Part shown: piece after piece, positions 1 to 64,000 of the stretch
Numbering within the stretch: the stretch's first letter is position 1
Layout: every line of letters starts with the position of its first letter
DNA from: Verrucomicrobiota bacterium
Lineage (GTDB): Bacteria > Verrucomicrobiota > Verrucomicrobiia > Limisphaerales > UBA8199
Assembly: GCA_035358715.1 (NCBI GenBank)
Contig: DAOPPX010000001.1
Span: 274,412-338,411 of the forward strand
Direction: 5' to 3'
DNA: 64,000 nt
Made by a program: the position numbers and the translations under genes
The notes under the pieces: generated by a model
Told to the model about the DNA's origin: nothing
The model's input: only the letters and a program-made list of their open reading frames with translations
Databases searched by the model: none

Positions 1-618
1 CTCGTCTCCGGTGCAGGCAAGGAAGACCGCCATGTCGTGTCCGGTCAGCTCCGCCTTGGTTGGGAGGAATTCCTGTTTCAGGTACGCGTTGAGACTGGCA
101 AGAGTAACTAAGTGCTTCTTGTATGGATTGAAGTGGTTGACGTTCTCTCCAACCAACTGCAGCAAGTCCTTGTCATAGGAAACGACCGCGGCCGATCCGC
201 GCACTGATTTGACGGCGCAGGCAATCAAGTCCTCTGCTTCCATGCCTGGAAACTCATTGTGAGCGCCAACCACGGCGATTCCCAGGTAAGGAAGGCATTG
301 TGCGAGGCGCTCGAGCTGGCGTCCGAGATAGGGAGACCCGCTCTTGCGTTTATAATCCGGCAGCAATTCGGCGCGAAATCCGTCCTGGGGCGAGTCCGCA
401 AAAGCGATGATACGTGCAGGCCGCTGTTTGACCAGTGTTTGAAGCTGGTTGAACGTGCCCACGATTCCCCAGGTGGGCTCGCCGGTGATTCTGGAAGTGA
501 CCTGCTGAGGATTCAGACCGTGGGGACCAGGCATGTAGGCCAGACGGTGAAGGAAGCCGGTCAGGTCCACATAGCAGGTAACCCCGGGCGGAAACGTCGG
601 GCCTTGAGCGATCTTCAT
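1..618 (-). CDS. 5'-3' exonuclease / flap endonuclease (Pol I N-terminal-like); C-terminus runs off the left edge
   Basis: Not in the ORF track (no stop in window). My translation from ATG 616-618: MKIAQGPTFPPGVTCYVDLTGFLHRLAY..GEPTWGIVGTFNQL..IIAFADSPQDGFRAELLPDYKRK..GMEAEDLIACA..VVSYDKDLLQLV. These are FEN/53EXO-type acidic motifs. Confidence 0.8.
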   Translation of the reverse strand, partial: MKIAQGPTFPPGVTCYVDLTGFLHRLAYMPGPHGLNPQQVTSRITGEPTWGIVGTFNQLQTLVKQRPARIIAFADSPQDGFRAELLPDYKRKSGSPYLGRQLERLAQCLPYLGIAVVGAHNEFPGMEAEDLIACAVKSVRGSAAVVSYDKDLLQLVGENVNHFNPYKKHLVTLASLNAYLKQEFLPTKAELTGHDMAVFLACTGDE

Positions 619-621
619 GCT

Positions 622-631
622 CCATTCTAGG
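622..631 (-). promoter_or_regulatory. -10-like motif copy CCTAGAATGG
   Basis: Minus strand reads CCTAGAATGG-AGC-ATG. The TAGAAT hexamer ends 5 nt before the exonuclease start codon. Confidence 0.5.
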
Positions 632-872
632 CCCCCAAGGCGCGATACTGGCATCCTGACAGTCTTTTTCGGGCGGCTCCAACAACCCTTCCACGATCAG
701 CGATCAGCTTTGGCTGTGTTCGTTGATGGCGTTATTTCAACGGAACTACAAAAGCGATATGTGAGCGATGCCGCTCCAAAATCGGGGAACAAGGTGGGCA
801 CACCACACCACAGGATTTTAGTGACAGGCGGCTTCCTGACCAAGCCGGGGATTCACCGCGGCTACCCTCCGT

Positions 873-1145
873 TCAAAGCGTCGTGTATCCGGCAGGGGCG
901 CCACCCCAGACAATCGCTGTCCACCAGTAAAAGAGTTGGTTCACGCACTCGACCTTCGCCAGCGGAGCGAGTGGCAGGTAGATTACATTCACTTCGTCGG
1001 GAAGATAGGCCGCATGAAACGCATCGTTGGTCGCCCAGGCAACCGGACCCGTGCTGAGAACGTAGAGCGGCACGCAAATCGCAAACCAGAGCGCCAAGAC
1101 TTGGGTTCGGCGAGAGAAACACGGCCTGTCGAGCGACGGTTTCAT
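873..1145 (-). CDS. small hypothetical membrane protein (90 aa)
   Basis: ORF with hydrophobic helix VLALWFAICVPLYVLSTGPVAW. TATACT lies 7 nt upstream of the ATG. No recognisable family. Confidence 0.4.
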   Translation of the reverse strand: MKPSLDRPCFSRRTQVLALWFAICVPLYVLSTGPVAWATNDAFHAAYLPDEVNVIYLPLAPLAKVECVNQLFYWWTAIVWGGAPAGYTTL

Positions 1146-1251
1146 TGAAACGAGTATAAGTCCGGGTCTGCGGGTAATCCAGATTTCAGCAGGTTCTGGA
1201 CACTCTCCCCACGCTCCGGGGCGACACGGCCAATCCTATCATAAACGGCGC

Positions 1252-1602
1252 TTAAAGCGTTTTCTTTCCGCTGGCTTTTCTCGCCGCCCATCGGGCCTTC
1301 ATGGCTTCTGACCGGGCCTTCCTGAGGGCGGCCGAAATCTTTCGCTTGGGCTTCTCCTCGGAGCCGGGTGCTTTGGCAGCCTTTCTGGCCATCCTCTTTG
1401 CGACCCCAGCTCGGATGTTTGCAAGCCCCCTCGGGCTCAGTTTCCGCCGCTTTCTCCTTCGGGTTCCACGCTCAGCAGACGCAGGCGCTTCTGCAGGGCT
1501 TCCCAGGATTTGCGCCAAATCCTGCTTCAACGATTGAATCCGCTCCTGAATGTCAGCTGCCCGGCGGAGTTGCTGCGGCGTTAGGCTCGAGAGGTCGTTC
1601 AT
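1252..1602 (-). CDS. small basic protein: coiled-coil N-terminus, Lys/Arg-rich tail (possible nucleic-acid binding)
   Basis: 116 aa. LTPQQLRRAADIQERIQSLKQDLAQIL followed by RRRKRRK..KPKRK..KARWAARK. Confidence 0.55.
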   Translation of the reverse strand: MNDLSSLTPQQLRRAADIQERIQSLKQDLAQILGSPAEAPASAERGTRRRKRRKLSPRGLANIRAGVAKRMARKAAKAPGSEEKPKRKISAALRKARSEAMKARWAARKASGKKTL

Positions 1603-1759
1603 GTTGCCGGCAATCTGATTAGGATGGCCAGGAAGTCAAGCCTTACGCATTCCCAGCCGGGGCGGCATGCTCCACAATGCCGACGATAGAAAAGCAACGC
1701 AGATTACTGTAGCTCTGGGCACCCGGTTGCTGGAATCGACATGCAATGGCGTAACGAGG

Positions 1760-2446
1760 TTACTCTTCCAGCTGTTCCTCGTTCTCAGGTACTTCGCCCT
1801 GCGCAAGGTTAGTCTCCACAACATCGGACGGAATGCTGGCCGCCTTGGCTTGGCCGAGCAACCGTTCCAGCTTGATTTTGCCTTCGGCATGGCCCTTTTC
1901 AGGGTCGTCGATGCCGAAAACTTGTTGCGAGACCAGAAGCTTTTGGACCTGGCGGTCCCAGCCGGCGGTCGGGTCAGGTTCGATAAGGCGCAACGCTTCC
2001 GCTGTGACCTGAATGTCGCGCAGGAGTTGGCGCTGCTCGAGCGTGGGCACAAAAAAGCCAGGGTCGCCCGCCACAACCTTTCCGTTTGCGTTTTCAGCCG
2101 CATCAGGATCGGGCGGTATCACTTGGGTTGCGTCTGCTGCTGCTGCCGTCTGCACAGGCGTCCCGCCGTCCTTTTCCGGACCATTAAGTTCCTGGAGATA
2201 CCAGGCCCCTTCGGCAAGGAAGAAATTCTGGATGTGTTCAGCGGCATCGGCACTTATCCCCGTGATCCGGTCGCCGTCGTAAGTGAACGCGTTGGCCAGG
2301 TGCTCCGCCCCCTGGTCATACAAAGCCAGCACTTCGTCTTTGGCGTACACCTCGACCAGCACGAACGGCTCGTTGATCTCGGCGATGGGCTGGCCCGCTT
2401 GGTTGAAGCGGAAGGTGCCGTTGCTGGTCACGATTTTCAGTTGCAT
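1760..2446 (-). CDS. hypothetical protein (228 aa), acidic C-terminus
   Basis: Long ORF with ATG start in the same orientation as its neighbours. No motif recognised. Confidence 0.6.
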   Translation of the reverse strand: MQLKIVTSNGTFRFNQAGQPIAEINEPFVLVEVYAKDEVLALYDQGAEHLANAFTYDGDRITGISADAAEHIQNFFLAEGAWYLQELNGPEKDGGTPVQTAAAADATQVIPPDPDAAENANGKVVAGDPGFFVPTLEQRQLLRDIQVTAEALRLIEPDPTAGWDRQVQKLLVSQQVFGIDDPEKGHAEGKIKLERLLGQAKAASIPSDVVETNLAQGEVPENEEQLEE

Positions 2447-2456
2447 AAAGTCCTTT

Positions 2457-2467
2457 CCATTTTAAGG
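2457..2467 (-). promoter_or_regulatory. -10-like motif variant CCTTAAAATGG
   Basis: Minus strand reads CCTTAAAATGG-AAAGGACTTT-ATG. TAAAAT lies 12 nt upstream of the 2446 start. Confidence 0.4.
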
Positions 2468-2484
2468 CTGCGTGCCGCCGGTTG

Positions 2485-3639
2485 TTATTTCAGTTGGACG
2501 AGAGTTTCCTTTAGGCCCGGTAGACCCGTGATGCTCTTTGCCAGCGCCGGTTGCTCCTTGAGCGCCTGGGTTACCATGTCCGGGGCCACGCTCGTCATGC
2601 GTTTGAGAAAGACAGCGGCCTGGGCCGGATCCAGGTCCGGCAGATGTTTCAAAATCATGAGCAACCGCGGCTTCGCCGGCCGGCTTTCAAAGACCTGCGC
2701 CCAATTGCGGACCTTGCCAAGAATCGGCCCGGTCTCCTGCAATTCTTCCCGCGCGGCATCCTGCAGATAATGCAATAGCGTGCGCTGGGATTGGTCGCGG
2801 AAAGTGACGTTTTCGTAGCCGATGGTACCCGAGAGATGGTGCAGCAGTTGGCTCCACGGCTCGCCCTTGGGTTCCATGTGCGCCAGGTGTGCATCCGTGT
2901 ATCCCTTGAGGATGGTGTTGGCGTAGTCCCAGGTGCGTGGGGTGGCGTAGGGCTGGACCGCCTCCACCATTTCTTTCGTGAAATAACAAAGGCGCTCGGG
3001 GTTACTGGAGATAAACGAACGAATGCCCGGATGGATGTGGCCGCCCCACTGCAGCCATTCTTTGTAGTCAAAAGTCAGCTCGTGAAGATTGACGCGCGAG
3101 ATGATCGGGCTGGGGATGGGCTGTACCGCCTCGGAATCCTTGGGCCGGTTTCCGGCCAACACGACCCGGTTTTGCTTCGGGAACCGGTAGCTGCCGGTGA
3201 TGCATCGTTTCTGCGTGGCCTGAAAGATCGGCACCTGGGTGCTGGGCGGCACGGTGTTGAATTCGTCAAAGAAGAACACCCAGAGGTCGGGGTCGTTGGT
3301 GGCCGGAAACTCGAAATTGTGGGCGTAGTAAGTGACAAACCCGCTGTTGTTTTCCTTCACATGCTCGGGATGGAGCTTGCGCAGTTCCTCCAGAGGCAGC
3401 ACACGCGGGATTCCTTTGAGTTCGCTGGCGTCATAGCAGGACAGCGGAACCACGCAGAGGTGGGCCTTCAAATCCCCGCAGACATCCTCGACCAGGGCTG
3501 TTTTGCCGACTCCGGGCGGCCCGATGAAGCAGGTGGGCATGTCGATGTCCTTTTGCATGTTTTGCAGCAGGATTCTGCGGGCCGTCGCGTAGCTGATCGC
3601 GCGCTCCGGGAACAACGGCTCTGCCAGGTTCTTTTGCAT
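2485..3639 (-). CDS. MoxR/CbbQ/CobS-like AAA+ ATPase
   Basis: Walker A GPPGVGKT and Walker B VFFFDEFN. VVLAGNRP and the overall layout are typical of the AAA_5/MoxR clade. Confidence 0.85.
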   Translation of the reverse strand: MQKNLAEPLFPERAISYATARRILLQNMQKDIDMPTCFIGPPGVGKTALVEDVCGDLKAHLCVVPLSCYDASELKGIPRVLPLEELRKLHPEHVKENNSGFVTYYAHNFEFPATNDPDLWVFFFDEFNTVPPSTQVPIFQATQKRCITGSYRFPKQNRVVLAGNRPKDSEAVQPIPSPIISRVNLHELTFDYKEWLQWGGHIHPGIRSFISSNPERLCYFTKEMVEAVQPYATPRTWDYANTILKGYTDAHLAHMEPKGEPWSQLLHHLSGTIGYENVTFRDQSQRTLLHYLQDAAREELQETGPILGKVRNWAQVFESRPAKPRLLMILKHLPDLDPAQAAVFLKRMTSVAPDMVTQALKEQPALAKSITGLPGLKETLVQLK

Positions 3640-3661
3640 GTCGGGTGGGGGATCGGGCCGC

Positions 3662-4756
3662 CTAATTCATGCGGCGGGGCATGGCGAGGTACATGAAGTT
3701 GTGCCCCCGCATGACCAGTGGGGATTGAGGGCCCTGAAGATCAAACTTCACCTCATCGTCCGGGCTCTCCTCGAGAGCCTCGGAGATGTAACGCGGGGCA
3801 AACACCGTCGTGAACGAGTTGCCCTTGTAATCCATTTCCAGCGCCTCGTGGAATTTGCAGGTGGTCTGGGACTTGATGACCAAGCGACCCCCCTCAAACT
3901 GCAGATCAACAGTGCCGTCTTTCTCTTCCACCGCAGCGCTGGCTCGCTTGAGCGCCTGCAACAGGGCTTCGCGGCCGATCGTATTCTCCCGCTGCAACGG
4001 CTGGATGAATCGGCTGTAGTTGGGGTAGTTGCCTTCGAGCTTGGAGAATATCAGGCGGTAGCGCCCGTTGTTGGGAGTGGGGGATTCAAAGCCGACTTGT
4101 TTCTCTCCAATGGTGCAGGTGACTTCGCTTTCGCCCGTCAAATGTGCCAGAAGCAGTTTGGCAACGGAGGTGGGGATGATGAACTGCGCGTTTGGGTCGG
4201 AAGGCTCCACTGTCGGTGTGAACTCAACAACCGCCAGGCGCCGGCTGTCGGTCGCGACCACGCGCCCGAGCCCCTCGGAGAAGTGGAGGTAACATCCACG
4301 CAGCACATGCCGATCCTCCTCCACGGCGGCGGCAAAAACCGTCATCCGCAGGGCCCGGCAAAGGGTGCCTTGGTCAACCCGGAATGTTGCGCCCGCAGGG
4401 CTCGGCACGCGCGGGAAGTCCTCCGGCGGCAGTCCTGGCAGCGCCAGTTCAATGTTTTCTGTGGTGAACGCGAGCCCTTTGTCCGAGGTGGATTCTGCCT
4501 GGAGTTCTTGGCCTTGGAGTGTCTTGGCGAACCCCAAGAGTTTGCGGGCAGGCACGAACGCCACTCCCTCCTCCCCTTCGGCCGGGAATGAATACTGCAC
4601 CTGGTTGTTCAGGTCCGAGCCGGTCAGAGTGAGCATCCCGCCCTTGAACTCGATCAGCACATGCGTCGCGGCGGGCAGCGGGGTGCGCGCCGGGATGATG
4701 CCTTCGACCACGCCCAGTGCTTGTTGGAATTCCTTTGCGATGGTTTTGAACTTCAT
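3662..4756 (-). CDS. dnaN: DNA polymerase III beta sliding clamp-like protein
   Basis: 364 aa. MKFKTIAKEFQQAL..MLTLTGSDLNNQV..ends LAMPRRMN. The N- and C-termini and the length are typical of DnaN. It is not in a dnaA/recF context. Confidence 0.8.
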   Translation of the reverse strand: MKFKTIAKEFQQALGVVEGIIPARTPLPAATHVLIEFKGGMLTLTGSDLNNQVQYSFPAEGEEGVAFVPARKLLGFAKTLQGQELQAESTSDKGLAFTTENIELALPGLPPEDFPRVPSPAGATFRVDQGTLCRALRMTVFAAAVEEDRHVLRGCYLHFSEGLGRVVATDSRRLAVVEFTPTVEPSDPNAQFIIPTSVAKLLLAHLTGESEVTCTIGEKQVGFESPTPNNGRYRLIFSKLEGNYPNYSRFIQPLQRENTIGREALLQALKRASAAVEEKDGTVDLQFEGGRLVIKSQTTCKFHEALEMDYKGNSFTTVFAPRYISEALEESPDDEVKFDLQGPQSPLVMRGHNFMYLAMPRRMN

Positions 4757-4783
4757 GCCGTTTTGGTGTTTGGCACCGATGTT

Positions 4784-7700
4784 TTATTCGTCAAACAGCA
4801 GTACCAGGTTCTCCTGAGCCGGTAGGCGACCTGGCACTCGGTGAGCGGCTGTCATGGTCCTTTGCCGGGTGCTCGGCCGGTGGCTTGCGGCGCAACTCGG
4901 AAACAGGTCCAAGGCCAGCTCCAGGTTCTTCCCGTTTACCACTGCTTGAATCCCAGCCGCAACCGCCCGTGGCGGGTCCGGCGGAAGAGTCAGCGTCGGC
5001 CTTGTGAAAACAGGTTCCATCGTCTGTGGCGGGAGGTCCTTGCACCCCGTATCGACCGGCATGAGCTGCGCGGCGTTCTTGTCGAGTTGGTGGCGAAGGT
5101 CCTCTTCCACCACGATGACGGCTTTGGCGCGCTCGGCAGCTTCGATTTCCGCCTCGCGCGCGGCAAATTCCGCCTCGTAATCGAGGTTGGCGACTTTAGC
5201 TGGACGCGCCTCTGCCAGGAGCGTCTGCATCAGCTCCAGCTCGCGCATCTTCTGGTTTTCCGCCATCTCGACCAACTGTTCGTTGGTGCGTTGCGTCACA
5301 TTTCCACTGACCAGTTCGACGTTGGCGTTGTTGCGGCGCAACGCCATCTGGAGCATGGCTTCGTCGATGCTGGCGCGCTGCGGGTGCTGGGTCACCATGT
5401 AGCTCACATCCACCACCGGCGCCTTTTGCTTGGGCCGGGCGATGCGCCCTTCCAGTTGCTGCAAGGGGTAGAAGACGTATTCGGCCTCCGTGACGATAAT
5501 GGCCGACGCCTTGACCAGGTTATTCAGGCTCTCGTTGATGAGCGGCGTGCGCGTCAGGAAGATGGGCGTGCGGGAGCGCACATAGTGTTCGTCGATCCAC
5601 CCGCGGCGTTTGTGTGGCTGGGCCGGGCGCTTCTCGTCCAGCTTCACGAAATCGAAACCTGCTTCGGTGAACATTTGCGCCAGCAGTTCGTAGGTCTTCT
5701 GCTGTTTGGCCGTGACAATGAGGTTCCGCCCGGAAGCCACGATTTCCTGAGCCAGCGCCATGAGCTGTTTGACCTTGGCTTTGAGCGCGATGGCCTGCAG
5801 CTCGGCCATCTGGGTGAACCAATCACGGCGCTGGTTGAGGCTGAACACGGGTTTATCCACGACAAACGTCTGCTTCATGGCCTGCAGGACCTGCTCGTAT
5901 TCGTCGAGAATCTCGTTTTCCAGCGGGACGGCCAGGAAATGACGGCGCACCTCGGGAATCTTCAGCCCCATGCCACGGCTGGTGGCGTGGAGTTGGGCCT
6001 GATGCAGGTATTTCCAGAGCTTGGGCGCGTTGGCCGGCTCGGGCATCTCCTGCTTGCTGTGCCGGCTGGCAATCTTGTTGCCCTGGGGATCATGCACGGC
6101 ATCCCGCGTGACCCGGAAAGTCACGTGCTGCTCAATAAACTCGTTCTGCTGGTCGTAGGCGTAAGGGAATTCAGGCGAGTTGTAGCCCCACAACAGCGTA
6201 AATATCTGCCACATTTCGGCCGGCGTGCGCCGCAGGAGCGTTCCAGACAAAAGATACGTTCTCCGCGTGTGGATGGATTTGACGGCCTCGTAGACTTTGG
6301 ATTCTCCGGTCAGGGAATGAGCCTCGTCGCAGATCTTGGCATCGAACAGGCCCTTGAGCAACCGGTAGGCCGGAAACTGCAGAGCGCTGCGGAAGCCCTG
6401 GTCGCCTTTGCGCGGCTTCTCCTCGTCGCCCAAGGCGGCCAGCAGGTCGGCCACCTCCTCAGTAACCTCTTCTTGGGTACTGTTTTGGACTCGCTGGTAG
6501 CTGCGGGCCAGATAACCGCAGACCCGGCAGTGTCCGTGACGCGAAAAGGTGCCAAATTCGCGCAGGCCGGCGGCGACTTTGCCGCGTTTGACAAACTCGA
6601 CGATTTGTTCCCGGATGGCTTTCCTCGTGGCGCAGCTTAACTGAATCCATTTCCGGTCTTTGCCGAGGTGAAAGAACTTCTGGGCGGCAGCTTCCATGCA
6701 GCGCGGGCACTCCTGGACATGCTGATGAAAGTGGTAAGGGACCCGCTTCACTTCGCCGATGACGACTTGTTCCTCCCGCAACTTGAGAATCTGCTCCTTG
6801 AGCTGCCGCTCGGCATTCTCACGGGTGCAGATCAGGGTGTGAACTCGTTCGTTGCCGTTCTCGAGTTCCTTGAGATCAATCGGGTACGGATCGAAGGCCT
6901 GATTGGCCAGCCCGCCGATGGTCAGGAACTCCTGCGAAATGACGTAGAACTTGGTGTAGTCGAGCTTCGCGCCCCGCTTGACCTCCTCACGCAGCTTCCG
7001 GATGCAGGGCACGCTGCGGATATGGGTCACGTCCAGGCCGAGTTCGTCGCGCAGTTCCTTGATGATCTCGCCCAGAATCTTGCTCTTGGCGATAAAGGCC
7101 ACCCGGCGGGCACCGGCGGCGATGGCGGCGCAGGCAGCGATGCGGGTCTTGCCCGAGCCCACATGATGGGTCAGGACCGCGCCGCGTTTAAGCGAGGCCA
7201 GGCCCGCGTGCAGAATCTGGATGTCGGTCAGCGGCGCTTTGGTGCGGCTCAGCAACTCGATTCGCCGCTTCAACTGTTCGGGGTAAGCCTCCGACAGGGT
7301 TTTGATCTCCGGCGGCGGGAAAGCCTGGAGGACTTCCGCCAGATGCGGATCTTTGCTGGTGATGTGGATGCGGCGGCCGTAGAGCGCCTTGAGCCGCTTT
7401 TTCAGTTCGTCCACTTTGCCGGGGTTGCCCATCGCGGCAGCCTGCTGGATTTGCCGCGTTAGTTCGTATTCATCGGCTTTGATGACCTTGTAACTCTGCC
7501 CGTTCTGCTGCGTGTAAGCATGGATCTCAGCTGGTCTCAACTCGCTGGTCATGGCCAGAGCCGTGTAGGTGCAATGCAGGCTCATCGTGCGCCGGGTGAG
7601 CGCAGCCTTGGCATCGTCCCCCTCCTCGGCCTCCAGAAGCTGGGCTTCGGGCAACTCGATTACCTCGCTGTGCTGGATTGGATAAACATAATAATTCTTG

Positions 7701-8827
7701 CCCTGGAGGAACGCGGGAATGGTCTTCTTGGCGATCTGCAAGGACACGTCCTTTTGAGCGGTGTAATAGCCCGGCTTGTAATAGGCCAAGAGTTGATCGC
7801 CGGTCGGCTTGATCATTGGCACGGTCTGCCGCCGGTAGAAGTCGGCCTGCTTTTCCATTCGGCGCCGGCTTTCCCCGTTGTCCGGAAAATCCAGCCCGAG
7901 CAACTGATAGAGCGCAACGGTCTCCTCGTATCCGATGGCCGAGGACAGCAACGGGTTGCGGATGGCCGTATAAAGGGAGGTCTCCCGCATTTCGACCGGG
8001 TTGTAAACCATCAGTTCCGGCATCAACTTCAGGAAAAAACCGGCCAGTTCGCTCACTTGCGGCACGCCGTTGGTTGGGACCGTAACATTCCTCTGGTCGC
8101 TCAGGTTGAACTGGGTGTCGAGATACTGGAGCGGGATGATCTCGCACTGGCCGGGCGCTGAGGCGAGGTCGATCTTCAGGTTTTCGTGCAAATCCGATTG
8201 CTGGAAATTGACGTAAATTTTGTCAATAACCTCGTCGCTGCTCAAAGCGTGGTGCGGACTGCTGTAGTATTCCGATTCGTACTCCAGTTTGCAGCGGCCA
8301 CCCACGTTGAAGAAATAGGCGTAATCGCGGTTCTGGTAGCGCAGGGTGAAGCTCCCCAGGTGCCCGGGCACCGGCCGAGGGGAAACAATCAGCGGCCGGT
8401 AGCGCTGGTCGAAAAGGGCGAGGGCCTCCTGAGGCTGATCGGTGATGACCAGCGCGTGCGCCGGCAGGCTCATGGTGACCAGACAATTGTCGAGCAACTC
8501 ACGATACGTGGCATAGCGGTCGCCGACCGCCTGGATATTGGCGATCCAATGGCGGCTGAAGGTATCGGCGATGACCGCCTGCTCACGCGTCAAGTAGAGC
8601 GGGTTGAGCGTGACGACACCTGTGTAGGCCTTGTGCAGAGTGTTGACGTCGGTGTATTTCCCCAGGCAGACCGCAATCGAGAGGTTCGGGCGGATTTTGC
8701 GGTAGAGGCGGACGATCAGAGACACCCATTCCTGGTCGGAGACGACGATTCTCCGTTCGGGTTTCTTGGGCTTCTCGGCCTGGCTTGGCTTCGCTGCCGG
8801 CAATGGTGCTTCCAGTAGATCTTCCAT
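4784..8827 (-). CDS. large SNF2/DEAH-type helicase with Cys-rich insertions (1347 aa)
   Basis: Motif I HHVGSGKTRIA and motif II DEAHSL. Zn-finger-like CPRCMEAAA / HCRVCGY lies between them. A C-terminal helicase lobe is present. About 500 aa of N-terminus is unassigned. Confidence 0.85.
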   Translation of the reverse strand: MEDLLEAPLPAAKPSQAEKPKKPERRIVVSDQEWVSLIVRLYRKIRPNLSIAVCLGKYTDVNTLHKAYTGVVTLNPLYLTREQAVIADTFSRHWIANIQAVGDRYATYRELLDNCLVTMSLPAHALVITDQPQEALALFDQRYRPLIVSPRPVPGHLGSFTLRYQNRDYAYFFNVGGRCKLEYESEYYSSPHHALSSDEVIDKIYVNFQQSDLHENLKIDLASAPGQCEIIPLQYLDTQFNLSDQRNVTVPTNGVPQVSELAGFFLKLMPELMVYNPVEMRETSLYTAIRNPLLSSAIGYEETVALYQLLGLDFPDNGESRRRMEKQADFYRRQTVPMIKPTGDQLLAYYKPGYYTAQKDVSLQIAKKTIPAFLQGKNYYVYPIQHSEVIELPEAQLLEAEEGDDAKAALTRRTMSLHCTYTALAMTSELRPAEIHAYTQQNGQSYKVIKADEYELTRQIQQAAAMGNPGKVDELKKRLKALYGRRIHITSKDPHLAEVLQAFPPPEIKTLSEAYPEQLKRRIELLSRTKAPLTDIQILHAGLASLKRGAVLTHHVGSGKTRIAACAAIAAGARRVAFIAKSKILGEIIKELRDELGLDVTHIRSVPCIRKLREEVKRGAKLDYTKFYVISQEFLTIGGLANQAFDPYPIDLKELENGNERVHTLICTRENAERQLKEQILKLREEQVVIGEVKRVPYHFHQHVQECPRCMEAAAQKFFHLGKDRKWIQLSCATRKAIREQIVEFVKRGKVAAGLREFGTFSRHGHCRVCGYLARSYQRVQNSTQEEVTEEVADLLAALGDEEKPRKGDQGFRSALQFPAYRLLKGLFDAKICDEAHSLTGESKVYEAVKSIHTRRTYLLSGTLLRRTPAEMWQIFTLLWGYNSPEFPYAYDQQNEFIEQHVTFRVTRDAVHDPQGNKIASRHSKQEMPEPANAPKLWKYLHQAQLHATSRGMGLKIPEVRRHFLAVPLENEILDEYEQVLQAMKQTFVVDKPVFSLNQRRDWFTQMAELQAIALKAKVKQLMALAQEIVASGRNLIVTAKQQKTYELLAQMFTEAGFDFVKLDEKRPAQPHKRRGWIDEHYVRSRTPIFLTRTPLINESLNNLVKASAIIVTEAEYVFYPLQQLEGRIARPKQKAPVVDVSYMVTQHPQRASIDEAMLQMALRRNNANVELVSGNVTQRTNEQLVEMAENQKMRELELMQTLLAEARPAKVANLDYEAEFAAREAEIEAAERAKAVIVVEEDLRHQLDKNAAQLMPVDTGCKDLPPQTMEPVFTRPTLTLPPDPPRAVAAGIQAVVNGKNLELALDLFPSCAASHRPSTRQRTMTAAHRVPGRLPAQENLVLLFDE

Positions 8828-8831
8828 TTGT

Positions 8832-9344
8832 TCAGCTTTGTGTGGCGGCTTTCACGATGCGCTTCAGGGCGGCGGGGTCGGGCTCGGCAAAGATGCGGTA
8901 GCTCTTGTTCTCCGGGTTGAAGAGGTCGTTCTCCACTTCGCACCAGCCGTTGAGCACCTCCGGCTGCGCCAGAATCAGCTCCTTGATTTTGATCGTGTCC
9001 TTGAACGTGAGTTGCTCGCCGCTCTTGCGGACCAGCCAGATGGCGAGCAGGCCTGCCGCCATGGTCGGGACCAGTCCTGGAAAGAGCAGTTCGTTGGCAT
9101 GGTCAATGCCGCTGTCCATCGCGTGGCGGAACAGCTTCTTGTTCCCGTAGGCGGCGTGCCTGCCTTCGTGCCCGAGGAGGTCGTAGCCCTCCGCGTTCAG
9201 GGGCCTCTCCCCGGATTGGGTCCGGACCAGGACGAAGATGGGGCGAGTCGAGGTCCCGTTCCAGTTCACTCCGGTGAACTGCTGGTTCCGGGAGGCGCTG
9301 CTGACGATGACCCGGTTCCTTTGCTGCGGTAGAGCGCGGATCAC
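8832..9344 (-). CDS. hypothetical protein (170 aa, GTG start)
   Basis: ORF packed between the VWA gene (stop 9349) and the helicase gene (start 8827). No motif recognised. Confidence 0.45.
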   Translation of the reverse strand: MIRALPQQRNRVIVSSASRNQQFTGVNWNGTSTRPIFVLVRTQSGERPLNAEGYDLLGHEGRHAAYGNKKLFRHAMDSGIDHANELLFPGLVPTMAAGLLAIWLVRKSGEQLTFKDTIKIKELILAQPEVLNGWCEVENDLFNPENKSYRIFAEPDPAALKRIVKAATQS

Positions 9345-9348
9345 AGGC

Positions 9349-10716
9349 TTAGAGGTAGATGACGGTTCCAGGGATGGCGAGGCCGGCGACGGCGCCCAGG
9401 TTGCACTGCTTGGTGGTGGTCACCCAGACAAAGTCGCAAGGGACCGTGTCCGGGAACGAGCCGGCCAGGTCAGTGAAAACCACCGCCAAATCGCACTTGT
9501 ACTGGCTGTTGCCGCCGGGCGGCGGACCGCCGTTCTCCTGCATTTCCCGAATATTGGCGGCGATGCAGCGGAAGTCAGTGCCGCCCCCGCCGACGATAGC
9601 CAACTGGCTGAGCTTCTCGACGGGGTCCTCTCCTTCGCCCACCTCGATCCGGCTCAGAATGCCGGTATCGAAACAACTGATGCCGTAGGTCATGCTTTTC
9701 TTCCGCTTGGTGAAGAAGTCGCGGAAGACCTTCATGCAATCGCCGATGTCCCCGGCCGAGATGCTGCCGGAGCAGTCGATGAACAACTCGATGTGCCCGG
9801 TTTTTTCTTCGATGGGGTCGGCTTTGCGGGGGGCGAAATAATCGTTGGCCAGCTTGCGGTTGTGATAGAGGGCCAGGTCGTCGGCAACGGGATACTTTGA
9901 GCGCAGACAATCCATGATGGCCTCGCTCGCGTCGCGGGGCGGGTTGGCCTTGAAGTAGAGCAGGCGAATGCCGTTGAATCCCTGGCTGCCGAAATCGTTG
10001 GTCTTGGTGAATTCGGCCACCCAATCGTTGATCAGTTCCTGCGCGAAGGTTTCGTGGACCGGCGACGAATAATCCTGGAGGCTGGCGACGCACCCGTTCA
10101 AATGAGTCAACTGGAGGAGCGGCGTATGCGTGACGTCGCCGACTGCAACGGTGCCTTGTTCCAACTGGCTCAGCGCTTCTTCCGCCATCTTCGGTCCTGC
10201 CTGCAAGGCCATGAGCGCCTTGAACACATATCCGTTCTGCTCCCAGAGGGGCGCGTTGGCGGGCTGCTTGATCCCGAGGGATTGCATGTGGGCCAGCACG
10301 GCCTGGGTTTGCGCCAAGCTCAACAATTGCTGCTGCTCGGCAGGTGCCTTGAGATAACGCGTTTGGTATCCGAGCGCGAAGTGGCTCGTGTGGAACAGGA
10401 CCAGCCAGAACACCGCCTGGTTCTTTTCGTCTTCGCTGATCGGCGCAGTTTCGATTGCCTGGATGAGGCGGGTGTTCAACCGCAGCGTGTCTGACCAAAT
10501 GAAGCTTTGCTGGTCCAGCTCCACTTTCAGGTGACGCTCGAAGATACTGCAAAAGGGGCGCACCAACGGCTTGTCGCGGTGCGCGTGGAAACCTTTGGCC
10601 AATCGCGCCTCCAAAGGCGAGAGCAGGCCGCCCAGGGTTTTACTGACCGCGCGTTGAGCAGTGGCAATGTTGGCGTCGTTCAGGGGACGCACGGGAGACG
10701 TTGTCGTCGTGTTCAT
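9349..10716 (-). CDS. VWA-domain protein with degenerate peptidase-like N-domain (CobT/NorD/DUF2201-like partner of the MoxR ATPase)
   Basis: MIDAS motif LFIDCSGSIS near the C-terminus. N-domain LVLFHTSHFALGY looks like a decayed HExxH. I prefer the ATG at 10716 (MNTTTTSP) over the ORF-track start at 10755. Confidence 0.75.
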   Translation of the reverse strand: MNTTTTSPVRPLNDANIATAQRAVSKTLGGLLSPLEARLAKGFHAHRDKPLVRPFCSIFERHLKVELDQQSFIWSDTLRLNTRLIQAIETAPISEDEKNQAVFWLVLFHTSHFALGYQTRYLKAPAEQQQLLSLAQTQAVLAHMQSLGIKQPANAPLWEQNGYVFKALMALQAGPKMAEEALSQLEQGTVAVGDVTHTPLLQLTHLNGCVASLQDYSSPVHETFAQELINDWVAEFTKTNDFGSQGFNGIRLLYFKANPPRDASEAIMDCLRSKYPVADDLALYHNRKLANDYFAPRKADPIEEKTGHIELFIDCSGSISAGDIGDCMKVFRDFFTKRKKSMTYGISCFDTGILSRIEVGEGEDPVEKLSQLAIVGGGGTDFRCIAANIREMQENGGPPPGGNSQYKCDLAVVFTDLAGSFPDTVPCDFVWVTTTKQCNLGAVAGLAIPGTVIYL

Positions 10717-10844
10717 GCGGTTTGTTGTTTGGTGGCAAACTGCCCTGGGTTGCATCTGCGCTTTCCCACCTTCTGGCGCTCCGCGGACCTCACAGAGGCA
10801 TTGCGTCAGACGGTTTGGCCTTCCGCATATTTCAAAGGCAAAGC

Positions 10845-10854
10845 CCTAGAATGG
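10845..10854 (+). promoter_or_regulatory. -10-like motif copy CCTAGAATGG (plus strand)
   Basis: Sense orientation, 128 nt upstream of the pilin ATG at 10983. Confidence 0.4.
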
Positions 10855-10982
10855 TATTGTCGGCCGGCCAGGTGAACGACTGACATAAGCTCCCGGTCGG
10901 GAGGAAAAGCGCTGGTGTAACTGTTGCCCGGCGTGGATGTCAGAAGGCACAAAGGGGCGGTCACACCACAGATACCAAACGT

Positions 10983-11336
10983 ATGAAACTTATGAACCTC
11001 CGCAGAAAAGCCAAGGGCTTCACCCTGGTTGAACTCATCGCCGTGGTCAGTGTCATCCTGATCCTGGTGGCGATTGTCGTGCCCCGCATCGGTGACCTGC
11101 GTGGCCAGGCTACCAATGCCCGCGCGCAATCGAACGCCAAGATCGTCCAAAGCGCTATCGAACGCGCCGCCGTCGAAGGGGCGCTCACGGCCGCCAACGC
11201 GACCGACCAGGCGTCGGTTTACAGCGTGCTGACCACCGCCACCAACGGGATGTCCGGCGCCCCGTATCTCTCCGAGATGCCGAACCCGACTCCCTCCATC
11301 AGCGGGTCATTCCCGAACTTCACGGTGAGCCCGTAG
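10983..11336 (+). CDS. type IV pilin / pseudopilin-like protein
   Basis: Prepilin signature MKLMNLRRKAKG|FTLVELIAVVSVILILVAIV with Gly-1, Phe+1 and Glu+5. Confidence 0.85.
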   Translation: MKLMNLRRKAKGFTLVELIAVVSVILILVAIVVPRIGDLRGQATNARAQSNAKIVQSAIERAAVEGALTAANATDQASVYSVLTTATNGMSGAPYLSEMPNPTPSISGSFPNFTVSP

Positions 11337-11355
11337 CGGGATGGAGCGAACAAAA

Positions 11356-11388
11356 CCCCGGCGGGCGACCGCCGGGGTTCTTCGTTTT
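11356..11388 (+). terminator. rho-independent terminator after the first pilin gene
   Basis: Perfect 9-bp GC stem CCCCGGCGG-GCGA-CCGCCGGGG followed by TTCTTCGTTTT. Confidence 0.75.
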
Positions 11389-11432
11389 ACGCGGGATCTT
11401 CAACTCGGCAAAAGCACGAAGCCTAAGAGTCA

Positions 11433-11819
11433 ATGATGAATCCAATGCCTCGGGCTGAGAAGCGCGGGTTTACGCTCATTGAGATTTTGGCGGTAGTCGC
11501 CGTTCTATTCATACTGGCTGCAATGGTGATTCCGCGGATCGTGGTCATTCGCACCCAATCAATCCAGCAGCGCAACAACTATAACAGCCGTCAGATCGTA
11601 GCCGCAATCGAGCGCTTCCAGTGGGATGGCGGCGTCCTGACAAACCTCTGTATTATCGATTCGGTTTCAGGACAGCTTTCCGATGCCAGCGTTGATTCCG
11701 TGATTGCCCAACTGGTCGGGAGCAATAAGCTCTACCCCTCCGACCACCTCTCTTCCAGGCAGATCTCGATGTACTCCAGCGGCGGTTTCCTCTCGGCATT
11801 CGGCACCCAGGACAACTGA
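11433..11819 (+). CDS. type IV pilin-like protein
   Basis: MMNPMPRAEKRG|FTLIEILAVVAVLFILAAMV. CCTAAGAGTCA-ATGATG lies directly upstream. Confidence 0.85.
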   Translation: MMNPMPRAEKRGFTLIEILAVVAVLFILAAMVIPRIVVIRTQSIQQRNNYNSRQIVAAIERFQWDGGVLTNLCIIDSVSGQLSDASVDSVIAQLVGSNKLYPSDHLSSRQISMYSSGGFLSAFGTQDN

Positions 11820-11941
11820 ACGTCCTGTTGCGGAACGAGGTCGTTGAGTGTGCAACGGGCTACCGGCGCCGCAAGGGTTATGTCCCGCTTGACCAGCAGC
11901 GATTGCGGTCTCAACTCAAAGTCCACGAGGTTACCGACGTC

Positions 11942-12223
11942 ATGAGGGCCGGACTATTGGTGGCCGACCCCGGCGCCGCGTTCATTGACGCTGGGGAGAG
12001 GGATCTCCTGAGCTACGCTGTGACGCAGGAAGCGCTGCTGTTGCTCTGCTCTCCGGATAAAGCCGCAATCAGTTCGGCCTTTCGGTTGAATCTTTTTGAC
12101 CGACTCGTCGCGCTGGAAGAATTGGCCTTGGTGGCAGGTGTGCGGAAGCACGGCTACGGGGAGAACCACACCAAGGAATGGCTGACCAGCTACAAGACCA
12201 AGGTCCAGTTGGGCATCCTGTGA
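11942..12223 (+). CDS. hypothetical protein (93 aa from the first ATG)
   Basis: Only ORF evidence. The track ORF begins at a TTG at 11828. Confidence 0.3.
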   Translation: MRAGLLVADPGAAFIDAGERDLLSYAVTQEALLLLCSPDKAAISSAFRLNLFDRLVALEELALVAGVRKHGYGENHTKEWLTSYKTKVQLGIL

Positions 12224-12288
12224 GTCTGATCCGTGCTGATTCCAGATTGCTCAGGCTTTAGGCCAACGTTTCTGGCACTGCCTCCGAT

Positions 12289-12738
12289 TTACTGAGTCCA
12301 GGCCCCGGCACATTCAACTCCTGCCACCAGGCAGCGGTGCGGCGTGAACAGTTTGTTTCGTTCGATTAGCTGCTTGCCCATTTCCGTAATGGCCCATCGT
12401 CCTTGGGGATCTCTGAAAACAAAACCGCCGCGGTAGAGCTGGGTGAAAACGTCCGGTCCCACTCTCCGGCCCTGAAGGACGGACTCCAACGCAGCAGCCA
12501 ACGCCGGCGCTGCGGTCGGAGAATTCAGCAGCCGGCAGGAAATGACGCTGTCCTGTTCGGTGGACGGAAGGATTTCTCGACCAATGCCAGAGAGGCTTTT
12601 TTCTGTCGGGATTCCAGTGGGCGCGCTGATTTCCTTCCGCTGCTGAACAAGCCTCCGGGCAGCTTGCAAGCGCAAATGAACACCTGCCGGGGCAACGGGG
12701 GGGCGTTGAGCGAAATATCGGAGCAACCACGCGAGCAT
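12289..12738 (-). CDS. hypothetical protein (149 aa)
   Basis: ORF convergent with 11942-12223. No motif recognised. Confidence 0.4.
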   Translation of the reverse strand: MLAWLLRYFAQRPPVAPAGVHLRLQAARRLVQQRKEISAPTGIPTEKSLSGIGREILPSTEQDSVISCRLLNSPTAAPALAAALESVLQGRRVGPDVFTQLYRGGFVFRDPQGRWAITEMGKQLIERNKLFTPHRCLVAGVECAGAWTQ

Positions 12739-12863
12739 TCTGCGCGTCTTGCTATTGGGCGAAGCCTTTTCCGGAGGAGGATCGCCCCGCCAGGTGAATT
12801 ATTACCGTCACCCTTGGCCTTCCGGACATTCCCATTCTCCGTCAAAGCCCGCGTACCCCAGGT

Positions 12864-13466
12864 TTACGGCTCTTTGGAGGATTCGGAATTCCGTTCCACG
12901 AGTTGGCGCAAAATCCTATCCTGGTTTTTCAGCACGGTGATGGTGGTGGAAAACCGTTTTTCCTCAGTCGCCTGGAACGATTTAATCTCTCGGTCGAGTT
13001 CGGTCTGCTTGGAGGCCAGAGCGGTAGCTTGCTCGGCCAGGCGGTTTTCGAGCGCCGGGAGCTTTTTGATCTCCTCATTGAAGCTCTGCTGCCGCGCTTC
13101 ATTGGCAGCCCTGAGTTTGTTGACGGTGGCCTCCAAGCTGGCGAGGTCGGCCGAGACGTCCTTTGGGATCCTCAAATTGTTGGCCGTATTAAAGGCAGCC
13201 TGAGCTGCCGCCTGGACCCGGTTTACCTGCAGCTTCAGCGCCTGGACTTTCTGTTGCTGGAGCGAGGCGCAAACCAAGGCCCCAGCAGCCACGAGCATCG
13301 CGGCAATGGAACCGATCGTCCCAGGCGAAATCCTCCTGGACTTGGGCGACTCCAGTACACGCGGTTCCGCCTCCGCGGCTGCGGTATGTGGTTCGGATGC
13401 GGCTGGTGCGTCAGGTGCGGGACCCGGTGGCTCGATGCCGCCAATTCGTGGTGCATTCGCGTTCAT
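12864..13466 (-). CDS. single-pass membrane coiled-coil protein downstream of the secretin
   Basis: TM helix IGSIAAMLVAAGALVCASL followed by about 120 aa of heptad-like sequence (QALKLQVNRVQAAAQ..LRAANEARQQ..). Confidence 0.6.
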   Translation of the reverse strand: MNANAPRIGGIEPPGPAPDAPAASEPHTAAAEAEPRVLESPKSRRISPGTIGSIAAMLVAAGALVCASLQQQKVQALKLQVNRVQAAAQAAFNTANNLRIPKDVSADLASLEATVNKLRAANEARQQSFNEEIKKLPALENRLAEQATALASKQTELDREIKSFQATEEKRFSTTITVLKNQDRILRQLVERNSESSKEP

Positions 13467-13475
13467 GGTATCGTG

Positions 13476-15737
13476 TTACTTCAACTGGTTCAAAAGCCGC
13501 GCGTTCTCCTTCAGTGCTTCGGCGCCGGCGGTCTTCTCTGGTTCAGCCTTTCGGGAGGGCACCGAGTTGGTTGAAACCGGAGAAGTGGTTTGCGGCTTGT
13601 CCTGGCCCGCCGCCAGCCCTTCTTTCAGCGAATTGGTGTAATCCTCTTCGGCTCGGTCCAGTGCCGCCTTGGCCGATTCCTCGTCTACCTTCAGCTTCTC
13701 AAGGCCGTCGCGGTTTTCCTCGAGTTGCTTGAGCAACTGCACTTGGTCTGTCTTGGCCTTGGAGAGCTTGGTTTCGATCTCGGATGCCGCGACGGGATCG
13801 ATTGCGCCTTCGCGCTGCAGAGCGGGACGGCGTTTCTGCTGCTGCTCCAACTGCTGGACCTCGGCGGCTTTGGCGGCTGCGTCGCGCGCCAAGTCCTGGC
13901 AACGGTTCTCAGCTTCCAACCGGCGGGCAATAATCTGGTTGGCTTGTTCGGTGCGAAGCTCGAGGGCCTCCTTCTTGGCGTGGATCAAGGCTTTATCGGA
14001 CCATTCTCCCTTGCGCAGGAGGAAGTTGGAGTTGGCCTCGGCGGAGAGTGTGGACTCGTCGTCGGGTTGGCTGTCCTCGACTTTGAGCTTTCCTTCGGGA
14101 ATCCGCGGGTTGTTGCTCTCATCGAGGACGGTGGCGGTAATGAAGATGGTCAGGTAGTTGATGTCCTTTTTGTCCTCCTCGTTGCGGAACAGCTTGCCCA
14201 AGCCGGGGATGTCGCCCAGGTAAGGGACTTTGCTGCGGCTCTTGCTCGACGTGGAGGTGCGCAGTCCGGCAATGACCACAGTGTCTCCGCTGTTGAGTGT
14301 GAATTCCCCGTTGAAGGCGCGTCCCGAGGTCTGCGGCACCTGTCTGGGCGGCGCACCTTGCGTGCCGGATGAGACCGTCACGAACTGATCAAGCTGGCTG
14401 ACGCTGATGGCGGTGCCGAGCTTGAGCCGGTTGCCATCCTGGATGCGCGGCAGGATGTTGATTGTGGTACCGACGTTCACAAATGACGTGTTGTCATAAC
14501 CCACACCGGCCGCCCCGTTATAGGAGCCACCTGCAACCGAGCTGCCGGAAATGTAAGGAATCTGCTGTGTCGCGGCGAAGGCGGCCTCCCGCCCGTTGGC
14601 CGTGATGGTCGAGGGTTGCGCCACGGTCTCGCCCTTTTGGTCGGTGACGAAGAAGTTGAGGGTGGCGGAGATATCGTTGCGCAGAACAATCGAACTCATC
14701 GGATTTCCAAAAGCGGAACCAAGCTGCTTGAGCGAGTTCATGGCGGCGAAGGAATTGGTGCCAGTGCTAGAGGCGGTCGTGCCCGGCGGCACCAACCCGA
14801 AGGTGAGGCCGGGAGACAGCATGTTGGCCCAGTCCACTCCCATTCGGCTCATCGGATTGGAGGTCGTGGCGAAAATGCGGACATCAATCCGGATGTTGGG
14901 ATTCCTGGCATTGGCGATTTCGAGGTACTTGGAAATCCGCTCGGCCGCCTGCCGGGTGCCGCAAAGCAGCACCTGCTGCTTCTCCTCATAGTACCAGACC
15001 TTGTTCTTGCTGTCGTCCCCCGTGTTGGCCACTTTATCCAGCAGCGCCTCGATTTCGCCATACTTTCCGCCGTTCTCCACGGTAATGGACCCCGCATTGG
15101 CGGAAACCGCGTTGCCTCCGCCATAGCCGCCCCCATAACCGCCGCCGCCCGTGGGCGCACTTTGAGCACTGCCTTTGAACCGGTCAATGAAGTTGTCCTT
15201 TAGCTTGAATTTATAGAAGGCGACCTGGTTGGTGTACTTGCGGATCGTGTAGAGCCCGGTGCCGGCATCGTAGAGTTCCAGTCCGCGGTGTTTGAGCAAG
15301 AAGCTCAGCAGGTCCATCGGCTTGGGTTCGGTCATTTGCAGCGAGATTTCCTCCTCGGGGAGCTGGTCTTCTTGCGGCTCGAGATAGTTGAGCCCGGTCC
15401 GGCGCGCCAGCAGCCTGAACACCGAGCGGAGGGGAACGCTTTCGATGGCGAGGTAAGGCGCATCCTTGCTTTCGGTAGCATCCGGCCCCACGGGAGTTGA
15501 ATCGTTGGCCTGGACGGGGTCGTACAACCCCATCACTCGCACCTGTGTATCGGTTGTGAAAGGCAGTTTTGGTTTGGCCGATGCACCCGGGGCGGCCGGC
15601 GTCATGTCCATGGCGGTCGTTTTGTCGAAATCCGGCCGGGTTACGCTGGCGGGTTGGGCCCATAATGCGGTGCCTGCTAGGCACACATAGAACGAGAGCA
15701 TCCTTCTTGCACTGGCAGCCATGAGAAATCTGGTCAT
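13476..15737 (-). CDS. type II/IV-pilus secretin (PilQ/GspD family) with long C-terminal coiled-coil extension
   Basis: Secretin C-domain KVPYLGDIPGLGKLFRNEEDKKDINYLTIFITATVL. Signal-like MTRFLMAASARRMLSFYVCLAGTALWAQP. I prefer the ATG at 15737, with TACAAT 6 nt upstream, over the track start at 15824 that overlaps pilB. Confidence 0.9.
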   Translation of the reverse strand: MTRFLMAASARRMLSFYVCLAGTALWAQPASVTRPDFDKTTAMDMTPAAPGASAKPKLPFTTDTQVRVMGLYDPVQANDSTPVGPDATESKDAPYLAIESVPLRSVFRLLARRTGLNYLEPQEDQLPEEEISLQMTEPKPMDLLSFLLKHRGLELYDAGTGLYTIRKYTNQVAFYKFKLKDNFIDRFKGSAQSAPTGGGGYGGGYGGGNAVSANAGSITVENGGKYGEIEALLDKVANTGDDSKNKVWYYEEKQQVLLCGTRQAAERISKYLEIANARNPNIRIDVRIFATTSNPMSRMGVDWANMLSPGLTFGLVPPGTTASSTGTNSFAAMNSLKQLGSAFGNPMSSIVLRNDISATLNFFVTDQKGETVAQPSTITANGREAAFAATQQIPYISGSSVAGGSYNGAAGVGYDNTSFVNVGTTINILPRIQDGNRLKLGTAISVSQLDQFVTVSSGTQGAPPRQVPQTSGRAFNGEFTLNSGDTVVIAGLRTSTSSKSRSKVPYLGDIPGLGKLFRNEEDKKDINYLTIFITATVLDESNNPRIPEGKLKVEDSQPDDESTLSAEANSNFLLRKGEWSDKALIHAKKEALELRTEQANQIIARRLEAENRCQDLARDAAAKAAEVQQLEQQQKRRPALQREGAIDPVAASEIETKLSKAKTDQVQLLKQLEENRDGLEKLKVDEESAKAALDRAEEDYTNSLKEGLAAGQDKPQTTSPVSTNSVPSRKAEPEKTAGAEALKENARLLNQLK

Positions 15738-15741
15738 TCCT

Positions 15742-15751
15742 CCATTGTAGG
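15742..15751 (-). promoter_or_regulatory. -10-like motif copy CCTACAATGG (inside the 3' end of the pilB-like gene)
   Basis: Minus strand reads CCCTACAATGG-AGGA-ATG(15737). Confidence 0.5.
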
Positions 15752-15777
15752 GCGTTCCTGACCGGTTCATGCGCGCT

Positions 15778-18000
15778 CTATTGATGGTCATCCTGCTCAA
15801 AATCCAAAAACAGCTTCTGCGCATCTTTCAAATCAACCTGCCCTTCATTCACCAGCTCCATGGACTGCGACAGGATAGGGCGAAAACCGAAGGCCTTTTG
15901 CGCGTGCCGCGCGATTTCGGAGTGCGTCTGGCCTTTGAGCAGGAGTTCCCGCATCCCAGCGTCCACCGGGATCACCTCGGTGATGATGCGCCGACCGGTG
16001 TAACCCTTGTGGCAATTGCGGCACCCAAGGGTGTTAGCGTGGTAGATGGCGGCATTCAGCTGCACGCTGCTCTGTTTGCGGATGCGCGAGATCTCCAGTT
16101 CGGCAGGTTTCCGGCTCTTGCGGCAGACCGGGCACAGGCGCGGGATGAGGCGCTGCGCCAGAATCAGCCGGACCGCATCCGCAATCTGGTGCGCTTCCGC
16201 CCCTAGCGCCTGCAGCCGGTCAAAAGTGCCAATCGCGGAATTGGTGTGCAGGGTCGTTAGCACCAAATGCCCGGTATTCGCTGCCTGCACCGCGATATTT
16301 GCCACCTCCCGGTCGCGGATTTCTCCAAGCAGAATAACCTGCGGCGCCTGCCGCAGCAGAGCCCGTAGCCCCCGGGCGAACGTGAGGCCGATGGCGTCGT
16401 TAACCTGGGTCTGGCTGATGCCAGGCACGAAAATCTCAATCGGATCTTCCAAGCTTACGATGCTCAGTCGTTCACGGTCCATCTCCTGCACGGCAGAATA
16501 AAGGGTAGTCGTCTTGCCGGAACCGGTGGGCCCTGTGACGATGACGATCCCGTTGGCCATGCCGAGCGCCCGGCGCACCAGTTGCAAGTGGCCATGGCGC
16601 ATGCCCAGCTTGTCGAGATTGGGGAACCGGATGGTGGAACTCAGCAGCCGCAGGGTGATTTTCTCTTCCTGGCTGTCCAGGACCGGCATGGTAGCGGCGC
16701 GGATTTCAAGCGGCGTTCCGCGGATGTTGAGCGTGATCTTGCCGTCCTGCGGCAGCCGCTTCTCAGTAATGTTCATCCCGGCGCGCACCTTGAGATGCAG
16801 CACGATGTTGGAGCCATACTGCTTGGGCATCCCTTCAAAGAACGTGGTGTTGATCCCATCAATCGTGAACCGGATGCGGTAATCGCTTGTCTGAGGCTCA
16901 ATCAAGATATCGGAGGCGCCGCGCTTATAGGCGGCGAAAAGGGCCGCCTCGGCAATGGTCTTGATCTTCACCGTTTGCGGATCCAGGTCCTCGTCGGTGA
17001 ACTGTGCCGGATCAATGGTGTCCACCGCGCTGTCAGGAAGCTCGTCCTCGCGCTTGATGTACTTCGACAGTTGAATCGTCTTGTTGACCTGGTCCTCGAG
17101 AAAGCGATTGAAATCCCGCTGCAGAATGGGGAAAAGCTGCACCGCCAGCCCCTGGCGGCGAACCTGCTCGGCCACGGTTTCCACGCTGTTGAAATTGTCC
17201 CAGTTGAGCACGTAACCCAACTGCATCAACCGCTGGTTTTCAAACAGGATGACCGCCTCAGCGGCCTTCAGGGCGCCGGAGGAGACCCGTTTGGACTCCT
17301 GCGGCACGTCCACGATATCCAGAGAGATGCAGGCTTGCCCCTTGGTCTTGCGGGAAAACCAGTATTCCCACTCCTGCGGGATTCCGGAGAACCCGTTCGA
17401 TTTTTTGATTCTCTCCAGGACCATCCGCTCCTCCTCCGTCAGCGGGTTGTATGCCAGTTGCCACTCCGCCCATTCCCGCGGCGTTGCCGGCGGCGGTTTG
17501 CCATTAGCAACGCAAGCGTCTGCTGACGGACCGGGATAGCGCTGTTCCCACACCTCCGCCAGCTTCTGAAAGGTGCTCCAGGTGCAGAGGACCACCTGAG
17601 TGTTCTCCTTGTAGAGACATGCAGGCAGAGGAACGTAAGGGTCGTAATGTGCCAGGAGCAGGCCGGGTCCTTGCGTCAGGACGGGGACGTGCCCGCCGGA
17701 TACCCTTTGGAATCCCATCGCCTGGCACCGGGAGAAGAGCGCTGGCACCGCGCCGACGTGGCTGTTGGTCAGGAACGGCAGCTCGAATGCTTCGGCAATG
17801 AAAGCCGTCAAATCCTCCTCTCCCAGGAAGTCTTCATCGCTGGAACGGATGCTGTTCGAAGTCAGAAACTCGAACAGGTTCGAAACGGGCTCCTCGAAGC
17901 GGAGGCAGTATTCCTGGGTAAACCGGTCGAGCAGTTGCTGTAGTCCTGGAGTGGGAAAGAGTCGTGTCCCCTCGTCTGTCGCGGCCGCTTGGGTTTCCAT
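15778..18000 (-). CDS. pilB: PilB/GspE-family assembly ATPase with extended N-terminus
   Basis: Walker A VTGPTGSGKTTTLYS, plus ILLGEIRD, TGHLVLTTLHTN and a tetracysteine CPVC..CRNC. The N-terminal region contains a GspE_N-like segment (AEAFELPFL..LLLAHYDP). Confidence 0.9.
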   Translation of the reverse strand: METQAAATDEGTRLFPTPGLQQLLDRFTQEYCLRFEEPVSNLFEFLTSNSIRSSDEDFLGEEDLTAFIAEAFELPFLTNSHVGAVPALFSRCQAMGFQRVSGGHVPVLTQGPGLLLAHYDPYVPLPACLYKENTQVVLCTWSTFQKLAEVWEQRYPGPSADACVANGKPPPATPREWAEWQLAYNPLTEEERMVLERIKKSNGFSGIPQEWEYWFSRKTKGQACISLDIVDVPQESKRVSSGALKAAEAVILFENQRLMQLGYVLNWDNFNSVETVAEQVRRQGLAVQLFPILQRDFNRFLEDQVNKTIQLSKYIKREDELPDSAVDTIDPAQFTDEDLDPQTVKIKTIAEAALFAAYKRGASDILIEPQTSDYRIRFTIDGINTTFFEGMPKQYGSNIVLHLKVRAGMNITEKRLPQDGKITLNIRGTPLEIRAATMPVLDSQEEKITLRLLSSTIRFPNLDKLGMRHGHLQLVRRALGMANGIVIVTGPTGSGKTTTLYSAVQEMDRERLSIVSLEDPIEIFVPGISQTQVNDAIGLTFARGLRALLRQAPQVILLGEIRDREVANIAVQAANTGHLVLTTLHTNSAIGTFDRLQALGAEAHQIADAVRLILAQRLIPRLCPVCRKSRKPAELEISRIRKQSSVQLNAAIYHANTLGCRNCHKGYTGRRIITEVIPVDAGMRELLLKGQTHSEIARHAQKAFGFRPILSQSMELVNEGQVDLKDAQKLFLDFEQDDHQ

Positions 18001-18011
18001 CGTGTTTTACC

Positions 18012-18021
18012 CCATTATAGT
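18012..18021 (-). promoter_or_regulatory. -10-like motif variant ACTATAATGG
   Basis: TATAAT lies 13 nt upstream of the pilB-like ATG at 18000. Confidence 0.45.
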
Positions 18022-18130
18022 TCCCCCAAACCTTGCGCCGACAGCAAAGCGGCCAAATACACGAGCGCCTGCAACGGATTTACTGGATGACCACGCCGGC
18101 TGCACGTGCGGAGCCAGGCTGTTGTTTCAA

Positions 18131-20887
18131 TTACGGATCGGTGGGCTTTGCTTGAACGACTGGGGATTCTTCGGGCACGGCAGTTTCTTCGGCTTTACGA
18201 TTGAAACCGTTGGCTCCCACATTAATGACCGCCGCGGTCGTGTTTCGCCAATTGGGATGGTGATCGATGATCAAGCATTGTTCGATGCCGTAGTGATTGA
18301 GGTTCTCCTTGAGTTTCTGGAAGAACGGGATCAGCAATTCCATGTTGGTTTCATCAATATGCGTGCTGGGTTCATCCAGGATGAGCACATGGACTCGCGG
18401 CAAGATCATACGCTGAAGCGCGATGCGAAAGGCAATGCCCACCAGGTTGGCATAACCGCCGCCCAGGGCCAGCGCCGAGCTTTCCTGGGCGTTGCGGTCC
18501 TCCACCATGATCTCCAAGTCCGTTCCCATGTGAAGCTTGATCGGCAGCCCCATCTCGCTCAGGAGCAGATTGGTTTGGGTCAGGACTTCCTCGAAGAAAC
18601 TCGTCAGGAATTTTTGCGGGCCGTTATCGTAAGACAGGAAGGCGCTGACGGCCTGCATGTCCGCGAGGTTGCGGCCCTGCTGGTCGAACCGCTCTTTTTC
18701 CCTCGCCAATTCTTTCATCTGCCCGCGCAGTTTGTCAGCCTGTTGCTGAAGCAGGTTGATTTCCGAGTTGAGTTGCTGGACCTGGGCGATCGTCTGCTGA
18801 AGCTGGGCCACTCTTTCTTCCTGATCCTTCCCCCACGTAAGCGCCCGGATCCTTTGCTCAGCCGAGGCAATTTCGGCCTTCAGGGCTTCAGCGCTCCGAA
18901 GTTGATCGAACCGTTCGGTCCAATCGCGGCTGGCCTTTTGGAACGCCTCCTGCGCCTCCGTTAGTTCGCGCTCTTGAGCCTGGCAGAGTTCCTGGTAATC
19001 CGCCTCCTGCTTGTAACCCGGGGGCTCGGCGCCAAGATCACTCTGAATCCCGGCAAGCTGGCTCTGGAGCGTCTCAGTCTGCTGTTTCAATCGAGCGCGC
19101 TTGGTGGCGCGGTTTCCGGCTTCGGTCTGTTGCTGCAACAATTCCCGGATACGAAGGTTTGCCTTTTCCACATCCCGGGCCACCCGATCGTCTTCCAAGA
19201 CCCGCTGCTGATCCGCTGTCGCCTCAGCGGCAATCCTCTGGCGCAACGCCTCGGCCTCCTGCACCGGCGGATTCATAGCCTCCCGCACTTTCTGGTAGCC
19301 TGCAATCACCGCCCCGACCTGCGCGATTTCGGCTTCGGGCAGTTCGAATGCTCCCATTTGCGCAGCCAATTCACGGCGCTTTTCAGCACAGTTGCTTTCT
19401 TCTCGAAGGATTTGCTCGTGCAACTTGGGAATTTCCGCCTGGGCCTGGGTCCAATCCCGATACTCGGCAGCCGCTTGTTGAGACCTGGTCAGGTCATGCT
19501 GCAACTCCTTGGTTTGTGCATCGAGTTCGCTGCGGCGCCGGCCGAGGGCGGTTGTTTCCCAGGCCCTCTGGCAGAGCGGACAAGTGTCGGTAGCGCTCGC
19601 AGCATGGCGATGGAGGCTGGTGATTTCCTGCAATTTCGCTTCGCTGGCCTGGCAGGCCTTCAGCGTTTCGGCGGATGGACGGGGCACCTTTTCGAGCCGG
19701 CCGAGCTTCTCCTTAAGCCGATTGAGGGCCTGCTCAAGGCCTTGCTGTTGTTGGCTGGCAGTCTGGAGTTGCAGGATCTGATCCAGGGACAGCCGGTACC
19801 AATTGCGGCTGTGCCGGAGGTTCGCAACGGTCTTTTGGTTCTGAGCGATGATCCGATCCAGCGACCCCAGTTCCTTGCGAAGCTGCTCCAGGGCCGTGTG
19901 CGCCGTGGCAATTTCACTCCGCCTTTTGAGCATGGTCTGGAGCGCGTCACTGGTCTCCTGGAGCTGCTGGCCGTGGTTGATGCTGTCTTCCGGAAGCGCG
20001 GCGAGTTCCTTTTCAACCCGCTGCAATTCGTGATGGGTCTTTTGTGCTTTTTGATATCGGGATGCGAGATGGCATTGAGCCAGTACACCGCGGACGTTCC
20101 GAATCCTGTTCTGTAACTCCTCCAGATTCGGCAGTTCTTTGCCTGTTTTGGCTTGTGCCTTGGCAAGAGCTTCGCGCTTCGCGGCGAGTTGGCTTTCTGT
20201 GCTCTCGCGCAGTGTTTTGGTCTGCTGAAGTCCGGCCAGTTCTGCCTGGAGTGTGCTCCGGTCCGGGTGAGCGTGCAGCGCGCCGTTCTTTTCCGCGGCC
20301 TGTTGCTCCGCCTGGCCGAGTTTGCTCTCGACATCCAGTATGAGTGGACCGGGATCATTGATAGTTGGATAGCTTCGCTGGAATTTGTTCAAGGCCGCCT
20401 GTTTCTGCAGAAAGCCTTTGAAGCCGCAAATCTCTATGAATTTGGTCAACCGGTCTCGACCACGTTCCCTAATCAGGCTGGCGATCTGGCCTTGAGGGGC
20501 GATGAGCAGTTCCAACAGAGTCTCCTGTCGGCCAAACCATTCCTGCAACTGCTGCTGGATTTCCTCGGCGCTGGTCAGCACTTTATTCTCAAACTCCAGC
20601 GCGGCCTTGGATTGGCGCTCCTTGATGGTCCGCGAGAGCGTGAATTGGACGCGCTCATGGGTTAGGGCGGTCAGCCGGATGGAGGCCTGCTTGGCGCCAA
20701 ACTGAATATCGGAAGCATCGCCAAAATCGCTGCGGCCCTGGGCAACCGCACGGCCGATAGCCCGAACGAGGTTGCTCTTGCCGCCATTATTGGGACCGCT
20801 CAGGTGGATGAGTGGTTCGTTCGGAAAGACGACGTCCAGTTCGGAATGCTGGCACCAGTTCTTCAGTTCCAGTCGGAGAAGTCTCAT
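18131..20887 (-). CDS. sbcC: SbcC/Rad50-family ATPase
   Basis: From the internal ATG: MRLLRLELKNW..LSGPNNGGKSN (Walker A). Central zinc hook CPLCQR within long coiled coils. C-terminal LILDEPSTHID (Walker B). The start overlaps the sbcD stop (ATGA at 20884-20887). Confidence 0.85.
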   Translation of the reverse strand: MRLLRLELKNWCQHSELDVVFPNEPLIHLSGPNNGGKSNLVRAIGRAVAQGRSDFGDASDIQFGAKQASIRLTALTHERVQFTLSRTIKERQSKAALEFENKVLTSAEEIQQQLQEWFGRQETLLELLIAPQGQIASLIRERGRDRLTKFIEICGFKGFLQKQAALNKFQRSYPTINDPGPLILDVESKLGQAEQQAAEKNGALHAHPDRSTLQAELAGLQQTKTLRESTESQLAAKREALAKAQAKTGKELPNLEELQNRIRNVRGVLAQCHLASRYQKAQKTHHELQRVEKELAALPEDSINHGQQLQETSDALQTMLKRRSEIATAHTALEQLRKELGSLDRIIAQNQKTVANLRHSRNWYRLSLDQILQLQTASQQQQGLEQALNRLKEKLGRLEKVPRPSAETLKACQASEAKLQEITSLHRHAASATDTCPLCQRAWETTALGRRRSELDAQTKELQHDLTRSQQAAAEYRDWTQAQAEIPKLHEQILREESNCAEKRRELAAQMGAFELPEAEIAQVGAVIAGYQKVREAMNPPVQEAEALRQRIAAEATADQQRVLEDDRVARDVEKANLRIRELLQQQTEAGNRATKRARLKQQTETLQSQLAGIQSDLGAEPPGYKQEADYQELCQAQERELTEAQEAFQKASRDWTERFDQLRSAEALKAEIASAEQRIRALTWGKDQEERVAQLQQTIAQVQQLNSEINLLQQQADKLRGQMKELAREKERFDQQGRNLADMQAVSAFLSYDNGPQKFLTSFFEEVLTQTNLLLSEMGLPIKLHMGTDLEIMVEDRNAQESSALALGGGYANLVGIAFRIALQRMILPRVHVLILDEPSTHIDETNMELLIPFFQKLKENLNHYGIEQCLIIDHHPNWRNTTAAVINVGANGFNRKAEETAVPEESPVVQAKPTDP

Positions 20888-21999
20888 GTGGCTGTTGCAG
20901 GGATTTTCATCAGGTCGCCCAGGGGGTTGTCGAACGGGTCCTGGGTCAGGACAAGGGTGAGGATTTGAAGTTGCCGGGCCGTGAGTTCCTTCTGGGCTAT
21001 TTCCAAAATGTCGGTTTCCTTCATCTCCTGTAAAGGTCTCGCCATGCCATCGGAAAGGGGCACTTCGAAGAAGACAAGCAGCCTCTGACGCCAAGGGCCA
21101 AGGTGCGGTTTGAGGGCTGACCGCAGCTTTTGTGGGTAATGCAGGGCAAGGATGCCTTCCGGGTGCGACTCGACCCACTGGTTGACGGACTGAACCGCCA
21201 AATCGGGATCCTCCTCCGGCCCAATGATGCGTTTCAGGAAAGGCCGGCTTGGCAGGTCCATCACCTCCCAGTTCCGGCCATGCTCCCGGCCCGGATAGAA
21301 ACGGAGGCATTTCTTGACCGTGTCGTAGCGTGGGCCGAAACGATCGCTGATGACGTTCCCTTCCGAGATTTCGGTCATTTCGGTCGAACCACTATAGATA
21401 AACCAATTGTTGGCGACCGGATCGTGGTAATCGCTGTAGGTGTGCAGGTCGCCCATCAAGACCGTGCAGTTCTTCAATCCCAACTCCCGCAGCTCCTTGG
21501 CGCTGAAATCGTATTCGGGTTCCTGCTGGTGTGCTGCCCAGGCCATCAGCTCCAGAATCCTGCCATGCATGAGGAGGACCGTCGTATCATTTGGCAGTTG
21601 CTTGATCTTCTCGTAGAGCTGTTCCCTCGGCTGATATGACAGAAACGCGGCGTTGACCGGCCCCAGCTTCAGAACACGCCCATCGGCATTGATCTCCGGG
21701 CTGACCGTGTCGAGCCAGGATGCGTCGCTGCCGTCATGGTTACCATCAATGGCAAAGAACTTCTTGCCCGCTTGATGAAGGCGCTGCGCAATGTTCTGAA
21801 GGCGGATCTGGTATTTGGGCAGCAGACTTTTCCGGTGGAATGTATCCCCGGTCAGAATGAGTCCCAAACACTCGGGGTTCGAGCAAGCCTCTTGCAGGAT
21901 GGCTTCGATACACCGCTGGTTGTCTTCATAGCGGATAGACAGCCCATACTGCGCGCGTTCCGTGTGCAGGTCCCCGGCCACAAGGTAGTGTGGTTCCAT
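20884..21999 (-). CDS. sbcD: SbcD/Mre11-family nuclease
   Basis: Calcineurin-like phosphoesterase motifs VAGDLHTE, ILTGDTFH, AIDGNHD, LLMHG and MGDLHT. Confidence 0.85.
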   Translation of the reverse strand: MEPHYLVAGDLHTERAQYGLSIRYEDNQRCIEAILQEACSNPECLGLILTGDTFHRKSLLPKYQIRLQNIAQRLHQAGKKFFAIDGNHDGSDASWLDTVSPEINADGRVLKLGPVNAAFLSYQPREQLYEKIKQLPNDTTVLLMHGRILELMAWAAHQQEPEYDFSAKELRELGLKNCTVLMGDLHTYSDYHDPVANNWFIYSGSTEMTEISEGNVISDRFGPRYDTVKKCLRFYPGREHGRNWEVMDLPSRPFLKRIIGPEEDPDLAVQSVNQWVESHPEGILALHYPQKLRSALKPHLGPWRQRLLVFFEVPLSDGMARPLQEMKETDILEIAQKELTARQLQILTLVLTQDPFDNPLGDLMKIPATAT

Positions 22000-22061
22000 A
22001 ACTCATTGTTTGCCGTCAATCTGAGGTGCCCTAATCGGGCCTCATGCGCTATTGGACCAGT

Positions 22062-22982
22062 TCAGGACCGGGGAGGCCACGGCAAACTTGGCTGGTTTTT
22101 CTCGGTTCCGGGCCTGTATGCTCGCGAGTCCTGCTTGGCCGTGCCTTCCCGGCGCGCTCCATCAATGGTCTTTGGAGCGTTTGGGGGTACGGTAGGCTTT
22201 TCATTCGGCTTCGGATCTGGCGGCGCGGGCATCGGTTTGCCAGGTGGCGTCGGGGGTCGGGGAGCAGGCGTGGCCGGCGTGTTTTTGGCTTTTCGTCGTG
22301 AAAGGGTGCGGAGGGCGTTGTCGGCGGTGGTGATCTTCTCACCTGCTTTAGTGCTGCGTACATGCAGGTCCTTGAGAGAATCCTGGATTTCAAACGGGCG
22401 CAGGTCTTCTTCCTGAATGGGATAGGCCGCGTTGTCCGGCATGAAAATCGCCACAGCCTGACTATTGGTTCGCAAGACGCCCAAGAACCAGAGCTGTTCA
22501 TTGCCGAGCGCGATTGAGCTCTCCTCGATCTGCTCTTCGGTGGTCACGGTTTGCTCGTCCAATTTTTCGGGCAATGCCTGGAGAATGCGGACGTCCTTTG
22601 TCACCCTGCTTTCGAGTTTGTTGCCTTCCACCCGGGCACCTTCGGTGGTCTTGGTCACAAAGGCGTAAGTTTGCAGAGCTCCCCGCTCGTCCGGCATTTT
22701 GCTCCAGCCAAGCACCTGCATCTGCTCCAGTCGGTCCGGAGCATAGGACGGGGTGTCATTTACCTCGAAGCGGAACGGATTCCTTACGTTTGCCCACTCG
22801 GTCTTCAGTTCCGCCCCTCTGAGGATTGAACTCTCTTCCGTCGCGCCTATGGGCTTGTCGGCTGTCTGTATTCCGGGCGGTGCACCAGACAATTTAGCCG
22901 CTGGAGCATTCCCTGGGCTTTGGGCGGAAACTATTCTGCACACCAGCAGCAAGGCGGGGATTACTGAAAGCCGGGTTTTCAT
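22062..22982 (-). CDS. secreted protein with Pro-rich tail, in the PilP position of the pilMNO(P) row
   Basis: Signal peptide MKTRLSVIPALLLVCRIVSAQ. ATGA overlap with the PilO-like stop. The PilP assignment rests on position only. Confidence 0.55.
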   Translation of the reverse strand: MKTRLSVIPALLLVCRIVSAQSPGNAPAAKLSGAPPGIQTADKPIGATEESSILRGAELKTEWANVRNPFRFEVNDTPSYAPDRLEQMQVLGWSKMPDERGALQTYAFVTKTTEGARVEGNKLESRVTKDVRILQALPEKLDEQTVTTEEQIEESSIALGNEQLWFLGVLRTNSQAVAIFMPDNAAYPIQEEDLRPFEIQDSLKDLHVRSTKAGEKITTADNALRTLSRRKAKNTPATPAPRPPTPPGKPMPAPPDPKPNEKPTVPPNAPKTIDGARREGTAKQDSRAYRPGTEKNQPSLPWPPRS

Positions 22983-23494
22983 CGGGTTTGAGCTTGAGGC
23001 AATCGGACGGTGAGAGTGGCTACCACGTCCTCCTCCGGTTTGTTGGGGCTGGGCTTCATCACCAGCGAACTCAATTCGACGAACTGGAACGTGTTCCAGA
23101 GGTCGGTGAGCAACTGCCCCAGCGTGTTGTACTGCGTCACGAAACTGAAACTGGTCTCCTTGGAATCGAGTTGGAGCGTTCTGAAACTGTAGATGGGGTA
23201 CTTCCCGTTGTTGATGAGGCCCTGTATCGAATCCAGGCCGCTCTGGTCGATGTTCTTTTGAAAGAGGTCATTGGCCTTTCGCTTCTCCTCCATGTTTTGG
23301 AACTCTTTGAGTTTCGCCTCCAAACCGGCCTTTTCGGCAAGCAGGCCGTCTTTGCGTTTGATGACCTGGTGCCAGCGCAGGGACACCGGCTTTAAGACGT
23401 GCGAGCCGGCCACCCACGGCGCGACGGCGACCAGCGCCAGGAAGAGGATGGCGGCGACAGCTGCAAGCTGGGCTCTGAGGGCGTTGGATTTCAT
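22979..23494 (-). CDS. PilO-like pilus alignment protein
   Basis: Short cytoplasmic N-terminus, one TM (AAVAAILFLALVAVAPWV), a coiled coil, then a C-terminal alpha/beta region. I used the ATG at 23494 (MKSNAL). Confidence 0.55.
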   Translation of the reverse strand: MKSNALRAQLAAVAAILFLALVAVAPWVAGSHVLKPVSLRWHQVIKRKDGLLAEKAGLEAKLKEFQNMEEKRKANDLFQKNIDQSGLDSIQGLINNGKYPIYSFRTLQLDSKETSFSFVTQYNTLGQLLTDLWNTFQFVELSSLVMKPSPNKPEEDVVATLTVRLPQAQTR

Positions 23495-23498
23495 CGTG

Positions 23499-24086
23499 TC
23501 ACTGCTTCTTGAGCTGCGCGGCAAAAGCCGCGTATTCGTTCTTGGGACTGGGCCTTTGGTTGGCCGGCAGTTCCTGGTACTTTGGCGTCTCTTCTCCGGA
23601 CTGAACGAGTTGGTAATCCGGCGGCGGTGTGGGGTTTTGGATGACGCTGTCGGCGATAGCCTTTTCCAACGTAAGCCGCAAGTTCACTTTGTCGGCAGCC
23701 GGCTGAACCGTAATGAAATGCGCGCGTTGCGCGCGGCCTACCAGCGTGGGCAGCCAATCGAGCAGCGGACCTGGACGGACAATGGTGCGCTGGCGGTACT
23801 TGAACTGCTCGTAGCTGTTCTGCGTGCGCCGGTTTTCGAGCAGTTTCTGGTTCAGGGCGGCGATATCCCGCGTGGCCTGTTCGGCCGTGCGCAGGGCCTG
23901 CACCTTGAGTTGGTAGAGCTTGAGAAACCCGTACCCTTCCTTCAGTAGTAGTCCCATTCCGAAGAGGGTGCAGATGTAGAGCAGGATGAAGAGGTATTTC
24001 ATCCAACCCGGCAGTTTGAGGACGGCATCCTCCGGTTCCGGCTGGAGATCGATGATGACGGGTAGTTTGAGCTGGTGGGAAGTCAT
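23499..24086 (-). CDS. PilN-like pilus alignment protein
   Basis: N-terminal LPVIIDLQPE resembles the PilN INLLP PilM-binding motif. It is followed by a TM (YLFILLYICTLFGMGLLL) and a coiled coil. Confidence 0.6.
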   Translation of the reverse strand: MTSHQLKLPVIIDLQPEPEDAVLKLPGWMKYLFILLYICTLFGMGLLLKEGYGFLKLYQLKVQALRTAEQATRDIAALNQKLLENRRTQNSYEQFKYRQRTIVRPGPLLDWLPTLVGRAQRAHFITVQPAADKVNLRLTLEKAIADSVIQNPTPPPDYQLVQSGEETPKYQELPANQRPSPKNEYAAFAAQLKKQ

Positions 24087-24089
24087 GAT

Positions 24090-25040
24090 TCAGGTTGCGG
24101 CGCGGATGTCGCGGACAATTCCAAGATCGGGCTCCGGATAGGGCTGGACCTGGCTGACAACGCCGTCGGCCGGCCAGACCAAGGCTTTGCCATTCTTTTG
24201 GATGTTCTCCACCGCGCCAAAGGCCGGGTCCTGACGGTCGTGGTGGACGTAGATGTTGGCAACCTGGGCGTTATCCGCCCTCGCTGAAACAATTTGGACG
24301 GTGGTCTCGATCTCCTTGCTCAGGGCGTTTAGCGCCGGTCTGGTTCCGGTGCCTCCGCGCGGGCCCTCGGCAATGAGCCGGCTGCGCAACGTGAGGATTT
24401 CCCCCTTGTTCCAGCCCAGGAAGAACATCAGCTTCTGCGAGTAATACACCAGCACGCCGGGGTTCTCCCAATCCAGCGGCATGGCGGAGACGCAGGCCAT
24501 GATTGCTGTGGGATAATGGAATGCGGACACCACGTCGAAGCCCCACTGCCGGAACTTCTCGATGGGCCGGGTGATTTGCTCCCGCTCGACTCCGTTTAAG
24601 CAGATTTGCCGGCCGGCCTGGGACAAGAAATACTTGGTCTGCCGTTCGTAGGTCTTGCCCACTTCCTCTTCCAGATTCGTGCTAAACACGCGCTCGATGT
24701 CTTTGAGCTTCTGCTCGGCCGGATACACTTTGAGGTTGGAGAAGAGGACGTTGAGCCCCAGGAGCAGGTATTTGGTCCCGGCTGCCTCGGTCATCAGCTC
24801 AGCCACCCATGGTGCATCCATTTCAGCCTTCTGGAGATTCTCGCAGAAGGCGGTTACCGGTTTGCCGAGCTGGAGCTTCCTGTTTTTGAGACGGGCCTTG
24901 GCGTACTTGATATGCTGATGCCCGAGAACGGCCACAATGAACTCATCGCTGCCGACTTTCTGGGTGAAGTGCGTCGAGGGATCGTCGCTCCGGGCGATGA
25001 ATGCCTTGAACGAGAGGATATCGAGGATGCTACTTATCAT
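24090..25040 (-). CDS. PilM-like (actin-fold) protein, assigned mainly by position and size
   Basis: 316 aa, directly upstream of the PilN/O-like genes with a 3-nt spacing. I could not verify ATP-binding motifs by eye. Confidence 0.45.
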   Translation of the reverse strand: MISSILDILSFKAFIARSDDPSTHFTQKVGSDEFIVAVLGHQHIKYAKARLKNRKLQLGKPVTAFCENLQKAEMDAPWVAELMTEAAGTKYLLLGLNVLFSNLKVYPAEQKLKDIERVFSTNLEEEVGKTYERQTKYFLSQAGRQICLNGVEREQITRPIEKFRQWGFDVVSAFHYPTAIMACVSAMPLDWENPGVLVYYSQKLMFFLGWNKGEILTLRSRLIAEGPRGGTGTRPALNALSKEIETTVQIVSARADNAQVANIYVHHDRQDPAFGAVENIQKNGKALVWPADGVVSQVQPYPEPDLGIVRDIRAAT

Positions 25041-25046
25041 GGCGTT

Positions 25047-26141
25047 TCAGGCTCCCATAGCGACAATCTGCCTCTTTACTTCGTCATCGATCAGGCCTTG
25101 CCGGTAAAGGAGTTCAGCGGCCTTCGGCCAGTTCTGCATGCCAAACTCGCTGTAGCCCGATTCGATGGCCCGGCGCACGCCTTGCAGGTCCCTTTGCCGG
25201 ATGTAGGAAGAGACGCCGTCGCTGGCGAGCAGGATTTCCCGTACGGCCAGGCGCCCGCCTTCGCGGGCGTTGACCAGAATCTGACAGATGATGGCCTTGA
25301 GCGTGGTGGACAAGACGTTCCAGGCGCCCAACTGCTCCGCTGCGGGGAACATGTTGACAAACCGCTCGATAGACTGGGCGGCGTTGGCGGTGTGCAGCGT
25401 GCCAAAGACGATATGGCCGGATTCGGATGCCCGCAGCGCGATATCGGCGGTTTCGTAATCGCGTATTTCCCCGACCAGGATGGAGTCGGGGTTTTGGCGC
25501 AGCGCCGCCCGCAGGCCATAGGCGAAGGTACTGACGGAAATGCCCACCTCGCGCTGCGAAATGATGGAGCGGCCGCCGCGCAGGACATATTCGATCGGCT
25601 GCTCCAGGGTGATGATGTGCTCGGCAAAAGTGTCGGCCCGGTGCTGGAGCAGCGAGGCCAGCGTCGTTGACTTGCCTTGGCCGGTTTTGCCGCAAACCAG
25701 CACCAACCCGTGTCGAAACAAGTCAATCGCCTCCACGGTGCGCGAGTCCAACTGGATCTCCTCCGGGGCGGGGATATGAGCGCTCAATGGGCGCAGGGAA
25801 ATTCGGGCGGTCTGCCGCAGAGTTTGCTCATCCAGCGCTCGATAGAAGTTGAAGCGGTAGCGCCTCCCCTCGCAGGTGACGGCGCCGTCCACTGATCCCT
25901 CCGGCCAGGACTCCGCACAGGTGATGGCGCCTTTGATGGCTGTGTCGCCGGACTGATTGAGAAAGGCAACCAAGGCGTCTTCTTCGGGAGCAATGATCGA
26001 GGTGGGCCGCACCTCCCCATTGGTTCGAACGTGGATGGTTTTGCCGGCACAAAGATAGATGTCGCTCACTTTGTGCTCCATCAGTTGGTTGAGCACGGCC
26101 GCAAGTTGCTCCGGGCTCCGCAAGCGATTCTGTTCTGCCAT
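25047..26141 (-). CDS. pilT: PilT-family retraction ATPase
   Basis: VSDIYLCAG..IHVR, Walker A LVCGKTGQGKSTT, ILVGEIRDYETADIAL, SGHIVFGTLHTANAAQSIERF. Confidence 0.9.
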   Translation of the reverse strand: MAEQNRLRSPEQLAAVLNQLMEHKVSDIYLCAGKTIHVRTNGEVRPTSIIAPEEDALVAFLNQSGDTAIKGAITCAESWPEGSVDGAVTCEGRRYRFNFYRALDEQTLRQTARISLRPLSAHIPAPEEIQLDSRTVEAIDLFRHGLVLVCGKTGQGKSTTLASLLQHRADTFAEHIITLEQPIEYVLRGGRSIISQREVGISVSTFAYGLRAALRQNPDSILVGEIRDYETADIALRASESGHIVFGTLHTANAAQSIERFVNMFPAAEQLGAWNVLSTTLKAIICQILVNAREGGRLAVREILLASDGVSSYIRQRDLQGVRRAIESGYSEFGMQNWPKAAELLYRQGLIDDEVKRQIVAMGA

Positions 26142-26145
26142 CCCT

Positions 26146-26155
26146 CTATTATAGG
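26146..26155 (-). promoter_or_regulatory. -10-like motif variant CCTATAATAG (overlaps the stop codon of the upstream gene)
   Basis: Minus strand reads CCCTATAAT-AGAGGG-ATG(26141). Confidence 0.45.
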
Positions 26156-26925
26156 GACGGCCGCCCTCTCTTTTGTTGCACCAGCCGGTGAATCTCGGTT
26201 GCCAAAACGTTTATCAGGTGTGTCACATCTCCCAGCGTTAGCAGCGGCGCCCCATCGTCTGCCGTTGTGGGCGCGCCCCGGTCTGCGTTTGCCGAGGCTC
26301 CTGGATTCGCGTCCAGGACGGCTGGAACCTTCGCGGCCAGAGGCGGTTTTGCTCCTGGAGGCATAACTACGGCAGCAACGTCGGCGCCCTCTCCGCTCCG
26401 AGTTGGTGAGACGGCGGTTGGTGCCGTGGTGCGCGAACGGGAAGAGGTCGGATTGACCGGCATCGGCCTGGGCGTATACCCGGCTCCTGCGCTCGCCTGG
26501 GTTCTGGCCTCAGCCTGCCTCAAGTGGTCGAGCAGTTCCTGTAAGCATTGGGGACTGGCGAGGGCGAATTTGACCTGAGTGCATTGCTGAAAATACCCGA
26601 GCAGCACTTCGGTCGCGATGGGGTCCCAGGGATTGCTGCTGATGACGGATAAGATCTCCCCGTGGCGGGCCATAGGGACGAACCTGTATTCCATCAAGGC
26701 GGCGGTCTCGAGTTCGGCGGCAAGTTGGCTGCAATCGGCGAGCCGCGATTCGGTCAGGTCCGCCGGTTCGACGAGCGGCAAGCCGAGCACATAAGCCAGA
26801 GCGGCCATCAACTCGGCCTCATCGACCGTGCATCGGTCCAGCGCAGCAGGGTTGACCTCGCGTCGCTCGGCGATGGCCTGATACGCCTCGTTAAGGATCT
26901 GGTTGGGAATTTCGGCGGTGCTCAT
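26149..26925 (-). CDS. stand-alone GspE/PilB N-terminal (T2SSE_N) domain protein with disordered Ala/Pro-rich tail
   Basis: From ATG 26925 (MSTAEIPNQ..): LAYVLGLPLVEPADL..YRFVPMARHGEILSVISSNPWDPIATEVLLGYF..VKFALASPQCLQELL. ATGA overlap with the upstream gene. Confidence 0.65.
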   Translation of the reverse strand: MSTAEIPNQILNEAYQAIAERREVNPAALDRCTVDEAELMAALAYVLGLPLVEPADLTESRLADCSQLAAELETAALMEYRFVPMARHGEILSVISSNPWDPIATEVLLGYFQQCTQVKFALASPQCLQELLDHLRQAEARTQASAGAGYTPRPMPVNPTSSRSRTTAPTAVSPTRSGEGADVAAVVMPPGAKPPLAAKVPAVLDANPGASANADRGAPTTADDGAPLLTLGDVTHLINVLATEIHRLVQQKRGRPSL

Positions 26926-27437
26926 ACGGGCCAGGCGAACTGCATCAGGGCTTGGCGGATCCGATCCGGTTCGCTCAGTGCGACGACGGGAAAAGGCGGC
27001 TTGCTCCCAGCCAGTGTCTGCCACACGGCGCCTGGTCCTTCCGAGTCGTGCGGATTGCATCCGCACATGACCAACAGATGCGCGGAGGCTTTGACCGGGA
27101 CGATGAAGTGCCTGGCGCAGGCGTCTCTAATTTCCCGGTCTTCGCGCAAATGCGCCGCCAGTTCGGGGTTCGGCCAGTAGGAAAGGCGGCTGTTCTTCAG
27201 CACATGATTGAAAATGGCGTGGGCCCTTTCCGGTGTTCCGGCCCGGTGCATGCAAAACTCCAGCATAGAGGTAATCGGGCGCCTGGCCTGGGCGTCCTGC
27301 AAGACCACCCGATCGTATTCTGCCGCCAAAGCTTCCTTGGTCGCTTCGGTGGCCAGCGTGAATTGGACTGTGAGTTCCAAAAATTGCTTGCGGGAGGGCG
27401 TGTTCATTGGGGGTAGCCGATGTTGATGAACCGCCAT
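26922..27437 (-). CDS. second small protein with a T2SSE_N-like C-terminal half
   Basis: ACARHFIVPVKASAHLLVMCGCNPHD..PFPVVALSEPDRIRQAL. The start is uncertain (27437 or the ATG at 27407). Confidence 0.5.
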   Translation of the reverse strand: MAVHQHRLPPMNTPSRKQFLELTVQFTLATEATKEALAAEYDRVVLQDAQARRPITSMLEFCMHRAGTPERAHAIFNHVLKNSRLSYWPNPELAAHLREDREIRDACARHFIVPVKASAHLLVMCGCNPHDSEGPGAVWQTLAGSKPPFPVVALSEPDRIRQALMQFAWPV

Positions 27438-27477
27438 TGGTATGCGGCTGCGCTCCGAGGGTCGCTTTTCATGCCGG

Positions 27478-28638
27478 CTACTCCAGAGACTTCAGTGCGG
27501 CGGCGTCTTCCGCCAGGATTTGATCTCGCTGCACCAGATCCTCCAGGCACTTGTTCCATTCGAGGCCTCCGCCGGTTTGAATGAGTTCCCGGATGCGGGC
27601 CGGTGTAATGCCTTGGCCGTCTGGCCGGCTGGAGAGGAGCATCTGGGCGAGGTCCTTGCTGCGGAACAGCGCTTCATAGCAAAGGACACGTTTGGGTTCT
27701 TCCTCGCTGGAACCCTTGGCCGGGATCAGGTTTTGGGCCAGCACGCACAAAAGGTTGTTCGCGAGCATCTGCGCTACCAGGCGTGAATCCGCGCCCGCTT
27801 GGGCCAGGATGCGATCGATTGCCTGATAGGCGCTGGAAGCGTGCATGGTGCCGATGATGAGGTGCCCGGTTTCAGAGGCGCCGACGACCGCGCGCATGGT
27901 CTCCGGTTCGCGGATCTCGCCAATGGCAATCACCTCCGGCTTCATCCGCAGAGCATCCAGCACTCCTTTGGGGTAGCTGGCGCAATCCACTCCCACGCTG
28001 CGCTGCGTCACCATGGAGTAGGCTGACTGGCCGCGGTGCAAGCGCGGGGCAAGGACGAACTCGACCGGATCCTCAAGCGTCACCACGTGATAGGGGTTGG
28101 CATCGATCAGATGCTGGATGATTGCGGCCAGCGTGGTGGACTTGCCGGCCCCGGTCGGCCCGGTGACCAGGATTAACCCCTTGGTCCGCCGCAGGCTCTC
28201 CACCAGTTTGTCGTAGTGCTTCTGCTGGAGGCCGAGTTTGTCGAGGTCCAGCAGGTTCCGGTCGAGCACACGCACGGTCAACTCCGGTCCGGTCAGCGTG
28301 TTGACCAGGATGGCCCGGTAGCGGCACTCGCGCTTGATGCCATCCAGCGCGGAGGAGAGTGTCCCTGAGAAATGATAGGATTCCCTGGCACCCAGCGCGG
28401 CATCGGCTTCTTTGCGCCGCTGGTTGAGCAGGAACTGCAGGATCGCTTCCATCTTGTCCTGGTCGATCAGCGGCGCACCGCTCACTTCGTTAAAGAATCC
28501 TTGCCGGCGGATGAACGGTTTGCGCCCCAGCGCCAGATAGTAATCGTTCACGTCTGAAGTGATCACCAGGTTAAGGATGTCCCGCGCTTGGTCGGCGGCG
28601 CCGTCCACTTGAAGGTTTGCAGGCAGCATGGAGAGCAT
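27478..28638 (-). CDS. second PilT/PilU-family ATPase
   Basis: Walker A LVTGPTGAGKSTT, IAIGEIREPETMRAVVGASETGHLIIGTMHASSAYQAIDRIL. Confidence 0.9.
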   Translation of the reverse strand: MLSMLPANLQVDGAADQARDILNLVITSDVNDYYLALGRKPFIRRQGFFNEVSGAPLIDQDKMEAILQFLLNQRRKEADAALGARESYHFSGTLSSALDGIKRECRYRAILVNTLTGPELTVRVLDRNLLDLDKLGLQQKHYDKLVESLRRTKGLILVTGPTGAGKSTTLAAIIQHLIDANPYHVVTLEDPVEFVLAPRLHRGQSAYSMVTQRSVGVDCASYPKGVLDALRMKPEVIAIGEIREPETMRAVVGASETGHLIIGTMHASSAYQAIDRILAQAGADSRLVAQMLANNLLCVLAQNLIPAKGSSEEEPKRVLCYEALFRSKDLAQMLLSSRPDGQGITPARIRELIQTGGGLEWNKCLEDLVQRDQILAEDAAALKSLE

Positions 28639-28641
28639 CGG

Positions 28642-28878
28642 CTAGGGCTTGCGGGTTGCGGGTTTCCTGGCAGCAGTCGGAGCGGCGGCTTTGGGCTTTT
28701 CCACCAGGATCGGAATGCCCAACACGGTGGTGCGCCCGTCAGCCAGGAACACCGTGACGCGCTTGTGTCCCACCGTCACCAGGTCCATCCCGCGACCTTT
28801 CCCGTCCCAGAGCTTGACCGCCTCGGCATGGCTGAGGACGGAGGCGAATAACAGGGCTAAGCAAATGAGAGTTTTCAT
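28642..28878 (-). CDS. small secreted protein
   Basis: From ATG 28878: MKTLICLALLFASVLSHAEA signal peptide, with a basic Pro/Ala tail. Confidence 0.45.
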   Translation of the reverse strand: MKTLICLALLFASVLSHAEAVKLWDGKGRGMDLVTVGHKRVTVFLADGRTTVLGIPILVEKPKAAAPTAARKPATRKP

Positions 28879-28879
28879 A

Positions 28880-29665
28880 TTAGTGCGGATTCGGTGCTGG
28901 TTGTCCCGGCCCGTTCTGGATGGTTTCAACAAGAAATCTATGAACCTCCTTCACGTGGTATGGCGGCAGCGCCATGACGTTGGTGTGCAGGCACCCCTGG
29001 TGAAAGTTGAGCACCACATAGGTGCCCGGTTCGGTGGGCGTGCAGTAAATCGCCTGGGCCGGCCTTTGAATATAGAGGTCGAACGAAGCCCGCGTCTGAC
29101 CCACCTGCATCCGGGCCGGCCAAGCGAAGCGGTTGGTGAGATTGCGCATTTCAAGAATCACCCGGCCAGTGTCCGCAAAGGGTTTGGGGTTCGAGAAGGC
29201 GGCCATCTGCGCCACCGGGTAGCGCCGGTAGAACTCCTGCCAGAACCTTTCACGGACTTGGAGTTGTGGCGTTTGCCCCGCCGCCAGCGAGGAGGCCAAC
29301 ACGATGCTGTTTATCTCTTCATCGGAGTCCTCAATGAGGATGAACAGGTCGAACCACGGGTTGTAGAGCACATCCTGCTGAACCGGCACCGACCCGGCGA
29401 CCAGGTAAGGCAGAAATACCGGCGAGTAGAGTTCCTGGATGCGGCGCAGAAGCTGTAACCCGTGCGGGGTGAAGGCTTCCTCCGGCGGGTTGTAAAGGCT
29501 CAGAATCTCGTGCCGATATAGTCGTTGCGCCGCCCGGATGTACGCGGCCTTGAGCTGCTGCCGGGTTACGACAGGCTTGGGTGCGGGTGTGAACCAGAGT
29601 ACCAGAACCAGGGTGACGGCCAGGCCGCCGAGCGCCAAAAGGAGGATTTTGCGAGTTCGTTTCAT
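28880..29665 (-). CDS. N-terminally anchored hypothetical protein (261 aa)
   Basis: MKRTRKILLLALGGLAVTLVLVLWF anchor. ATGA overlap with the upstream HExxH gene. Confidence 0.55.
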   Translation of the reverse strand: MKRTRKILLLALGGLAVTLVLVLWFTPAPKPVVTRQQLKAAYIRAAQRLYRHEILSLYNPPEEAFTPHGLQLLRRIQELYSPVFLPYLVAGSVPVQQDVLYNPWFDLFILIEDSDEEINSIVLASSLAAGQTPQLQVRERFWQEFYRRYPVAQMAAFSNPKPFADTGRVILEMRNLTNRFAWPARMQVGQTRASFDLYIQRPAQAIYCTPTEPGTYVVLNFHQGCLHTNVMALPPYHVKEVHRFLVETIQNGPGQPAPNPH

Positions 29666-30429
29666 TCCTCAATCTGGGTTGCTGGGTTGCGGGAAGGGCC
29701 GTCTGAGGCATTCTCCGGCCCTCGAGGGGCGGTCAGACCTCGACGAAAACTCAGGTCATAGCCTGCCCGAACCATGAGGACCCGAAGCTCGGCCGGGCAG
29801 ATCCTTGGGGGCAGGCGGTGGCCGAGGATGATTCTTGCCAGCCTTTTGCCGATCCGCTCGTTTTCCTGCTCACGCTCGAACCGGTCCGGGTTGGGCGGCA
29901 CCAGCGGCCAATTTTCCGCCGAACCGAACTCTTCTCGGATCCGCAGGACTTCTTTCAGGTAATCATTCGAAGCATTCAGACGCGGTCCCTTTTCTGAGAG
30001 GTGGTTCAGGTAGCAAAGGTGCTGGAGCACTTGACTGACCGGCGATTTCAGTTTCAAGGGATCCTTTTCCCACCGCCGCAGAATGGCCAGGCGCGTCTCT
30101 CTGAAGCTTTTTGCCAGCTTCTCGTAGAAGACGCCGAGCAGGCACTCGTTCACCCTCCAGTCCTCGCAGATGTTGTAGAGCAGGAAGTGGTAATCATCTG
30201 TGTGCAGATGGAAGGTGGCAATCGAGTGCATCGCCTCATGCGCCGCCATGAACGGCCAGCAGGGCGGTCCGAAATCCCGGCTCCCTTCGCCAATGTACAG
30301 AATTGACGGCAGGCGCCCCGGTCGCGAGTCCACGCCCCAGGTGTTGAAGCTGGCCAGCGCCTGGACCTCCTTCAAATTGTGCTCGGGAATAATGCCCGCC
30401 AGCCGCAAGATTGCTTCGCCGGTGTTCAT
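29662..30429 (-). CDS. putative zinc metallopeptidase-like protein (DUF2201_N-like HExxH domain)
   Basis: AAHEAMHSIATFHLH..LYNICEDWRVNECL matches the HExxH..H..D..(I/V)N pattern of the peptidase-like domain usually fused to MoxR-associated VWA proteins (recalled from memory). Confidence 0.6.
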   Translation of the reverse strand: MNTGEAILRLAGIIPEHNLKEVQALASFNTWGVDSRPGRLPSILYIGEGSRDFGPPCWPFMAAHEAMHSIATFHLHTDDYHFLLYNICEDWRVNECLLGVFYEKLAKSFRETRLAILRRWEKDPLKLKSPVSQVLQHLCYLNHLSEKGPRLNASNDYLKEVLRIREEFGSAENWPLVPPNPDRFEREQENERIGKRLARIILGHRLPPRICPAELRVLMVRAGYDLSFRRGLTAPRGPENASDGPSRNPATQIEE

Positions 30430-30445
30430 GATTGCGGCCGTCCGG

Positions 30446-31243
30446 TCATTTCGAACTCAGGCGCTTCCAGGCTGCAAACCCGATAATCGCGACGCACACG
30501 ACCACCCAGGTGGCCAAGGACCCCCAGCCTCCCTTCTTTTCCTCCGGCGGGATTTCGGTTGCAACGGCTCCCGCAGCCTTTGCCGTTTCTACGGATTGAC
30601 CTCTGATCGGAGCCGGCGCATCGAGCAGCTTGTAACGCGAGTCTGCGGCAACAAGCTTCACTTTGGCGCCGGCGTTCTGCGGCAAGAGCAGCCGCTTCTT
30701 GGGAGGCTCGGGCGGTTTTGGCGGACTGCCCTCATCTCTTGATGCAATTGCCTTCGCGGCTGGGAGCGGGTTTCTGTTGGGGTAGTTTGCGGGGCCGTAG
30801 CCGATTCCCATTCCGCCGCCGTAAATGCCTTCTGGACCGGGACTCGTCGCGGTTGGATTAAGCGTGTTCGTGGCGGGGCCGCCGGTCGCGGCGGCCTGAT
30901 CGTACGTGATCGTGACGTTCTGGGGCGAGACGATCACCAGGTTGACCGGTTGCCCAAACTGCCCGTCGAAGCCGCGGAATTCTGGCTCAGGCAGAACGAT
31001 GCCGCCTGGAAAACTCACCTCCAGCGCTTCCAAAGAAGGCGCTCCTTGCCCCACCAAAGGGACCTGGAACTGCCCGAGCATGCGCTTGGGCACCAGCACA
31101 GAGGTGCTGGGATTCCCAATACGGCTGAGGTAAACGGTGTCGTAGGTTTGATTATCAACGCCGATCCAGCCAGGAGCGGCTCCCCAGGAGAACGGGGCCA
31201 CCATCACGATTGCCGCCAGGCACAGGCGTAGCTTTTGCATCAT
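30446..31243 (-). CDS. secreted protein with C-terminal TM anchor
   Basis: Signal MMQKLRLCLAAIVMVAPFSWGAAP. C-terminal WGSLATWVVVCVAIIGFAAWKRLSSK. Tandem ATGATG start at 31243/31240. Confidence 0.6.
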   Translation of the reverse strand: MMQKLRLCLAAIVMVAPFSWGAAPGWIGVDNQTYDTVYLSRIGNPSTSVLVPKRMLGQFQVPLVGQGAPSLEALEVSFPGGIVLPEPEFRGFDGQFGQPVNLVIVSPQNVTITYDQAAATGGPATNTLNPTATSPGPEGIYGGGMGIGYGPANYPNRNPLPAAKAIASRDEGSPPKPPEPPKKRLLLPQNAGAKVKLVAADSRYKLLDAPAPIRGQSVETAKAAGAVATEIPPEEKKGGWGSLATWVVVCVAIIGFAAWKRLSSK

Positions 31244-31244
31244 T

Positions 31245-31254
31245 CCATTGTAGG
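31245..31254 (-). promoter_or_regulatory. -10-like motif copy CCTACAATGG
   Basis: Minus strand reads CCTACAATGG-A-ATGATG. TACAAT lies 3 and 6 nt from the two ATGs. Confidence 0.5.
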
Positions 31255-31332
31255 TTCGCGAACGCCCTTACTGCGCCGGCGGTGACGTTTATCCGAATGT
31301 GCTCCTGTTGAAGCTTGTCGCAGCGGCCCGGT

Positions 31333-31342
31333 CCTAAAATGG
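31333..31342 (+). promoter_or_regulatory. -10-like motif copy CCTAAAATGG (plus strand)
   Basis: TAAAAT-GGAAGGT-ATG(31348). Divergent from the copy at 31245-31254. Confidence 0.5.
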
Positions 31343-31347
31343 AAGGT

Positions 31348-31854
31348 ATGGGAATTCAGTGCTATCGAAGACGCCTTTGCCCGGGCTTCACGTTGATCGA
31401 GGTGGTTTCGGTCCTGGCGGTCGTCTTGATTCTGGTCGGCATCATCACGGTTCGTCTGGGTGATTTGCGCTCGTCGGCTCTCTCCGCCTCGGCACGCGCT
31501 TTGGAGAAAGCCTTTGCCCAGGGCGTCGAGACCCTGGTCGCTAACGGAGTCGACCTTGGCCCGATCCAAAGCGCGGCTGGGGCCGGCTCGCTGGTTTCGC
31601 AGACCGGCTCGGATCCGAGTTACATGTCTTTGCAGTCCGCCGTTTACCGTCTCTCCAGCCCCGAAGCGTCCAATCCAACGCTGGTTTCAAGCGCGCTGAC
31701 CGAGCTCAATGCGTTGCTTTCTGCTGCGGGGTTCGGCGTGGTGAAGGGCAATGTCAGCCCCGAGCTATTGGCCCTTTTCAACGCGGACCTGGTGGTGGTT
31801 CGGGATTCGGGTCATGCCGTTCGCGGCGTGTACCTACGGTTCTCAAACTCATGA
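31348..31854 (+). CDS. type IV pilin-like protein
   Basis: MGIQCYRRRLCPG|FTLIEVVSVLAVVLILVGII. The start was chosen 7 nt after the -10-like box. The track ORF starts at a TTG at 31315. Confidence 0.75.
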   Translation: MGIQCYRRRLCPGFTLIEVVSVLAVVLILVGIITVRLGDLRSSALSASARALEKAFAQGVETLVANGVDLGPIQSAAGAGSLVSQTGSDPSYMSLQSAVYRLSSPEASNPTLVSSALTELNALLSAAGFGVVKGNVSPELLALFNADLVVVRDSGHAVRGVYLRFSNS

Positions 31855-32189
31855 AACGACAAAAAGGATTCACGCTAGTCGAGTTGGTTGGGGCGCTGGT
31901 AATCATCAGCATCCTGGTCGGCATCGTTCTGGTCACGACCGGCAACGCGCGGGATCGGGCGTTGCTAGCCCGGATTTCGGCGGACATGGAAACCCTCAAC
32001 TCCGCCAAGGGTCTTTGGGTGCTCGATCACAACGGCGCCCCGTTCCCTTCGGATGAAACCGGGCGCTTTGATGCAATCCACAAGTACTTGGAGGTGGGCC
32101 GCCCTTTCTCCTCGATGGCGGATTTCCAGGCGCCGGGGATTACTTATCTCATCAACGACATTGGGACGGGCGCTTCGCACTGCCCCTGA
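31851..32189 (+). CDS. type IV pilin-like protein
   Basis: MKRQKG|FTLVELVGALVIISILVGIV. ATGA overlap with the previous pilin gene. Confidence 0.85.
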   Translation: MKRQKGFTLVELVGALVIISILVGIVLVTTGNARDRALLARISADMETLNSAKGLWVLDHNGAPFPSDETGRFDAIHKYLEVGRPFSSMADFQAPGITYLINDIGTGASHCP

Positions 32190-32190
32190 T

Positions 32191-32601
32191 ATGCAGCGGA
32201 AAACTGACAAAGGGTTCTCTCTGGTCGAGGTCGTTGCCGTGATGGCGCTCCTGCTGCTCATTGTGGGCCTCAGCCTGTGGGGAATGGGCGGTTCGCGCGA
32301 CCGCCAACTGCGCGGCAAAGTGACTCTGGACCTGGCGCGAATCGATTCTGCGAAGGCCGCCTGGCGGGCGGATCATCCGCAGGCAGTATTCCCGGCTGAT
32401 GAAGCGGCCCGCTTCCAATGCCTTCAGCCTTATCTGCGGGTCGGTCTTCTGGACGTCCCGAGCTTGGCGGCGCTACAGCCCAATACCAACCTGGCCGGCC
32501 TAGTCATTTACGCTATAAACGCCGAGACAGTTCCCGCTGGCGCCCAGAATCTCTCCACCGCGCAGCAGTGGGATCGGTCCGTTGAGGAGTGGAATCCTTG
32601 A
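32191..32601 (+). CDS. type IV pilin-like protein
   Basis: Internal ATG at 32191: MQRKTDKG|FSLVEVVAVMALLLLIVGL. It starts 2 nt after the previous stop. Confidence 0.8.
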   Translation: MQRKTDKGFSLVEVVAVMALLLLIVGLSLWGMGGSRDRQLRGKVTLDLARIDSAKAAWRADHPQAVFPADEAARFQCLQPYLRVGLLDVPSLAALQPNTNLAGLVIYAINAETVPAGAQNLSTAQQWDRSVEEWNP

Positions 32602-32623
32602 GGGTGCCTGGCACCCTGGAATC

Positions 32624-33253
32624 TCACGCCAGATTTCTCAGGAAATTCCTGCGATGCACCCCGGGGATTGGGCCGAATTTGCGTATGGCCTCGATATGAA
32701 GTTGAGTGCCGTAGCCGACGTGCTCGTTGAAACCGTATTGGGGGAACTGCTCGTGCAATTCATGCATCTGCCGGTCCCGCCGCACCTTCGCAAAAACGGA
32801 GGCGGTGGCGACCGTGATGCTGCGCTTGTCGGCTCTCGGAACGCAAAGCCCGGGAAACGGAAACGTCTGGTCGGCGATGCTTCCGTCAAGGATAACGCGG
32901 TCAAACTGCGGAAGCTTCTGCAGCGCATCCTTGAAGAGCCTCAGGTTCAGTTCGTTCAGATTGCTTGATTCCACCTCACAGGCCGAAGCTTCGGCGTAGG
33001 CAACGTGCAGCAGCCCCTTGTTTGCGAATTCAGCCGTTAGCACCTCCACCAATCGTTCCCGCTCCACGCCGGTCAGAGCCTTGCTGTCGCGGATTTCGAA
33101 AGGCATCTCCACGTTCGGGGCATACTCGCAGGCCGCCACGACCAGGCTGAAGGCGAAGGCGCCCCGCCCGACTTCGTCGCAGCCGGCGATGATCAGCCCC
33201 TCCTTCCTTCCCAGATAATCTTCGAGGCTCCAATCCGCCTTTTGGCCCTTCAT
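32624..33253 (-). CDS. rnhB: ribonuclease HII
   Basis: IIAGCDEVGRGAFAFSLVVAAC, IRDSKALT, ADKRSITVATASVFAKV. I prefer the ATG at 33253 (MKGQKADW) because the track start at 33292 lies inside the promoter-like motif. Confidence 0.85.
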   Translation of the reverse strand: MKGQKADWSLEDYLGRKEGLIIAGCDEVGRGAFAFSLVVAACEYAPNVEMPFEIRDSKALTGVERERLVEVLTAEFANKGLLHVAYAEASACEVESSNLNELNLRLFKDALQKLPQFDRVILDGSIADQTFPFPGLCVPRADKRSITVATASVFAKVRRDRQMHELHEQFPQYGFNEHVGYGTQLHIEAIRKFGPIPGVHRRNFLRNLA

Positions 33254-33288
33254 GCAGATTGGGTTTGGCCGGCAATTCGATGCATACC

Positions 33289-33298
33289 CCATTGTAGG
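33289..33298 (-). promoter_or_regulatory. -10-like motif copy CCTACAATGG
   Basis: Sense orientation, 37 nt upstream of the preferred rnhB ATG. Confidence 0.45.
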
Positions 33299-33317
33299 GC
33301 GCGGCCTTTGAGGAGCT

Positions 33318-33340
33318 TCCGAGGGCAGAAGCCCCTCGAG
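33318..33340 (-). terminator. GC-rich hairpin between the 185-aa gene and the rnhB promoter (no U-tract)
   Basis: 8-bp stem TCCGAGGG / CCCTCGAG with a 7-nt loop. It lies downstream of the stop at 33396. Confidence 0.3.
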
Positions 33341-33395
33341 GTTTCAAGATCGGAAGGGGATTGTGTGCGATTCGGTCAGGCGGGGTTAGGCGAAG

Positions 33396-33953
33396 TTAGG
33401 CGCGAACCGACACCTCAGGATGTTCGAACTCGAAATGCTCGCTGCAGTCCTTACATACTCCTTTGGGAGACCTGTGGAAAAGGAAAACGATATCTTTCCT
33501 GGGCTTGGCCTGGCAGCAGCCTGGGCAATACACCATGTCTGGCCCCCAGATTGGCATCAGCCACTCCCGAACGTGTGCCAATGGATAGGTTTGCGCTTCT
33601 CCCAGGCGGTGGATGCCATCCTCGACCACCCGCACGATTTCCGGTTGATCATCAAGATAACCGAGCCAGTACGACATCGGCCGAGGCGACCCCACCGTGT
33701 TTCGGCACTGGTCACAAATATCCAGCTTCGCACCGGGTTTCAGCTGCTGCGCAATCCGCTTCAGGCACTGGACGCACTTGAGCATCGTGGCGGTCCAGAC
33801 CGGGCTCAGCCACTCCTGGATGCGGCCCAGCGAATGCTCCCCGTTTTCTCCGGGGAATTGGCACCGGTCGCCGCCGGGTTGGATGCGAAGCACGGTGCAG
33901 CGGTTATCGACGATAACCAACCAGCACGCGCCAGGATGAAACAAGGCTTCCAT
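33396..33953 (-). CDS. hypothetical protein made of two tandem repeats, each ending in a CxxC..CxxC zinc-ribbon-like motif
   Basis: Repeat 1 ..RIQEWLSPVWTATMLKCVQCLK..DICDQCRN. Repeat 2 ..HVREWLMPIWGPDMVYCPGCCQ..GVCKDCSE. Confidence 0.6.
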   Translation of the reverse strand: MEALFHPGACWLVIVDNRCTVLRIQPGGDRCQFPGENGEHSLGRIQEWLSPVWTATMLKCVQCLKRIAQQLKPGAKLDICDQCRNTVGSPRPMSYWLGYLDDQPEIVRVVEDGIHRLGEAQTYPLAHVREWLMPIWGPDMVYCPGCCQAKPRKDIVFLFHRSPKGVCKDCSEHFEFEHPEVSVRA

Positions 33954-34011
33954 GTTCTAAAAACTGCTGCGGGAATTTCCCTGCAACTCAGAACTCATGT
34001 ACTACTTAAGA

Positions 34012-36060
34012 TTATGCAATCGCCATTTCAACCTCAAGCGCATTTGGCGCACCTGCCGCACCCGGCAAGGCTCTCTTGGAGGGCTTATCGCTTGCCCATT
34101 CTGCGTATTGCTCGGGTGTGGGCAGTGGAAAGGCCGGATCGTCCAAGCAGGTTGCCTTGGCTCCCGGCGGCAGGCTTCGGAGGAAGTAGCTGCCGTAGCT
34201 GGCCGTATGCAGTTTGGGGTCGAGGACGACCAGGATTCCCTTCTGTTTCTCCTCCCGGATGAGCCTCCCCCACCACTGCTTCCAACGGCGCACGGTTTCA
34301 GGCAGCGTATCGTCCCGGAACGGATTGACTTTTTTTGCCGCAAGATACTTCTGCCGGGCCTCCCGATAGGGTGTCTGCTGATCAAACGGTATCTTGGTGA
34401 TAATCAGCGCGCGGATGCGGAGGTCGACTCCGGTGCCCATCGCATGATTACCGAGGATGACGGCCCTCGGCTCCCGGTTGTACTTCTCGACCAATGCTTC
34501 TGGACTCGTGTTGCGTTCCTGCACGTGCAGGCGGTAGTCCTCGCGCGCACACCAGTCCTGGAGCAATTGCTGCGTTTCCTGGATCTGCCGGTAATTGGTG
34601 AACAGGGCCATTACGCGACCGTCAGTTATCCTGGCGATGCGCTTTATCTGTTCGGCAAAGGCCGGCGACTCGGCAATAATGCTCCCGCGAGGCGGCAGGA
34701 AGACGCGCATCTGCTTCTTGTAATCAAAGGGAGAGGGGAAATTGGCCGTGCTCCAATCTGGAGCGTTGAAGGTTTTCTTGGTTTCCGGGATGGAAGTGCC
34801 CACCAAAGTGGCGGAAATCAGCGTGCATTGCTGAAAGGTCGCCCAAAGCTTGTCCAGGCTCTCCGCCAAATCAAAAGGCTTAAGTTCCAGGCTAATGGCA
34901 GCCTTTCCGTTTGGGGACGGTGTTCGGTCCAGGAGCATCACGTAATTCGGCAGTTTGTTTCCAAGGTACGAATCAAGGCTCGTTTCCGAGAAACCCAGGC
35001 GGCTTTCAATTTCGCGGTAATCCCCCGCCACCTCGTCTGTTGGCGCTTCTTTTCGCAGCAAGGCTGCCATGCCCTTGATTTCGCGGATGGCGGAGACTAA
35101 TTCGCGGCACACCAAGCCGGCAGGGGTATCAGGTTTGATGATCTCCTGGCCCTCGGATCCGGATTCCAAGCCGCGCCGAACGCGCTGCAGGCGCTGGGCG
35201 GCCAGTTGCAGCCGGGTTTGCAAATGCGGCCGGTCAAAGATGTCGCGTTCAAGCATGTGGACCGCCCCCTCCAGCGTGCGGATCGAGATGTCGGCGCTTT
35301 CCACCTCCGTCAACCGGCTCAGCAACGTGTGGGCTTCGTCCAAGACCAGGATCGGCTTGGGCGCGTCACCATCGGTTTCCGTCGGCACGGGTTTGCCGGT
35401 GTACTTGAGGTTGTAGCCCAAAAGATCGGTGTTTACGACGATGATCCTGGCCTTCTCGGCGGCGCGGCGCGCCTGGCGCCGGTAACAGCCGCAAGCGGAC
35501 TTGCAGCAATTGCCTTCGCCGTTGATTTGGACCCAGGCAGCATCGGAAATCTTCTCCGGCAATTCTTCCCGCCAGCCGTGGGGGAGCTTCTCCAACCGCT
35601 CGAAGTTGTCCAGCAACTGGCGCAGGTCGGCCTGGACCCGGTTGTTGGATTGAGACCGAACGGCAGCGCGTTTGAGCCGGTTCAGGCACAGGTAATTGTT
35701 GGTGCCCTTGAGAACGGCACTCTCTTTGAATTCGGGGAATTGCGTCGAGCATCTCTCCAGATCCCGCTCGATCTGGGCCTGGAGATGTTTCGTGGCGACG
35801 GCGATGACAAATCTCTGTTTGGGATGACTGCGCAGGAACAAGGCGATGGGGATGAGATAGGCCAGGGTCTTGCCGGTTCCCGTCGGTGCCTCGATCAAAA
35901 TCGATTGCCGCTGGTGAATGGCCTTGTTGAAAGTCAGCGCCATTTCGGCCTGGCTCCACCGGGCGCGCCCGCCGAATTCCGTGACGATTCCTCCCCCTGG
36001 CCCGAAGAACCGTTCCAGTTCCGCAGATGTTTTCTGCTCGGCAGGAAGTGTGATTTTCAT
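34012..36060 (-). CDS. dinG: DinG/XPD(Rad3)-family ATP-dependent DNA helicase
   Basis: Walker A IEAPTGTGKTLAYLIP and DEAH box LVLDEAHTL. A Cys cluster CCKSACGCY lies between them (possible FeS domain). A C-terminal helicase lobe is present. I used the ATG at 36060. Confidence 0.85.
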   Translation of the reverse strand: MKITLPAEQKTSAELERFFGPGGGIVTEFGGRARWSQAEMALTFNKAIHQRQSILIEAPTGTGKTLAYLIPIALFLRSHPKQRFVIAVATKHLQAQIERDLERCSTQFPEFKESAVLKGTNNYLCLNRLKRAAVRSQSNNRVQADLRQLLDNFERLEKLPHGWREELPEKISDAAWVQINGEGNCCKSACGCYRRQARRAAEKARIIVVNTDLLGYNLKYTGKPVPTETDGDAPKPILVLDEAHTLLSRLTEVESADISIRTLEGAVHMLERDIFDRPHLQTRLQLAAQRLQRVRRGLESGSEGQEIIKPDTPAGLVCRELVSAIREIKGMAALLRKEAPTDEVAGDYREIESRLGFSETSLDSYLGNKLPNYVMLLDRTPSPNGKAAISLELKPFDLAESLDKLWATFQQCTLISATLVGTSIPETKKTFNAPDWSTANFPSPFDYKKQMRVFLPPRGSIIAESPAFAEQIKRIARITDGRVMALFTNYRQIQETQQLLQDWCAREDYRLHVQERNTSPEALVEKYNREPRAVILGNHAMGTGVDLRIRALIITKIPFDQQTPYREARQKYLAAKKVNPFRDDTLPETVRRWKQWWGRLIREEKQKGILVVLDPKLHTASYGSYFLRSLPPGAKATCLDDPAFPLPTPEQYAEWASDKPSKRALPGAAGAPNALEVEMAIA

Positions 36061-36131
36061 TCGGGGCGGCAACTCGGGGTCGGCAGTCGCGTGAACGCGT
36101 GCTGTTTTGACACAAGCCTGTTTGGCCGGGT

Positions 36132-36650
36132 TTATCCGCCTATTCCTCTTGGTTGAAGTCGTCCGAATGCGGTTGCGGTTCCTGGCGGTGATAGGTCCTC
36201 GTGTTGACTGCCTTCCGGTGTCACTTTTCCTTTCTCCTTGAGGATTGCTTCCGGCCGGCTGGAGCCATCAGGAATCATCACCCTAGCCGTTTCAGGCGGC
36301 GAACTCTCGTCTGCAGATGAGGCTGGAGCGCTTACTCTGGGTGCAGAGCCAACCGCCGTCGACGCCTGGCTCGGGGGGCTAGGCTTGGGGCTGGCAAAAT
36401 TGAGCAGGTGATCGAGAATGAGTTCGCGCAGCTCTTCCTCAGCTTTCTGGAGAGAAAGGCCGCGGCGGGTGGAAATGATTGCTGGGAGTTGATCCAAAGG
36501 AATGTCCTTTATCTCCTCCCGCAGTATCATCTTCTCCAGGCGAGGGAAATCACCCGGGCTGCTGATTCGCGCCGTTGCCAATAGGATGCGCCTCTCGGCA
36601 TCCGTTTGCGCCCCCTTGTAGAGCGCCAGGAGTTGGTCCAATTGGCTCAT
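36132..36650 (-). CDS. hypothetical protein with Ser/Pro-rich C-terminal half
   Basis: ORF from ATG 36650 (MSQLDQLLALYKG..). The track start at 36689 is a TTG. Confidence 0.5.
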   Translation of the reverse strand: MSQLDQLLALYKGAQTDAERRILLATARISSPGDFPRLEKMILREEIKDIPLDQLPAIISTRRGLSLQKAEEELRELILDHLLNFASPKPSPPSQASTAVGSAPRVSAPASSADESSPPETARVMIPDGSSRPEAILKEKGKVTPEGSQHEDLSPPGTATAFGRLQPRGIGG

Positions 36651-36727
36651 GTTTTGTTTTCGATCCACGTCACTTTCGGTCCACGGCAAGGGCCGCCAAG
36701 GTTCTGGGCGGCGGACTGCCCCCCGTA

Positions 36728-36737
36728 CACATTATAG
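36728..36737 (-). promoter_or_regulatory. -10-like motif variant CTATAATGTG
   Basis: TATAAT in sense orientation upstream of the 36132-36650 gene. Confidence 0.4.
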
Positions 36738-36854
36738 ATTCCTGGAGGGCTGGATTCGGGGGATCACATCGGAGCGTTGGTGCTTCCGGTTTGCGCATGT
36801 TCGGGGAGAGGCAACGGCGCCCACAACCTCGGCCTGCCATGCGCTGCAAACCGC

Positions 36855-36864
36855 CATATAATGG
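36855..36864 (+). promoter_or_regulatory. -10-like motif variant CATATAATGG (plus strand)
   Basis: TATAAT lies 31 nt upstream of the ATG at 36894. It is divergent from the copy at 36728. Confidence 0.4.
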
Positions 36865-36893
36865 AGAATCCCGGTGTTGGGGTTACGAAGCTT

Positions 36894-37364
36894 ATGTTGG
36901 ATGATTGTGTGTTTCCGGGGTGCGCGCCTGGTTTGCCGGTGCGGGGGCTTATCGGCAACAGGCTTCTCGCCCCCCAATTGAAGCGAATCGAGCACTTTTT
37001 CGATCGGCTGGCGAGCAGGTCCGCCAAAGAGGAAGGAATATTTCTGGATGACCCTCCAAATCCGGGCCTCTATGCAGTATGGGGTTGCACGAGCGACGGG
37101 CAGGTCCTTGGCCTGCAACGCGTGGGCTCCTGCTGGCGCCTAACACTAGTCCCCATCCCGTCGAACCTGGTTCGCTTGCTGCACCTGCCCAGCGTCCTGG
37201 GGGCGCAGGGCAAATTGGCTTGGATTCAGATCGGGCCAGATCGCATCGACTGTGTCCGCCACGGCCAGCTTATCCCGGTCTGGGAAGCGGAGACTTCCGT
37301 TTCTTCGCAGCCGGAGCCCAAGCTGAACCGCCTAGCAAAACCACGTTCTCTTTTGTTCGATTAG
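36894..37364 (+). CDS. hypothetical protein (about 156 aa)
   Basis: One of the few plus-strand ORFs in the backbone. It is supported only by the sense-oriented promoter-like motif and plausible codon usage. Confidence 0.4.
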   Translation: MLDDCVFPGCAPGLPVRGLIGNRLLAPQLKRIEHFFDRLASRSAKEEGIFLDDPPNPGLYAVWGCTSDGQVLGLQRVGSCWRLTLVPIPSNLVRLLHLPSVLGAQGKLAWIQIGPDRIDCVRHGQLIPVWEAETSVSSQPEPKLNRLAKPRSLLFD

Positions 37365-37411
37365 AAGGCGAGCGGCCAGGTGCCCGTAAGCCAACAATCC
37401 GGAAATCGTGA

Positions 37412-40400
37412 TCAGGGTGTGACCCGATTCCAACTTTCGAGTCCCAGGTATTTGAGCCCCGGGATCTCAATGTCTGGCTGGTCAGGATGCGGCACGAGCT
37501 CGTTGACCTCCGCGCCGTTCCATTCGTAGGTGATCTTCATATCCACCCGCAGCTTGGGCCGCTGGTTCGAAGGAATGTCCAGCATCATGCGCGGGAGCAA
37601 CTCCTTGGCGAGGCTCACCACGGACCAATGAACCAAATAGCGCTGGGCGTCGTGCAAAATGTCGATAAGCACGATCGGCACGTTCGGATTGCGGCGGCGG
37701 AATTCCACCCAGTTGGCGCAGGCTTCCATGATGTAAACCGCCACCCCGTGCTGAATCTGCCAGTTGGAGGCTTCGCGCCGCATATCTTTCAGGGCGCGCA
37801 ATAAATCGCTGTCCCAGCGGTTTTCCTGGTTGAGGATGATGCGGACCAGGGCCGGATCCAGGTAACGGCGGCGGAAACCAGCGGGACTGACCTGGTAACC
37901 GAAAACGCCCCTGTGTGTGAAGTAGGTCTTTCCGGCAAGTCCGGTCTCCTGCGGGATCGCGCGATTCATCTGGCTTTCCAGATAGTCCCAGGCGACGCGG
38001 TAGAGGTTGCGGTAAGCGTTCTTGATCCGAGCAACGCTCTCGGCGGTGTGCGTGGCCGGCTTCTTCGCGCGGACGGCCTCCCGGTTAAGGCTGCGCGCCA
38101 TGGCCTCGTTTCCGCGCTGGTAGGGGATGCCGAACGTGAAAGGCTTGGCCTCGTCCCGTTCTGCTTTGTGGTGCTTCTTGATTTCTGCGTCGCTCAGATG
38201 GCCGAGGCGTTCCGGGTCCTTCGCGCGAGCCAACGAGGCGTGCGGGTCTCCTTGAGGATCCTCCATAATCCGGATCATTTCGGGGTCGCCCGAGACCTGG
38301 GCCAAGCGCTGCACCTCGGCGGCCGAGTAGTCCAGCTCCACCATGAACCAGCCGCGCGGCGCCATCTCCAGCCCGCGGATGCTGTGTGGCGGAGCCTCGC
38401 CGGCAATCTTGGCCACGTAATCTTCCTCCCCTTTGGGGACCGCGCTCACGTTGGGCGAGGTGCGGAGCCGGTGCGTTTCCAAAGAACCCCAGTAGGTCGT
38501 ATAAAGAATTGAGTGGTCCCGATTCACAGCCATGGAAATGGCCTTCTGGCGCTTGCCTACCAGTTCCGGCCCCGGCGTCTTCTTTGCGTCAACCTCGCCA
38601 GCGCCGAACAGTTCAAGCTGGTCTCGATTGGGATCGTCATCCTGCTCCAATGATTCCAGGTATTCCTTTACCCGGCTGGCGCCCCAGGGGCCGTCCATGC
38701 GGCAATAGTTGTTGGCCAGGGTGGCAAGCGAGCGGCAGTCGTTGAGTTTCTCGCAAAGTGGGTCGGCCGGCGCCAGCATCTCCAAAGTTTCCTGATTCGT
38801 GGATGCGGTAAGGACCGGATAGTTCCGTTCGGGGATTTCCAGAGGCATCGGGCACTCCACGCTGCCTAGGAGATTGCGCAACGCCGGGTCGTTAATGTCA
38901 AATGCCGCGCTGCCGTGCCGCTGGTGAATGAAATCCAGCAGCGCCTGAACTTTCTTCTGGTCCGCTTCCTCCAGCTTCGCGCCAGGCTTGAGCAAAGGCT
39001 CCTGGGTGGCCCGGAAGAGCGTTTCCTTAACGGCCCGGGCCCATTCCCGTACGGGCCTTTCTGTGGTGAACAGCGGGAAGAGTCCGATGCCCGTGGGTGG
39101 CTGGTTGAACAAGATCTGGCGCAACTGAGCCGCCGAGCCTGGGTTGACTTCAGAGGTCGTGACGCGCGTTTTGATGTATGCGACCGTTTCGGCCAGCAAT
39201 TTCTCCAGGCGCGAATCGTACCACTCGATGTTCTCCTGGAGCCGGTCGAGGCTGAACGGGTGCCCGACCAGTTCCATCTCGATCAGCGCTCCCATTTGCT
39301 TGCGCTTCAGGTTGAAATAGGCGTTCTCCAGCGTCCAGCCCCTGGCGTAGGCGTCCGGTTCCCTGCGTTTCAGGTCTTGGTCCTGCTGTTTCAAATCCGC
39401 CAGCATTGCCGGAACCAGCTCGAAGGTGCGGCGTGCGTCTTTGCATCCATACGGCAGCCGGATTTCGGATGGCACCAGGCCGTAGCTGCCATCGGTGATT
39501 CCCCTGGCTTCCCGATAGCGTGCCAGCTCGGTTTTGTGGTCCTCTTTGCCGAGATAAACCCTGATGAGATCCCCCAGTCCCTGGGGCTGTCCCTCGTCGA
39601 GCACTTTGGCCAGATCGTAAGTGCAAAGGTGCAACTGGTCTCGCAGGTCAACGCCAAACAGGAGCATCTGGATTGCGTCCACTTTCAGCGCGTGCCCGAC
39701 CACTTTGACTTCGGGTCGCTGGAGAAACTTCTTTAGAATACCCGCCAACTCGTCCTGGCTGCCCTGGAAGACCCAGCGCACGTCGTCGATGTAAGCGCGG
39801 AAACTGTGCGAGGGGCTTGTCCATTGGCTGAAGGCAGTTTCATTAGGGAAGATATAGACTGCCCCTTTTTCGTCAGGGAGGTCATAAGGGTTGCGCAAAA
39901 CCGGATCGTGGCGTCCCTCGTGGACGCGGATATTGAGCGTGCGGCTGCGGGTAGCCAGGATGATGTCCAGGATTCGGTAATCGGTCACGTCGTGGCCGAC
40001 AAACTCGGTGTCGAGGCAAAACATCTCTTCGCGATCATCCTGAATTTCTTGCAGATGCCGTTGGAGATCGGCCGGATTGTCGATATAGAAGCATGGAGGT
40101 TCAGGGGCGCTTTCCGTGTTTTGGTTGAACCAATTCATCAACGGGCCGCGCAACGTCCGCTCCCAACTCTTGATCCACTCCGGTTTACCAAGCAGGTTTG
40201 CCGGCTGGGTCGCGCAGACCAGGCAGGTTTGATAATGGGCAAGCGGGATGAATTGTCCCTGCAATTCCGTGACGGTGGCGCTTTGGAGGTGCCTGGCCAA
40301 ATGCGGGACGATATTGGCCCCGAAGCTGATGATAAGCCGCGGCTTCTGGTCGCGGATCAGCCTGTCGATGAATTGAAAGCCGTAACGCTCTTCCCCGGTG

Positions 40401-40840
40401 GTGACGCGTGTCTTGGGCGGCACATGCCAGGGCACCAGGCTCGCGTGCAGGCAACGGCTCCAGCTCAGGCCGATTTTCTGCAGGATGTGAGCGGCGAGCA
40501 GCGTAAAGGCCTCGCCGGTCATCACGCCCACGAACTCGCCGGGGCGTTTTTCCATCCTCCGCATCTCGGGAAAAGAGGGGTGATAGCCGACGACCAGAAC
40601 GCCATTCCAATCCTCCGGGCAGTGAAAGGGAAACCAGTACTCCTTCTCCGGCTCCTTCTTCTTGCCGCCCAGAGAGCCCTTGAGCTCCCGAAACGGCGCG
40701 CCCCCGTCGAGCAATTGGCGGTACAGCCTTTCGGGAAACGGCGCGGGCTCAGGCGCAAAAAGCCTGAGTTGATCATCTGCTCCGGCGGGTTCCAGCACAG
40801 AGCAAGCAACTGCATTCCCGTTTGACGGGTCATTGCGCAC
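37412..40840 (-). CDS. family-A DNA polymerase with 3'-5' exonuclease and an N-terminal degenerate UDG (family 4)-like domain; no 5'-3' exonuclease domain
   Basis: Exo I FCLDTEF, Exo II GHALKVD, Exo III YGCKD. Pol motif A DYSAAEVQRLA, motif B RDEAKPFTFGIPYQRG, motif C ILHDAQ. The N-domain VLVVGYHPSFPE..RLIISFGANIV..ATQPANLL parallels UDG-4 GEAPG..HP motifs, but the key residues are replaced. GTG start. Confidence 0.9.
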   Translation of the reverse strand: MRNDPSNGNAVACSVLEPAGADDQLRLFAPEPAPFPERLYRQLLDGGAPFRELKGSLGGKKKEPEKEYWFPFHCPEDWNGVLVVGYHPSFPEMRRMEKRPGEFVGVMTGEAFTLLAAHILQKIGLSWSRCLHASLVPWHVPPKTRVTTGEERYGFQFIDRLIRDQKPRLIISFGANIVPHLARHLQSATVTELQGQFIPLAHYQTCLVCATQPANLLGKPEWIKSWERTLRGPLMNWFNQNTESAPEPPCFYIDNPADLQRHLQEIQDDREEMFCLDTEFVGHDVTDYRILDIILATRSRTLNIRVHEGRHDPVLRNPYDLPDEKGAVYIFPNETAFSQWTSPSHSFRAYIDDVRWVFQGSQDELAGILKKFLQRPEVKVVGHALKVDAIQMLLFGVDLRDQLHLCTYDLAKVLDEGQPQGLGDLIRVYLGKEDHKTELARYREARGITDGSYGLVPSEIRLPYGCKDARRTFELVPAMLADLKQQDQDLKRREPDAYARGWTLENAYFNLKRKQMGALIEMELVGHPFSLDRLQENIEWYDSRLEKLLAETVAYIKTRVTTSEVNPGSAAQLRQILFNQPPTGIGLFPLFTTERPVREWARAVKETLFRATQEPLLKPGAKLEEADQKKVQALLDFIHQRHGSAAFDINDPALRNLLGSVECPMPLEIPERNYPVLTASTNQETLEMLAPADPLCEKLNDCRSLATLANNYCRMDGPWGASRVKEYLESLEQDDDPNRDQLELFGAGEVDAKKTPGPELVGKRQKAISMAVNRDHSILYTTYWGSLETHRLRTSPNVSAVPKGEEDYVAKIAGEAPPHSIRGLEMAPRGWFMVELDYSAAEVQRLAQVSGDPEMIRIMEDPQGDPHASLARAKDPERLGHLSDAEIKKHHKAERDEAKPFTFGIPYQRGNEAMARSLNREAVRAKKPATHTAESVARIKNAYRNLYRVAWDYLESQMNRAIPQETGLAGKTYFTHRGVFGYQVSPAGFRRRYLDPALVRIILNQENRWDSDLLRALKDMRREASNWQIQHGVAVYIMEACANWVEFRRRNPNVPIVLIDILHDAQRYLVHWSVVSLAKELLPRMMLDIPSNQRPKLRVDMKITYEWNGAEVNELVPHPDQPDIEIPGLKYLGLESWNRVTP

Positions 40841-40882
40841 GGAAAAGTGTTTGGGGGAGATTTGCCTCTGCTTGAAGCCGCT

Positions 40883-41320
40883 TTAAGCCAAAAGGTCGGC
40901 TTCGCGGCGGGCTTGCCGGAGTCGGCGAACGTTGCTCTGAATCTGAGCGAGTTCGTCGGCAGCGAACGGCATGTCCGGATGCGCTGCCGCCTCGACTTCG
41001 CCTTGGTAAACCTCCCTGTACAGTAGAAAATGCGGCAGAGGGCGTTTGCCTGGGTGATAGAATTTCGGCCGTAGAAGCTGCGTCACCCAGTGCTGGATAA
41101 AACCAGGCGCCCGTCCGATTTTGACGATGATGAGGGTAAAGGCGAGCCCCACCAGCCAGAGCAGCATGTGCCAGGTGGGGAGGTCCACCGGCAGAAACGT
41201 GGACACGCCCAGCGGCACCAGAAATCCCAGAACTGTGATGACGAAGAGATCGAACACCTCCAGGTAATAGAGGAAGCGGAGCGGCGCGTTGATCTTGCGG
41301 TTGTAAGGGATGGTTCTCAC
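40883..41320 (-). CDS. TraL/VirB3-like small T4SS membrane protein
   Basis: YNRKINAPLRFLYYLEVFDLFVITVLGFLV..LIIVKIGRAPGFIQHWV parallels F-type TraL topology (recalled from memory). It lies directly downstream of VirB4. GTG start. Confidence 0.55.
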   Translation of the reverse strand: MRTIPYNRKINAPLRFLYYLEVFDLFVITVLGFLVPLGVSTFLPVDLPTWHMLLWLVGLAFTLIIVKIGRAPGFIQHWVTQLLRPKFYHPGKRPLPHFLLYREVYQGEVEAAAHPDMPFAADELAQIQSNVRRLRQARREADLLA

Positions 41321-41328
41321 GGCGGGTT

Positions 41329-43872
41329 CTACACCCTGACGCCTTTGGGATAGCGTTTGGCAAACTCGATGAGCGCGTCGGTGAGCGACATGCCCGAGCT
41401 GAGCAGCTTCTCAAATTCCAGTTTGTCCGCCGGTCGCGTGGTGGTGGTCGCGTAGAGCAGCGGCGGCATGGTCAATTCCAGGATCACGCGCCGTGTGCCC
41501 TGGGTGCGCTTCTGAATCATGTAACACTGGGAGTACTGGCCCGGCTCAGTGACGAGGCTGCGCAGGGCCAGCAGATCCCCCTCGTGCCCCTGGATGTAGC
41601 GCACCGTCTGCTCAGCCACATTGGCCGACAATTTGAAAAGGAAGAAGGTGCTGATGGAATCGCGGATGGCCTCGCTGTTCTTGAGAGAGCCCCATTCGGT
41701 GATCCCCTGGGAAATGAACATGAGGGCAATGCCGTACTTCCGGTAGGTGCGCGCCGCCTCCTCCAGGAATTGCGCGCAGACGGGCGAGGACATGAGGTTC
41801 CAGCCTTCGTCGATGAAGAACATTTTGTCCTGCGCGGCAAACTCCCGCGTCATCGTCTGGGCGAACCGGATCGCGACCATCATCATGATCGGCCCGACGT
41901 CGCGGTCGTCCTTGCGGCGCGTGAAATCAAACACCGTGAAGGGATTGCGCGCGGTGACCATGCTGTTGCCGTCGAAGAGATTCCCGTAGCTGCCCCCTTT
42001 GCACCAGATCCGCAGCCGGTTGCCGAGCGACTTGGCGTTCGCGGAGGTCTGATTGGCCAGGATCTTCTGCACATCGCTCAGGATCACTTCCTCGCCGCGG
42101 CCGACCTTGGCCTGATACGCTTGTCGGATGCATTCGGTCAACAGCATCCGGTCCTCCTTGGAGAGTTGGTCGCGGTCGTTCTCGATGACCATGCGCTCCA
42201 CCAGCAGTGCGTTCTGGATGATCTCCTCCTCGCCGGGGATGGTGCCCGGCGGCGCGTAGAGGAAGTTCATGCGGTTGCGCTCGCTGTCCAGGTCCATCGT
42301 CAGGTAATTGCCGCCCAGCACGTGGCAGAGCTTGTAATACGAGCCGCCGATGTCGATGCCGACACACCGCCCGCCGTTGGCCATTTTCTGCAAAAGGATA
42401 AGGTTCGTGGCCACGGATTTGCCCGAGCCGGACGAGCCCGCGATCATCAGATTATAGTTGTTGAGGGAAACCTGGTCATGGGGGTCAAAATTGTACAGCG
42501 TCCCATACCGGGTGGTGAAGAGACACGCCGGCCGGGCTTCAGATCCGTCGGGCAGGTACAACGCCGGCAACAGCGTGGCCAGTTGGCTGGAGGAGTACGC
42601 GTGGTCCCGGTAACGGTCCTTGTCACCGAGATAGCCGGGCGTGGTCTTGATGAAGTAAGGGAAAATGGGCGTGGTCTCGTGGATCCAGGTCATCCCCTCG
42701 TTCTGTTGCCCAAATTGGCGTTGCTCCAGCACGAGGTTGTTGAGCATGTCCAGGTCGGTTGCCCAGAGATGAATGGAGTGCGACGCAACCCAAGGCCGAT
42801 CCCGGCCGGTGGCTAGTTCGTCAATCTCCGCTTCGATCTCCTCGAGTGTCCGACGAAGCTCCGGTTGCTTGCCTACGCGCCCAAGCACCTGCAGGCGGCG
42901 GTTCTTGAGCTTCCGCAACCGCTTGGTCGTATCGCTGCTGTGCGCTTCGACGCAAAAAGCCCCGGAAACAAAACCCGGCGCCAGCATCTGCGGCAGAAGC
43001 ATGCCGAATTGCAACTGGCTTGGTGGTTCGTGCAGGAAGACGATGCGCCGGTAAAGTCCGTCCATCTGGAGCCAGCCCTGTTTCGGATTCACTTCGAGTT
43101 GGCTGTGAACGAAATAGGAGGTCGCCGGCCTGGGTTCGACCGGGTCGAAAGCCGGGAGTCGAGTTCCCAGTGCGTAAGACCTGGGGTTGTACCACCAATA
43201 CAAAGTCTCAAGGATTTCATCCGAGGGCATGAGCGAGGTGTGAATCCCGGCCGCCTTCAAGACCGCCTGGGCCTGCTGGGTCTGTTTTGAAAGCAAGTTG
43301 ACAGCGGTGTTCCACTCTTCCTCTGTCATGTTCGCTGCCTCTTCCATTGACAACTCGAACGTGTCGCGAAGAAAGTTCGAAATACGGTTGATCCAATGTT
43401 CCTTGGGGCTCAGCTTCCGATGCCGCTTGATTCTCTCCGAAAACTCGACGACCGGTTCGATGCCGATGAAGATGAAACACGAGTAGCGCCGGAGCTCGTT
43501 CGAGGCCGCTTTGTCCCGGTAATGCTGCCCGATGTCCCGTTTGAACTGCGCCAACAGCGGATTGCCTTGGGGCATCGTCAGCAGGTAGTCGTCCAGCAGT
43601 TCGTCGTACTGGTTGTGGCAGATCGTGAGGAATTGCAAGCGCGCCTCACCGTCACCCATGACCGCCATCTGGTTAAGCATGCTGCTGAAGTTGTTGTGCA
43701 ACTCGTCGGCCTGTTCGCTGGAGGCGAACAGCGTGTCGGGGTACTGCACCCTGAGGCCCACGGCCAGCGACATGTCCTGCGCGACGATAACGTGGTTGTC
43801 GATCCAGGCGATGGGAATCTCCTCATCGAGGCACACCCCGGATAACCGGTTCATCCGCTCGTACTGCAGCAT
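41329..43872 (-). CDS. virB4: VirB4/TraC/TrbE-family conjugative T4SS ATPase
   Basis: 847 aa. Walker A MIAGSSGSGKSVATN and Walker B MFFIDEGWNLM. The N-terminal domain is typical of VirB4. Confidence 0.9.
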   Translation of the reverse strand: MLQYERMNRLSGVCLDEEIPIAWIDNHVIVAQDMSLAVGLRVQYPDTLFASSEQADELHNNFSSMLNQMAVMGDGEARLQFLTICHNQYDELLDDYLLTMPQGNPLLAQFKRDIGQHYRDKAASNELRRYSCFIFIGIEPVVEFSERIKRHRKLSPKEHWINRISNFLRDTFELSMEEAANMTEEEWNTAVNLLSKQTQQAQAVLKAAGIHTSLMPSDEILETLYWWYNPRSYALGTRLPAFDPVEPRPATSYFVHSQLEVNPKQGWLQMDGLYRRIVFLHEPPSQLQFGMLLPQMLAPGFVSGAFCVEAHSSDTTKRLRKLKNRRLQVLGRVGKQPELRRTLEEIEAEIDELATGRDRPWVASHSIHLWATDLDMLNNLVLEQRQFGQQNEGMTWIHETTPIFPYFIKTTPGYLGDKDRYRDHAYSSSQLATLLPALYLPDGSEARPACLFTTRYGTLYNFDPHDQVSLNNYNLMIAGSSGSGKSVATNLILLQKMANGGRCVGIDIGGSYYKLCHVLGGNYLTMDLDSERNRMNFLYAPPGTIPGEEEIIQNALLVERMVIENDRDQLSKEDRMLLTECIRQAYQAKVGRGEEVILSDVQKILANQTSANAKSLGNRLRIWCKGGSYGNLFDGNSMVTARNPFTVFDFTRRKDDRDVGPIMMMVAIRFAQTMTREFAAQDKMFFIDEGWNLMSSPVCAQFLEEAARTYRKYGIALMFISQGITEWGSLKNSEAIRDSISTFFLFKLSANVAEQTVRYIQGHEGDLLALRSLVTEPGQYSQCYMIQKRTQGTRRVILELTMPPLLYATTTTRPADKLEFEKLLSSGMSLTDALIEFAKRYPKGVRV

Positions 43873-43878
43873 ATCTCT

Positions 43879-43888
43879 CCATTATAGG
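43879..43888 (-). promoter_or_regulatory. -10-like motif copy CCTATAATGG
   Basis: Minus strand reads GGCCTATAATGG-AGAGAT-ATG(43872). TATAAT lies 8 nt from the start. Confidence 0.55.
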
Positions 43889-44083
43889 CCCGCTCTTGCG
43901 ATGACCAGGGCATCGGATGCTGGGTTTGACCGCTGCCTGGAGGAATTCGCTGTTCTTCATCCTGGCTTGGTCGTCCTCGGTTGATTCGCCCGCGCTGTCA
44001 CGTGTTGTCACTGACGCCCGCCAGCGTCGTAACGCAGGCTGCGGGCAAGGCACTCTCGAACCCTCAAAGGAATCGACGGCATC

Positions 44084-44368
44084 TCAACGGTGCCGGCGTG
44101 CTCGTTCTGAGATGAACCGCCTCAGTTGCGGGTGTTCCGCAGGGTCGCCGCTGAAAACGGCCTCACCTGTCACGCTCACCGTAAAATGGCCCTGATCGAT
44201 ATTGATGTAGGCTTCCCTTCCTTGGCTGTGCCTGAGGTAAAAATCGACCCCACACCTTGACTCTGGTCCTTCCTGGAATTCCCAGTCGCGGGCTCGCGTC
44301 CCATTCAGGACGGCCAACATCCCAGCCAAGTTCAGCCCCGTCATCTTGGCTCGTTGCTTACGGCTCAT
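44084..44368 (-). CDS. hypothetical small protein (94 aa from the ATG at 44368)
   Basis: ORF evidence only. Confidence 0.3.
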   Translation of the reverse strand: MSRKQRAKMTGLNLAGMLAVLNGTRARDWEFQEGPESRCGVDFYLRHSQGREAYINIDQGHFTVSVTGEAVFSGDPAEHPQLRRFISERARRHR

Positions 44369-44644
44369 GCTTTGCCTGTTTGGCCGTGAACTCCTGTCCG
44401 CATCCGCTACGCAGGCCCTCACGCGCGTCCAGTTTAGCGCAGGCGCAGCCATGTCACCCTCGGCACGGCGTTGCCGTGGGTGACGGCGACGATGAGTGAT
44501 CTGGAGTCCGGGCGGGCTCGCAGGTGAACGTGCCGATGGGGTGCTGCTTTGGCTCATGATCTACAGGGCCTGAGAATGGGTATGTCCCTGATGGGAATGC
44601 GTGTCTACAAACGGGTAACGCCTGAGCTGTGCGCCGTTTGGAGA

Positions 44645-44917
44645 TTAGCGCGCTCCCTGAAGCCGTGTTTGGATTTCCCGCTCGTATTCCGGGAAATAGC
44701 GCCCGATCACTGGCAAATCAAACGAAGGCAGGATCGAGGTATTCGGCTCGCGTTCTAGAAGAAACCGGATGCTCTCCTGGAGCAGTTCTTCGGCGGATCT
44801 GCCCCCAGCTAACCGTTCGACATCCTCTTTGGCCACCCGCACGCGATGATGGGTGGTAACGGTGCCCTTGATGCTCACCAGCCATTCGTCGCCCGCGGAA
44901 TGTTTAACTTCGATCAT
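44645..44917 (-). CDS. small conserved-looking hypothetical protein (90 aa)
   Basis: MIEVKHSAGDEWLVSIKG..HRVRVAKEDVERLAGG..ESIRFLLEREPNTSILPSFDLPVIGRYFPEYEREI. It resembles a widespread uncharacterised family I recall only vaguely. Confidence 0.5.
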   Translation of the reverse strand: MIEVKHSAGDEWLVSIKGTVTTHHRVRVAKEDVERLAGGRSAEELLQESIRFLLEREPNTSILPSFDLPVIGRYFPEYEREIQTRLQGAR

Positions 44918-45261
44918 GGCCAGTAAACTGGAATGACGGCATCGAATTTTCAAGCGGCACGCACGCCCGTATTGCCGACGGGGTGTTCGTTCGCGCCGAC
45001 AACACGCTGCGTATCACCAGGGGCCGATTCTGGAAGGCCGCGTCGCCCTCACCTGCAATTTCGGGAACCAAAAGACCACGCCGGGCACCGGCTACCATAT
45101 CTTGGCGATCACGACGAACGCGCCCGTACCCCATCAGCGGGGTAAGCCAACCAAGCCGCTGCCCAAGGAGCGAACCCGGTCTAAGGAAGCGCGGGTGCTC
45201 CGCTCCTAGGTCCCTGGTCACGCACTGCGGCGCTCAGAGGTAGAATGGGGTGCGGCCAAAC

Positions 45262-46911
45262 TCAGGACGAGCCAAGATTGAAATCTTCCAGCCTGACCCC
45301 AAAGTGCTCTTTGAAGCCGCGATCAGCCCATGGTCTGCAGAATTCAGCAGTATAGAGGGGGTGCATCCAGGTGAAATCGAGGTTGTAGGGCCCATCCTCG
45401 ATAATCCACTGCCTGATCAGGTCATACAGCAGGACCCAGTAGTAGAAGGAGTTGAACGTATCGTAGAGGTTCTTTTCTGAAGCCCCCTCGTAGAGCGCCG
45501 GGCGAATCTCGCCGTTGGGATGGACCAGAAACGGCGGCTGGTGCTTGTTAAAGATCCCGAGCGATTCCTGCAGGTTGACGTTGGCCCCCTTGCGCTCGGC
45601 GAGATACATCGCCGGCCAGCAAAAGAACTCCGGCCTGCGAACCCGCTGCTCGGCGAATCGGAGGTGCTTCGCAAAGCACACCCTGAGCGGCAGGTTCTCG
45701 TCTGAAAAACTGAAGGAGCTCTCCTGCTCCAGAAGTTCGGCAAAGCCGGGGGTCCGCGACGCCCACCTCATCAGCTCACTGGCGATTACCGCCGGCGTCT
45801 CGCAGGCGATCGACTTGCACAGGGCCGTGGCGATCTCCAGATACGCGTTCGCGTCGCATTTTTCGACTGCACCCCGCAAGGTCGGTTGCTGTGCTATTTG
45901 GGTGCAGAACCAGGAGAACCGTATACCCGGATCCACTGACTCTATGAGCGATTCAAAATGCCGGATGTCGAACGGGTAGCCATCGCTCGGATTTAGGGCC
46001 AGGTCGCAAACGAGGAGAAAGAGTAATACCTCTGCGGAAACCGGGGTCGCAGGCCACCCCCAGCCCGTGAGCCGCAGAAACTTCTCGAATGCTTCGACGT
46101 AAACCCCGCCGAGCATGCCCAGGCTCCGGAACTCGTTCCACGAGAGGTTGGGCGTCGTTGCGAGGTGGAGATACTGCAGTTGGCTGAATCGGGCCTGCCC
46201 CTCGAATATCTGATAAGCTCCGATGTCTGTGGTGCGGACCGTCGAGCCGTAGCAATACCCGTCCACGCGCCGGTCGCGCAAGTCGGCAGCAGGGTCCTCC
46301 CAGGACTTCGGGTGAGGGACGCACCCATGGTCGGGGTCAAACGTGGCCCCGAGCAGCAAGAGCAGGTTCGCCAGCCCGATAATGATAGAATGCCCCTGCG
46401 ATTCGAAGTAAGGGCTCCCCAATACGTCCGACAGGACCATAGGATTCATCAGGATGCGGCGGTTGAACTCCAGGTCGTACCAGTTGTTCACGATTCGGTT
46501 GAGGCAAGCCTCAACGTCGGTGCCATACCTCCGCGGAGGGCCTTGGGTTAGACACTTAACCGGCTTTTGTGGGCCGACGTTCTGCAGCGCGAATTGAAGG
46601 TGCTTGTAATTGATGTGGCACTGTATGGGGGGAGACAGGGAGAGGAGTAACCCCGTTGTGCTACCGATGTGCTGCCACCAATGCAGGGTCTCATGAAAGT
46701 AGGTCGAGAAGGCATCAACTAGGCCGTAATCCCGAGAGCTCGAGATCCCGCCCGGATGTTGCTCAAGCCGTTCGTGCATGTCTTGGCGCAGGCGCACCAC
46801 GAAACGGAACGGATGATAACTGCCACGGCTCCGGTTCGCGGAACTGCTATCAGGGACTGCCCATCCCAACCGTTCGGCGGATTGAAGGCCCTCACCCCTA
46901 GCCAGTTTCAT
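45262..46911 (-). CDS. large hypothetical protein with HExxH motif (549 aa)
   Basis: STYFHETLHWWQHIGSTTG (codons at about 46681-46695). No other family recognised. Confidence 0.7.
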   Translation of the reverse strand: MKLARGEGLQSAERLGWAVPDSSSANRSRGSYHPFRFVVRLRQDMHERLEQHPGGISSSRDYGLVDAFSTYFHETLHWWQHIGSTTGLLLSLSPPIQCHINYKHLQFALQNVGPQKPVKCLTQGPPRRYGTDVEACLNRIVNNWYDLEFNRRILMNPMVLSDVLGSPYFESQGHSIIIGLANLLLLLGATFDPDHGCVPHPKSWEDPAADLRDRRVDGYCYGSTVRTTDIGAYQIFEGQARFSQLQYLHLATTPNLSWNEFRSLGMLGGVYVEAFEKFLRLTGWGWPATPVSAEVLLFLLVCDLALNPSDGYPFDIRHFESLIESVDPGIRFSWFCTQIAQQPTLRGAVEKCDANAYLEIATALCKSIACETPAVIASELMRWASRTPGFAELLEQESSFSFSDENLPLRVCFAKHLRFAEQRVRRPEFFCWPAMYLAERKGANVNLQESLGIFNKHQPPFLVHPNGEIRPALYEGASEKNLYDTFNSFYYWVLLYDLIRQWIIEDGPYNLDFTWMHPLYTAEFCRPWADRGFKEHFGVRLEDFNLGSS

Positions 46912-46956
46912 TAGCTTTTGGAATAATCACAGTCGGTTCGCGCACGGTCGCAATTC

Positions 46957-47931
46957 TCAGGTTGTCGCCCGCTTCGCCCTGAGTTTTCCAATGCGCCCTT
47001 CCGACAAAACCGTGTCGTATCGGTGAATGAACTCCAACTGCTTCGCGAGGTTTCCAGAGTAGGTTTTCGTCCAGGGGCCCACCGCTTCGATGACCGCGTT
47101 ATAAAGGGCCTCGAAAGAGAACATTTTCGTCCCGCTACCCCCATCGACGCGAATTTTCTGGGAAGTGGGATCGAAATGGAAAGAAAGTGGAGGTGTCTTG
47201 CCCGCCAACACTTTTCGGGAGTGCGGGTTCGTCATGTGCAAAAGGGAATTCCTTAGCTCCCACAACTCATCCGGGGTCACGCCGACCGCAGCGAGGACCG
47301 CATACTTGGAAAGCCAGGTCACAAAGTTCCCCGCGACATCCCCGAGGTCCAGATAGGCCGCCGAATCAACGAAGGACATGAGGAGCTTCATCGCCGAAAC
47401 GTAATACCGGTGCGCGTAAAGAAGCTTGATGGCTTCGATAAAGTCGTCTCCGAGCAGATCGTCGACATTCAAGCCAGCCGGCGTGAGGTACGCAGACAGA
47501 TAATCGACCCTGCTTACGAGGCCACCAAATTGCCTCGAAAGCACCACCTGAGCAGACTGCGGATCAGCGCAAACCAAGTCCTCGTTCTGCGGCTTTCCGT
47601 CCACGATAATCGTGGTGCAAAATATCGGGTTCTGCGAGGCCTGAACGGCCTCCAGGGGTTCCGCAAAAATATGAAGGGGCTTCCCCGTTCGCGCTAGGTA
47701 CCAGTATGCCTCTAGGGGCAGGCCCTGCGTCGCCGCAATCCCGAGCCAAGCCTTGATATTGGCGACGGGAACGGGATAACGCGGCGCCTTGGTGAAATCT
47801 GCATCAACTCGGCTCTTCAGAGCCGCGATAATTTGGTCGTCGCTGCCCTCCAACTCATGTGCGACGACACCAAGCTCTTTGACGGTGTCGTTTTCCACAT
47901 ACAGGAACAGGTTGACGGCCCTTTCGCTCAT
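46957..47931 (-). CDS. protein with C-terminal HEPN-like domain (Rx4H motif)
   Basis: ELRNSLLHM (R..H codons at 47236-47253) preceded by long helices FIEAIKLLYAHRYYVSAMKLLMSFVDSAAYL. The open frame continues upstream to 48009. See the frameshift finding. Confidence 0.6.
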   Translation of the reverse strand: MSERAVNLFLYVENDTVKELGVVAHELEGSDDQIIAALKSRVDADFTKAPRYPVPVANIKAWLGIAATQGLPLEAYWYLARTGKPLHIFAEPLEAVQASQNPIFCTTIIVDGKPQNEDLVCADPQSAQVVLSRQFGGLVSRVDYLSAYLTPAGLNVDDLLGDDFIEAIKLLYAHRYYVSAMKLLMSFVDSAAYLDLGDVAGNFVTWLSKYAVLAAVGVTPDELWELRNSLLHMTNPHSRKVLAGKTPPLSFHFDPTSQKIRVDGGSGTKMFSFEALYNAVIEAVGPWTKTYSGNLAKQLEFIHRYDTVLSEGRIGKLRAKRATT

Positions 47932-47969
47932 GGAAGTAGTTAAGGGGACCGCCGAAAGTTCGGCAAGTG

Positions 47970-48164
47970 TCAACTGGGCCCTTTGGGAATGTAGCCAATA
48001 CTTCCCCAATAGGAGATGCCGCCTCTAATTCTCTCGACCTTTAGCAATTGTTCCCACTCCACCTGATCCACAGTTGAGATTCGTCCATTGACGAGTGTGT
48101 TGATAGCGGAATCCGCAACCATTGCGATTCCTGCTTCAGATAAATCTGCAAGTAATAAGGACAT
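47970..48164 (-). CDS. 64-aa ORF, possibly the displaced N-terminus of the HEPN-like gene
   Basis: ATG start, MSLLLADLSEAGIAMVADSAINT..GGISYWGSIGYIPKGPS*. It overlaps the 5' part of the downstream open frame by 40 nt in another frame. Confidence 0.35.
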   Translation of the reverse strand: MSLLLADLSEAGIAMVADSAINTLVNGRISTVDQVEWEQLLKVERIRGGISYWGSIGYIPKGPS

Positions 48165-48280
48165 ACAATTTGCCGCTTTCCGGTGACAAAAGCAAAAAAG
48201 CGTTGCGTCTCGGAGTCAAGAGCGCGATGAGCCGATACAGCTCAGGTCGCGGCCATTTTCGTGACCGATATTATACTACC

Positions 48281-48300
48281 GGCGGGGTATTATTCCCGCC
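48281..48300 (-). terminator. hairpin downstream of the caspase-helicase gene, followed by a TATAAT box (48270-48275, minus strand)
   Basis: GGCGGG-8 nt-CCCGCC. There is no U-tract, so the terminator function is uncertain. Confidence 0.3.
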
Positions 48301-48461
48301 AGTTTACGGGCTGAATTATGGGCATCGGAGAAGCATTTTACCAGGTCTGCAGGAACCTTGCCATCAGCAACAGGGCGTCGATCTCGGTATCGCCACAAGG
48401 GCATGTCCCACGAGCTTGAAAAATCGAAAAATCAACGTTCTCAAGCTACCACAGGCAACTT

Positions 48462-51400
48462 TCATTGAGGATCCGGCGGTGTCGGCATCGGCAAAGCATC
48501 ACTAAGTGCGGGCCTGGCTGCCTTAAGCTTGTCGATTGCGTGTCTCACAAGCTGCCTTTTCGCGTCACTATTTATAACACGAACAAACGCTTCATCATCA
48601 AGCCCCTCGAAAGCCTCCACCGTTGTTAAGCCCGCACGCTTGAGAGCCAGATAATCTCCACGCTCTAATCCCCGCTTCACCTGTCTTGCCAAGTAAATCA
48701 TGTCACTGTGAATACCCAATTCCAGCCGCGTATTGAGATCATCAAGCTCACAGCTCGATCCGCGACCGTCGCTCGAAACCAGCGTACCGATCCGAGCTAC
48801 GACCTCGATGAGATCGCGGGTGCGCTCAGCTGAAGCGCGAATCGGACCGGCGGCATTATCTGCTGGCAGATGCTGCAGGAGCGAAGCCTCCATACGATTT
48901 AGTTCAACCCCTTCAATCCACATCAAAACCGCGGAGAGGCGCTTGCATCGTGCCGTATGGCTCGGATCGTCGGTCGCCGCAAATTCCACAAGAAGCGAAT
49001 AGGGCAAGCGTTGCTCCTGGATCGCCCCCTGCCACCGCTGACGTTCCTTAATCGATTTCTTATGAACGGGGAAAATGACGTCGTCCAACTCCACCGTCAC
49101 CTGTGCAGCCGCGAGGAGGACTCTTTCAACAAGCTCAGCGCTGGGCAGACCACGGAGCGCTCGTGCGACTCGTGTCACGCTTTCCACTTGGATACCAAGC
49201 TCACCGGCCACTTTACCGAGCTGAGTCAGCCGATAGCGGCCTTCGACTTGCTCCACAAGCCCCGCTCCACCTAACTGCGCGACCGCGCTTGAGATTGCCT
49301 GAACACTGAAGGCCTGGCCCTGCTGGTGGTGCGCGAATGTCGATTGGATGAAATCGACGAGCTCCTGCTCGGAAAGACTATTCACCTTCGAGGCACTTGC
49401 GGTCGCGAGCACTCGGCAAATAAGGGAGAGGGGATCATGGTCCGAAAAGCGCGAGACCAGCGCCTCAGGTTTTCCCGCCACATAGTTCGTCCACAGCTGG
49501 TAAGCATCGGACGGGGTCGGAGCAATCAAGAAGGATTTGCCTTTCGGCGTAAAGCCAAGCCGGCCGGCGCGCCCAACCATGTTTTTGTATTCGGCCACGC
49601 TATACGGCGAGTCAGGATGCTCCAGGCCAGCAATCACCACCGACCAGGCCGGAGTATTGACCCCCATGGCAAGCGTCGTCGTCGCCACCAGCACTTTGAG
49701 AGAGCTGTTCGGATCCCTGAACGTGGCCTCGATTGCTTGTCGTTCTTCGCGGTCAAGATCCGCATTATGGAAGGCAACACCGTGCTGCAAACATCCGCGC
49801 AACTGCGTCGAGGCGACAGATGGATCACCTGCGGGGAGTTGAGCCAAGGTTTCGGTCGCCGCATGAAGGCCTAAACTGTTCTTCAAATATTCCGCAGTTG
49901 CTCGGACAATCGGTTTCGTTTCTCGAAACACGATGACCTTCTCCCCCGCGCCTACAAGCTGCCGCACCAACGGGATGATGATGTCTTGCGATGTGCCCTT
50001 GCGGAATTCCGGGCGCACGTAATTATTGAGCTGCTGCTCTGTGCCATCTGCCGCGATGTAACGGAACGTCCCGCTCATATCGAGCAGACCCTCTTCCAGC
50101 GGAACCGGGCGTTTCTCACTGCGCAACAGCCGGGCATCCAGCCAGGACTCAAAACCGTTGGTGTCCCCGATAACGGCGGAAAGCGCGATTATCTGCGGTT
50201 CGACACCCAACATTCTTTGCGACTTCAATAGCGTGAGCAGAAATTCAAGATTGGCTCCGCGGTTCAGGTCCGTGATCATCTGCACTTCGTCGACCACCAC
50301 GACGCCAACCTGGCGCATGATATGTGGTGCGACCAGCGCGAGCGCAGCAAACCGTTCGTACGTCAGCAACGCGATATCGAACTTACCACGGAGCAGCGCA
50401 TTGTTGTCGTCGGAAATCTCGCCGGTAGATCGGATGATACGCACACCGAACGGCCCATATTTTGACGTGAACTCAGCGTACTTATCGTTCACGAGCGCCC
50501 GCAGCGGCAACAGTATGTAGCTGCGTTCCCCTTTCAGGTTACGGTACAACGCTGCCAATTCGCCGATCATCGTCTTTCCCGATGACGTTGGCGCAGACAC
50601 AACGAGATGCTGACCTTCAAACAAGCCCGCCTTGTTGATGGCCTCCTGCTGCAATTCGTTGAGGGACGGAATCGCACCACTCCAAATACCGATCAATGGC
50701 TGGGGAAACCCAAATCCGGTAAGATCCTTGATGTTCGAGCTGACGGAAATTGGAGCTGGGTCGGGGAAAAACCGTCTAAAAATCGCGCCTGGGATCAACA
50801 CTGGAAACAGCAACTCGCCTTCAATCACGCCCTTTACGGTTGGCTCTTGTTCGTGGCGAATCTGACGAGCGGCGTTTACCACCGACCGGGTCACGAACTC
50901 AATCAATGATAAGAGCGGAATCTTGCCAGCCTTGACGATTTCCGGGGCACCTTTGAACGCCTGACATATAAAGAAGGTAAACAAGCTGTGCCCGCGGCGC
51001 CGATCTTCCATTGCTTCCTGCTTCGCTGTGGCAGCGGTGAAAATGAGGCGTCCCTTGCCGCTAATCTTACTCAGCAAGGCATCCGCCGAAGCCGTATCCT
51101 TCGTGGCCGTAGGAGCATGGAAGACCTTGGCGCCAGCCCCCCCGGCGAAGCAACAGTCCAAGAGGAGCACGAGATTTGACACGGGAATACGCGAAAAAAG
51201 ATTCGTGAGTTCATCCAGATGAATTGTGGTTGAATCGAGTGCGAGCGGGTCGGCTTCGTGTGAGATGAGGTGATGGGAGTCCGAGCCATGGCCAGAAAAC
51301 CCAATCACAACGATATCATCCGGTTTTGCTTCTTGAAGCTCCACAAGTGCCTTGAGAATCGCCGATTTGGTAGCCTGCTCGTTTGTAAGAAGAACGGATT

Positions 51401-51527
51401 CCGAGCTGCCAAATGCGTCACAAAAAAGTCCGTGGAGTGCCTGGGCGTCGCGAACCGAACACGAGAGGTTTGAAATTAGCGGGGATCGATACCGATCAAT
51501 GCCGATGAATAGGCTTTTGAATGACAT
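48462..51527 (-). CDS. caspase-like (peptidase C14) domain fused to a Hel308/Ski2-type DEAD/DEAH helicase
   Basis: From ATG 51527. Caspase His/Cys dyad IGFSGHG (His80) and LLLDCCFAGG (Cys125/126). Helicase motifs VVSAPTSSGKT, VVVDEVQMI, LVATTTLAMGVNTPA, MVGRAGRLG. C-terminal WH/ratchet/HhH-like region. An alternative TTG start at 51566 lies 1 nt after the ImmA stop. Confidence 0.85.
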   Translation of the reverse strand: MSFKSLFIGIDRYRSPLISNLSCSVRDAQALHGLFCDAFGSSESVLLTNEQATKSAILKALVELQEAKPDDIVVIGFSGHGSDSHHLISHEADPLALDSTTIHLDELTNLFSRIPVSNLVLLLDCCFAGGAGAKVFHAPTATKDTASADALLSKISGKGRLIFTAATAKQEAMEDRRRGHSLFTFFICQAFKGAPEIVKAGKIPLLSLIEFVTRSVVNAARQIRHEQEPTVKGVIEGELLFPVLIPGAIFRRFFPDPAPISVSSNIKDLTGFGFPQPLIGIWSGAIPSLNELQQEAINKAGLFEGQHLVVSAPTSSGKTMIGELAALYRNLKGERSYILLPLRALVNDKYAEFTSKYGPFGVRIIRSTGEISDDNNALLRGKFDIALLTYERFAALALVAPHIMRQVGVVVVDEVQMITDLNRGANLEFLLTLLKSQRMLGVEPQIIALSAVIGDTNGFESWLDARLLRSEKRPVPLEEGLLDMSGTFRYIAADGTEQQLNNYVRPEFRKGTSQDIIIPLVRQLVGAGEKVIVFRETKPIVRATAEYLKNSLGLHAATETLAQLPAGDPSVASTQLRGCLQHGVAFHNADLDREERQAIEATFRDPNSSLKVLVATTTLAMGVNTPAWSVVIAGLEHPDSPYSVAEYKNMVGRAGRLGFTPKGKSFLIAPTPSDAYQLWTNYVAGKPEALVSRFSDHDPLSLICRVLATASASKVNSLSEQELVDFIQSTFAHHQQGQAFSVQAISSAVAQLGGAGLVEQVEGRYRLTQLGKVAGELGIQVESVTRVARALRGLPSAELVERVLLAAAQVTVELDDVIFPVHKKSIKERQRWQGAIQEQRLPYSLLVEFAATDDPSHTARCKRLSAVLMWIEGVELNRMEASLLQHLPADNAAGPIRASAERTRDLIEVVARIGTLVSSDGRGSSCELDDLNTRLELGIHSDMIYLARQVKRGLERGDYLALKRAGLTTVEAFEGLDDEAFVRVINSDAKRQLVRHAIDKLKAARPALSDALPMPTPPDPQ

Positions 51528-51567
51528 TTGTCGCTGCTGATTCTCGTGGGGTTTGCAGAAATTCAAG

Positions 51568-52503
51568 TCAGATTGCGATGACGGGCACCGTTACAGCCCG
51601 TTTCCCAAGGTGCCTTGCAAATGTGAGGGCTTCATGGCCGTTGAAAAAGGTTTCAAAGGCGAAGACGTGCTCGTCTCCATTGTCATCGGCTAGAACGATC
51701 TCGCTTTCGCCCAAGGGCCCACCTCTTTGAGATCCACAGTATGAAACGATGCAGTCGAAAATCTCGTGCTCGCTCGCTTGGCCGAACCGAGCGGCGAAAG
51801 CCTCGGATTGAATAAAATGACGACAGGGATTCGCCCCATCGAAATCGTCTGGCCGGCGACGGATGTGAGGATGGTCGGAAATGACGCCTAACAGGGGTTG
51901 CTCGGAACCGAGAAGCTCAACTGCGCGCCAGAGGGTGCAAGTTTGGGTGTTACCAAAGGATTTCGCATACTTTTGCAGAGTCCGAAAACCCAGCGGCGAA
52001 CTCCGAGCCTCCTCGACGAATCGGTCGCGCAGAAAAATTAGCTGACCGGCACCATAGTTGGCTTCAGTTTCGATTTTCGCCCGACAGGAGGCGGTTGGGG
52101 TTATCTCATTGTCGCCCAGCAGGACTGGGTGGTGCCAGAGGAGCAATTGGTGGATGGTTTCGTGTGCCTCAAGCCAGCGATGTTTCAGTTTAGGCACCTC
52201 CTCGTCGATCAGAATGCGTTTCAGATCCGGAGCACACAGCGCGCGGAGCTTAAATTTCTGTATGGCTTCGCGGATGAACATCGGACGGGCAAAGGATTGC
52301 ATCACGCCGACGCGGATCTTGTGGACAGCACGCGCCAGCAGACCGGCCTCTTCACGTTGAAAGTAGCCAAGATCAATTTTCAGCCAGTCACGCACCACCT
52401 CAATCCGAAGAGGCGGCTCCGGGCGACCAATATCATCGAGAAGGCGATCTACTCGGCGATCGATTTTCTGGCGGACGTGTGAAGCAAGAATGAGGCTTTT
52501 CAT
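51568..52503 (-). CDS. ImmA/IrrE-family (COG2856) zinc metallopeptidase
   Basis: HETIHQLLLWH (HExxH) and downstream ETEANYGAGQLIFL. ATGA overlap with the XRE gene. Confidence 0.85.
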   Translation of the reverse strand: MKSLILASHVRQKIDRRVDRLLDDIGRPEPPLRIEVVRDWLKIDLGYFQREEAGLLARAVHKIRVGVMQSFARPMFIREAIQKFKLRALCAPDLKRILIDEEVPKLKHRWLEAHETIHQLLLWHHPVLLGDNEITPTASCRAKIETEANYGAGQLIFLRDRFVEEARSSPLGFRTLQKYAKSFGNTQTCTLWRAVELLGSEQPLLGVISDHPHIRRRPDDFDGANPCRHFIQSEAFAARFGQASEHEIFDCIVSYCGSQRGGPLGESEIVLADDNGDEHVFAFETFFNGHEALTFARHLGKRAVTVPVIAI

Positions 52504-52979
52504 TCCTTGCCACGTTCATCGTCCAGGAGCGTGGCGATATAAGCCTCGAGCGCGTGCTGCTCTTCTGGGGAAAGCGGCCCGGTCGGTTTCGCATCGGTGG
52601 CAAAGCGGACAGCCTCTTTGTTTAGGGGAAGCTTTTTAGCAACGGCAAGACCGGCAGCCTGCATCATCTTTGTAACTGAAAGGCCAAAAACCTGAGCTAG
52701 CCCGTAGACCGTGCTCGGTTCGGGTTCGTGGTATGGGTCGTCTTCGATAGCTTGCAGTTCCTCGGTTGCCGCTTCAGCTCGTGCTGCGAGTTGTTCGATT
52801 GAAAGCCCCAGTTTCCTGCGTAACAGGAGGACAAGTCTTCCAAATGTGAGGTGGGTGAATACCGAGATCATCGGCGTGGCAGACTGAATGGCGGTGGGCG
52901 GACTGCCCGCACCAACTTCGCAGTCGCCTTCCAGTTTGGCTGCGCGGATGAACCAATCTTTGGGCAGGTTCAGTTTCAT
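52500..52979 (-). CDS. XRE-family helix-turn-helix regulator
   Basis: FGRLVLLLRRKLGLSIEQLAARAEAATEELQAIEDD..VYGLAQVFGLSV. ATGA overlap with the GNAT gene. Confidence 0.8.
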   Translation of the reverse strand: MKLNLPKDWFIRAAKLEGDCEVGAGSPPTAIQSATPMISVFTHLTFGRLVLLLRRKLGLSIEQLAARAEAATEELQAIEDDPYHEPEPSTVYGLAQVFGLSVTKMMQAAGLAVAKKLPLNKEAVRFATDAKPTGPLSPEEQHALEAYIATLLDDERGKE

Positions 52980-53578
52980 TTTGTCAGAGGTTTTGCGAGA
53001 AAGGCGTTTGCCTGCTCGCTGGTGAATTCATAATACGTTAGATTCTGTTTCTGTGGGTCGGGTCCGATGATTGTCATGCCGCAGTTCTTCTCATAAAATC
53101 TCCTTGCACCTGGGAGGGAGTGCAGGCCGATTCGCCCTTTGAAGCCCTCGTCGATGCTGAGCTGCACGGCAGCCGCTATTAATGTTCCGCCAACCGCCTT
53201 AAACCGCTTTGGTGTCTGAATCGCAGAACGATTCCAAGGGGCGACGGCAAGATAATCCACATACAGGACTGAACGGGTGCCTTTGTTGGAGAGGCTTGCA
53301 AGATCAACGAGCATGGCGCCCTGGAGGCCGCCTTCGCAGGTAATGCAAAAACCGCGCTGGCCAAACGTCTGATGCGCGTGAGAAAGTTTATCCCGCCAAT
53401 TCCAGTGCCAATCTTCCGGCCACCTGTCTCGCGGCGTGGTGCGCTTCACTTGCTCAACGACCGGCGCCCAGGTTGCTTCTAGTTGCTCCAAGTGCGGTTT
53501 GTCCAGGTCGTCCAGGAGCACTGCTTCGACGAGCGATTCGTCAGCGCCGCGGACGAGGTAAATGACTGACGCTTCCAT
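52976..53578 (-). CDS. GNAT-family acetyltransferase (toxin-like partner of the RHH gene)
   Basis: VLYVDYLAVAPWNR..RFKAVGGTLIAAAVQLSIDEGFKGRIGLHSLPGARRFYEKNCGM. This shows the GNAT beta4-alpha3 / AcCoA-loop pattern. Confidence 0.7.
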   Translation of the reverse strand: MEASVIYLVRGADESLVEAVLLDDLDKPHLEQLEATWAPVVEQVKRTTPRDRWPEDWHWNWRDKLSHAHQTFGQRGFCITCEGGLQGAMLVDLASLSNKGTRSVLYVDYLAVAPWNRSAIQTPKRFKAVGGTLIAAAVQLSIDEGFKGRIGLHSLPGARRFYEKNCGMTIIGPDPQKQNLTYYEFTSEQANAFLAKPLTK

Positions 53579-53582
53579 GGTT

Positions 53583-53795
53583 TCAGACGAGCATGAGCTC
53601 AGACTTAACTTTATTCACGTCGTCTTCGATGAAGAGCTTTTTCCCCTCGCGCATTCGCTGATCCACTAATTGGTAGAGGCGCAGGGCTTGTCGGATAATC
53701 GCGGTCTTGTTCAGATCCTTTTGGCCAGCGAGTGCCTCCAGCGCATCCATCTCAGCGTCGGTCAGGTTCAGTGTCATGGTGCGTTTAGTACTCAT
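53583..53795 (-). CDS. ribbon-helix-helix (CopG/Arc-type) protein
   Basis: MTLNLTDAEMDALEALAGQKDLNKTAIIRQALRLYQ gives a beta-strand plus two helices. 70 aa, 4 nt upstream of the GNAT gene. Confidence 0.75.
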   Translation of the reverse strand: MSTKRTMTLNLTDAEMDALEALAGQKDLNKTAIIRQALRLYQLVDQRMREGKKLFIEDDVNKVKSELMLV

Positions 53796-53805
53796 ATCTC
53801 AACAC

Positions 53806-53835
53806 AAAATAGCCACAAAACATATATGCAGTCAA
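53806..53835 (-). promoter_or_regulatory. sigma70-like promoter candidate for the RHH-led operon
   Basis: Minus strand reads TTGACT-18 nt-TATTTT, 10 nt before the ATG at 53795. The intergenic region is AT-rich. Confidence 0.4.
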
Positions 53836-53853
53836 CATATTTTAATTAAATAT

Positions 53854-53882
53854 TTGACGCATGGCCATTATTGGTATATTCT
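53854..53882 (+). promoter_or_regulatory. sigma70-like promoter candidate for the Bil-type operon
   Basis: TTGACG-15 nt-TATATT (or 17 nt-TATTCT), ending 8-10 nt before the ATG at 53890. Confidence 0.4.
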
Positions 53883-53889
53883 GTGGCCA

Positions 53890-54174
53890 ATGAATACATA
53901 TTCATCAATTACTGAGGGCCACGGCAGCGCCGTGGCGGAACCTGACAACAACGCTGGCCAGAAGTTCTTCGTGAACATCGAAGGCCAGGAATATCCGTGG
54001 GATAAACCCACGATCACCGTCCCGGAAATCCGGCAGCTGGGGAATCTCCCCGCCGACCAGCCGGTAATTGAAGAGGACGCGGAAGGCCGTGAGCGCACGC
54101 TCGCGGAAAACGAAGTGGTAACCATTAAACCCGGCCATCGACACGGCCGCGCACCTAAGTACAAGCGGGGTTAG
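53890..54174 (+). CDS. bilA: ubiquitin-like (multiubiquitin/beta-grasp) protein ending in Gly
   Basis: From the internal ATG: KFFVNIEGQEYPWDKPTITVPEIRQLGNLP..LAENEVVTIKPGHRHGRAPKYKRG*. A C-terminal Gly is immediately followed by the stop codon. Confidence 0.75.
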   Translation: MNTYSSITEGHGSAVAEPDNNAGQKFFVNIEGQEYPWDKPTITVPEIRQLGNLPADQPVIEEDAEGRERTLAENEVVTIKPGHRHGRAPKYKRG

Positions 54175-54176
54175 CT

Positions 54177-54587
54177 ATGCACGAGCGGGTTCGAGAAGAA
54201 ACCGAGTGGCTTAGAGCGCAATTCCCCTACTTGCGGCATGGGGACCAGCTTGACTGGGTCTTAATCCCGGAGCTGGCCCTCCCGCCAGGGCGATTCAATA
54301 AGGTGAGCACCAAGCTGCTGTTCCGAATCCCGGTAGGCTACCCACAGACCGGCCCGGACAACTTTTTTGTGGATGGTGACCTGCGGCTTAAGGACGGTTC
54401 GACTCCGCAGGCGTTCAATGTTGGGCCCCAATCGAGCAGTGGTCCTGCGCCAATCGAAGGAAGTTGGGGCTGGTTTTCATGGCATCCTCAGGCTTGGCGT
54501 CCAGCAGCGACGATCGAAGGTGGCGATAATCTCAAAGGGTTCATTCGGAGTATTAACCTCTGTTTGCGCGGAGAGGAGTCGGCATGA
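54177..54587 (+). CDS. bilB: prokaryotic E2-like protein (E2 family E-like)
   Basis: LLFRIPVGYPQTGPDNFFVD..GSWGWFSWHP. Position between the Ubl and JAB genes. The protein has a single Cys (INLCLRG). Confidence 0.65.
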   Translation: MHERVREETEWLRAQFPYLRHGDQLDWVLIPELALPPGRFNKVSTKLLFRIPVGYPQTGPDNFFVDGDLRLKDGSTPQAFNVGPQSSSGPAPIEGSWGWFSWHPQAWRPAATIEGGDNLKGFIRSINLCLRGEESA

Positions 54588-55132
54588 ACAATCACATTGT
54601 CATCCCTTCCCGCATGGTCCAAGCGTTGAGGGAACACTTCTTCAAGAACGAGCTTGAGCAGGGAGCGTTCTTATTCGCCCAAGTGTCGCAAGAGGGCGTG
54701 GATTTGACTCTCTTGGCTGCCGATTACTATCTGGTTCCTGCACGAGGCTGGGCAGTGCAAATGGAGGTTTACCTGGAAATGAGGGATTCCGAACGCGGCA
54801 AGATCATGAAGTTGGCCCGGGAAAAGAATCTGTGCGCGATTGACTGCCACTCACACCCGCACGCGGGTGACGATGTGTGGTTCTCGCCAAGTGACGTCGT
54901 CGGCATCAGCGATTTTGCGGAGTACGCAAAGTGGAAACTCGACCGCAAGCCTTTCGCGGCGATGGTCTGGGGCGAGGAGTCGGTAGACGCGGTCCTGTGG
55001 CATGGAGATTTCACATCTGCTGAACGGGTAAGGGCCGTGACGGTTGCTGGAAACCCGAATCAGACAATTATCCCAACGGGCTCATGGTTTTGTGGGCCGA
55101 GGGGGAAAAACAGATTTAAATATTATGAATAA
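54584..55132 (+). CDS. bilC: JAB/MPN (JAMM) metalloisopeptidase
   Basis: ELEQGAFLFA (Glu) and CHSHPHAGDDVWFSPSD (HxH..SxxD). ATGA overlap with the E2 gene. Confidence 0.85.
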   Translation: MNNHIVIPSRMVQALREHFFKNELEQGAFLFAQVSQEGVDLTLLAADYYLVPARGWAVQMEVYLEMRDSERGKIMKLAREKNLCAIDCHSHPHAGDDVWFSPSDVVGISDFAEYAKWKLDRKPFAAMVWGEESVDAVLWHGDFTSAERVRAVTVAGNPNQTIIPTGSWFCGPRGKNRFKYYE

Positions 55133-56003
55133 CAGTCGTTTCGCTCGGCAAGTCCTCATGTTTGGTGAGGAAGGACAGAGAAAAATTGAAACAGAAAGGG
55201 TCGGGGTAGTCGGCGCGGGCGGGCTTGGCTCTCAAATGGGCCAGGCGCTCGCGTATGCTGGCGTCCTTAACTATGGCGTAATTGACGACGACGTTCTCGA
55301 CGAAACCAACATGAACCGGGAGGCTGGCGGTTTTCCATCCGATGTCGGCCGTCTCAAAGTTGAGGTCGTGAGAGAACACATCCTCAAGATTATCCCCGAA
55401 GCAAAAGTGAAAGCGATTCCATGCAATCTCAGGACGCGGGAGGCAATTGAGTGTCTGATCGGATGCTCGGCGATTTTTGGATGCCTTGATCACGATGGGC
55501 CTCGGTTGGTGCTAACGGAGCTCGCATCAGCTTACCGGGTTCCGCTTTTCGATGTGGCGACCGAAATTTTTCCGGAAATGGCCGGGCAACCCTTCGACTT
55601 TGGTGGACGTGTCGTCGTGGCAAGGCCGGGAGATTATTGTCTCCTTTGTGCCGACCAACTAGACCGTGATCTCGCGAAGGAGGAGTTGGAAACACCTGAA
55701 ATACGTGCCGCTCGTCTGAAACATGGATACGGGCTCGGGAGTGAAACGCCTGCCCCGGCGGTTTTCACTCTGAATGGGGTTCTCGCGAATCTCGCGGTGA
55801 TGGAGTTCTTGGTGATGGTAACAGGTATCCGGGAGCCCGCCCGCCGGCTGACGTATAAGGGAATGCGAGGCGTGGTGACAAACAGCACCGATCGGGGCAG
55901 GGAAGACTGCTTCACCTGCAAGTGCCTCTGTGGGCAGCGCGAAAAAGCGAACATCTGGCGCTATTTGCTGCCACAGGCAGCCGGGAGGAGTCTGACAGAG
56001 TGA
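55125..56003 (+). CDS. bilD: ThiF/MoeB-type E1-like adenylating enzyme
   Basis: From ATG 55125: RFARQVLMFGEEGQRKIETERVGVVGAGGLGSQMGQALAYAGV..GVIDDDVLDETNMNR. Cys pairs CLLC and CFTCKC. 8-nt overlap with the JAB gene. Confidence 0.85.
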   Translation: MNNSRFARQVLMFGEEGQRKIETERVGVVGAGGLGSQMGQALAYAGVLNYGVIDDDVLDETNMNREAGGFPSDVGRLKVEVVREHILKIIPEAKVKAIPCNLRTREAIECLIGCSAIFGCLDHDGPRLVLTELASAYRVPLFDVATEIFPEMAGQPFDFGGRVVVARPGDYCLLCADQLDRDLAKEELETPEIRAARLKHGYGLGSETPAPAVFTLNGVLANLAVMEFLVMVTGIREPARRLTYKGMRGVVTNSTDRGREDCFTCKCLCGQREKANIWRYLLPQAAGRSLTE

Positions 56004-56078
56004 GAGGTGGCCAGCCCACCGCTTGTTCCACGAAGAAATGGAATCAGCGTCTGGAATCCGTTCGTCTTGCACCGGAAA

Positions 56079-56291
56079 CTAATCGAGACCTTTCAGGTGC
56101 GTGGCTAGTGCGTTGGGACGAGGTAATCGAGCAGTGCGGATGTGCCGCGATTTGCATACTTGTCCAGTCAGGAGGCAGGCCTGAATCTTAGCAGACCATT
56201 GGAGAAGGGGCATAACCTGGGTTACCCGGGCCCTCGAGATTCCTTCCCAGGCAGCGATTCTGGCCTTCGTCAGCCGGGTACCGGATCGCAA
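56079..56291 (-). pseudogene. fragment of a small HTH DNA-binding gene
   Basis: TKARIAAWEGISRARVTQVMPLLQWSAKIQ resembles the ..EGISRARVTQ..LL.L.P.IQ.. HTH proteins often found near recombinases (recalled from memory). The N-terminus appears to be missing. Confidence 0.3.
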
Positions 56292-56305
56292 TCCTGCCTG
56301 CGTGG

Positions 56306-56508
56306 ATGAGATTTGCCGGGAAGCTGCTGCCCGTATCTTATGTGTTCGAAGGGCTGAGAGCGCTTATCGCCGGGGGCGCCGTACCCGGAACCTCGGCTTG
56401 GGCCTGGCCGTGGCGTATGTGCTTTTGGCGTGTTGGTTCTTCACACGCGTTAATCGAAACGCCGTCCGAACCGTCCTCGCGCGCAATAGCGCCGAGAACC
56501 TGAGCTGA
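56306..56508 (+). pseudogene. frameshifted C-terminal remnant of an ABC-2-type transporter permease
   Basis: Frame 1 reads KLLPVSYVFEGLRALIAGG. After a shift near 56390 frame 2 reads LGLGLAVAYVLLACWFFTRV. No upstream part of the gene is present. Confidence 0.35.
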
Positions 56509-56646
56509 GCCCGGACAGTTGCTTTGATGTCGGCCTGGGATCAGCGACTTCGCCTGCCTCGACTGCTTTGACATGCCCCCAACTGGTTTGAATGTGTGAT
56601 GCACAGAGCTTTGGTTTAATATCCCGGTTCGATACATCGTCGCGAA

Positions 56647-57126
56647 ATGAAGAAAACTGAATTGATAAAGCACATTATCGGCAGCCTGACCAAAAGTCTC
56701 GAGGTTCTGGAAAAGGCCGCCCGAGCCTCGCATGAGGAAGCCACCCACGAGAGCAGCAGGGCGGAGAGCAAGTACGACACTCGCGGGCTCGAAGCTGCCT
56801 ATCTCGCCGGCGGTCAGGCCAGACAAGCGAAGGAAATCCTGGACTCCATCAAGGCTTACGAAGCGCTAGCGACCAGGGACTTCGCCCCCGGCGAGCCGAT
56901 TGAGTTGACCGCCCTGGTGGAACTGGATGCCGAAGGCATACATTCAGCCTATTTTATCGGGCCGAGGAACGGCGGCTTGGAAATCAAGCATCGGCGTAAG
57001 GAGATCATGGTGATCACGCCTCAGTCGCCGCTGGGTCAAACCTTAATAGGCAGGAAAGCGGGCCAGCGTTGGGCGGCCAAGCTTGGCGGTTCGACCGTGA
57101 AATATCATATTGTCTCGGTTTCGTGA
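56647..57126 (+). CDS. GreA/GreB-family-like protein (coiled-coil N-domain plus Gre C-terminal-like domain)
   Basis: ESKYDTRGLEAAYLAGGQARQ in the N-terminal hairpin. C-terminal VITPQSPLGQTLIGRKAGQ..VKYHIVSV. Confidence 0.7.
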   Translation: MKKTELIKHIIGSLTKSLEVLEKAARASHEEATHESSRAESKYDTRGLEAAYLAGGQARQAKEILDSIKAYEALATRDFAPGEPIELTALVELDAEGIHSAYFIGPRNGGLEIKHRRKEIMVITPQSPLGQTLIGRKAGQRWAAKLGGSTVKYHIVSVS

Positions 57127-57457
57127 TTAGCCCGCCGCATCGACTAACGCAAAGGTGGCGCGGGTCGCGTAAAACCATGCGCGAGTCAGCGGCGAGGGCG
57201 AGGAATTTGGTTGAGGGTGCTGGCGGTGCACCCGTTTGGCTACCGACCGCCGCGCGGCGGCGGCGCGCGAGATTTGGACCGGACCATTGTTGATCTTAAA
57301 CCACGAGCTTGAACGACCAATGAACTTCACGAGCCACCTGACACGGTCTGAACGCATTGAGAGAATTGGGCAGATTTTGGCGAAGGGCGTAGGCCTCCTT
57401 CTGGCGAGGAAAGCACAGGAAGAAAGACTCGCTGAATCACCTGCCTCAACCCGTGCT

Positions 57458-57557
57458 GCCGATCGGTCGCCTTGCGCTCGGTGACATCCGTGTCGGCGCC
57501 GCGGTAGCCGAGGAGTTTCCCGGCTGGATCCACCACCGGGCTGCCGCTCGGCTCCCC
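57458..57557 (-). pseudogene. about 35-aa remnant of a PAS-domain sensor gene
   Basis: GEPSGSPVVDPAGKLLGYRGADTDVTERKA is the typical end of a PAS domain (..G..G...DITERK). No kinase or output domain follows. Confidence 0.3.
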
Positions 57558-57655
57558 GGGAGGTGGTGCGCGAATCAATCAAACGAAGTGGCCTCTTATG
57601 GTCAGCGCAATCGAATCGGCGTTTCGATTCCTGTCCGCCTTTGCTCAGGGATCCG

Positions 57656-57991
57656 CTATTTGGCGGCCCAGGTAATAATCACCTCCACGATCTTGGGAAC
57701 CAGGAACAGCATAACGGAGCCGCCGAGGTTTTTGCCCATGGCTTCCATGTCGCCTGACTTGAATTTGAGCGCGGCTATACCCATAAATATGATCCCCAAA
57801 AGGTAAAATATGTACAGGGCGTAATGAGTCACGGTGTAAAGCGTGCTCGTTAAGCCCGAACTTTCGTTGGCCGCATCGTTGAAGTTGTCCACGGTCAATC
57901 CACCAGAGGTCTGAGCCAGAGCCAGATGGGGGGTGACCAGTAGCAGAAAGGCGAACAATCCAATCAGAAGTTTTGGCGCCAAGGTTTTCAT
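57656..57991 (-). CDS. VirB2/TrbC-like T4SS pilin
   Basis: From ATG 57991: signal MKTLAPKLLIGLFAFLLLVTPHLALAQ, then two hydrophobic helices separated by KFKSGDMEAMGKN. 111 aa. Confidence 0.55.
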   Translation of the reverse strand: MKTLAPKLLIGLFAFLLLVTPHLALAQTSGGLTVDNFNDAANESSGLTSTLYTVTHYALYIFYLLGIIFMGIAALKFKSGDMEAMGKNLGGSVMLFLVPKIVEVIITWAAK

Positions 57992-58053
57992 ATTGATTTC
58001 GTGCATGCGTTGCTTTGTATTCCGGCCTTCGATAGAGCAAGGCCTGTCTTCTT

Positions 58054-58063
58054 CCATTGTAGG
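58054..58063 (-). promoter_or_regulatory. -10-like motif copy CCTACAATGG
   Basis: Sense orientation, 64 nt upstream of the virB2-like ATG. Confidence 0.45.
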
Positions 58064-58131
58064 TCCCTCGTTCCGTGTTTGTTCGCCTCCGCCTCCGAAA
58101 AACTTCAAACTACTGCAATCGTTCAATTCAA

Positions 58132-58434
58132 CTATATGTGCCCTTGATCCTGCCCGAATTTCTCGGGAAAGAATTGGATGAGGACGCGGCAGAGGGCTCC
58201 CGTGGTGCAATAACAGGAAAAGAAAAGGAATGCGAAGATACGGAGCACAATCCGCAGTTTGGGCGCCTGCAGAACATCGAAGATTTCAGTGACGGCAGGG
58301 TGCCATGCAACCGCGACCCCGGCCAAAAACAGGAGGCTCGCAAAGATGCTCAAGACCACCGCATTGGAAGACGGAAACGGACGGGCGAGCCAATTCATCA
58401 CAGCCACAAGCACTTCTCTCATGGGGTGCGCCAT
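58132..58434 (-). CDS. small polytopic membrane protein (100 aa)
   Basis: Three hydrophobic segments. ATG start overlapping the upstream pilin-like gene by 16 nt. Confidence 0.4.
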   Translation of the reverse strand: MAHPMREVLVAVMNWLARPFPSSNAVVLSIFASLLFLAGVAVAWHPAVTEIFDVLQAPKLRIVLRIFAFLFFSCYCTTGALCRVLIQFFPEKFGQDQGHI

Positions 58435-58748
58435 TGTTGCGTCGCAGCGTCGTAGGCGACGTTTGCCGCAAGGTTCGTGGGGTTGAATTGAAAGTAATAG
58501 TGGCCCCTGGACGCGAGGCTGCTCTGCAACTCGAGGATACGGCCCAAGGTGTCAGTCGCAACTTCCTGAAGTCCCTCCATATCCGCCAGTTGTTGCATCC
58601 GCTGAACGGTTGCCAGGGCGTCGTCCTGGGCGACCTGGTTCGCTTCGTCCTTCAGGCCGGCCACTTTCCAGGCACCTGTGGCGGCCAGGATGAAGACGAC
58701 GGTCAGTACCAGGACCATTTCCACCAGGGTGAACCCTTTACGCTTCAT
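58419..58748 (-). CDS. type IV (prepilin-type) pilin-like protein inside the T4SS gene row
   Basis: MKRKG|FTLVEMVLVLTVVFILAATGAW. Confidence 0.8.
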   Translation of the reverse strand: MKRKGFTLVEMVLVLTVVFILAATGAWKVAGLKDEANQVAQDDALATVQRMQQLADMEGLQEVATDTLGRILELQSSLASRGHYYFQFNPTNLAANVAYDAATQQWRTP

Positions 58749-60915
58749 TCGCTCTTGCCTGCTTGTGCTGCCGGTAATTGTTCACGGCGCTCTTAGCGGC
58801 GAAAGCAGCCAGACCGGGGGCTCCCCCAATCGCCGCCCAGAGCGCGGCCCTGCCAGCGGATTTTCTGTCCGTCACGCCGAAGACTTTCCCCGCGCTCCGG
58901 GCGGCGCTGACCAAGGCGCGTTCCTTGGGGCCGGACGGAACAGGCCCACCACCAGAAATCACGGGGGGTGCGCCTCCGGAGGGGACACTGCTGCTCCCTC
59001 CTCCGACGGTCCCAGCAGCCGCGCTGGCGCCTTTAGCAACAGCTCCAGCGGCAGCGGCTCCTCCCAGTCCAACTGCGGCGATCCCGCCGGTCGCGGCGGC
59101 GGCTGCCAGCATCGCCACCCCCTTGGCAACATTCATTTGCGCCATAAAGAGGTTGCCCCCGCCGAGCATGACCTTGACGATCTTGGGGAGGGCAATAATG
59201 GTGACCAAACCGAAGAGCAGCGGGAGTTGACTTAAGATCAGCGCCATGCCGCCGGTCAGGCCGGCGATGGTCCCAATCCAGGAGGTGAGCGCGCCGAGCA
59301 TCTGCATGATCACAATTAGCATCGCGGGGTAGATCGAGGGGTAGATCATCGTCTTGACGGCGCTCCAAAAGATCTTCGCGGTATTGGGCAGCATGATGAA
59401 GGGGCTGGTCATGATCACCAGGATCACTCCCAGCTTGCACAGTGCGATGCCCAGCATCATCCAGATGAGCATCCCGCCCAGGAGCAGCGCTTGCAGTGCG
59501 CCCTGGGTGAGAAAGGTGGCCACCTTGGCCGGCAGCCAGGACACGATGTTGTAAACCGCGGCGCCGGCCTTGCCGATCCAACTCGTGATGGTGGACCAGA
59601 GCGAACTGCCCGTTCCGGTCGGGCTGCGGCCGCCGGCCGCCTGGGTCACCGTCGCCAATTGCAGCACCGGCGGTTGCTGATACCAGGAACTCCATTGTGC
59701 GGCCTGAGGGTCCAGGGTGTTGTTAGCGAGGTAGGCCCAAGTGGTTGTCCCTCCGGGGATGGTCAAATTGTTGGCGGCGGTATCAATCTGCGACTGGTCT
59801 CCGGCCGTGAGCCCATCGTTATTGTAATAGATCTGGGCGATCGCCAATTTGAAAGCGGCTTCATCGGCATCCACATCGTCCATCCCCATGTTCCGGTGGG
59901 CCTCCAGGTTCTGCATCCCCACGTTGTAAACGGTCATCAGGCAGTACATGGAAGCGGCTTCCTTCAAGGAGGTGCCGCTGATTTGGGGGTCCGTTCCTCC
60001 CGCAGCCGCGTTGTAACCCTGCGAGCCGCCGAGATACTTGGCCAGGATCGTCGCGGTTTGGCTGCCGTTCTCAAACAGGATGTAGCGGGAAACGTTATAC
60101 ATGTCTCGCTGCTCAGAGAAGGCCGTGGCGAGCGCCGCTTTCTCCGGCCCGGTGATGATGGCGTAGCAGTTGCGCGTCAGTTGAGGGCCATAGACCTTCA
60201 GATACCAGTTGTTCAAGCCGTCCTGGCTGACCATGCCGTTGACGATCGCGCCATTGATGCAGGCAGCAATGCCGATGGCTGCTGCCAGCACATAGTTGCA
60301 CAGCACATTGGCCTTGAGCATGCACAGGACGGCGAAGACCCCTCTCCCCAGCCACGACGGGTAATCCAATCGGCCCTCATGCAGTTGGCGAATGAGGGCC
60401 GCCCCCATCGTGACGAGGAGCATGAGGAAAAGAACGTAGTACATCGCTCCGCCGAAGAAGTTGGTAATGTAGATGTCCATGGTCGCAAATACCCGGACCA
60501 GAACCGGAACAATGACATACCCCGACAGCAGTCCAACCTTGGGATCGGTATTGTTGATGTCAACGTCCTTGAGCAGGGGCACGCCGCTGAACATGTTCTT
60601 GATCGAGGACAACGTGGCATTGTCCATCGAAGCGCCGAAAGCGAACAGGGAACGGACCATCAGCCGCTGGGAGGAACCAAACTCGTTGTTTGGATCGCTT
60701 CCAAGCATTCCTTCAAGCGTCGTGTAGTCCCGGTTCGGGTCGAGCGCGAACTGGTCATCCGTAGGCGTATTCATCTGGTATTCCCCCCGGATGATTTGCG
60801 CCACTTCGTTGGCCAGTTCGGGCGTTATGCCTTTATCGCTGGCCTGCAGGGTGGCGGCCAGGCTTGGAACCGCGCAGAGGGAGCCGACAAGCAAGATGGC
60901 TGCGAACCGCTTCAC
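58738..60915 (-). CDS. VirB6/TrbL-like polytopic T4SS membrane protein with Gly/Ala-rich tail
   Basis: Signal peptide, a large periplasmic N-domain, at least 6 hydrophobic helices, then a GGAAAAGAVAKGASAAAGTVGGG tail as in TrbL. GTG start. Confidence 0.7.
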   Translation of the reverse strand: MKRFAAILLVGSLCAVPSLAATLQASDKGITPELANEVAQIIRGEYQMNTPTDDQFALDPNRDYTTLEGMLGSDPNNEFGSSQRLMVRSLFAFGASMDNATLSSIKNMFSGVPLLKDVDINNTDPKVGLLSGYVIVPVLVRVFATMDIYITNFFGGAMYYVLFLMLLVTMGAALIRQLHEGRLDYPSWLGRGVFAVLCMLKANVLCNYVLAAAIGIAACINGAIVNGMVSQDGLNNWYLKVYGPQLTRNCYAIITGPEKAALATAFSEQRDMYNVSRYILFENGSQTATILAKYLGGSQGYNAAAGGTDPQISGTSLKEAASMYCLMTVYNVGMQNLEAHRNMGMDDVDADEAAFKLAIAQIYYNNDGLTAGDQSQIDTAANNLTIPGGTTTWAYLANNTLDPQAAQWSSWYQQPPVLQLATVTQAAGGRSPTGTGSSLWSTITSWIGKAGAAVYNIVSWLPAKVATFLTQGALQALLLGGMLIWMMLGIALCKLGVILVIMTSPFIMLPNTAKIFWSAVKTMIYPSIYPAMLIVIMQMLGALTSWIGTIAGLTGGMALILSQLPLLFGLVTIIALPKIVKVMLGGGNLFMAQMNVAKGVAMLAAAAATGGIAAVGLGGAAAAGAVAKGASAAAGTVGGGSSSVPSGGAPPVISGGGPVPSGPKERALVSAARSAGKVFGVTDRKSAGRAALWAAIGGAPGLAAFAAKSAVNNYRQHKQARANEA

Positions 60916-60917
60916 GG

Positions 60918-61832
60918 CTATTGGTCGAGAATGTTGTTGCGAGCCCGGTCGACTGTTTCCTGGTCGAATTGCTTCTGGGCGGCTTCATTTCTTTTGGCAG
61001 CCCGGAGCGTTTGCCGGCTGTTGATCACCTCGCGCAACTCATTGATCGCCCGAGTCTTCCCTGCCTCTTGGGCGGTGCGCAGACCGGCACGGTCGAGCAT
61101 GGTCCCGTCATTGGTCAGCGCGCCATAGAAGAGCTGGTTCTGCGCCTGGATGTCCTGTGAGTTCTGGCGGGCTTGTTCCGCGCTCAGCATGGCAGCCTGC
61201 GTGAGCGGGTCAATGCGTCCGGTGAGCGTAGGCAGGGCTGGGGCAGGGATTGGCGTTTCATTCAGCCGGACGTGATAAGAACTGTCGCCGTAAGCCTGCT
61301 CATATTCCGCCTCTCGGGTCTGCTGGTCTGCTTTCTCGGTTTCCAGATCCTGGATGGCGGTGATGGCGTCCTCCTGCTGTTCCTGGTTTTTGAGCATGTT
61401 CACCGCCACTTGGCTGCCCGGGTAGATCATGCCGCTGGTCCCTTCGAGCCCGCGGATCAACTGTGCGGTGATCGTGTTGTAGAGCGGGTTATCGATGCAG
61501 CCGAACGAAGTGGGCCAGCACGGAATGTTGGCCCAAGGCGGCGCAATATAGGCCCATAACGCGTAGGCGGCGATGCTGATCAGCGGGATGTCGGTCAGCT
61601 GCATGTTTCCGACCTGCGCCTCGAATATCTGCCGCGCTTGCGAGGTGGAAATGACCGTGGCCAGGGCTGGTTGCTCTTCCAGTTGCGCCCGGTAGCCCGC
61701 AATGGGGGCCAGCATCTCCTGGTTCTGCTGGGGGTTCTGCGCCGTCTGACTTGAGCCCGCGGGCGAGCTGCTTTGAGCCAGGCCAGTGCCGGGCAAGAGC
61801 GCCGATAGGCCTATTGCGATGATTCGTTTCAT
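60918..61832 (-). CDS. secreted hypothetical protein (possible second VirB5-like component)
   Basis: From ATG 61832: MKRIIAIGLSALLPGTGLAQ signal. Gln-rich coiled-coil C-terminus. Confidence 0.5.
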   Translation of the reverse strand: MKRIIAIGLSALLPGTGLAQSSSPAGSSQTAQNPQQNQEMLAPIAGYRAQLEEQPALATVISTSQARQIFEAQVGNMQLTDIPLISIAAYALWAYIAPPWANIPCWPTSFGCIDNPLYNTITAQLIRGLEGTSGMIYPGSQVAVNMLKNQEQQEDAITAIQDLETEKADQQTREAEYEQAYGDSSYHVRLNETPIPAPALPTLTGRIDPLTQAAMLSAEQARQNSQDIQAQNQLFYGALTNDGTMLDRAGLRTAQEAGKTRAINELREVINSRQTLRAAKRNEAAQKQFDQETVDRARNNILDQ

Positions 61833-61836
61833 TTGT

Positions 61837-62580
61837 TCAATCCGTCGGAATGTTGGACATGGCCTTGCGGATGATCTGCTGCTCCCGCTGCTTCTTGAGC
61901 TGCTGCTCTCGTTGGGCGGCCTCGGCGACGCTGGCATCGTTGACGTCGTTTTTCATTTTGTCCAGCAAGGCGGTTTGCTGGTAGAGGAGGGCGTTTTGAG
62001 CGCCGGCCTGCTCAATAAGAGTGCCATCCTGTGTATCATCGAGGACCGATTGCGACTGGGCCAGGACGTTGCTGCCGTAACTGCGGGAAGCGCTGGCGTT
62101 ATCGATGATCCGTGAATTGTAGCCACCCAGCGCCATACGCTGTTCCCAGTCGGTCGCCGTTCCGTTGCTGACCCTGGTCAGGGCGGTCTCCCAGCGCTGT
62201 TCCATCGAAGTCACATCGCGTTGGCCGTAAGCCATCTGGTTGGCCCAATAGACGATGTTGTTGGTGAAGTTCTGAATCGGCGCCGCGCGGCCGGAGAAGA
62301 AATCGGTGCTGGCCAGCCGCGTGAATGAATCAAGCCACGACTGCGCCTTGGCCTTAAGCATGTCAATATTGCCCAGCGCCGTTTGATACGTTTTCACCTC
62401 CTGGTTGTAGATCTGAGTGGCCTGGCCGAGGATGCCCTTGGAGGTGTCCAACTGCTGCTGCATCGTTTGGTACTGCTGATAAAGCTGCTCGAGCGAGCTG
62501 ACATCAATGGTCGGAATCTGGGCCAAAGCCGAGCCGAGCAGGCTGACACCAGCGATCAGCGTAAAAATGGTCTTTTTCAT
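61837..62580 (-). CDS. TrbJ/VirB5-like secreted T4SS protein
   Basis: MKKTIFTLIAGVSLLGSALAQIPTIDVSSLEQLYQQYQTMQQQLD. The signal followed by (I/V)P(T/V)xD and a Gln-rich helix matches the TrbJ pattern (recalled from memory). Confidence 0.6.
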   Translation of the reverse strand: MKKTIFTLIAGVSLLGSALAQIPTIDVSSLEQLYQQYQTMQQQLDTSKGILGQATQIYNQEVKTYQTALGNIDMLKAKAQSWLDSFTRLASTDFFSGRAAPIQNFTNNIVYWANQMAYGQRDVTSMEQRWETALTRVSNGTATDWEQRMALGGYNSRIIDNASASRSYGSNVLAQSQSVLDDTQDGTLIEQAGAQNALLYQQTALLDKMKNDVNDASVAEAAQREQQLKKQREQQIIRKAMSNIPTD

Positions 62581-62605
62581 AGATCGTAATTGTTCAGTCC
62601 TTCTT

Positions 62606-62615
62606 CCAGTATAGG
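62606..62615 (-). promoter_or_regulatory. -10-like motif variant CCTATACTGG
   Basis: Sense orientation, 27 nt upstream of the trbJ-like ATG. Confidence 0.4.
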
Positions 62616-62650
62616 GCCTTGGAAGGGCGCCAGCGTTGGGCGGGTAGGTT

Positions 62651-63115
62651 TTAGGGCTTCACGATGTATTCGTAGCTTCGGCTGTGGTAGGGAACGCTTT
62701 CGTAAATCCCTTCCGGCAATGGAATCTGCCGCGTCTTTGGCCCTTTCTTGCCGTCTTTGTCGGCTGGATCGTTGAGAACGGCGTTTTCGCTCCACCACTC
62801 ATCCAGCACCTGCGCTCGTCCCTGGCGCTCGCCTTCGGCGTAGGCTTCCTGGAGTTCGCGCTGCTTGCGCTCCTGCAAGGCGTAGGTGATCCCGCCGGCG
62901 GCGACGGTTCCGACCGCCGCGCCCACGGGGGCTCCGTAGTCTTTGTTGATGGCTTGCCCGGCGAAAGCGCCACCGGCGCCGCCAAGCGCCCCCGCTACGG
63001 CGGTGGTGCCGTTGAATGCCAAGCCTTGGCCGGTCTTTGCCGGTTGGTTGTAATAACAGCCGGCGGCCATCAGGCTGACGACCGCTGTCATTGCAAGTCT
63101 GAATGAGTTTCTCAT
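62651..63115 (-). CDS. glycine-zipper lipoprotein
   Basis: Lipobox-like SLMAAGC. GALGGAGGAFAGQAI..GAPVGAAVGTVAAGGI glycine zipper. Confidence 0.6.
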   Translation of the reverse strand: MRNSFRLAMTAVVSLMAAGCYYNQPAKTGQGLAFNGTTAVAGALGGAGGAFAGQAINKDYGAPVGAAVGTVAAGGITYALQERKQRELQEAYAEGERQGRAQVLDEWWSENAVLNDPADKDGKKGPKTRQIPLPEGIYESVPYHSRSYEYIVKP

Positions 63116-63429
63116 GTGATGGGAACGGTTGCGGTTTTCTCTCCGAATTGGCTGGGGCCAGCTTTGTTGCCGAGGCGCTGGCCAGCTTTCGCGCGCTTGG
63201 ACTCCGTCGGGCTGCTCTTCTTGCCGAGATTGAGGTCGGCGGCCAGCTTCTTCACCGCCGTGTTGGCGCTTTCAAGTTGTTGAAGGTAATCGTCGAAATT
63301 GCCTCTGGCGACGACGTGGCTCAAGTATTCCTCGTCTGTCAAATCGGCGAGCCACGTGGGCTTCACCGCTTTGACACGCGAGATCAACTCCTTGGGGAGT
63401 TCCAAAGTGATGGATACGGTTTCGGGCAT
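63112..63429 (-). CDS. hypothetical protein (105 aa from the ATG at 63429)
   Basis: MPETVSITLELPKELISRVKA.. with a basic tail. ATGA overlap with the lipoprotein gene. Confidence 0.45.
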   Translation of the reverse strand: MPETVSITLELPKELISRVKAVKPTWLADLTDEEYLSHVVARGNFDDYLQQLESANTAVKKLAADLNLGKKSSPTESKRAKAGQRLGNKAGPSQFGEKTATVPIT

Positions 63430-63436
63430 GAGCTGA

Positions 63437-64000
63437 TTATTGCTGAGGGGGTTGATTGGTGCCTTGCTCGTGAGCCTGCTCGGCTCGCTTGGCGGCATCC
63501 TCCACGATGCTGCGCAGTTGCTTCTGCGTTTCTTTAACTTGCTCGCCTGTGTCAGGCGGGACACCGGGGACCGGGACTTTCGCAGGCGGCTCCTTGGGCC
63601 GTCCCGGTTCCGCCGGAATAGGCGCTGTCTTCATTGAAGATTCCGCAGGTTTGGGAGCGGGAGCCGGGCATGGCGCGGTTGGCGAAGAGCGGGGGGCCAA
63701 TTCTGCGGCGTCAGGTTCTGCCGGTATCGCCAGCCAACCCAGGCGAGGATCGTAGGCGGTCGTTTCGCCCGGCAGCAGATTTGATTCGGCCTCGCTCCTT
63801 TCCTCCTCTTGTGCAAACCCCAGCACGCGCACGCGGCTGACGTCCAAGTGCGATGTCGGTTGGCCGTTCTTCTTGGACTGGATGTAGTCGTAGTAGCTCT
63901 TGGAAGGCGGGGCCAATCGCGGCGGTTGGTTGTCCGCCGGAACGTAATACTTGCTGTTCTTTTGGGCGCCGGCGAGGTTCCAGCGACCAGGTTCGCGGAT
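63437..64000 (-). CDS. Pro-rich protein; N-terminus outside the window
   Basis: The frame stays open from 64000 (..IREPGRWNLAGAQKNSKYYVPADNQPPR..) to the stop at 63437. PAPAPKPAE..PKEPPAKVPVPGVPP. Confidence 0.5.
   Translation of the reverse strand: MREPGRWNLAGAQKNSKYYVPADNQPPRLAPPSKSYYDYIQSKKNGQPTSHLDVSRVRVLGFAQEEERSEAESNLLPGETTAYDPRLGWLAIPAEPDAAELAPRSSPTAPCPAPAPKPAESSMKTAPIPAEPGRPKEPPAKVPVPGVPPDTGEQVKETQKQLRSIVEDAAKRAEQAHEQGTNQPPQQ

Follow-up and report, generated by a model that had tools for sequence, protein, structure and literature searches.

Leaderless genes in which a -10 motif abuts the open reading frame have been described in the Deinococcus-Thermus group (PMC12340547, PMC4007540) and in Mycobacterium (PMC3898074), and in Deinococcus such a motif suffices as a promoter (PMC12340547). 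Related 'TA-led' genes were described by Zheng et al. 2011 (PMC3160421). A limited full-text literature search found no description of leaderless-type promoters in Verrucomicrobiota. Among related sigma factors, RpoS is discriminated by a C just upstream of the -10 hexamer, a base read within region 3.0 by the residue that corresponds to E458, and Becker and Hengge-Aronis 2001 reportedly described this RpoS-type selectivity for C at -13. Mobile elements and phages can encode sigma factors with private promoters, such as SPO1 gp28, and the late promoters of T4 gp55 consist of TATAAATA with no -35. A downstream basal promoter element, known as GGGA or the G-rich discriminator, is said to be a target of sigma region 1.2 (Feklistov et al. 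2006, Barinova et al. 2008). By way of this region, GGGA makes binding to the -10 stronger (PMC3526302).

The window examined here, a 64-kb stretch of DNA, is part of a ~360-kb element on contig C1 of a Verrucomicrobiota genome (C1:6342-366543). The element is integrated at tRNA-Gly(GCC) and ends in 23-bp direct repeats, with the tRNA-Gly repeat at both ends, and its 3' flank has a host-like tetranucleotide profile (r = 0.993). It carries genes for a type IV pilus, VirB4/T4SS, and replication, and is a putative giant integrative conjugative element in the chromosome of a soil or peat bacterium that is Limisphaerales-like. A short box recurs upstream of its genes, and we consider that this box is quite probably a -35-independent, sigma-70-type promoter that would give leaderless mRNAs and is specific to the element family. 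This grade covers the promoter and its leaderless products, and the assignment of a sigma factor is graded separately below.

The motif CCTANAATGG has eight exact copies in the window compared to 0.18 expected, with a maximum of one in 100 dinucleotide shuffles. The first-pass annotation had listed 14 CCTAnAATGG-type sites and proposed a comparison with shuffled controls; all 14 are present with correct coordinates and strands (Table 1), and the comparison gave the enrichment above. With one mismatch allowed there are 18 matches in the window versus 8.45 expected, and the five additional one-mismatch sites among them (14515, 20784, 27556, 44180, and 53865) are regarded as background because they are intragenic or have no start. 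All 14 sites have the orientation of the downstream gene, as claimed. The further claim that every copy lies just upstream of a start fails at 10845, 36728, 58054, and 62606, where leaders intervene. The six hexamers that were quoted as lying 5-8 nt from an ATG do so (622, 15742, 26146, 31245, 31333, and 43879), the boxes at 2457 and 18012 have spacers of 12-13 nt, and the box at 33289 heads a mini-ORF, not rnhB directly. The boxes at 15742 and 26146 had been placed within or overlapping upstream coding sequence, which is true of 26146, but the 15742 box lies in an intergenic gap, where it is a predicted operon-internal promoter. As had been observed, the genes of the 43.9-57.6 kb island all lack a good box in front of them.

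Table 1. Boxes and associated features of the 64-kb window, in window coordinates.
Feature	Position	Strand	Context
Exact box CCTAGAATGG	622..631	-	3 nt to ATG (618) of 5'-3' exonuclease gene; hexamer-ATG spacer 5 nt; counterpart in G001:C12 CCTAAAATGGAGCATG
Box variant CTTAAAATGG	2457..2466	-	12 nt to ATG (2446) of 228-aa gene; would imply a very short leader; orthologue has CCTAAAATGG
Exact box CCTAGAATGG	10845..10854	+	Leader ~120-125 nt, then three-gene pilin operon (10983-12223); box and leader conserved in relative; leader fold z = -2.2
Exact box CCTACAATGG	15742..15751	-	6-nt spacer to secretin ATG (15737); 40-nt gap after PilB-like gene (stop 15778)
Box variant ACTATAATGG	18012..18021	-	13 nt to ATG (18000) of PilB/GspE-type ATPase
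Box variant CCTATAATAG	26146..26155	-	6-nt spacer to PilT-like ATG (26141); TAG within box is stop codon of upstream MshEN-domain gene; orthologue has GCTATAATGG
Exact box CCTACAATGG	31245..31254	-	ATGs at 3 nt and 6 nt; gene 30446-31243; divergent partner of 31333
Exact box CCTAAAATGG	31333..31342	+	7-nt spacer to ATG (31348) of prepilin-type gene; heads three-gene pilin operon (31348-32601)
Exact box CCTACAATGG (33289-33298) and mini-ORF	33250..33298	-	5-nt spacer; 11-codon mini-ORF 33285-33250, its TGA overlapping RNase HII ATG (33253)
Box variant CTATAATGTG	36728..36737	-	Leader ~75 nt to ATG of 173-aa gene (36132-36650)
Box variant CATATAATGG	36855..36864	+	Precedes weakly coding ORF ending 37364
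Exact box CCTATAATGG	43879..43888	-	8-nt spacer to VirB4 ATG (43872)
Lower-GC cargo island, no box	43900..57600		Different DNA at that place in closest relative
Exact box CCTACAATGG	58054..58063	-	Leader ~40-55 nt with conserved hairpin; ATG 58006 or 57991; small membrane protein with signal peptide
Box variant CCTATACTGG	62606..62615	-	Leader ~20 nt; 27 nt to ATG (62580) of 247-aa gene

The site consensus is G-n-CC-TAnAAT-GGA(G), or G(-16) n C(-14) C(-13) TAnAAT G(-6) G(-5) A(-4). Its core had been proposed to be a -10 hexamer, and this agrees with the fixed T-12, A-11, and T-7 and with a third position that is free and variable among orthologues. The conservation of the CC and GG flanks was likewise borne out among 30 C1 sites (C-14 22/30, C-13 19/30, G-6 25/30, G-5 28/30), and the discriminator continues with A-4 in 21/30 and G-3 in 15/30. 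A TTGACA-like hexamer at 16-19 nt was found in 0/30 of these sites, in line with the earlier impression and unlike canonical sigma-70 promoters with their -35 and -10. As in extended -10 (TGn) promoters, a short extension upstream of the hexamer may offset the missing -35; however, TG is absent at -15/-14 (-15 is C in 14 sites, A in 8, G in 4, and T in 4) and G-16, C-14, and C-13 are found instead. The G-6 and G-5 directly after the hexamer resemble those of GGGA discriminator promoters, which work without a -35, and the C1 sites show no such hexamer. They differ in that the element has GGA(G), with A at the third position, combined with an upstream CC.

The genome contains 33 exact copies of the box and 22 are on C1, which makes up 7% of the assembly. 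Of these 22, 16 have an ATG or GTG within the next 0-7 nt with which an ORF of 80 codons or more begins, compared to 1/11 off C1. That single exception is on C7, a contig whose composition matches the element, and when it is set aside 0/10 exact boxes in the other 5.1 Mb abut a long-ORF start within 7 nt. Copies of TAnAAT[GA]G-N1-6-[AG]TG are similarly concentrated (32/51 on C1, a ~20-fold density excess), and TAnAAT-N3-8-ATG occurs 40 times on C1 versus ~9 expected from control spacers of 16-30. Across the 30 sites the spacer between hexamer and start is 4-9 nt, mostly 5-8. The most enriched hexamers upstream of C1 genes are TAGAAT, TAAAAT, and TATAAT, and the top host hexamers are TAGGTT, TAGAGT, and TAGTTT. 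Leaderless-type promoters of the host consist of a TTGACA-like -35 and TAnnCT. Among 83 host sites in which TAnnnT precedes a called start by 6-7 nt, 40% had such a -35, a rough percentage since gene starts came from a purpose-written caller, and host hexamers 5-8 nt before a start (n=116) had no CC or GG bias. The question of whether the box is generic to the host or particular to the element was thus answered in favor of the element, and the box is apparently specific to this element family and absent as a dialect from the host. It is common to genes of all functional classes, namely integrase, replication, pili, and T4SS, and there was no sign of a temporal cascade among the box-led classes of the element.

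C1 was compared with a relative, G001:C12, which has 73-88% nucleotide identity and carries the box at orthologous positions. Box identity is 198/216 (92%), versus 65% for the preceding 38 nt and 79% for the following 40 nt, and purifying selection has acted on the box between the genomes. In orthologues the distance from hexamer to start holds at 5-9 nt even where indels occur, which is what leaderless initiation requires. The divergent boxes at 31245 and 31333 have an identical arrangement, 87 nt apart, in the relative, and the mini-ORF at 33285-33250 is retained despite an in-frame 3-nt indel; no orthologous DNA was found there for the 36855 site. The product of the gene behind the 58054 box looks VirB2/TrbC-like by eye and had no Pfam match. 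Upstream of VirB4, a -10 hexamer lies 5-12 nt from the same, conserved ATG (mostly 5-10) in 31/31 relatives listed, which have 70-97% amino acid identity where full length and unrelated upstream DNA. In a lineage with ~76% VirB4 identity the flanking CC and GG become weak and a -35 of sequence GTTGCAT is present, suggesting that recognition rules drift within the family. Clusters of boxes in a second genome map to DNA homologous to the element.

The enrichment, element restriction, position, orientation, spacing, lack of a -35, and purifying selection were obtained directly, and from these we infer the transcription start at the boxes and the identity of the sigma factor that reads them. A sigma-70-family holoenzyme would bind and open the near-perfect -10, with the flanks supplying the binding energy normally given by a -35. 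The GG(A/G) would act like the GGGA discriminator contact of sigma region 1.2, and the upstream CC like the extended -10 contact of region 3.0. Initiation would occur ~7 nt downstream, which in about two thirds of cases is on the first base (A or G) of the start codon or 1-2 nt before it. Such mRNAs would be leaderless and translated without a Shine-Dalgarno, and the remaining boxes would head leaders of 20-125 nt. This arrangement resembles the promoters of Deinococcus-Thermus, Mycobacterium, and the TA-led genes, where TAnnnT lies 5-8 nt before ATG or GTG, the -35 is often dispensable, and no Shine-Dalgarno is at a working distance (here GGAG would be too near the ATG by E. coli spacing rules). 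As in TA-led genes, hexamers ~5-9 nt upstream exceed chance, and both the start and its distance are conserved in orthologues. In Deinococcus-Thermus and Mycobacterium, however, leaderless expression is a genome-wide habit of the host that is read by RpoD, whereas here the consensus is stricter (TAnAAT with CC and GG) and confined to a mobile element whose host uses a -35 and TAnnCT.

Two sigma factors are candidates for reading the box, and we slightly favor the one encoded by the element, although we give this reading somewhat less than an even chance. The gene (C1:217720-218547) encodes 275 aa with regions 1.2, 2, and 4, including the region 2 core, and belongs to the conserved backbone of the element family. 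Its relatives form a tight family of 60-98% identity, followed by a gap down to 40%, and its synteny beside box-led genes is kept on contigs up to 342 kb. The neighbors of the sigma gene carry boxes even in relatives with as little as 61-66% sigma identity, and the box dialect is missing from the host. In region 3.0 the family has an invariant PIRR where primary sigmas have PVHMIE, and its two arginines could plausibly read the G:C pairs at -14/-13. A C that adjoins the hexamer on its 5' side would be a possible sigma discriminator as for RpoS, but this sigma has no lysine at the position of E458, its arginines are at 455/456, and both -14 and -13 are C. The co-occurrence of an element sigma with an element-restricted motif, and a possible -10-only recognition as in T4, are reminiscent of the sigmas of phages and other mobile elements, from which the protein differs as a compact primary-sigma relative with a motif near the housekeeping consensus. 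A box-led gene lies upstream of the sigma gene on the same strand, and the sigma would therefore belong to a private circuit with positive feedback that switches on the whole element. Against this reading, the link between sigma and box is at best indirect, W433 is absent, region 4.2 is near-canonical although the -35 is missing, TAnAAT is the preference of any primary sigma, and the flanks fade in favor of a GTTGCAT -35 in the ~76% VirB4 lineage.

Nearly as credible, if also short of an even chance, is that host RpoD alone reads the boxes, that the strict TAnAAT and its flanks reflect the needs of a -35-less promoter, and that the element sigma does something else. Host RpoD has canonical residues for reading the -10, extended -10, and -35, and the host itself has leaderless-type promoters. 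Primary sigmas work best with TAnAAT and a G-rich discriminator (PMC3526302), promoters that have an ORF-adjacent -10 but no -35 are active with RpoD in Deinococcus (PMC12340547), and the element sigma retains a region 4.2 that would have no -35 to read on C1. Reading by RpoD alone is at odds with the failure of exact boxes outside the element to abut long-ORF starts and with the lack of a CC or GG preference at host sites. The CC at -14/-13 is also not the TG that is read by the H455/E458-type region 3.0 of the host.

It is much less likely that the box is a translation signal, with an A/U-rich enhancer and a GGAG Shine-Dalgarno on transcripts begun further upstream. The host 16S rRNA ends in CCUCC, the GGAG(G) that follows the hexamer at most sites is also a Shine-Dalgarno core, and the boxes at 15742 and 26146 lie inside operons. 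The GGAG, however, ends 0-4 nt before the ATG, too close for function by E. coli rules (the host may differ), and a TAnAAT whose third position is free points to a sigma factor, not to a ribosome. Conservation of the GG and of the hexamer is just as strong at boxes with leaders of 20-125 nt, and since the GG is kept there without a following ATG it belongs to the promoter and not to a ribosome site; GGAG(G) may just conceivably have some translational role in read-through transcripts. An equally improbable reading is that the box is the operator of a DNA-binding regulator of the element that overlaps promoters, comparable to the KorA and KorB operators of IncP plasmids, where one short motif would likewise be common to backbone genes of every class on a conjugative element. 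The motif lacks dyad symmetry and direct-repeat half-sites, with an asymmetric 10-mer, a free central base, and only ~17 nt conserved; the positions that never vary match those of a -10 exactly, and the start codon lies at a fixed, promoter-like distance. The idea that the motif arose by chance or belongs to a dispersed repeat, favored solely by its shortness, was rejected given the shuffles, the conservation of ~17 nt between unrelated flanks, and purifying selection.

With the box read as an element-specific promoter, the rule G-n-CC-TAnAAT-GGA, 3-6 nt, then ATG or GTG would set the start codons of dozens of genes. It covers related elements of 300-400 kb found in peat and soil metagenomes, and it flags element DNA within host contigs. 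One cell would contain two promoter dialects, those of host and element, both giving predicted leaderless mRNAs, and this offers a tractable system in which to ask how mobile DNA shields its gene expression or makes it portable. Should the element sigma be the reader of the box, the two would be a natural orthogonal sigma/promoter pair with -10-only recognition. We tentatively suggest, as a possibility somewhat short of even odds, that the element is an orthogonal expression system with its own compact sigma, a -35-less GnCC-TAnAAT-GGA promoter unused by the host, positive feedback, and mostly leaderless products. If so, replication, pilus, and conjugation genes spanning ~360 kb could be switched on together as a single unit, largely independently of the promoter and ribosome-binding conventions of the host.

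The first-pass annotation described a recurrent CCTAnAATGG box in front of genes of this stretch, and comparison with dinucleotide-preserving shuffles confirmed its enrichment: the 64-kb window contains 8 copies of the exact CCTANAATGG, against a shuffle mean of 0.18 and maximum of 1. With one mismatch allowed there were 18 matches in the window against 8.45 expected, and five extra ones (14515, 20784, 27556, 44180 and 53865), intragenic or without a start downstream, match chance background. A box or near variant was found at all 14 of the positions originally listed, in each case on the strand of the downstream gene. Six have 5-8 nt between hexamer and start, as first described (the exonuclease, secretin, PilT, 30446, pilin and VirB4 genes); the other eight have a longer spacer, a leader, a mini-ORF or an indefinite start (see table).

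Coordinates of boxes and associated features in the window and the source assembly
Feature	Location	Strand	Description
Box 2457	window 2457		spacer to start 12-13 nt
Box 18012	window 18012		spacer to start 12-13 nt
Box 10845	window 10845		heads longer leader
Box 36728	window 36728		heads longer leader
Box 58054	window 58054		heads longer leader
Box 62606	window 62606		heads longer leader
Box 33289	window 33289		heads 11-codon mini-ORF
Mini-ORF	window 33250-33285	-	TGA overlaps ATG of rnhB (RNase HII) as ATGA
Box 36855	window 36855		indefinite start downstream
Pilin leader	window 10855-10985	+	~125 nt, from 10845 box to first pilin gene; ~90% conserved in G001 over aligned stretch
Hairpin	window 58020-58045	-	GGCCTT...AAGGCC, in leader of small membrane-protein gene
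Direct repeats, 23 bp	C1:6342-6364 and C1:366521-366543		3' end of tRNA-Gly(GCC)
Integrase-like gene	C1:364981-366318		445 aa; abuts tRNA-Gly; box-led
tRNA-Phe(GAA)	C1:257888-257984		97 nt; ARAGORN call within element
Element sigma gene	C1:217720-218547	-	275 aa; regions 1.2, 2, weak 3, 4
Small box-led gene (MKF...)	C1:219399-219656	+	85-90 aa; one hydrophobic helix
Same gene, loci L053/L054/L056	~8900-9250	-	85-90 aa; one hydrophobic helix
RpoD gene	C28:~44.2-45.9 kb		full-length
RpoD gene	C15:~5.6-7.2 kb		full-length
Exact box on C7	C7:74637	-	ATG 7 nt downstream; 429-codon ORF

The anatomy of the box was taken from 30 sites on C1, the contig carrying the window (C1:274412-338411); the sole criterion was TAnAAT with the start of a long ORF 4-9 nt behind it. 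Outside the hexamer, G predominates at -16 (21/30), C at -14 (22/30) and -13 (19/30), G at -6 (25/30) and -5 (28/30), and A at -4 (21/30). The third hexamer base varies freely (T 12, C 10, G 5, A 3), and the spacer to the start is mostly 5-8 nt. As the first-pass annotation had stated, a -35 element is missing: a TTGACA-like hexamer is absent 16-19 nt upstream at all 30 sites, a stretch over which the information profile stays flat. T-12, A-11 and T-7, together with A-9 and A-8, the free third base and the constant spacing from a purine start, read as the -10 signature of the sigma-70 family. A dispersed repeat was rejected as the origin of the box because conservation covers only about 17 nt between unrelated flanks, and an operator because the motif is asymmetric with a free central base. 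The ATG within the box (AATGG) falls in the ORF frame in about one third of cases, as expected by chance, and is therefore not the start codon.

Initiation from a -10 motif abutting the ORF would take place at or beside the start codon. The GG(A/G) after the hexamer would match the beginning of the GGGA element, which strengthens -10 binding through sigma region 1.2 and allows promoters to work with no -35 (PMC3526302). Although GGAG can pair with the host CCUCC, GG is kept at leadered boxes that have no start codon behind them, so that its main role appears to lie in the promoter, and a Shine-Dalgarno placed close to the start was rejected as that main role. The upstream CC would sit at the place of the extended -10 element, where TGn promoters have TG. 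For leaderless genes of Deinococcus, experiments showed that a -10 motif abutting the ORF is enough for promoter function (PMC12340547), and computational surveys found the same signal in many bacteria (PMC3160421).

Several boxes have features of their own. The mini-ORF before rnhB is kept in the relative, notwithstanding an in-frame 3-nt indel; termination and reinitiation may couple the leadered RNase HII gene to this leaderless ORF. The pilin leader folds better than shuffles (z = -2.2) and had no Rfam match; an Rfam search of the whole window found nothing. The hairpin behind the 58054 box keeps its stem and has an altered loop in G001, a second genome with a related element, and its fold alone is not significant (z = -1.0). 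The small membrane protein encoded there had no Pfam hit and by eye looks VirB2/TrbC-like.

Across the assembly, 22 of the 33 exact boxes lie on C1, which at 402 kb is 7% of the 5.54 Mb, and the composite TAnAAT[GA]G-N1-6-[AG]TG occurs 32 times on C1 against 19 in the remaining 5.14 Mb. Sixteen of the 22 C1 boxes have, 0-7 nt behind them, an ATG or GTG opening an ORF of at least 80 codons, against one of 11 elsewhere. That sole case is on C7, whose tetranucleotide profile is like that of C1 (r = 0.989) and whose composition follows the element (r = 0.987) and not the host; this 74.8-kb contig (GC 0.595) may be a second element or another piece of the one on C1. The 23-bp repeats delimit an integrated element of ~360 kb enclosing the entire window. 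The 36 kb past tRNA-Gly resembles the rest of the assembly in composition (r = 0.993, against 0.88-0.96 for the C1 interior), and the C1 boxes are confined to 57-366 kb, which together place the boxes in this element. The att repeats at tRNA-Gly and this host-like flank, both on C1, also led to rejection of the view that C1 is a mis-binned plasmid from a host using the box generally. The protein encoded next to tRNA-Gly had no Pfam hit and is called integrase-like from its position and visible motifs. Within the window the element encodes DnaN, PolA, a 5'-3' exonuclease, RNase HII, SNF2 and DEAD helicases and SbcCD-like proteins, as well as VirB4, a secretin, PilB- and PilT-type ATPases and several prepilins; elsewhere on C1 are helicases, a DUF3854/Toprim protein, a response regulator and a sigma factor. 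The tRNA-Phe(GAA) is unusually long, which may be due to an intron or mark the call as false.

Comparison with host promoters showed that the box is element-specific and not host-generic. Genes were predicted with a home-made caller that places many starts imprecisely; position profiles are therefore weak, and start-independent regex and ORF tests were relied on. Of 1767 called host starts, 116 have a TAnnnT 5-8 nt upstream, with a peak at 6 nt, and a TTGACA-like -35 stands at the right distance in approximately 40% of those at 6-7 nt (n=83). The 116 hexamers lean to TAnnCT, with C-8 in 54, and a preference for flanking CC or GG was not seen among them. Host leaderless-type sites thus differ from the box in having a -35 and TAnnCT. 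The hexamers most enriched upstream versus coding are TAGAAT, TAAAAT and TATAAT on C1 and TAGGTT, TAGAGT and TAGTTT in the host. Approximately 4-6% of host genes (on contigs such as C2, C3, C4 and C6) have the leaderless-type architecture TTGACA-N17-TAnnCT-N6-ATG. It appears to be undescribed in Verrucomicrobiota; a full-text literature search for leaderless, Verrucomicrobia and transcription start site matched only a start-site database paper.

The boxes are conserved in related elements. In G001, 10-118 kb of contig C12 is collinear with C1:251-357 kb at 73-88% nucleotide identity, with other DNA in place of the window island at 43.9-57.6 kb. At 24 candidate boxes with orthologous DNA, box identity was 198/216 (92%); the flanks were less alike, at 65% over 38 nt upstream and 79% over 40 nt downstream. 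Four intragenic look-alikes were not conserved, and our own subtraction of the per-site rows gives 174/180 for the 20 intergenic boxes. The free third base varies among orthologues, and indels between box and ATG leave the spacing in range (for VirB4, 8 nt versus 5 nt). Box clusters on C12, C14 and C23 of G001 fall on DNA homologous to the C1 element, unlike one isolated match. These three contigs (600-890 kb each, in one 11.4-Mb MAG) match different parts of the element, which could point to more than one related element, to rearrangement or to a mixed bin. A search for VirB4 relatives in 400 genomes of the phylum found none; scans of genome and metagenome contigs supplied them, with 32 metagenome loci at 58-97% amino acid identity, among them loci on 320-kb and 411-kb contigs. 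TAnAAT or TATACT precedes the conserved VirB4 ATG, mostly by 5-10 nt, in each of the 31 relatives listed, full-length or partial, and the hexamer is kept although the sequence upstream falls into at least five unrelated types.

As to what reads the boxes, we give slightly less than an even chance to the sole sigma-70-family protein of the element. Its family comprises ~22 clusters at 60-98% identity, followed by a gap to RpoD-like proteins at 40%; its neighbourhood is kept on contigs of up to 342 kb, both flanking genes carry leaderless-type TAnAAT/TATACT boxes, and assembly WBZT01 contains both the sigma and VirB4. Region 3.0, the extended -10 reader, has PIRR(A/S)x where primary sigmas have PVHMIE, and the two arginines at this reading head would suit a G:C-rich extension such as CC. 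Relative to primary sigmas the family has lost W433 and carries R436E and Q589K; it retains the FSTYA motif, W434 and Q437. Against this reading, region 4.2 is kept though no -35 is visible on C1, and the box is common to genes of every functional class. TAnAAT is moreover optimal for any primary sigma, which favours reading by host RpoD alone, a serious possibility that we hold to be rather short of even. The assembly has two RpoD genes, which we take to be canonical, as regions 2.4, 3.0 and 4.2 appear to match the primary-sigma consensus; the nearest relatives of host RpoD are nearly all from Verrucomicrobiota (Verrucomicrobiia, Limisphaerales, Pedosphaera). The two are nearly identical in regions 2-4 and could be paralogues, a strain mixture or contamination (reported at 1.84%). 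All other readings are, taken jointly, improbable.

If the element sigma does read the box, there would be feedback, since a box, TCTATAATGGAG, near C1:219140 heads the same-strand gene upstream of it; no ordinary -35 was found for the sigma gene. In the family (P0001-P0022) several conserved cysteines (PAC[ED], E[ED]RC, AEC) lie in the stretch that takes the place of region 3 and could form a metal or redox site. The small box-led gene is always divergent, on the far side of the gene preceding the sigma, and its product might be a sigma partner.

Leaderless promoters are well documented. The novelty lies in a strict dialect that lacks a -35 and is confined to one family of giant integrative conjugative elements, while the host has another style of leaderless promoter; a conserved, unusual primary-like sigma of the element is a candidate reader. 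In a VirB4 lineage at ~76% identity (L017-L023) a GTTGCAT -35 lies 16 nt upstream of TAnAAT and the CC/GG flanks fade, which argues that the promoter dialect evolves within the element family.

Follow-up and report, generated by a model that had tools for sequence, protein, structure and literature searches.

A probable horizontally acquired accessory segment with candidate anti-phage genes in a variable hotspot of a large uncharacterized element

The window analyzed here, a 64,000-nucleotide stretch of DNA from a Verrucomicrobiota bacterium, contains a block of accessory genes set between conserved backbone genes. On the left lies the gene for an 847-aa VirB4/TraC-like ATPase (41329..43872, minus strand; Pfam P-loop_TraG, AAA_10 and TraC_F_IV), homologues of which occur at 63–97% identity in about 40 metagenomic loci. 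Its start codon is preceded by a backbone promoter box, CTATAATGGA (43878..43887, minus strand; 6 nt upstream), and almost every relative keeps a TAYAAT-like box ahead of TraC. Eight copies of the box, derived as CTAYAMTGKR, are present in the window where 0.32 would be expected, all of them on the minus strand; a pattern search of the window found none between 43,888 and 58,052, in keeping with a preliminary description of this DNA, according to which the island genes do not carry it. On the right lies the gene for a conserved 116-aa backbone membrane protein (57656..58006, minus strand) with its own promoter box (58053-58062). The preliminary description had placed the island between two type IV secretion genes, which holds for the left flank; the right-hand protein has no family match and a membrane topology that is pilin-like as judged by eye. 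The backbone element is approximately 170–600 kb in size, and relaxase, replicon and capsid genes were not seen in the 64 kb.

Between these flanks, a segment of 12,683 bp (12.7 kb; 44969..57651) is specific to the window, as delimited by blastn, by junction alignment against the closest relatives (L029 and L009) and by its deviant composition. In the junction alignment it replaces a spacer of ~125 nt. The right boundary is exact, the match to relatives ending at 57,651-57,655, and agrees with the right edge given earlier; the left boundary, set at 43,889 in the preliminary description, falls at ~44,969-44,985 when compared to L029. Two small genes consequently lie on the TraC side of the left junction, outside the segment. 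The one at 44084..44390 (minus strand; ~90–100 aa, ORF reaching 44557) is conserved backbone rather than island cargo: tblastn finds it at 51–90% identity in the same position in L006, L008-L017, L027-L035 and L053, and in most close relatives it immediately precedes TraC. The other, a 90-aa gene called on the source contigs (44645..44917, minus strand), is common only to L029 and L009 among the relatives (86–94% identical) and has no family match in profile searches.

The segment is absent from all relatives that are readable across the site. Where both flanks are visible (n=14), the site is empty in nine, holds a small gene only in one and carries unrelated cargo in four; in the empty ones, a homologue of the 116-aa membrane protein immediately precedes either TraC or the small gene. 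The relatives lacking the segment cover 75–97% TraC identity, and several hold unrelated genes in its place. Cargo types in the four occupied sites include STAND NTPases, Fic, MADS-like and restriction-like genes; the relatives' cargo gives profile matches to mad2, mad8, SoFic, REase_II, OloA, PDC-S04 and WYL and also holds STAND and NERD-NACHT proteins. The island genes are thus not core content at this position. The island is no assembly artefact, because at least 15 contigs assembled independently all carry it, and both junctions are spanned by contigs of different samples and assemblers, e.g., L055 (92 kb) and L001/L002 (168 and 349 kb).

All gene blocks listed in the preliminary description were found where it had put them. 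The island is a mosaic whose mutually independent modules are (A) an eight-gene cassette, (B) a caspase-Hel308 gene, (C) two unrelated orphans with HExxH and Rx4H motifs and (D) a Gre-like factor.

The orphans occupy the left part of the segment. The first encodes a 549-aa protein with an HExxH motif (HETLH) at residue 73 (45262..46911, minus strand); it has no Pfam, NCBIfam or PADLOC match and belongs to a family with 379 representative homologues of ~545 aa. The second encodes a 324-aa protein (46957..47931, minus strand) with an Rx4H, HEPN-like motif (RNSLLH, at residue 253 of the 350-aa ORF), likewise with no family match in Pfam, NCBIfam or PADLOC; its structure model, with a pLDDT of 37, is too poor for use, and a HEPN assignment is weak. 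Both motifs are present as described earlier, but the two genes do not form a conserved pair: homologues of the 549-aa gene lie in accessory contexts on plasmids with no adjacent homologue of the 324-aa gene (two loci checked), and those of the 324-aa gene lie on different plasmids, near Abi, relaxase and IS genes.

Next comes a 1021-aa protein (48462..51527, minus strand) in which a caspase (Pfam Peptidase_C14) is fused to a Hel308/Ski2-like SF2 helicase (DEAD/Helicase_C). NCBIfam recognizes a Hel308-type helicase at residues 286-997 together with a "caspase, EACC1-associated type", PADLOC profiles for HamB, PDC-M23B and caspase match, and the catalytic motifs are intact (SGHG91, DCCFAGG137 and DEVQ426). 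Its more than 1,400 homologues are widespread. In five other contexts the gene is solitary, four of them mobile or defence-type neighborhoods, and Dnd-like, RM and IS genes are among the neighbors of its homologues. The gene begins 40 nt downstream of capP with no terminator-like site in the gap, a spacing from which co-transcription with capP is probable. We regard the fusion as an uncharacterized candidate effector and as a separate, stand-alone candidate defence gene that is merely sited downstream of capP here.

The eight-gene cassette is divergent, with RHH, GNAT-like, CapH and CapP genes running leftward and Ubl, E2, JAB and E1 genes running rightward. All eight recur together, at 39–83% identity and with no caspase-helicase, in an unrelated context (L070-L072); hence the RHH, GNAT-like, CapH and CapP genes belong with the Ubl operon as one unit. 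The preliminary description had read an RHH-GNAT-XRE-ImmA-caspase::helicase operon; its genes are present, but they are two units of separate origin. The leftward arm starts with a 70-aa RHH (CopG-type) DNA-binding protein (53583..53795, minus strand; Pfam RHH_1, E = 1.4e-5) that is 79% identical in L070-L072. It is followed, in a position resembling that of TacT and AtaT, by a 200-aa protein (52976..53578, minus strand), also kept in that cassette, which was called GNAT from the outset. No sequence family matches it, and its model is of low confidence (pLDDT 45), with 45 of the top 50 Foldseek PDB matches being GNAT-family acetyltransferases, including TacT2 and AtaT; we therefore assign it only tentatively to the GNAT acetyltransferases. 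A 159-aa CapH-like XRE-family HTH repressor (52500..52979, minus strand; Pfam HTH_19 and HTH_3) overlaps both neighboring genes at start and stop and is again kept in L070-L072. The arm closes with a 311-aa CapP-like (ImmA/IrrE-type) zinc metallopeptidase (51568..52503, minus strand; HETIH114; PADLOC capP, E = 4e-9), 53% identical to its equivalent there. The AT-rich divergent promoter region between the arms (53796..53889) has promoter-like sites on both strands and an operator-like palindrome, GTCAA-N18-TTGAC, which is kept in L070 as perfect 9-nt arms.

The rightward arm encodes a ubiquitin-like protein of 94 aa (53890..54174, plus strand; Pfam Multi_ubiq) with one beta-grasp domain and a C-terminus, ...KYKRG, that ends in Gly; a 136-aa E2-like protein of the Prok-E2_E (6E/Bub) family (54177..54587, plus strand; Pfam 45.8 bits) with invariant S101-W-H103 and C129 in the alignment; a 182-aa JAB/JAMM peptidase (54584..55132, plus strand; HSHPH...SPSD); and a 281-aa E1-like adenylyltransferase with a single ThiF domain (55158..56003, plus strand; Pfam ThiF, E = 1e-33). 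The operon had been called Bil-type. It is not of that type: the E1 matches the E1 domain of Citrobacter BubCD best in the PDB (E = 2e-16), with Tyr191 aligned to BubCD Y370, the only credible PDB match of the JAB protein is the JAB domain of the same BubCD (E = 1e-3), and the only PDB profile match of the E2-like protein is Citrobacter BubB (E = 0.02), with no similarity to E. aridi BilB. Bub (6E) is thus the closest known system, although the present operon is unfused and lacks BubE; the cassette is probably an undescribed variant of the bacterial ubiquitin-like tagging systems. Elsewhere, the four-gene operon recurs in surroundings of a defence or mobile kind, beside BREX in L073 and, in L075, beside an M78+HTH pair together with an MmeI-type enzyme and a recombinase.

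To the right of the cassette, gene-free debris (56004..56646, no gene called on the source contigs) precedes a 159-aa Gre-factor-like protein (56647..57126, plus strand), named as such earlier, of which only the C-terminal GreA/B domain is recognizable (Pfam GreA_GreB E = 9e-6, just under the cut-off; NCBIfam greA domain, E = 9e-5). Further gene-free debris, with no gene called and no Pfam match, fills the right edge (57127..57655). Three gene remnants had been proposed in these stretches. The HTH remnant has a weak match (HTH_ParB, E = 0.0017, below threshold; 56079-56291, minus strand), and the possible frameshifted ABC-2 permease C-terminus (56302-56508, plus strand) and the ORF with a PAS-end-like "...GYRGADTDVTERK" (57327-57578, minus strand) are patterns in sequence or translation with no match from the search tools.

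Pfam and profile searches found no integrase or transposase domain in any island ORF, a computed repeat search at the island edges found no flanking direct or inverted repeats beyond chance, and tRNAs and Rfam RNAs are absent, which bears out the earlier observation that mobility genes and direct repeats are lacking. Composition sets the segment apart from the backbone in both GC3 (0.64 vs 0.73) and tetranucleotide distance (0.016–0.021 vs 0.010–0.014). The 549-aa gene is backbone-like, with a GC3 of 0.74, and the cargo pieces therefore need not all be equally recent. Defence-type profile matches in the island comprise CapP, the HamB-like/PDC-M23B helicase, caspase and the Cap2-type E1 domain, whereas the PADLOC profiles recognize no named defence system in complete form. 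The cargo is probably made up of anti-phage genes, and the island of defence or cargo genes originally proposed is supported.

We are reasonably confident that 44,969-57,651 is accessory DNA acquired horizontally and lodged in a multi-slot variable hotspot of a large uncharacterized element with type IV pilus and VirB4-like genes. That the region is ancestral core content deleted in relatives, or an assembly chimera, is highly improbable: its only support is that every contig of the exact strain carries the region, and it is already contradicted by the relatives that lack it or hold unrelated genes, by the contigs spanning both junctions and by the composition. A decayed self-mobile element, either integrative element or transposon, stripped after insertion of its ends and of its integrase or transposase, would account for the debris, which lies both within the island and at its right edge; the ParB-type HTH fragment could stem from a partition or plasmid-like source, and module homologues elsewhere adjoin recombinases, IS elements and integrases. 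This origin is nonetheless unlikely, given that no frame-called ORF contains a domain or fragment of a recombinase or transposase, that terminal repeats are missing, that the junction is a spacer replacement rather than an insertion with target duplication, that the modules travel separately elsewhere and that many different cargos fill the same interval in relatives.

It is similarly doubtful that the cargo serves element or host physiology rather than immunity, with the cassette acting in protein modification during DNA damage or stress alongside its regulators and the Gre-like factor. The authors of the Bub study put the possible role of Bub operons as "antiphage immunity or stress response" (10.1101/2024.11.21.623953), CapH and CapP respond to DNA damage in general (PMC13228613) and the L070-L072 cassette sits among housekeeping-type genes (IGPS, tRNA synthetase). 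That same cassette, however, also has a NurA/HerA-type pair and an SNF2 helicase at its flanks, and the BREX and RM-type neighbors of the four-gene operon, the Dnd-like, RM and IS neighbors of the caspase-helicase and the defence-type matches among the relatives' hotspot cargo argue against it.

Taking the segment as acquired defence cargo, we can propose how the cassette may work. CapH and CapP are carried by 31% of Bub operons (10.1101/2024.11.21.623953), and ssDNA activates CapP, which cleaves CapH (PMC13228613). By analogy, CapH would repress both divergent promoters. Once phage infection or DNA damage yields ssDNA, the CapP peptidase would become active and cleave CapH, and both operons would be de-repressed. 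The Ubl, made with a free C-terminal Gly, would be adenylated by the E1, passed to the E2—possibly by way of oxyester intermediates on Tyr and Ser like those of Bub—and conjugated to its target, with the JAB peptidase reversing or editing the conjugates. The caspase-helicase would serve as a sensor-effector in its own right, its protease being licensed once the helicase engages foreign nucleic acid.

Cargo turnover would occur most likely by homologous recombination between related elements via the conserved flanking genes, because there is no mobility gene, there are no att-like repeats and the spacer is replaced rather than cleanly interrupted; older cargo would then decay into the debris at 56.0-56.6 kb and 57.1-57.7 kb. 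The site is the border of two transcription units, each with a conserved TAYAAT-type box; one comprises the 116-aa membrane-protein gene, the other the small gene with the VirB4/TraC-like ATPase gene. Cargo would be tolerated here because DNA inserted between independently promoted units interrupts nothing. The hotspot is an ordinary recombination-type defence hotspot, of an already known kind, at which related elements hold either nothing or quite different cargo.

The segment of the window between 44,969 and 57,651 (12,683 bp), hereafter the island, is an acquired mosaic. It occupies a variable boundary at which two units of the remaining sequence (the backbone), each with a promoter of its own, meet. 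On its left lies the gene of an 847-aa VirB4/TraC-like ATPase (TraC; 41329-43872, minus strand; matches to P-loop_TraG, AAA_10 and TraC_F_IV) and on its right a gene for a 116-aa membrane protein (57656-58006, minus strand). The exact TraC protein of the window is present on 12 contigs, the longest among those shown being 168 and 349 kb, and homologues at 63-97% identity define a family of related elements. The gene order in these relatives is a 725-aa gene, a pilin-like 109-aa gene, a 100-aa gene, the gene of the 116-aa membrane protein, a variable interval, a ~90-aa gene and TraC. Among the 14 relatives with both flanks visible, to which our tally was restricted, the site is empty in nine (loci L006, L007, L014, L024, L025, L026, L032, L034 and L036), one of which, L014, shares its sample of origin with a contig of the window itself. 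One relative (L029, TraC 97% identical) holds at the site only a 90-aa gene equivalent to window 44645-44917, and four (L009, L021, L031 and L053) carry unrelated cargo. Unrelated cargo was also found upstream of TraC in at least eight further loci, and not one gene in the relatives’ loci was found to be shared with the window’s island.

Aligned with L029 and L009 at the nucleotide level, the window has its junctions at 57,651, directly after the stop codon of the 116-aa gene, and at ~44,969-44,985; where the window has 12.7 kb, these two relatives have a spacer of ~125 nt. The island also differs from the backbone in composition, with a GC3 of 0.642 vs. 0.728 and tetranucleotide distances of 0.0156-0.0213 in island windows vs. 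0.0099-0.0141 in every backbone window. The preliminary description of this region (43889-57655), made from the sequence alone, had proposed a defense-type island in a hotspot and had pointed to alignment with related elements and to k-mer and codon usage as the comparisons to make. These comparisons located the empty sites and the junctions and set the island apart, and the proposal is upheld by its absence from the relatives’ site, by its deviant composition and by the varied defense-type cargo found elsewhere in the family.

How the segment came to lie here can be read in several ways. Ancestral content and an artefact of assembly are contradicted by the data; as to the artefact, contigs assembled independently from different samples carry the island, at least 15 in all, and some of them cross both junctions. 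A self-mobile island (an integrative and conjugative or mobilizable element, a transposon or a prophage) finds no support. In agreement with the preliminary description, which had noticed no integrase or transposase, the Pfam search returned no integrase, transposase or recombinase domain in any ORF of the island or its debris, and where that description had seen no flanking repeats by eye, the computed search for att-like direct or terminal inverted repeats at the flanks found nothing above chance (longest ≤17 nt). Neither the window nor the island contains a tRNA that could serve as a target or an Rfam RNA (at the gathering threshold and at E ≤ 1), and the only tandem repeats are trivial ones. 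A self-mobile element that has since decayed is a less likely rival reading, but neither a mobility gene nor flanking repeats have left a trace, and the junction is that of a replaced spacer. Because the ~125-nt spacer was replaced, the event is a replacement rather than a clean insertion with target duplication. Taken together, the missing mobility gene, the missing repeats and the spacer replacement lead us to infer that cargo would be exchanged by homologous recombination through the flanks.

The position of the hotspot can be related to the promoters of the backbone. A box of the form CTAYAMTGKR, which was derived by inspecting the printed upstream regions after shared 9-mers in intergenic regions had given nothing, was found by pattern search eight times in the window (at 15741, 18011, 31244, 33288, 36728, 43878, 58053 and 62605) vs. 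0.32 expected, always on the minus strand and often ~5-50 nt from a start codon. There is no copy inside the island, as the preliminary description had stated for the island genes. TraC has one copy 6 nt before its start codon and the 116-aa gene has another upstream, and nearly all relatives keep a TAYAAT-type box in the corresponding position ahead of TraC. With boxes on both flanks, the variable interval is the boundary between two independently promoted units, which plausibly explains its tolerance of cargo. The box resembles a -10 element that would give leaders which are very short or missing.

Cargo in the relatives is spread over at least three neighboring slots: ahead of the 90-aa gene, between it and the conserved ~90-aa gene, and between that conserved gene and TraC, the last in L009 and L053. 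L006 has a second variable slot one gene further from TraC (6738-9172), between homologues of the 100-aa and 116-aa genes, which is occupied by an HTH gene, two small ORFs and a response-regulator/HDOD protein. L009 possesses the 90-aa gene of window 44645-44917 (at 1892-2240) together with, 1.2 kb away, an 80-nt partial second copy of the 5′ end of that gene (3379-3458, 92% identity), which may record a recombination event inside the hotspot.

Within the island, PADLOC profiles recognize components (capP, HamB-like, caspase and an E1 domain) and no complete named defense system, and a rival reading of the cargo is that it serves in a stress response and not in immunity. Among the larger cargo proteins of the relatives are an nSTAND5 NTPase, NERD-NACHT proteins, a HATPase_c_3 protein, Fic, Sel1 and HEAT repeat proteins and an AraC-WCX regulator, and a PADLOC scan of 49 ORFs from their cargo matched mad2, mad8, SoFic, PDC-S04, REase_II, OloA and WYL, so that across the family the interval behaves as a defense-type hotspot. 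Defense hotspots between conserved core genes are known from P2/P4 prophages, the variable regions of SXT-ICEs and the core defense hotspots of Pseudomonas. As in those cases, the site has a fixed position between conserved syntenic genes, its states range from empty to ~13 kb, different relatives have unrelated defense-type cargo there, and the cargo is deviant in composition and lacks a dedicated mobility gene. As a phenomenon this is an ordinary defense hotspot of a well-known kind. Unlike those hotspots, it lies on a host element represented by contigs of 168-604 kb with no match in a plasmid collection and no IMG/VR relative in a TraC scan, within a pilus/secretion-type gene cluster and between two units with a conserved short-leader promoter box, and it has several adjacent slots in use.

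The backbone encodes a set of DNA-metabolism proteins (a divergent DnaN, a family-A polymerase with exonuclease and UDG-like regions, DinG-like and SNF2-like helicases, and an SMC/SbcC-like ATPase) and of pilus/secretion-type proteins (a secretin, PilB/PilT-type ATPases, pilin-like proteins and the VirB4-like ATPase), with an RNase HII gene further along on the source contigs and in relatives; many of its proteins have no family match. In the polymerase (37412-40840, 1128-1142 aa), the N-terminal 220 residues, which precede the 3′-5′ exonuclease, match the UDG superfamily weakly. The contigs come from many metagenomes and measure 168-604 kb; source contigs of the window include JGI Ga0116149_1000036 (168 kb), ENA ERZ27257425 k141_596434 (349 kb) and one of 402 kb, and relatives include Ga0326727_10000080 (411 kb) and CAVVMW010000012.1, which reaches 604 kb. 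Megablast of both flanks against 72,556 plasmids gave no match. IMG/VR scanned with the TraC alignment yielded no relative, hence the backbone is not a catalogued virus, and a PHROGs scan of 10 backbone proteins returned DNA-metabolism families only and no structural genes, leaving a phage identity unsupported. One 3-kb backbone contig was binned as Terracidiphilus (Acidobacteriota). The backbone may be a megaplasmid, another extrachromosomal element or part of a chromosome, which limits the suggestion in the preliminary description of a mobile element.

The gene blocks described earlier for the island were borne out by ORF listing and profile searches, and the gene calls on public contigs that hold the exact window sequence agree with the genes reported here, leaving 56004-56646 and 57127-57655 empty of calls. 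Between these two stretches lies the gene for a protein with a GreA/B C-terminal domain (56647-57126, plus strand; profile match). Of the three gene remnants proposed earlier, the ParB-type HTH fragment stands as a sub-threshold Pfam match, whereas the ABC-2 and PAS remnants are recognized by sequence pattern alone: neither fragment gave a Pfam match at E ≤ 5, and the reconstructed ABC-2 fragment found none by tblastn against plasmids. Nearest to TraC are a 549-aa protein with an HETLH motif (45262-46911, minus strand) and a 324-aa protein with the Rx4H motif RNSLLH (46957-47931, minus strand), both identified as ORFs with motifs. Homologues of each occur on plasmids, but on different plasmids and as solitary genes of accessory regions; the two are thus not a conserved pair, and a two-gene HExxH/HEPN system, as implied by the earlier pairing of a HEPN-motif gene with an HExxH gene, was discarded. 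The 324-aa protein offers only the motif (RNSLLH253) in a predicted helical region, with no family match and a single-sequence AlphaFold model of pLDDT 37, which is unusable. Its gene is followed, before that of a caspase-helicase fusion, by a 530-nt gap (47932-48461) with at most one doubtful gene call of 50-64 aa, no Rfam match and no obvious remnant; the lowest GC of the island (0.52, at 48001-49000) is found around this gap.

The island contains a cassette of two divergent four-gene operons. The rightward operon encodes, as four separate ORFs on the plus strand, a ubiquitin-like protein (Ubl; 53890-54174, Multi_ubiq profile match), an E2 (54177-54587, Prok-E2_E in Pfam at 45.8 bits vs. a cut-off of 25), a JAB-motif protein (54584-55132) and a 281-aa E1 (55158-56003, ThiF profile match). 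The leftward operon encodes an RHH protein (53583-53795, RHH_1), a 200-aa, tentatively GNAT-like protein (52976-53578, matches of the predicted model only), an XRE HTH protein (52500-52979, HTH_19) and a 311-aa CapP-like protein with HETIH114 (51568-52503, PADLOC capP profile, E = 4e-9), all on the minus strand. In three loci of unrelated genomic context that lack the caspase-helicase described below (L070-L072), the RHH protein (79% identity), the 200-aa protein (41-44%), the XRE protein (39%) and a CapP-like protein (53%) are again divergent from Ubl-E2-JAB-E1 (69-83%); the regulator block therefore belongs with the Ubl module as a conserved eight-gene cassette. The four-gene Ubl operon adjoins BREX in L073, and in L075 it adjoins an M78+HTH pair with an MmeI-type enzyme and a recombinase.

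Two bacterial Ubl conjugation systems come into question as its nearest kin. Published work describes the E1 of Bil systems as a multidomain IAD-AAD-CYS protein with a catalytic Cys and Bub operons as fused (BubAB/BubCD or BubBD), and states that the serine protease BubE/DUF6527 (PF20137) is present in all Bub operons (10.1101/2024.11.21.623953; 10.1101/2024.11.21.623966; 10.1101/2023.09.26.559546). With Type I/II Bil (BilABCD) the window operon shares separate Ubl, E2, JAB and E1 genes in that order, a single β-grasp Ubl and defense-related neighbors. Its E1, unlike that of Bil, has a single ThiF/adenylation domain; in the PDB it matches the E1 domain of Citrobacter BubCD best (E = 2e-16), the Tyr of its GYG motif lies opposite BubCD Y370 (chain residue 372; phmmer alignment), and its Cys residues are confined to the zinc-type motifs CLLC and CFTC. 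The peptidase domain of BubCD is also the only credible solved relative of the JAB protein. The E2 belongs to the 6E family (Prok-E2_E, now Bub), whereas the Bil E2 is of the CEHH/6C type. The S101-W-H103 of the window’s E2 is invariant in four homologues and the position of S101/H103 matches BubB S333/H335 (residues 104 and 106 of BubB). BubB is the sole PDB profile match of the E2, a weak one (E = 0.02) with an aligned stretch that ends before the Ser-x-His motif, and against E. aridi BilB no similarity was detectable (hhalign probability 0.1%). The sole columns that hhalign paired with E. aridi BilB, not significant at that probability, set E2 ‘NLCLRG’ against the ‘LCMAG’ holding the catalytic C138 of BilB. 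The operon had earlier been called Bil-type, and this assignment is not retained: the gene order is that of Bil, but the E1, JAB and E2 proteins match Bub.

The likeness to Type I Bub (6E.1) thus comprises the E2 family with its Ser-x-His motif, the single adenylation domain and aligned Tyr of the E1, the JAB domain nearest to that of BubCD, the gene order and the association with CapH and CapP. Unlike Type I Bub, the four activities are encoded by separate genes rather than as BubAB and BubCD fusions; the Ubl is encoded with Gly as its last residue; and no BubE is present, there being no DUF6527 match in any island ORF, no gene called after E1 and no DUF6527 gene listed beside the E1 in L070-L075. 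Further differences are an RHH and GNAT-like pair within the conserved cassette and an additional invariant Cys of the E2 (Cys129, in ‘NLCLRG’ near the C-terminus). The E1 family has 411 matches, and among the matches listed almost all are ~270-300 aa long and are thus unfused. Judged by these alignments, the Bub-like catalytic residues are kept in E1 and E2, and Ubl conjugation would run through oxyester intermediates or, given the invariant Cys129, possibly through thioesters.

The regulator block resembles CapH+CapP pairs in having an XRE HTH gene followed by an ImmA/IrrE-type HExxH metallopeptidase with a capP match, divergent from an immune-type operon and with a palindrome in the shared promoter region. 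This palindrome, GTCAA-N18-TTGAC (window 53826-53860), has perfect 9-nt arms in L070 (6697-6732) and may serve the XRE or the RHH protein as a binding site; it and the predicted -35 element of the promoter of the Ubl operon overlap. The block differs from such pairs in that RHH and GNAT-like genes precede capH and a large effector gene follows capP. CapH+CapP are present in 31% of Bub operons (10.1101/2024.11.21.623953), which the CapH/CapP-like genes of the cassette fit, and PMC13228613, which cites Lau et al. 2022 on CapH+CapP as DNA-damage-responsive regulators of immune operons, describes CapP as an ssDNA-activated peptidase that cleaves the CapH repressor. By analogy, DNA damage or phage would act through CapP and CapH to de-repress both divergent operons and probably the caspase-helicase as well. 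No sequence-family match, and specifically no GNAT signature in Pfam or NCBIfam, was obtained for the 200-aa protein, and a GNAT identity is plausible from its predicted model of pLDDT 45, for which GNAT acetyltransferases, including the toxins TacT2 and AtaT, make up 45 of the 50 top Foldseek matches, a weak hint. A small RHH gene followed by a gene with a GNAT-like predicted fold of ~200 aa recalls the type II toxin-antitoxin systems TacAT, AtaRT and KacAT; here, unlike in those systems, the pair is embedded in a longer CapH/CapP operon and conserved with the Ubl cassette.

Downstream of capP by 40 nt, and possibly co-transcribed with it, is the gene for a 1021-aa fusion of Peptidase_C14 and DEAD/Helicase_C domains (48462-51527, minus strand; profile matches). 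Residues 286-997 form a Hel308-like helicase, the caspase matches the ‘EACC1-associated type’, and the protein keeps intact catalytic motifs. Its family counts more than 1,400 members; outside this strain’s own contigs the nearest, at 75% identity, is from Acidobacteriota, with homologues in Acidobacteriota, Myxococcota, Planctomycetota and others in mobile and defense neighborhoods. In five other contexts the gene is solitary, its neighbors being Dnd-like genes and a serine recombinase; an integrase, IS21 and an MmeI-type enzyme; DUF499 and DUF1156; a DDE transposase; and hypotheticals. The caspase-helicase is thus an independent module. The operon described earlier, running from RHH, GNAT, XRE and ImmA into the caspase-helicase, is accordingly conserved in its first four genes, which recur with the Ubl operon in L070-L072, and not in the fifth; likewise, a conserved nine-gene system of Ubl and caspase-helicase was rejected. 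In L081 (8001-19072) a homologue lies directly upstream of a DUF499 ... DUF1156 gene set, and in L080 (13638-16187) one lies near an MmeI-type methyltransferase/endonuclease and IS21 and integrase fragments.

The core of the helicase scores against the HamB and PDC-M23B profiles, resembling Hachiman HamB and Ski2/Hel308-like defense helicases, and matches to EACC1-associated and PADLOC caspase profiles, together with the mobile/defense neighborhoods, recall EACC1-associated caspases and the caspase-like effectors of type IV Thoeris. Unlike in HamB and Thoeris, a sensor-like helicase and a protease are joined in one polypeptide without HamA, TIR or another partner gene. Hachiman was rejected, as no HamA (DUF1837) gene lies beside the helicase, which is caspase-fused and in other genomes solitary, and type IV Thoeris was ruled out for want of its partner genes. 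The protein would act as a fused sensor-effector. Our literature search found no published description of a caspase-Hel308 defense fusion, and from its sequence and distribution we flag it as a widespread candidate effector family.

The Bub-like cassette, which is unfused, has no BubE and includes CapH/CapP and RHH/GNAT-like genes, is probably a new variant. More tentatively, and with the odds somewhat against it, we propose that the cassette represents a third Bub-like type whose DNA-damage switch has captured the caspase-Hel308 fusion as a new single-gene abortive-infection effector. The hallmarks of such a type, as predicted from sequence, may be unfused genes, the absence of BubE, a Ubl made in its mature form, retained oxyester residues (Tyr in the E1, Ser-His in the E2) with an added invariant E2 Cys, and coupling to a toxin-like acetyltransferase. 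The hotspot, for which an empty site and exact junctions are defined and a dozen alternative cargos are available, offers a cleanly delimited set of candidate immunity genes that could be mined in very large elements of a so far unexplored family, sampled from peat, wetland and wastewater metagenomes. A populous relative of Bub that is unfused and BubE-less, with ~400 E1 homologues and a consistent cassette linkage to CapH/CapP and an RHH/GNAT-like pair, is a possible bridge between Bub and Bil, and may help explain how the two are related and whether oxyester chemistry is general.

Follow-up and report, generated by a model that had tools for sequence, protein, structure and literature searches.

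Nhi and Hna are defence proteins that combine a helicase and a nuclease in a single protein and work without partners. In Hachiman, the helicase HamB gates an effector upon DNA sensing (PMC12278908, PMC12799240). The regulatory pair CapH and CapP is carried by hundreds of CBASS systems (PMC11601596; 10.1101/2022.04.27.489752) and by 31% of Bub operons (PMC11601596), and usually lies divergent from its target, with which it has a promoter region in common (PMC10557695; 10.1101/2022.04.27.489752). The window analysed here, a stretch of 64,000 nucleotides from a Verrucomicrobiota bacterium, carries both a CapH/CapP-like pair and a caspase-helicase fusion. An earlier note had read the fusion as the last gene of a translationally coupled five-gene operon. 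The ORF list of the window, the sequence and domain searches confirm the five genes on the minus strand, as well as their spacings and the motifs quoted for them. The features of the locus are as follows:

48462..51527, minus strand: caspase::Hel308 fusion gene, 1021 aa (ORF; ATG at 51527, stop codon 48462-48464)
50778..51527, minus strand: N-terminal peptidase C14 (caspase/orthocaspase) domain, ~aa 1-250 (Pfam Peptidase_C14)
49458..50675, minus strand: SF2 helicase core, RecA1 and RecA2, ~aa 285-690 (DEAD, Helicase_C)
48465..49457, minus strand: Hel308-type C-terminal domains, ~aa 691-1021 (PDB profile alignment, Foldseek)
51528..51567, minus strand: 40-nt spacer, the junction of cassette and fusion (homology end points on both sides)
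51568..52503, minus strand: CapP/ImmA/IrrE-like M78 metallopeptidase, 311 aa, fourth cassette gene (PADLOC capP, HETIH)
52500..52979, minus strand: CapH-like XRE-family HTH repressor, 159 aa (Pfam HTH_19, conserved cassette position)
52976..53578, minus strand: divergent GNAT-fold protein, 200 aa, second cassette gene (predicted fold)
53583..53795, minus strand: ribbon-helix-helix (RHH) protein, 70 aa, first cassette gene (Pfam RHH_1)
53796..53889, no strand: AT-rich divergent intergenic region, 94 bp, between the cassette and the Bub-type operon (promoter-like hexamers)
53890..56003, plus strand: Bub/6E-type ubiquitin-like conjugation operon (Pfam, NCBIfam, home-made HMMs)
53890-54174, plus strand: Multi_ubiq Ubl of the Bub operon (Pfam Multi_ubiq 6.6e-7)
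54177-54587, plus strand: Prok-E2_E of the Bub operon (Pfam Prok-E2_E 6.2e-12)
54584-55132, plus strand: JAB-like protein of the Bub operon (weak Prok-JAB match)
~55125-56003, plus strand: ThiF-type E1 of the Bub operon (ThiF-family NCBIfam matches)

Read from the sequence, the RHH stop codon (TGA) is followed by 4 nt (AACC) and the ATG of the GNAT-fold gene, while the GNAT/XRE and XRE/ImmA pairs each share an ATGA overlap. For the fusion, two starts had been considered, a TTG 1 nt and an ATG 40 nt downstream of the ImmA stop. The actual start is the ATG at 51527, because homologues start there and nucleotide homology begins within a few bases of it in five of the seven related loci compared; the ImmA-fusion junction is thus a 40-nt gap and not a site of translational coupling.

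The fusion is intact, and its exact 1021-aa product is called in public data (P0001). The caspase part matches Pfam Peptidase_C14 above the gathering score (E = 8.4e-15) and the NCBIfam model caspase_w_EACC1 at 7.5e-22 (77.8 bits, under its 140-bit cut-off), with His80 located within FSGHG and the catalytic Cys126 within DCCFAGG. The helicase core matches DEAD (3e-23) and Helicase_C (4.5e-13) and contains the Walker A motif APTSSGKT, DEVQ and GRAGR. A Hel308-type NCBIfam model is matched over positions 21-703 of 739, at a score far under its equivalog cut-off (293 bits against 887). In a PDB profile search, Hjm/Hel308 structures are the top matches of the helicase (7e-76 to 3.6e-72, vs 2.9e-32 for HamB), and fusion residues 284-998 and 268-1014 align to A. 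fulgidus Hel308 and to the PolQ helicase, respectively. The structure model (pLDDT 85.8, with low confidence in the post-Cys loop, aa 129-133) retrieves full-length Hel308 chains in Foldseek with target TM scores of 0.82-0.88 over ~740-770 aligned columns, and the C-terminal domains correspond to the winged helix, the ratchet and helix-hairpin-helix domain 5. As judged from profiles and predicted fold, the helicase is a complete five-domain enzyme of the Hel308/PolQ type and not a HamB. More than 120 full-length homologues occur at 48% identity or above; across 78 genome-derived homologues, H80, C126, GKT317-319, D413, Q416, R653 and R656 are invariant, C125 is kept in 75 and E414 in 77. Conservation of the fusion is strong and includes the caspase dyad.

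The four genes upstream behave as a unit of their own. The RHH protein matches Pfam RHH_1 (E = 1.4e-5), and, where the contig extends to it, nearly all related loci have a 70-aa gene at its position. The second protein, previously called a GNAT acetyltransferase, has no sequence-level family match in Pfam, NCBIfam or further sequence searches, although its predicted fold bears the name out: the AF2 model (pLDDT 89.8) finds almost exclusively GNAT acetyltransferases among its top Foldseek matches (E-values no better than 5e-7, TM scores around 0.5-0.6), and NCBI names the gene GNAT family protein. We therefore call it a GNAT by predicted fold only. The XRE protein matches Pfam HTH_19 (E = 9.4e-9). 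The ImmA-like protein has a HETIH motif and matches PADLOC capP (E = 4.2e-9), with Pfam Peptidase_M78 at only 0.039; many of its homologues bear PF06114 under the names ImmA/IrrE or DUF955, and the M78 gene always follows the HTH gene in related loci. Over 80 metagenomic loci, the RHH-GNAT-CapH-CapP order is invariant wherever the contig permits. The RHH and GNAT genes are always embedded in this cassette and are thus no free-standing toxin-antitoxin of the TacAT type here. A Bub operon diverges from the cassette in ~20 of the 80 loci, L085-L088 share the divergent layout of the window, and L081-L083 show it with a type III CBASS. Judged from this gene order, the cassette is a fixed four-gene unit whose conserved partner is a divergent Bub (6E) or CBASS operon, and the four "regulatory" genes of the window are assigned to the neighbouring Bub operon, not to the fusion. 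Promoter-like hexamer pairs cluster on both strands at 53796..53889, which probably holds the divergent promoters and the operators of cassette and Bub operon, in agreement with the layout of published CapH/CapP loci (PMC10557695; 10.1101/2022.04.27.489752).

The boundary between cassette and fusion can be located from both sides. A contig carrying Bub and cassette (L095) is 89.7% identical at the nucleotide level to window positions 54991-51568; its homology ends at 51568, the capP stop codon, and the fusion is absent there. In the closest fusion loci, homology begins at the ATG of the fusion (51527), and the 40-nt spacer is thus the junction of two modules. These breakpoints bear directly on the proposal of a single integrated defence system made up of the five genes, comprising an RHH/GNAT toxin-antitoxin, a dedicated XRE/ImmA switch and a caspase-helicase effector. 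The tight same-strand spacing in the window would suit it, and simple sigma-70 and terminator scans, which may not suit Verrucomicrobiota, found no promoter-like or terminator-like site in the spacer. Locus L074 has a similar XRE-ImmA-fusion order, L019 and L047 have a divergent CapH/CapP, and close fusion homologues adjoin a LexA-like gene (L090, L091) or a 549-aa M78 protein (L089). Nevertheless, none of the 80 sampled cassettes has a fusion downstream, the closest fusions compared (L001, L023 and L002, 65-75% aa identity) have no cassette, and an XRE/M78 or LexA-type regulator lies upstream in only ~4 of 55 fusion lineages, being missing in ~51. Together with the conserved divergent partner of the cassette, these counts leave a single five-gene system very improbable, and the switch cannot be said to belong to the fusion. 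It is nevertheless plausible that, in the genome of the window, transcripts starting at the promoter of the cassette read through into the fusion, and local control by CapH/CapP in this way is likewise plausible; such wiring would be local and facultative.

The fusion gene is a module of its own. At least 308 species genomes, spread over many phyla, contain full-length relatives, and the 80 fusion loci that we retrieved for comparison, dereplicated to 55 lineages for neighbour counts, come from Acidobacteriota, Myxococcota, Alphaproteobacteria, Bacteroidota, Cyanobacteria, Actinomycetota, CPR and other groups. No neighbour family is common to more than 5 of the 55 lineages (~10%), and many copies are flanked on both sides by opposite-strand genes. 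In a comparison with seven related loci, nucleotide homology does not extend beyond the coding sequence, and the stretch common to L036 and L051 comprises only the gene and ~270 nt upstream. Seventeen plasmids, six of them conjugative, carry the fusion, one copy adjoining a TIR-TIR-caspase cluster. A fusion-bearing 15-kb element recurs in Afipia, Bosea, Sphingomonas and Xanthobacter, the five copies compared being ~99-99.99% identical to a Bradyrhizobium copy. Among the genes at most two positions from the fusion are pAgo, type I/II/III restriction-modification, a CBASS cyclase accompanied by a 2TM effector, AbiEii, RT, SngC, MADS, TIR/ThsB, GmrSD, Mrr and DndB, as well as integrases and transposases. 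The fusion thus lies among genes typical of defence islands and mobile elements in many genomes; as an argument for defence this is qualitative, since the neighbour counts have no matched background rate. No named system of PADLOC v2 corresponds to the fusion, and no description was found in the searchable literature. From the comparison of loci, the caspase::Hel308 gene is a widespread, uncharacterised and independent single-gene module, which constitutes the unit of conservation.

The same mobility could point to a function outside immunity. The fusion might be a mobile-element or stress-response factor, for example a DNA-repair or replication-restart helicase that, in response to DNA damage, uses its caspase to process element proteins or induce programmed cell death, or it might serve addiction or exclusion in conjugative elements. 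Hel308 relatives do work in stalled-fork repair (PMC12278908), the gene rides conjugative plasmids and ICE-like regions, damage-responsive LexA-like or M78 repressors adjoin some copies, and similar caspase domains are found as well in generic orthocaspases with TPR, WD40 or Ig repeats, which have no specific link to immunity. However, the patchy distribution, horizontal transfer, lack of conserved repair partners and strong bona fide defence genes beside the fusion in many lineages argue otherwise, as does the lack of any match among 50,697 phage records searched. We give a non-immune role a small yet appreciable likelihood.

Of the specific neighbours of the fusion, Bub genes recur most often, and they adjoin it in at least five separate lineages (the window, L074, L019/L047, L069, L029/L031 and 15 near-identical alphaproteobacterial loci), with both Bub types, in four arrangements and scattered over the fusion tree. 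The recurrence raises the possibility that some fusions work with a partner. It might be a partner or effector of ubiquitin-like conjugation, for example by replacing the BubE protease or by being licensed or restrained through Ubl conjugation. In L019 it occupies the usual position of BubE, with a 4-nt overlap between its start and the stop of JAB-E1; no BubE was detected in the Bub operon of the window with our home-made Bub HMMs, and BubE was undetected at all 7 type I loci with the fusion, against 6 of 9 of those without it (Fisher estimate on lineages p ~0.03, from small numbers, non-independent lineages and a home-made BubE HMM). Type II Bub loci beside the fusion retain BubE, however, Bub is missing from the surroundings in ~88% of fusion lineages, the sampled Bub/cassette loci outside the fusion set all lack a fusion, and unrelated systems often co-localise in defence islands. 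A functional tie to Bub is accordingly unlikely, a little more so than a non-immune role.

Based on the above data, we favour, with moderate confidence, a composite of independent modules in the low-GC island of a conjugative element, in which the fusion is a self-contained candidate defence protein, probably a one-protein anti-phage sensor-plus-killer. Module A (53890-56003, plus strand) would be the Bub/6E-type ubiquitin-like conjugation operon and module B (51568-53795, minus strand) its divergent regulatory cassette. By analogy with CapH/CapP, the CapP-like peptidase would cut the CapH-like repressor after DNA damage or infection, derepressing the promoter region common to cassette and Bub operon. 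Module C (48462-51527, minus strand), the single-gene candidate defence protein, would have landed 40 nt downstream of capP in this genome, with no visible terminator between. Its Hel308-type 3'-to-5' helicase moiety may load onto forks, 3' tails, free ends, phage replication or recombination intermediates and other aberrant DNA. We infer that when several molecules crowd on one DNA, or load there in an ATP-driven manner, their N-terminal caspases could come together and become active, in analogy with proximity-induced caspase activation. The active protease might then cut host and/or phage proteins, leading to growth arrest or abortive infection. Such a logic would be that of Hachiman/HamMAB, a Ski2-like helicase gating an effector, in one polypeptide with a protease replacing the nuclease.

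Among known systems, CapH/CapP, like ImmR/ImmA and DdrO/IrrE, resembles the XRE and M78 genes of the window, which are divergent from a Bub-type operon; the pair here differs in always being preceded by RHH and divergent GNAT-fold genes, of which the CapH/CapP literature consulted makes no mention. Compared by description only, Nhi and Hna share with the fusion a helicase sensor and a destructive effector in one polypeptide, but the effector here is a caspase and not a nuclease, and the helicase is of another family, the Hel308-type SF2. Other bacterial caspase effectors (the type IV Thoeris caspase, canu CanA, CHAT/Craspase-type and EACC1-associated caspases) have the same C14-fold protease and His/Cys dyad and likewise act as switchable effectors in conflict systems, although nucleotide signals, partner proteins or CRISPR complexes activate them, whereas the helicase is the only regulator attached to the fusion. 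Archaeal Hel308/Hjm and metazoan PolQ/HELQ share the full five-domain architecture and motif set; in contrast to Hel308, a core repair gene stated to be absent from bacteria (PMC12278908), the fusion is bacterial, sporadic and horizontally transferred, and has an N-terminal caspase domain. Hachiman/HamMAB is likened to it by a Ski2-superfamily, Hel308-like DNA helicase acting as a sensor that gates a destructive effector, and HamMAB also by its protease step (PMC12278908, PMC12799240), and PADLOC HamB models match the helicase core at ~1e-30 to 1e-34. Nevertheless, the fusion has neither a HamA/DUF1837 partner nor an MBL pro-nuclease, its helicase is far nearer to archaeal Hel308/PolQ than to HamB, and the trypsin-like protease of HamMAB contrasts with a caspase that is here fused directly to the helicase.

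The five minus-strand open reading frames that the earlier note had read as one operon are all present in the sequence, in the order listed here:

53583-53795, minus strand: RHH protein (RHH_1, 1.4e-5)
52976-53578, minus strand: 200-aa protein with a predicted GNAT fold
52500-52979, minus strand: XRE regulator (HTH_19, 9.4e-9)
51568-52503, minus strand: ImmA-like peptidase (PADLOC capP, 4.2e-9)
48462-51566, minus strand: long open frame of the caspase-Hel308 fusion, counted from a TTG

Their junctions, read off the sequence, are those previously noted, with TGA-AACC-ATG between the RHH gene and the 200-aa gene and ATGA overlaps at the next two. Beyond the ImmA-like stop codon, the sequence offers a TTG at 1 nt and an ATG at 40 nt, and either had been proposed as the start of the fusion. 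Both codons exist; the public gene call of the fusion (P0001) is 1021 aa long, the homologue consensus opens at the Met encoded by the ATG at 51527, and in five of the seven related loci compared the nucleotide homology begins within a few bases of this codon. We accordingly assign the start of translation to the ATG at 51527.

The junction between the fourth and the fifth gene is also where two histories meet. One related locus (L095) aligns with window positions 54991-51568 in a single block of 89.7% nucleotide identity, which spans Bub genes and the whole set of four upstream genes and ends exactly at the capP-like stop codon; its sequence beyond that codon is unrelated to the window. Seven fusion loci, conversely, match only within the coding sequence of the fusion, from 51527 onward in the closest ones. 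The 40 nt between these two limits (51528-51567) are thus the seam of two modules with different history. A crude scan found no promoter-like or terminator-like site at the seam, from which read-through into the fusion from the upstream promoter is plausible in the window.

The four upstream genes form a separate conserved cassette (window 51568-53795; L081-L088 and L095-L174 among the loci compared). In a survey seeded with GNAT-fold and ImmA-like homologues, the order is a 70-aa RHH, a ~210-aa GNAT-fold, a ~160-aa HTH_19 and a ~310-aa M78-type protein wherever contig and gene call allow. A metagenome scan with the GNAT-fold profile yielded 80 cassette loci, with invariant gene order wherever the contig reaches. 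None of the 80 has the fusion downstream, and the five genes are not one conserved system.

The XRE and peptidase pair recognized earlier is borne out by the HTH_19 and PADLOC capP matches and by PF06114, which is widely carried by homologues of the ImmA-like protein (named ImmA/IrrE or DUF955). This protein has a HETIH motif, and the pair is of the CapH/CapP kind, an XRE HTH gene followed by a gene for an M78/DUF955 HExxH peptidase. The 200-aa protein matched no family in Pfam, NCBIfam or PADLOC, and no PDB entry by phmmer or by a 26-sequence profile. Its AlphaFold model (pLDDT 89.8) is matched in the PDB almost only by GNAT acetyltransferases, and therefore the previous label of GNAT acetyltransferase is right at the level of the predicted fold, but not by sequence, which matches no family or solved GNAT toxin. 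AtaT, KacT and GmvT are mid-ranked among these structural matches (TM 0.42-0.49). As for the TacAT/AtaRT-type module that had been suggested, its RHH domain and GNAT fold are present, but the two are never autonomous and always have CapH-CapP after them.

The cassette is divergent from a Multi_ubiq/Prok-E2_E/JAB-ThiF(/BubE) operon in L085-L088, from a related JAB-containing cluster in L084, from a type III CBASS in Bradyrhizobium (L081-L083), and from a Bub operon at ~20 of the 80 metagenomic loci. CapH and CapP have been found in 31% of Bub operons (PMC11601596), and at Bil and CBASS loci they lie upstream on the opposite strand with a promoter region in common (PMC10557695; 10.1101/2022.04.27.489752). 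The window has the same layout, the pair being upstream of and divergent from its target operon; between the cassette (from 53795) and Multi_ubiq (53890) lie 94 bp of AT-rich DNA, in which both strands have promoter-like sites. The divergent layout points to the Bub operon, not the fusion, as the operon that would be regulated by the CapH/CapP-like pair of the window. Whereas the published pair consists of two genes, the cassette adds the RHH and GNAT-fold genes. We found no mention of an acetyltransferase or RHH protein beside CapH/CapP in the CapH/CapP and Bub literature, and no description in the CapH/CapP literature of a fixed RHH-GNAT-CapH-CapP cassette accompanying Bub and CBASS operons.

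The reading of the XRE/ImmA pair as the fusion's own switch is not supported, given that L019/L047 and L074 are the only loci with homologues of the pair near the fusion. Pfam searches of 89 small upstream ORFs gave Peptidase_M78 twice and Peptidase_S24, LexA_DNA_bind, HTH_31 and HTH_3 once each. A LexA-like S24 repressor lies directly upstream of a close fusion homologue, on the same strand, in L090 (5243-5869) and L091 (3844-4488), and a 549-aa M78 peptidase protein is divergent from another in L089 (2986-4635); the metagenomic fusion homologues adjoining these regulators, which are of DNA-damage type, are at 72-74% identity.

The fusion protein itself has the three parts previously described. 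Its N-terminus carries Peptidase_C14 (8.4e-15; 55.5 bits for PF00656 vs a gathering score of 21.4), and a profile of 32 homologues run against solved structures (PDB) matched the T. brucei metacaspase 4afr at E = 2.2e-6. The His/Cys dyad, reported as intact, is also conserved: among 78 genome-derived fusion homologues H80 and C126 are kept in all and C125 in 75. The N-terminus can be classified from its sequence as a C14 peptidase, with a caspase-hemoglobinase fold and a His-Cys dyad; the analogous metacaspase motif, D-x-C-H-S-G, makes C126 the likely nucleophile. Dozens of 50%-identity clusters of ~1000-aa proteins share this caspase domain, and related domains occur elsewhere in TPR, WD40 and Ig-repeat orthocaspases. 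We considered the domain as an immune-specific effector and rejected this, because relatives in such generic orthocaspases mean that it gives no specific support for immunity; they neither favor nor oppose an immune role of the fusion.

The helicase core (DEAD 3e-23, Helicase_C 4.5e-13) is followed by the WH/ratchet/HhH-like C-terminus proposed earlier, with a full five-domain Hel308 match by profile and by Foldseek. Archaeal Hjm/Hel308 is the top structure match of the 32-homologue profile (7e-76 to 3.6e-72, residues 284-998 aligned), followed by the PolQ helicase domain (8e-63 over 268-1014), and the HamB structure 8vx9 is matched over the core only (2.9e-32). The AlphaFold model of the fusion (pLDDT 85.8, pTM 0.73) reaches a TM (target) of 0.82-0.88 against full-length Hel308 chains in Foldseek. 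K318, D413, Q416, R653 and R656 are invariant in 78 of 78 homologues and E414 is kept in 77, and the protein has the RecA1-RecA2-WH-ratchet-HhH layout with SF2 motifs. The profile alignment and the TM scores therefore identify the predicted enzyme as a complete five-domain Hel308-type helicase, not HamB. Orthology to archaeal Hel308 is not indicated by the NCBIfam equivalog cut-offs, with scores of 293 bits vs 887 for NF002654 and 222 bits vs 1200 for NF040935 (helicase_Hel308). Hel308 has been said to be absent from bacteria (PMC12278908).

More than 120 full-length fusion proteins are found at 48% identity or above, with relatives in at least 308 species genomes. The best 80 loci belong to Acidobacteriota, Myxococcota, Alphaproteobacteria, Bacteroidota, Cyanobacteria, Actinomycetota, Planctomycetota, Chloroflexota, CPR and others. 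The gene occurs on 17 plasmids, always annotated only as 'DEAD/DEAH box helicase', and has no match among 50,697 phage records. All-against-all clustering of the neighbors, with neighborhoods dereplicated to 55 lineages, found no family common to more than 5 of them, and many copies have opposite-strand genes on both flanks. The vicinity of homologous fusions, which the earlier note had proposed to check for defence genes, holds them within two genes at many loci: pAgo, type I, II and III restriction-modification, a CBASS cyclase with a 2TM effector, AbiEii, RT, SngC, MADS mad2, TIR/ThsB, GmrSD, Mrr, DndB and SLFN. Integrases and transposases occur at the same distance, and the surroundings of the fusion are a mix of defence-island and mobile-element genes. 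One plasmid-borne copy adjoins a TIR-TIR-caspase cluster.

Candidate partners and a reading as tandem paralogues were discarded. A ~200-aa upstream gene is confined to one subclade (L026, L049, L092, L015); the 350-aa and 549-aa genes downstream in the window have no homologue in any fusion locus; and tandem paralogues, suggested by three neighbors with C14, DEAD and Helicase_C matches, were dismissed, since the large genes that lie downstream in L002, L059 and L076 are unrelated. Unrelated helicases and a split fusion (e.g. L058) are the probable source of these matches.

A 15-kb element with the fusion is ~99-99.99% identical between copies in Afipia, Bosea, Sphingomonas and Xanthobacter (n=5) and a Bradyrhizobium copy (L036), which points to a very recent transfer between genera or, perhaps, to cross-contaminated MAGs or assemblies. 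Besides the fusion, the stretch (1-15000 in L036, L038, L041, L043, L063 and L072) holds a type II Bub operon and a 1151-aa gene. Another locus, L051, has in common with it only the gene and ~270 nt upstream.

Bub genes are the commonest specific neighbor of the fusion. The window operon (53890-56003, plus strand) encodes Multi_ubiq and Prok-E2_E (Pfam), a ThiF E1 (NCBIfam) and a JAB protein, as in Bub, and home-made Bub HMMs agree with this assignment. JAB (54584-55132) and E1 (~55125-56003) are separate overlapping genes, and Ubl and E2 are separate too. A frameshift in a single JAB-E1 gene was considered and set aside, since an in-frame E1 ATG at ~55125 overlaps the JAB stop, an arrangement more simply read as two coupled genes. 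In a typical type I Bub operon, JAB is fused to E1 and Ubl to E2, in contrast to the unfused genes here; the order Ubl-E2-JAB-E1 resembles that of Bil, whereas by Pfam family (Multi_ubiq, Prok-E2_E) the operon belongs with 6E/Bub. According to PMC11601596, every Bub operon has the gene for the BubE (DUF6527) serine protease. With a home-made HMM built from 13 BubE sequences, BubE (DUF6527) had no match anywhere in the window, and no ORF suitable for it lies downstream of E1.

The adjacency takes several forms. The regulators in the window and in L074 have Bub divergent from them and the fusion on their downstream side; in L019/L047, CapP-CapH is divergent from Ubl-JAB-E1-fusion, with a 4-nt E1/fusion overlap in L019; L069 has Ubl-E2-JAB-E1-fusion on one strand; in L029/L031, Bub is divergent from the fusion; and at 15 near-identical alphaproteobacterial loci (L032-L043, L056, L063, L072) a type II Bub lies ~525 nt upstream. 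Altogether, Bub-adjoining fusions involve both Bub types and four arrangements, at no fewer than five places scattered on the fusion tree. None of the seven type I Bub loci with the fusion (the window included) gave a BubE match, compared with six of nine type I operons without it, in small numbers and with home-made HMMs. The adjacency may reflect island co-localization or real coupling. That the fusion is a recurrent accessory or effector of Bub pathways, taking the place of BubE in BubE-less type I Bub-like operons, we consider quite unlikely. Published Bub accounts, as far as we found, mention neither a helicase nor a caspase. Such a partnership, if true, would connect the conjugation of Ubl with a protease that senses DNA and provide a first handle on the function of Bub operons, for which no phenotype has been found so far (PMC11601596). 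The repeated adjacency is in any case a lead into the biology of these pathways.

The GC content is 0.54-0.56 at ~47-57 kb (fusion, cassette and Bub operon) vs about 0.59-0.61 in the flanks, a dip consistent with horizontally acquired cargo. Three further genes suggest that the window lies within an integrative conjugative or plasmid-like element:

41329-43872, minus strand: TraG/VirB4-like P-loop ATPase
37412-40840, minus strand: family-A DNA polymerase with 3'-5' exonuclease and a weak, sub-threshold UDG-like match
34012-36072, minus strand: DinG-like helicase

Cargo of a conjugative element would fit the 47-57 kb region of this Verrucomicrobiota MAG; a search for a tRNA insertion site as island boundary found no tRNA gene in the window. 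Downstream of the fusion, past a 452-nt gap, lie the 549-aa and 350-aa genes (45262-46911 and 46957-48009, minus strand), which may be another island cargo pair; neither protein matches Pfam, NCBIfam or PADLOC, and the 549-aa protein has a HETLH (HExxH-like) motif. Just past the Bub-type operon, a 159-aa protein (56647-57126, plus strand) has a GreA/GreB C-terminal-like domain (Pfam E = 9.4e-6, just under the gathering score).

The fusion gene is autonomous, and its product combines an intact, conserved caspase dyad with an intact Hel308-type motor that retains all accessory domains. We propose that the helicase part would sense aberrant or foreign DNA and, once engaged on it, switch on the fused protease, possibly through proximity of the caspase domains on DNA; the active protease could then lead to abortive infection or growth arrest. 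This division into sensing helicase and effector protease is proposed by analogy with HamB, which gates HamA, and with HamB plus protease-HamA, which activates a pro-nuclease (PMC12278908, PMC12799240). Were the fusion a defence protein, a Hel308-type helicase would survey DNA and directly control a caspase within one polypeptide, and a very widespread family (hundreds of species, many phyla, plasmids) would join bacterial immunity.

Whether the architecture maps onto a named system had been raised earlier: PADLOC v2 has no full-length model for the fusion, and a full-text literature search turned up no defence system built on a caspase-helicase or caspase-Hel308 protein, the nearest items being HamMAB and canu. 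In Hachiman, HamB is partnered by the nuclease HamA (DUF1837) and has a specific N-terminal helical bundle, whereas the N-terminus of the fusion is a caspase domain; none of eight scanned window neighbors matches a HamA model (PADLOC, Pfam), and the family is not among the most frequent neighbor families of the 55 fusion lineages. Because HamA is lacking and the helicase falls outside the HamB clade, the fusion is not a member of Hachiman. By analogy, it is a candidate single-polypeptide effector, gated by its helicase and with a protease as its output, and, if a defence protein, would carry the 'genome-integrity sensing' idea of Hachiman over to proteolysis by a caspase-type enzyme.
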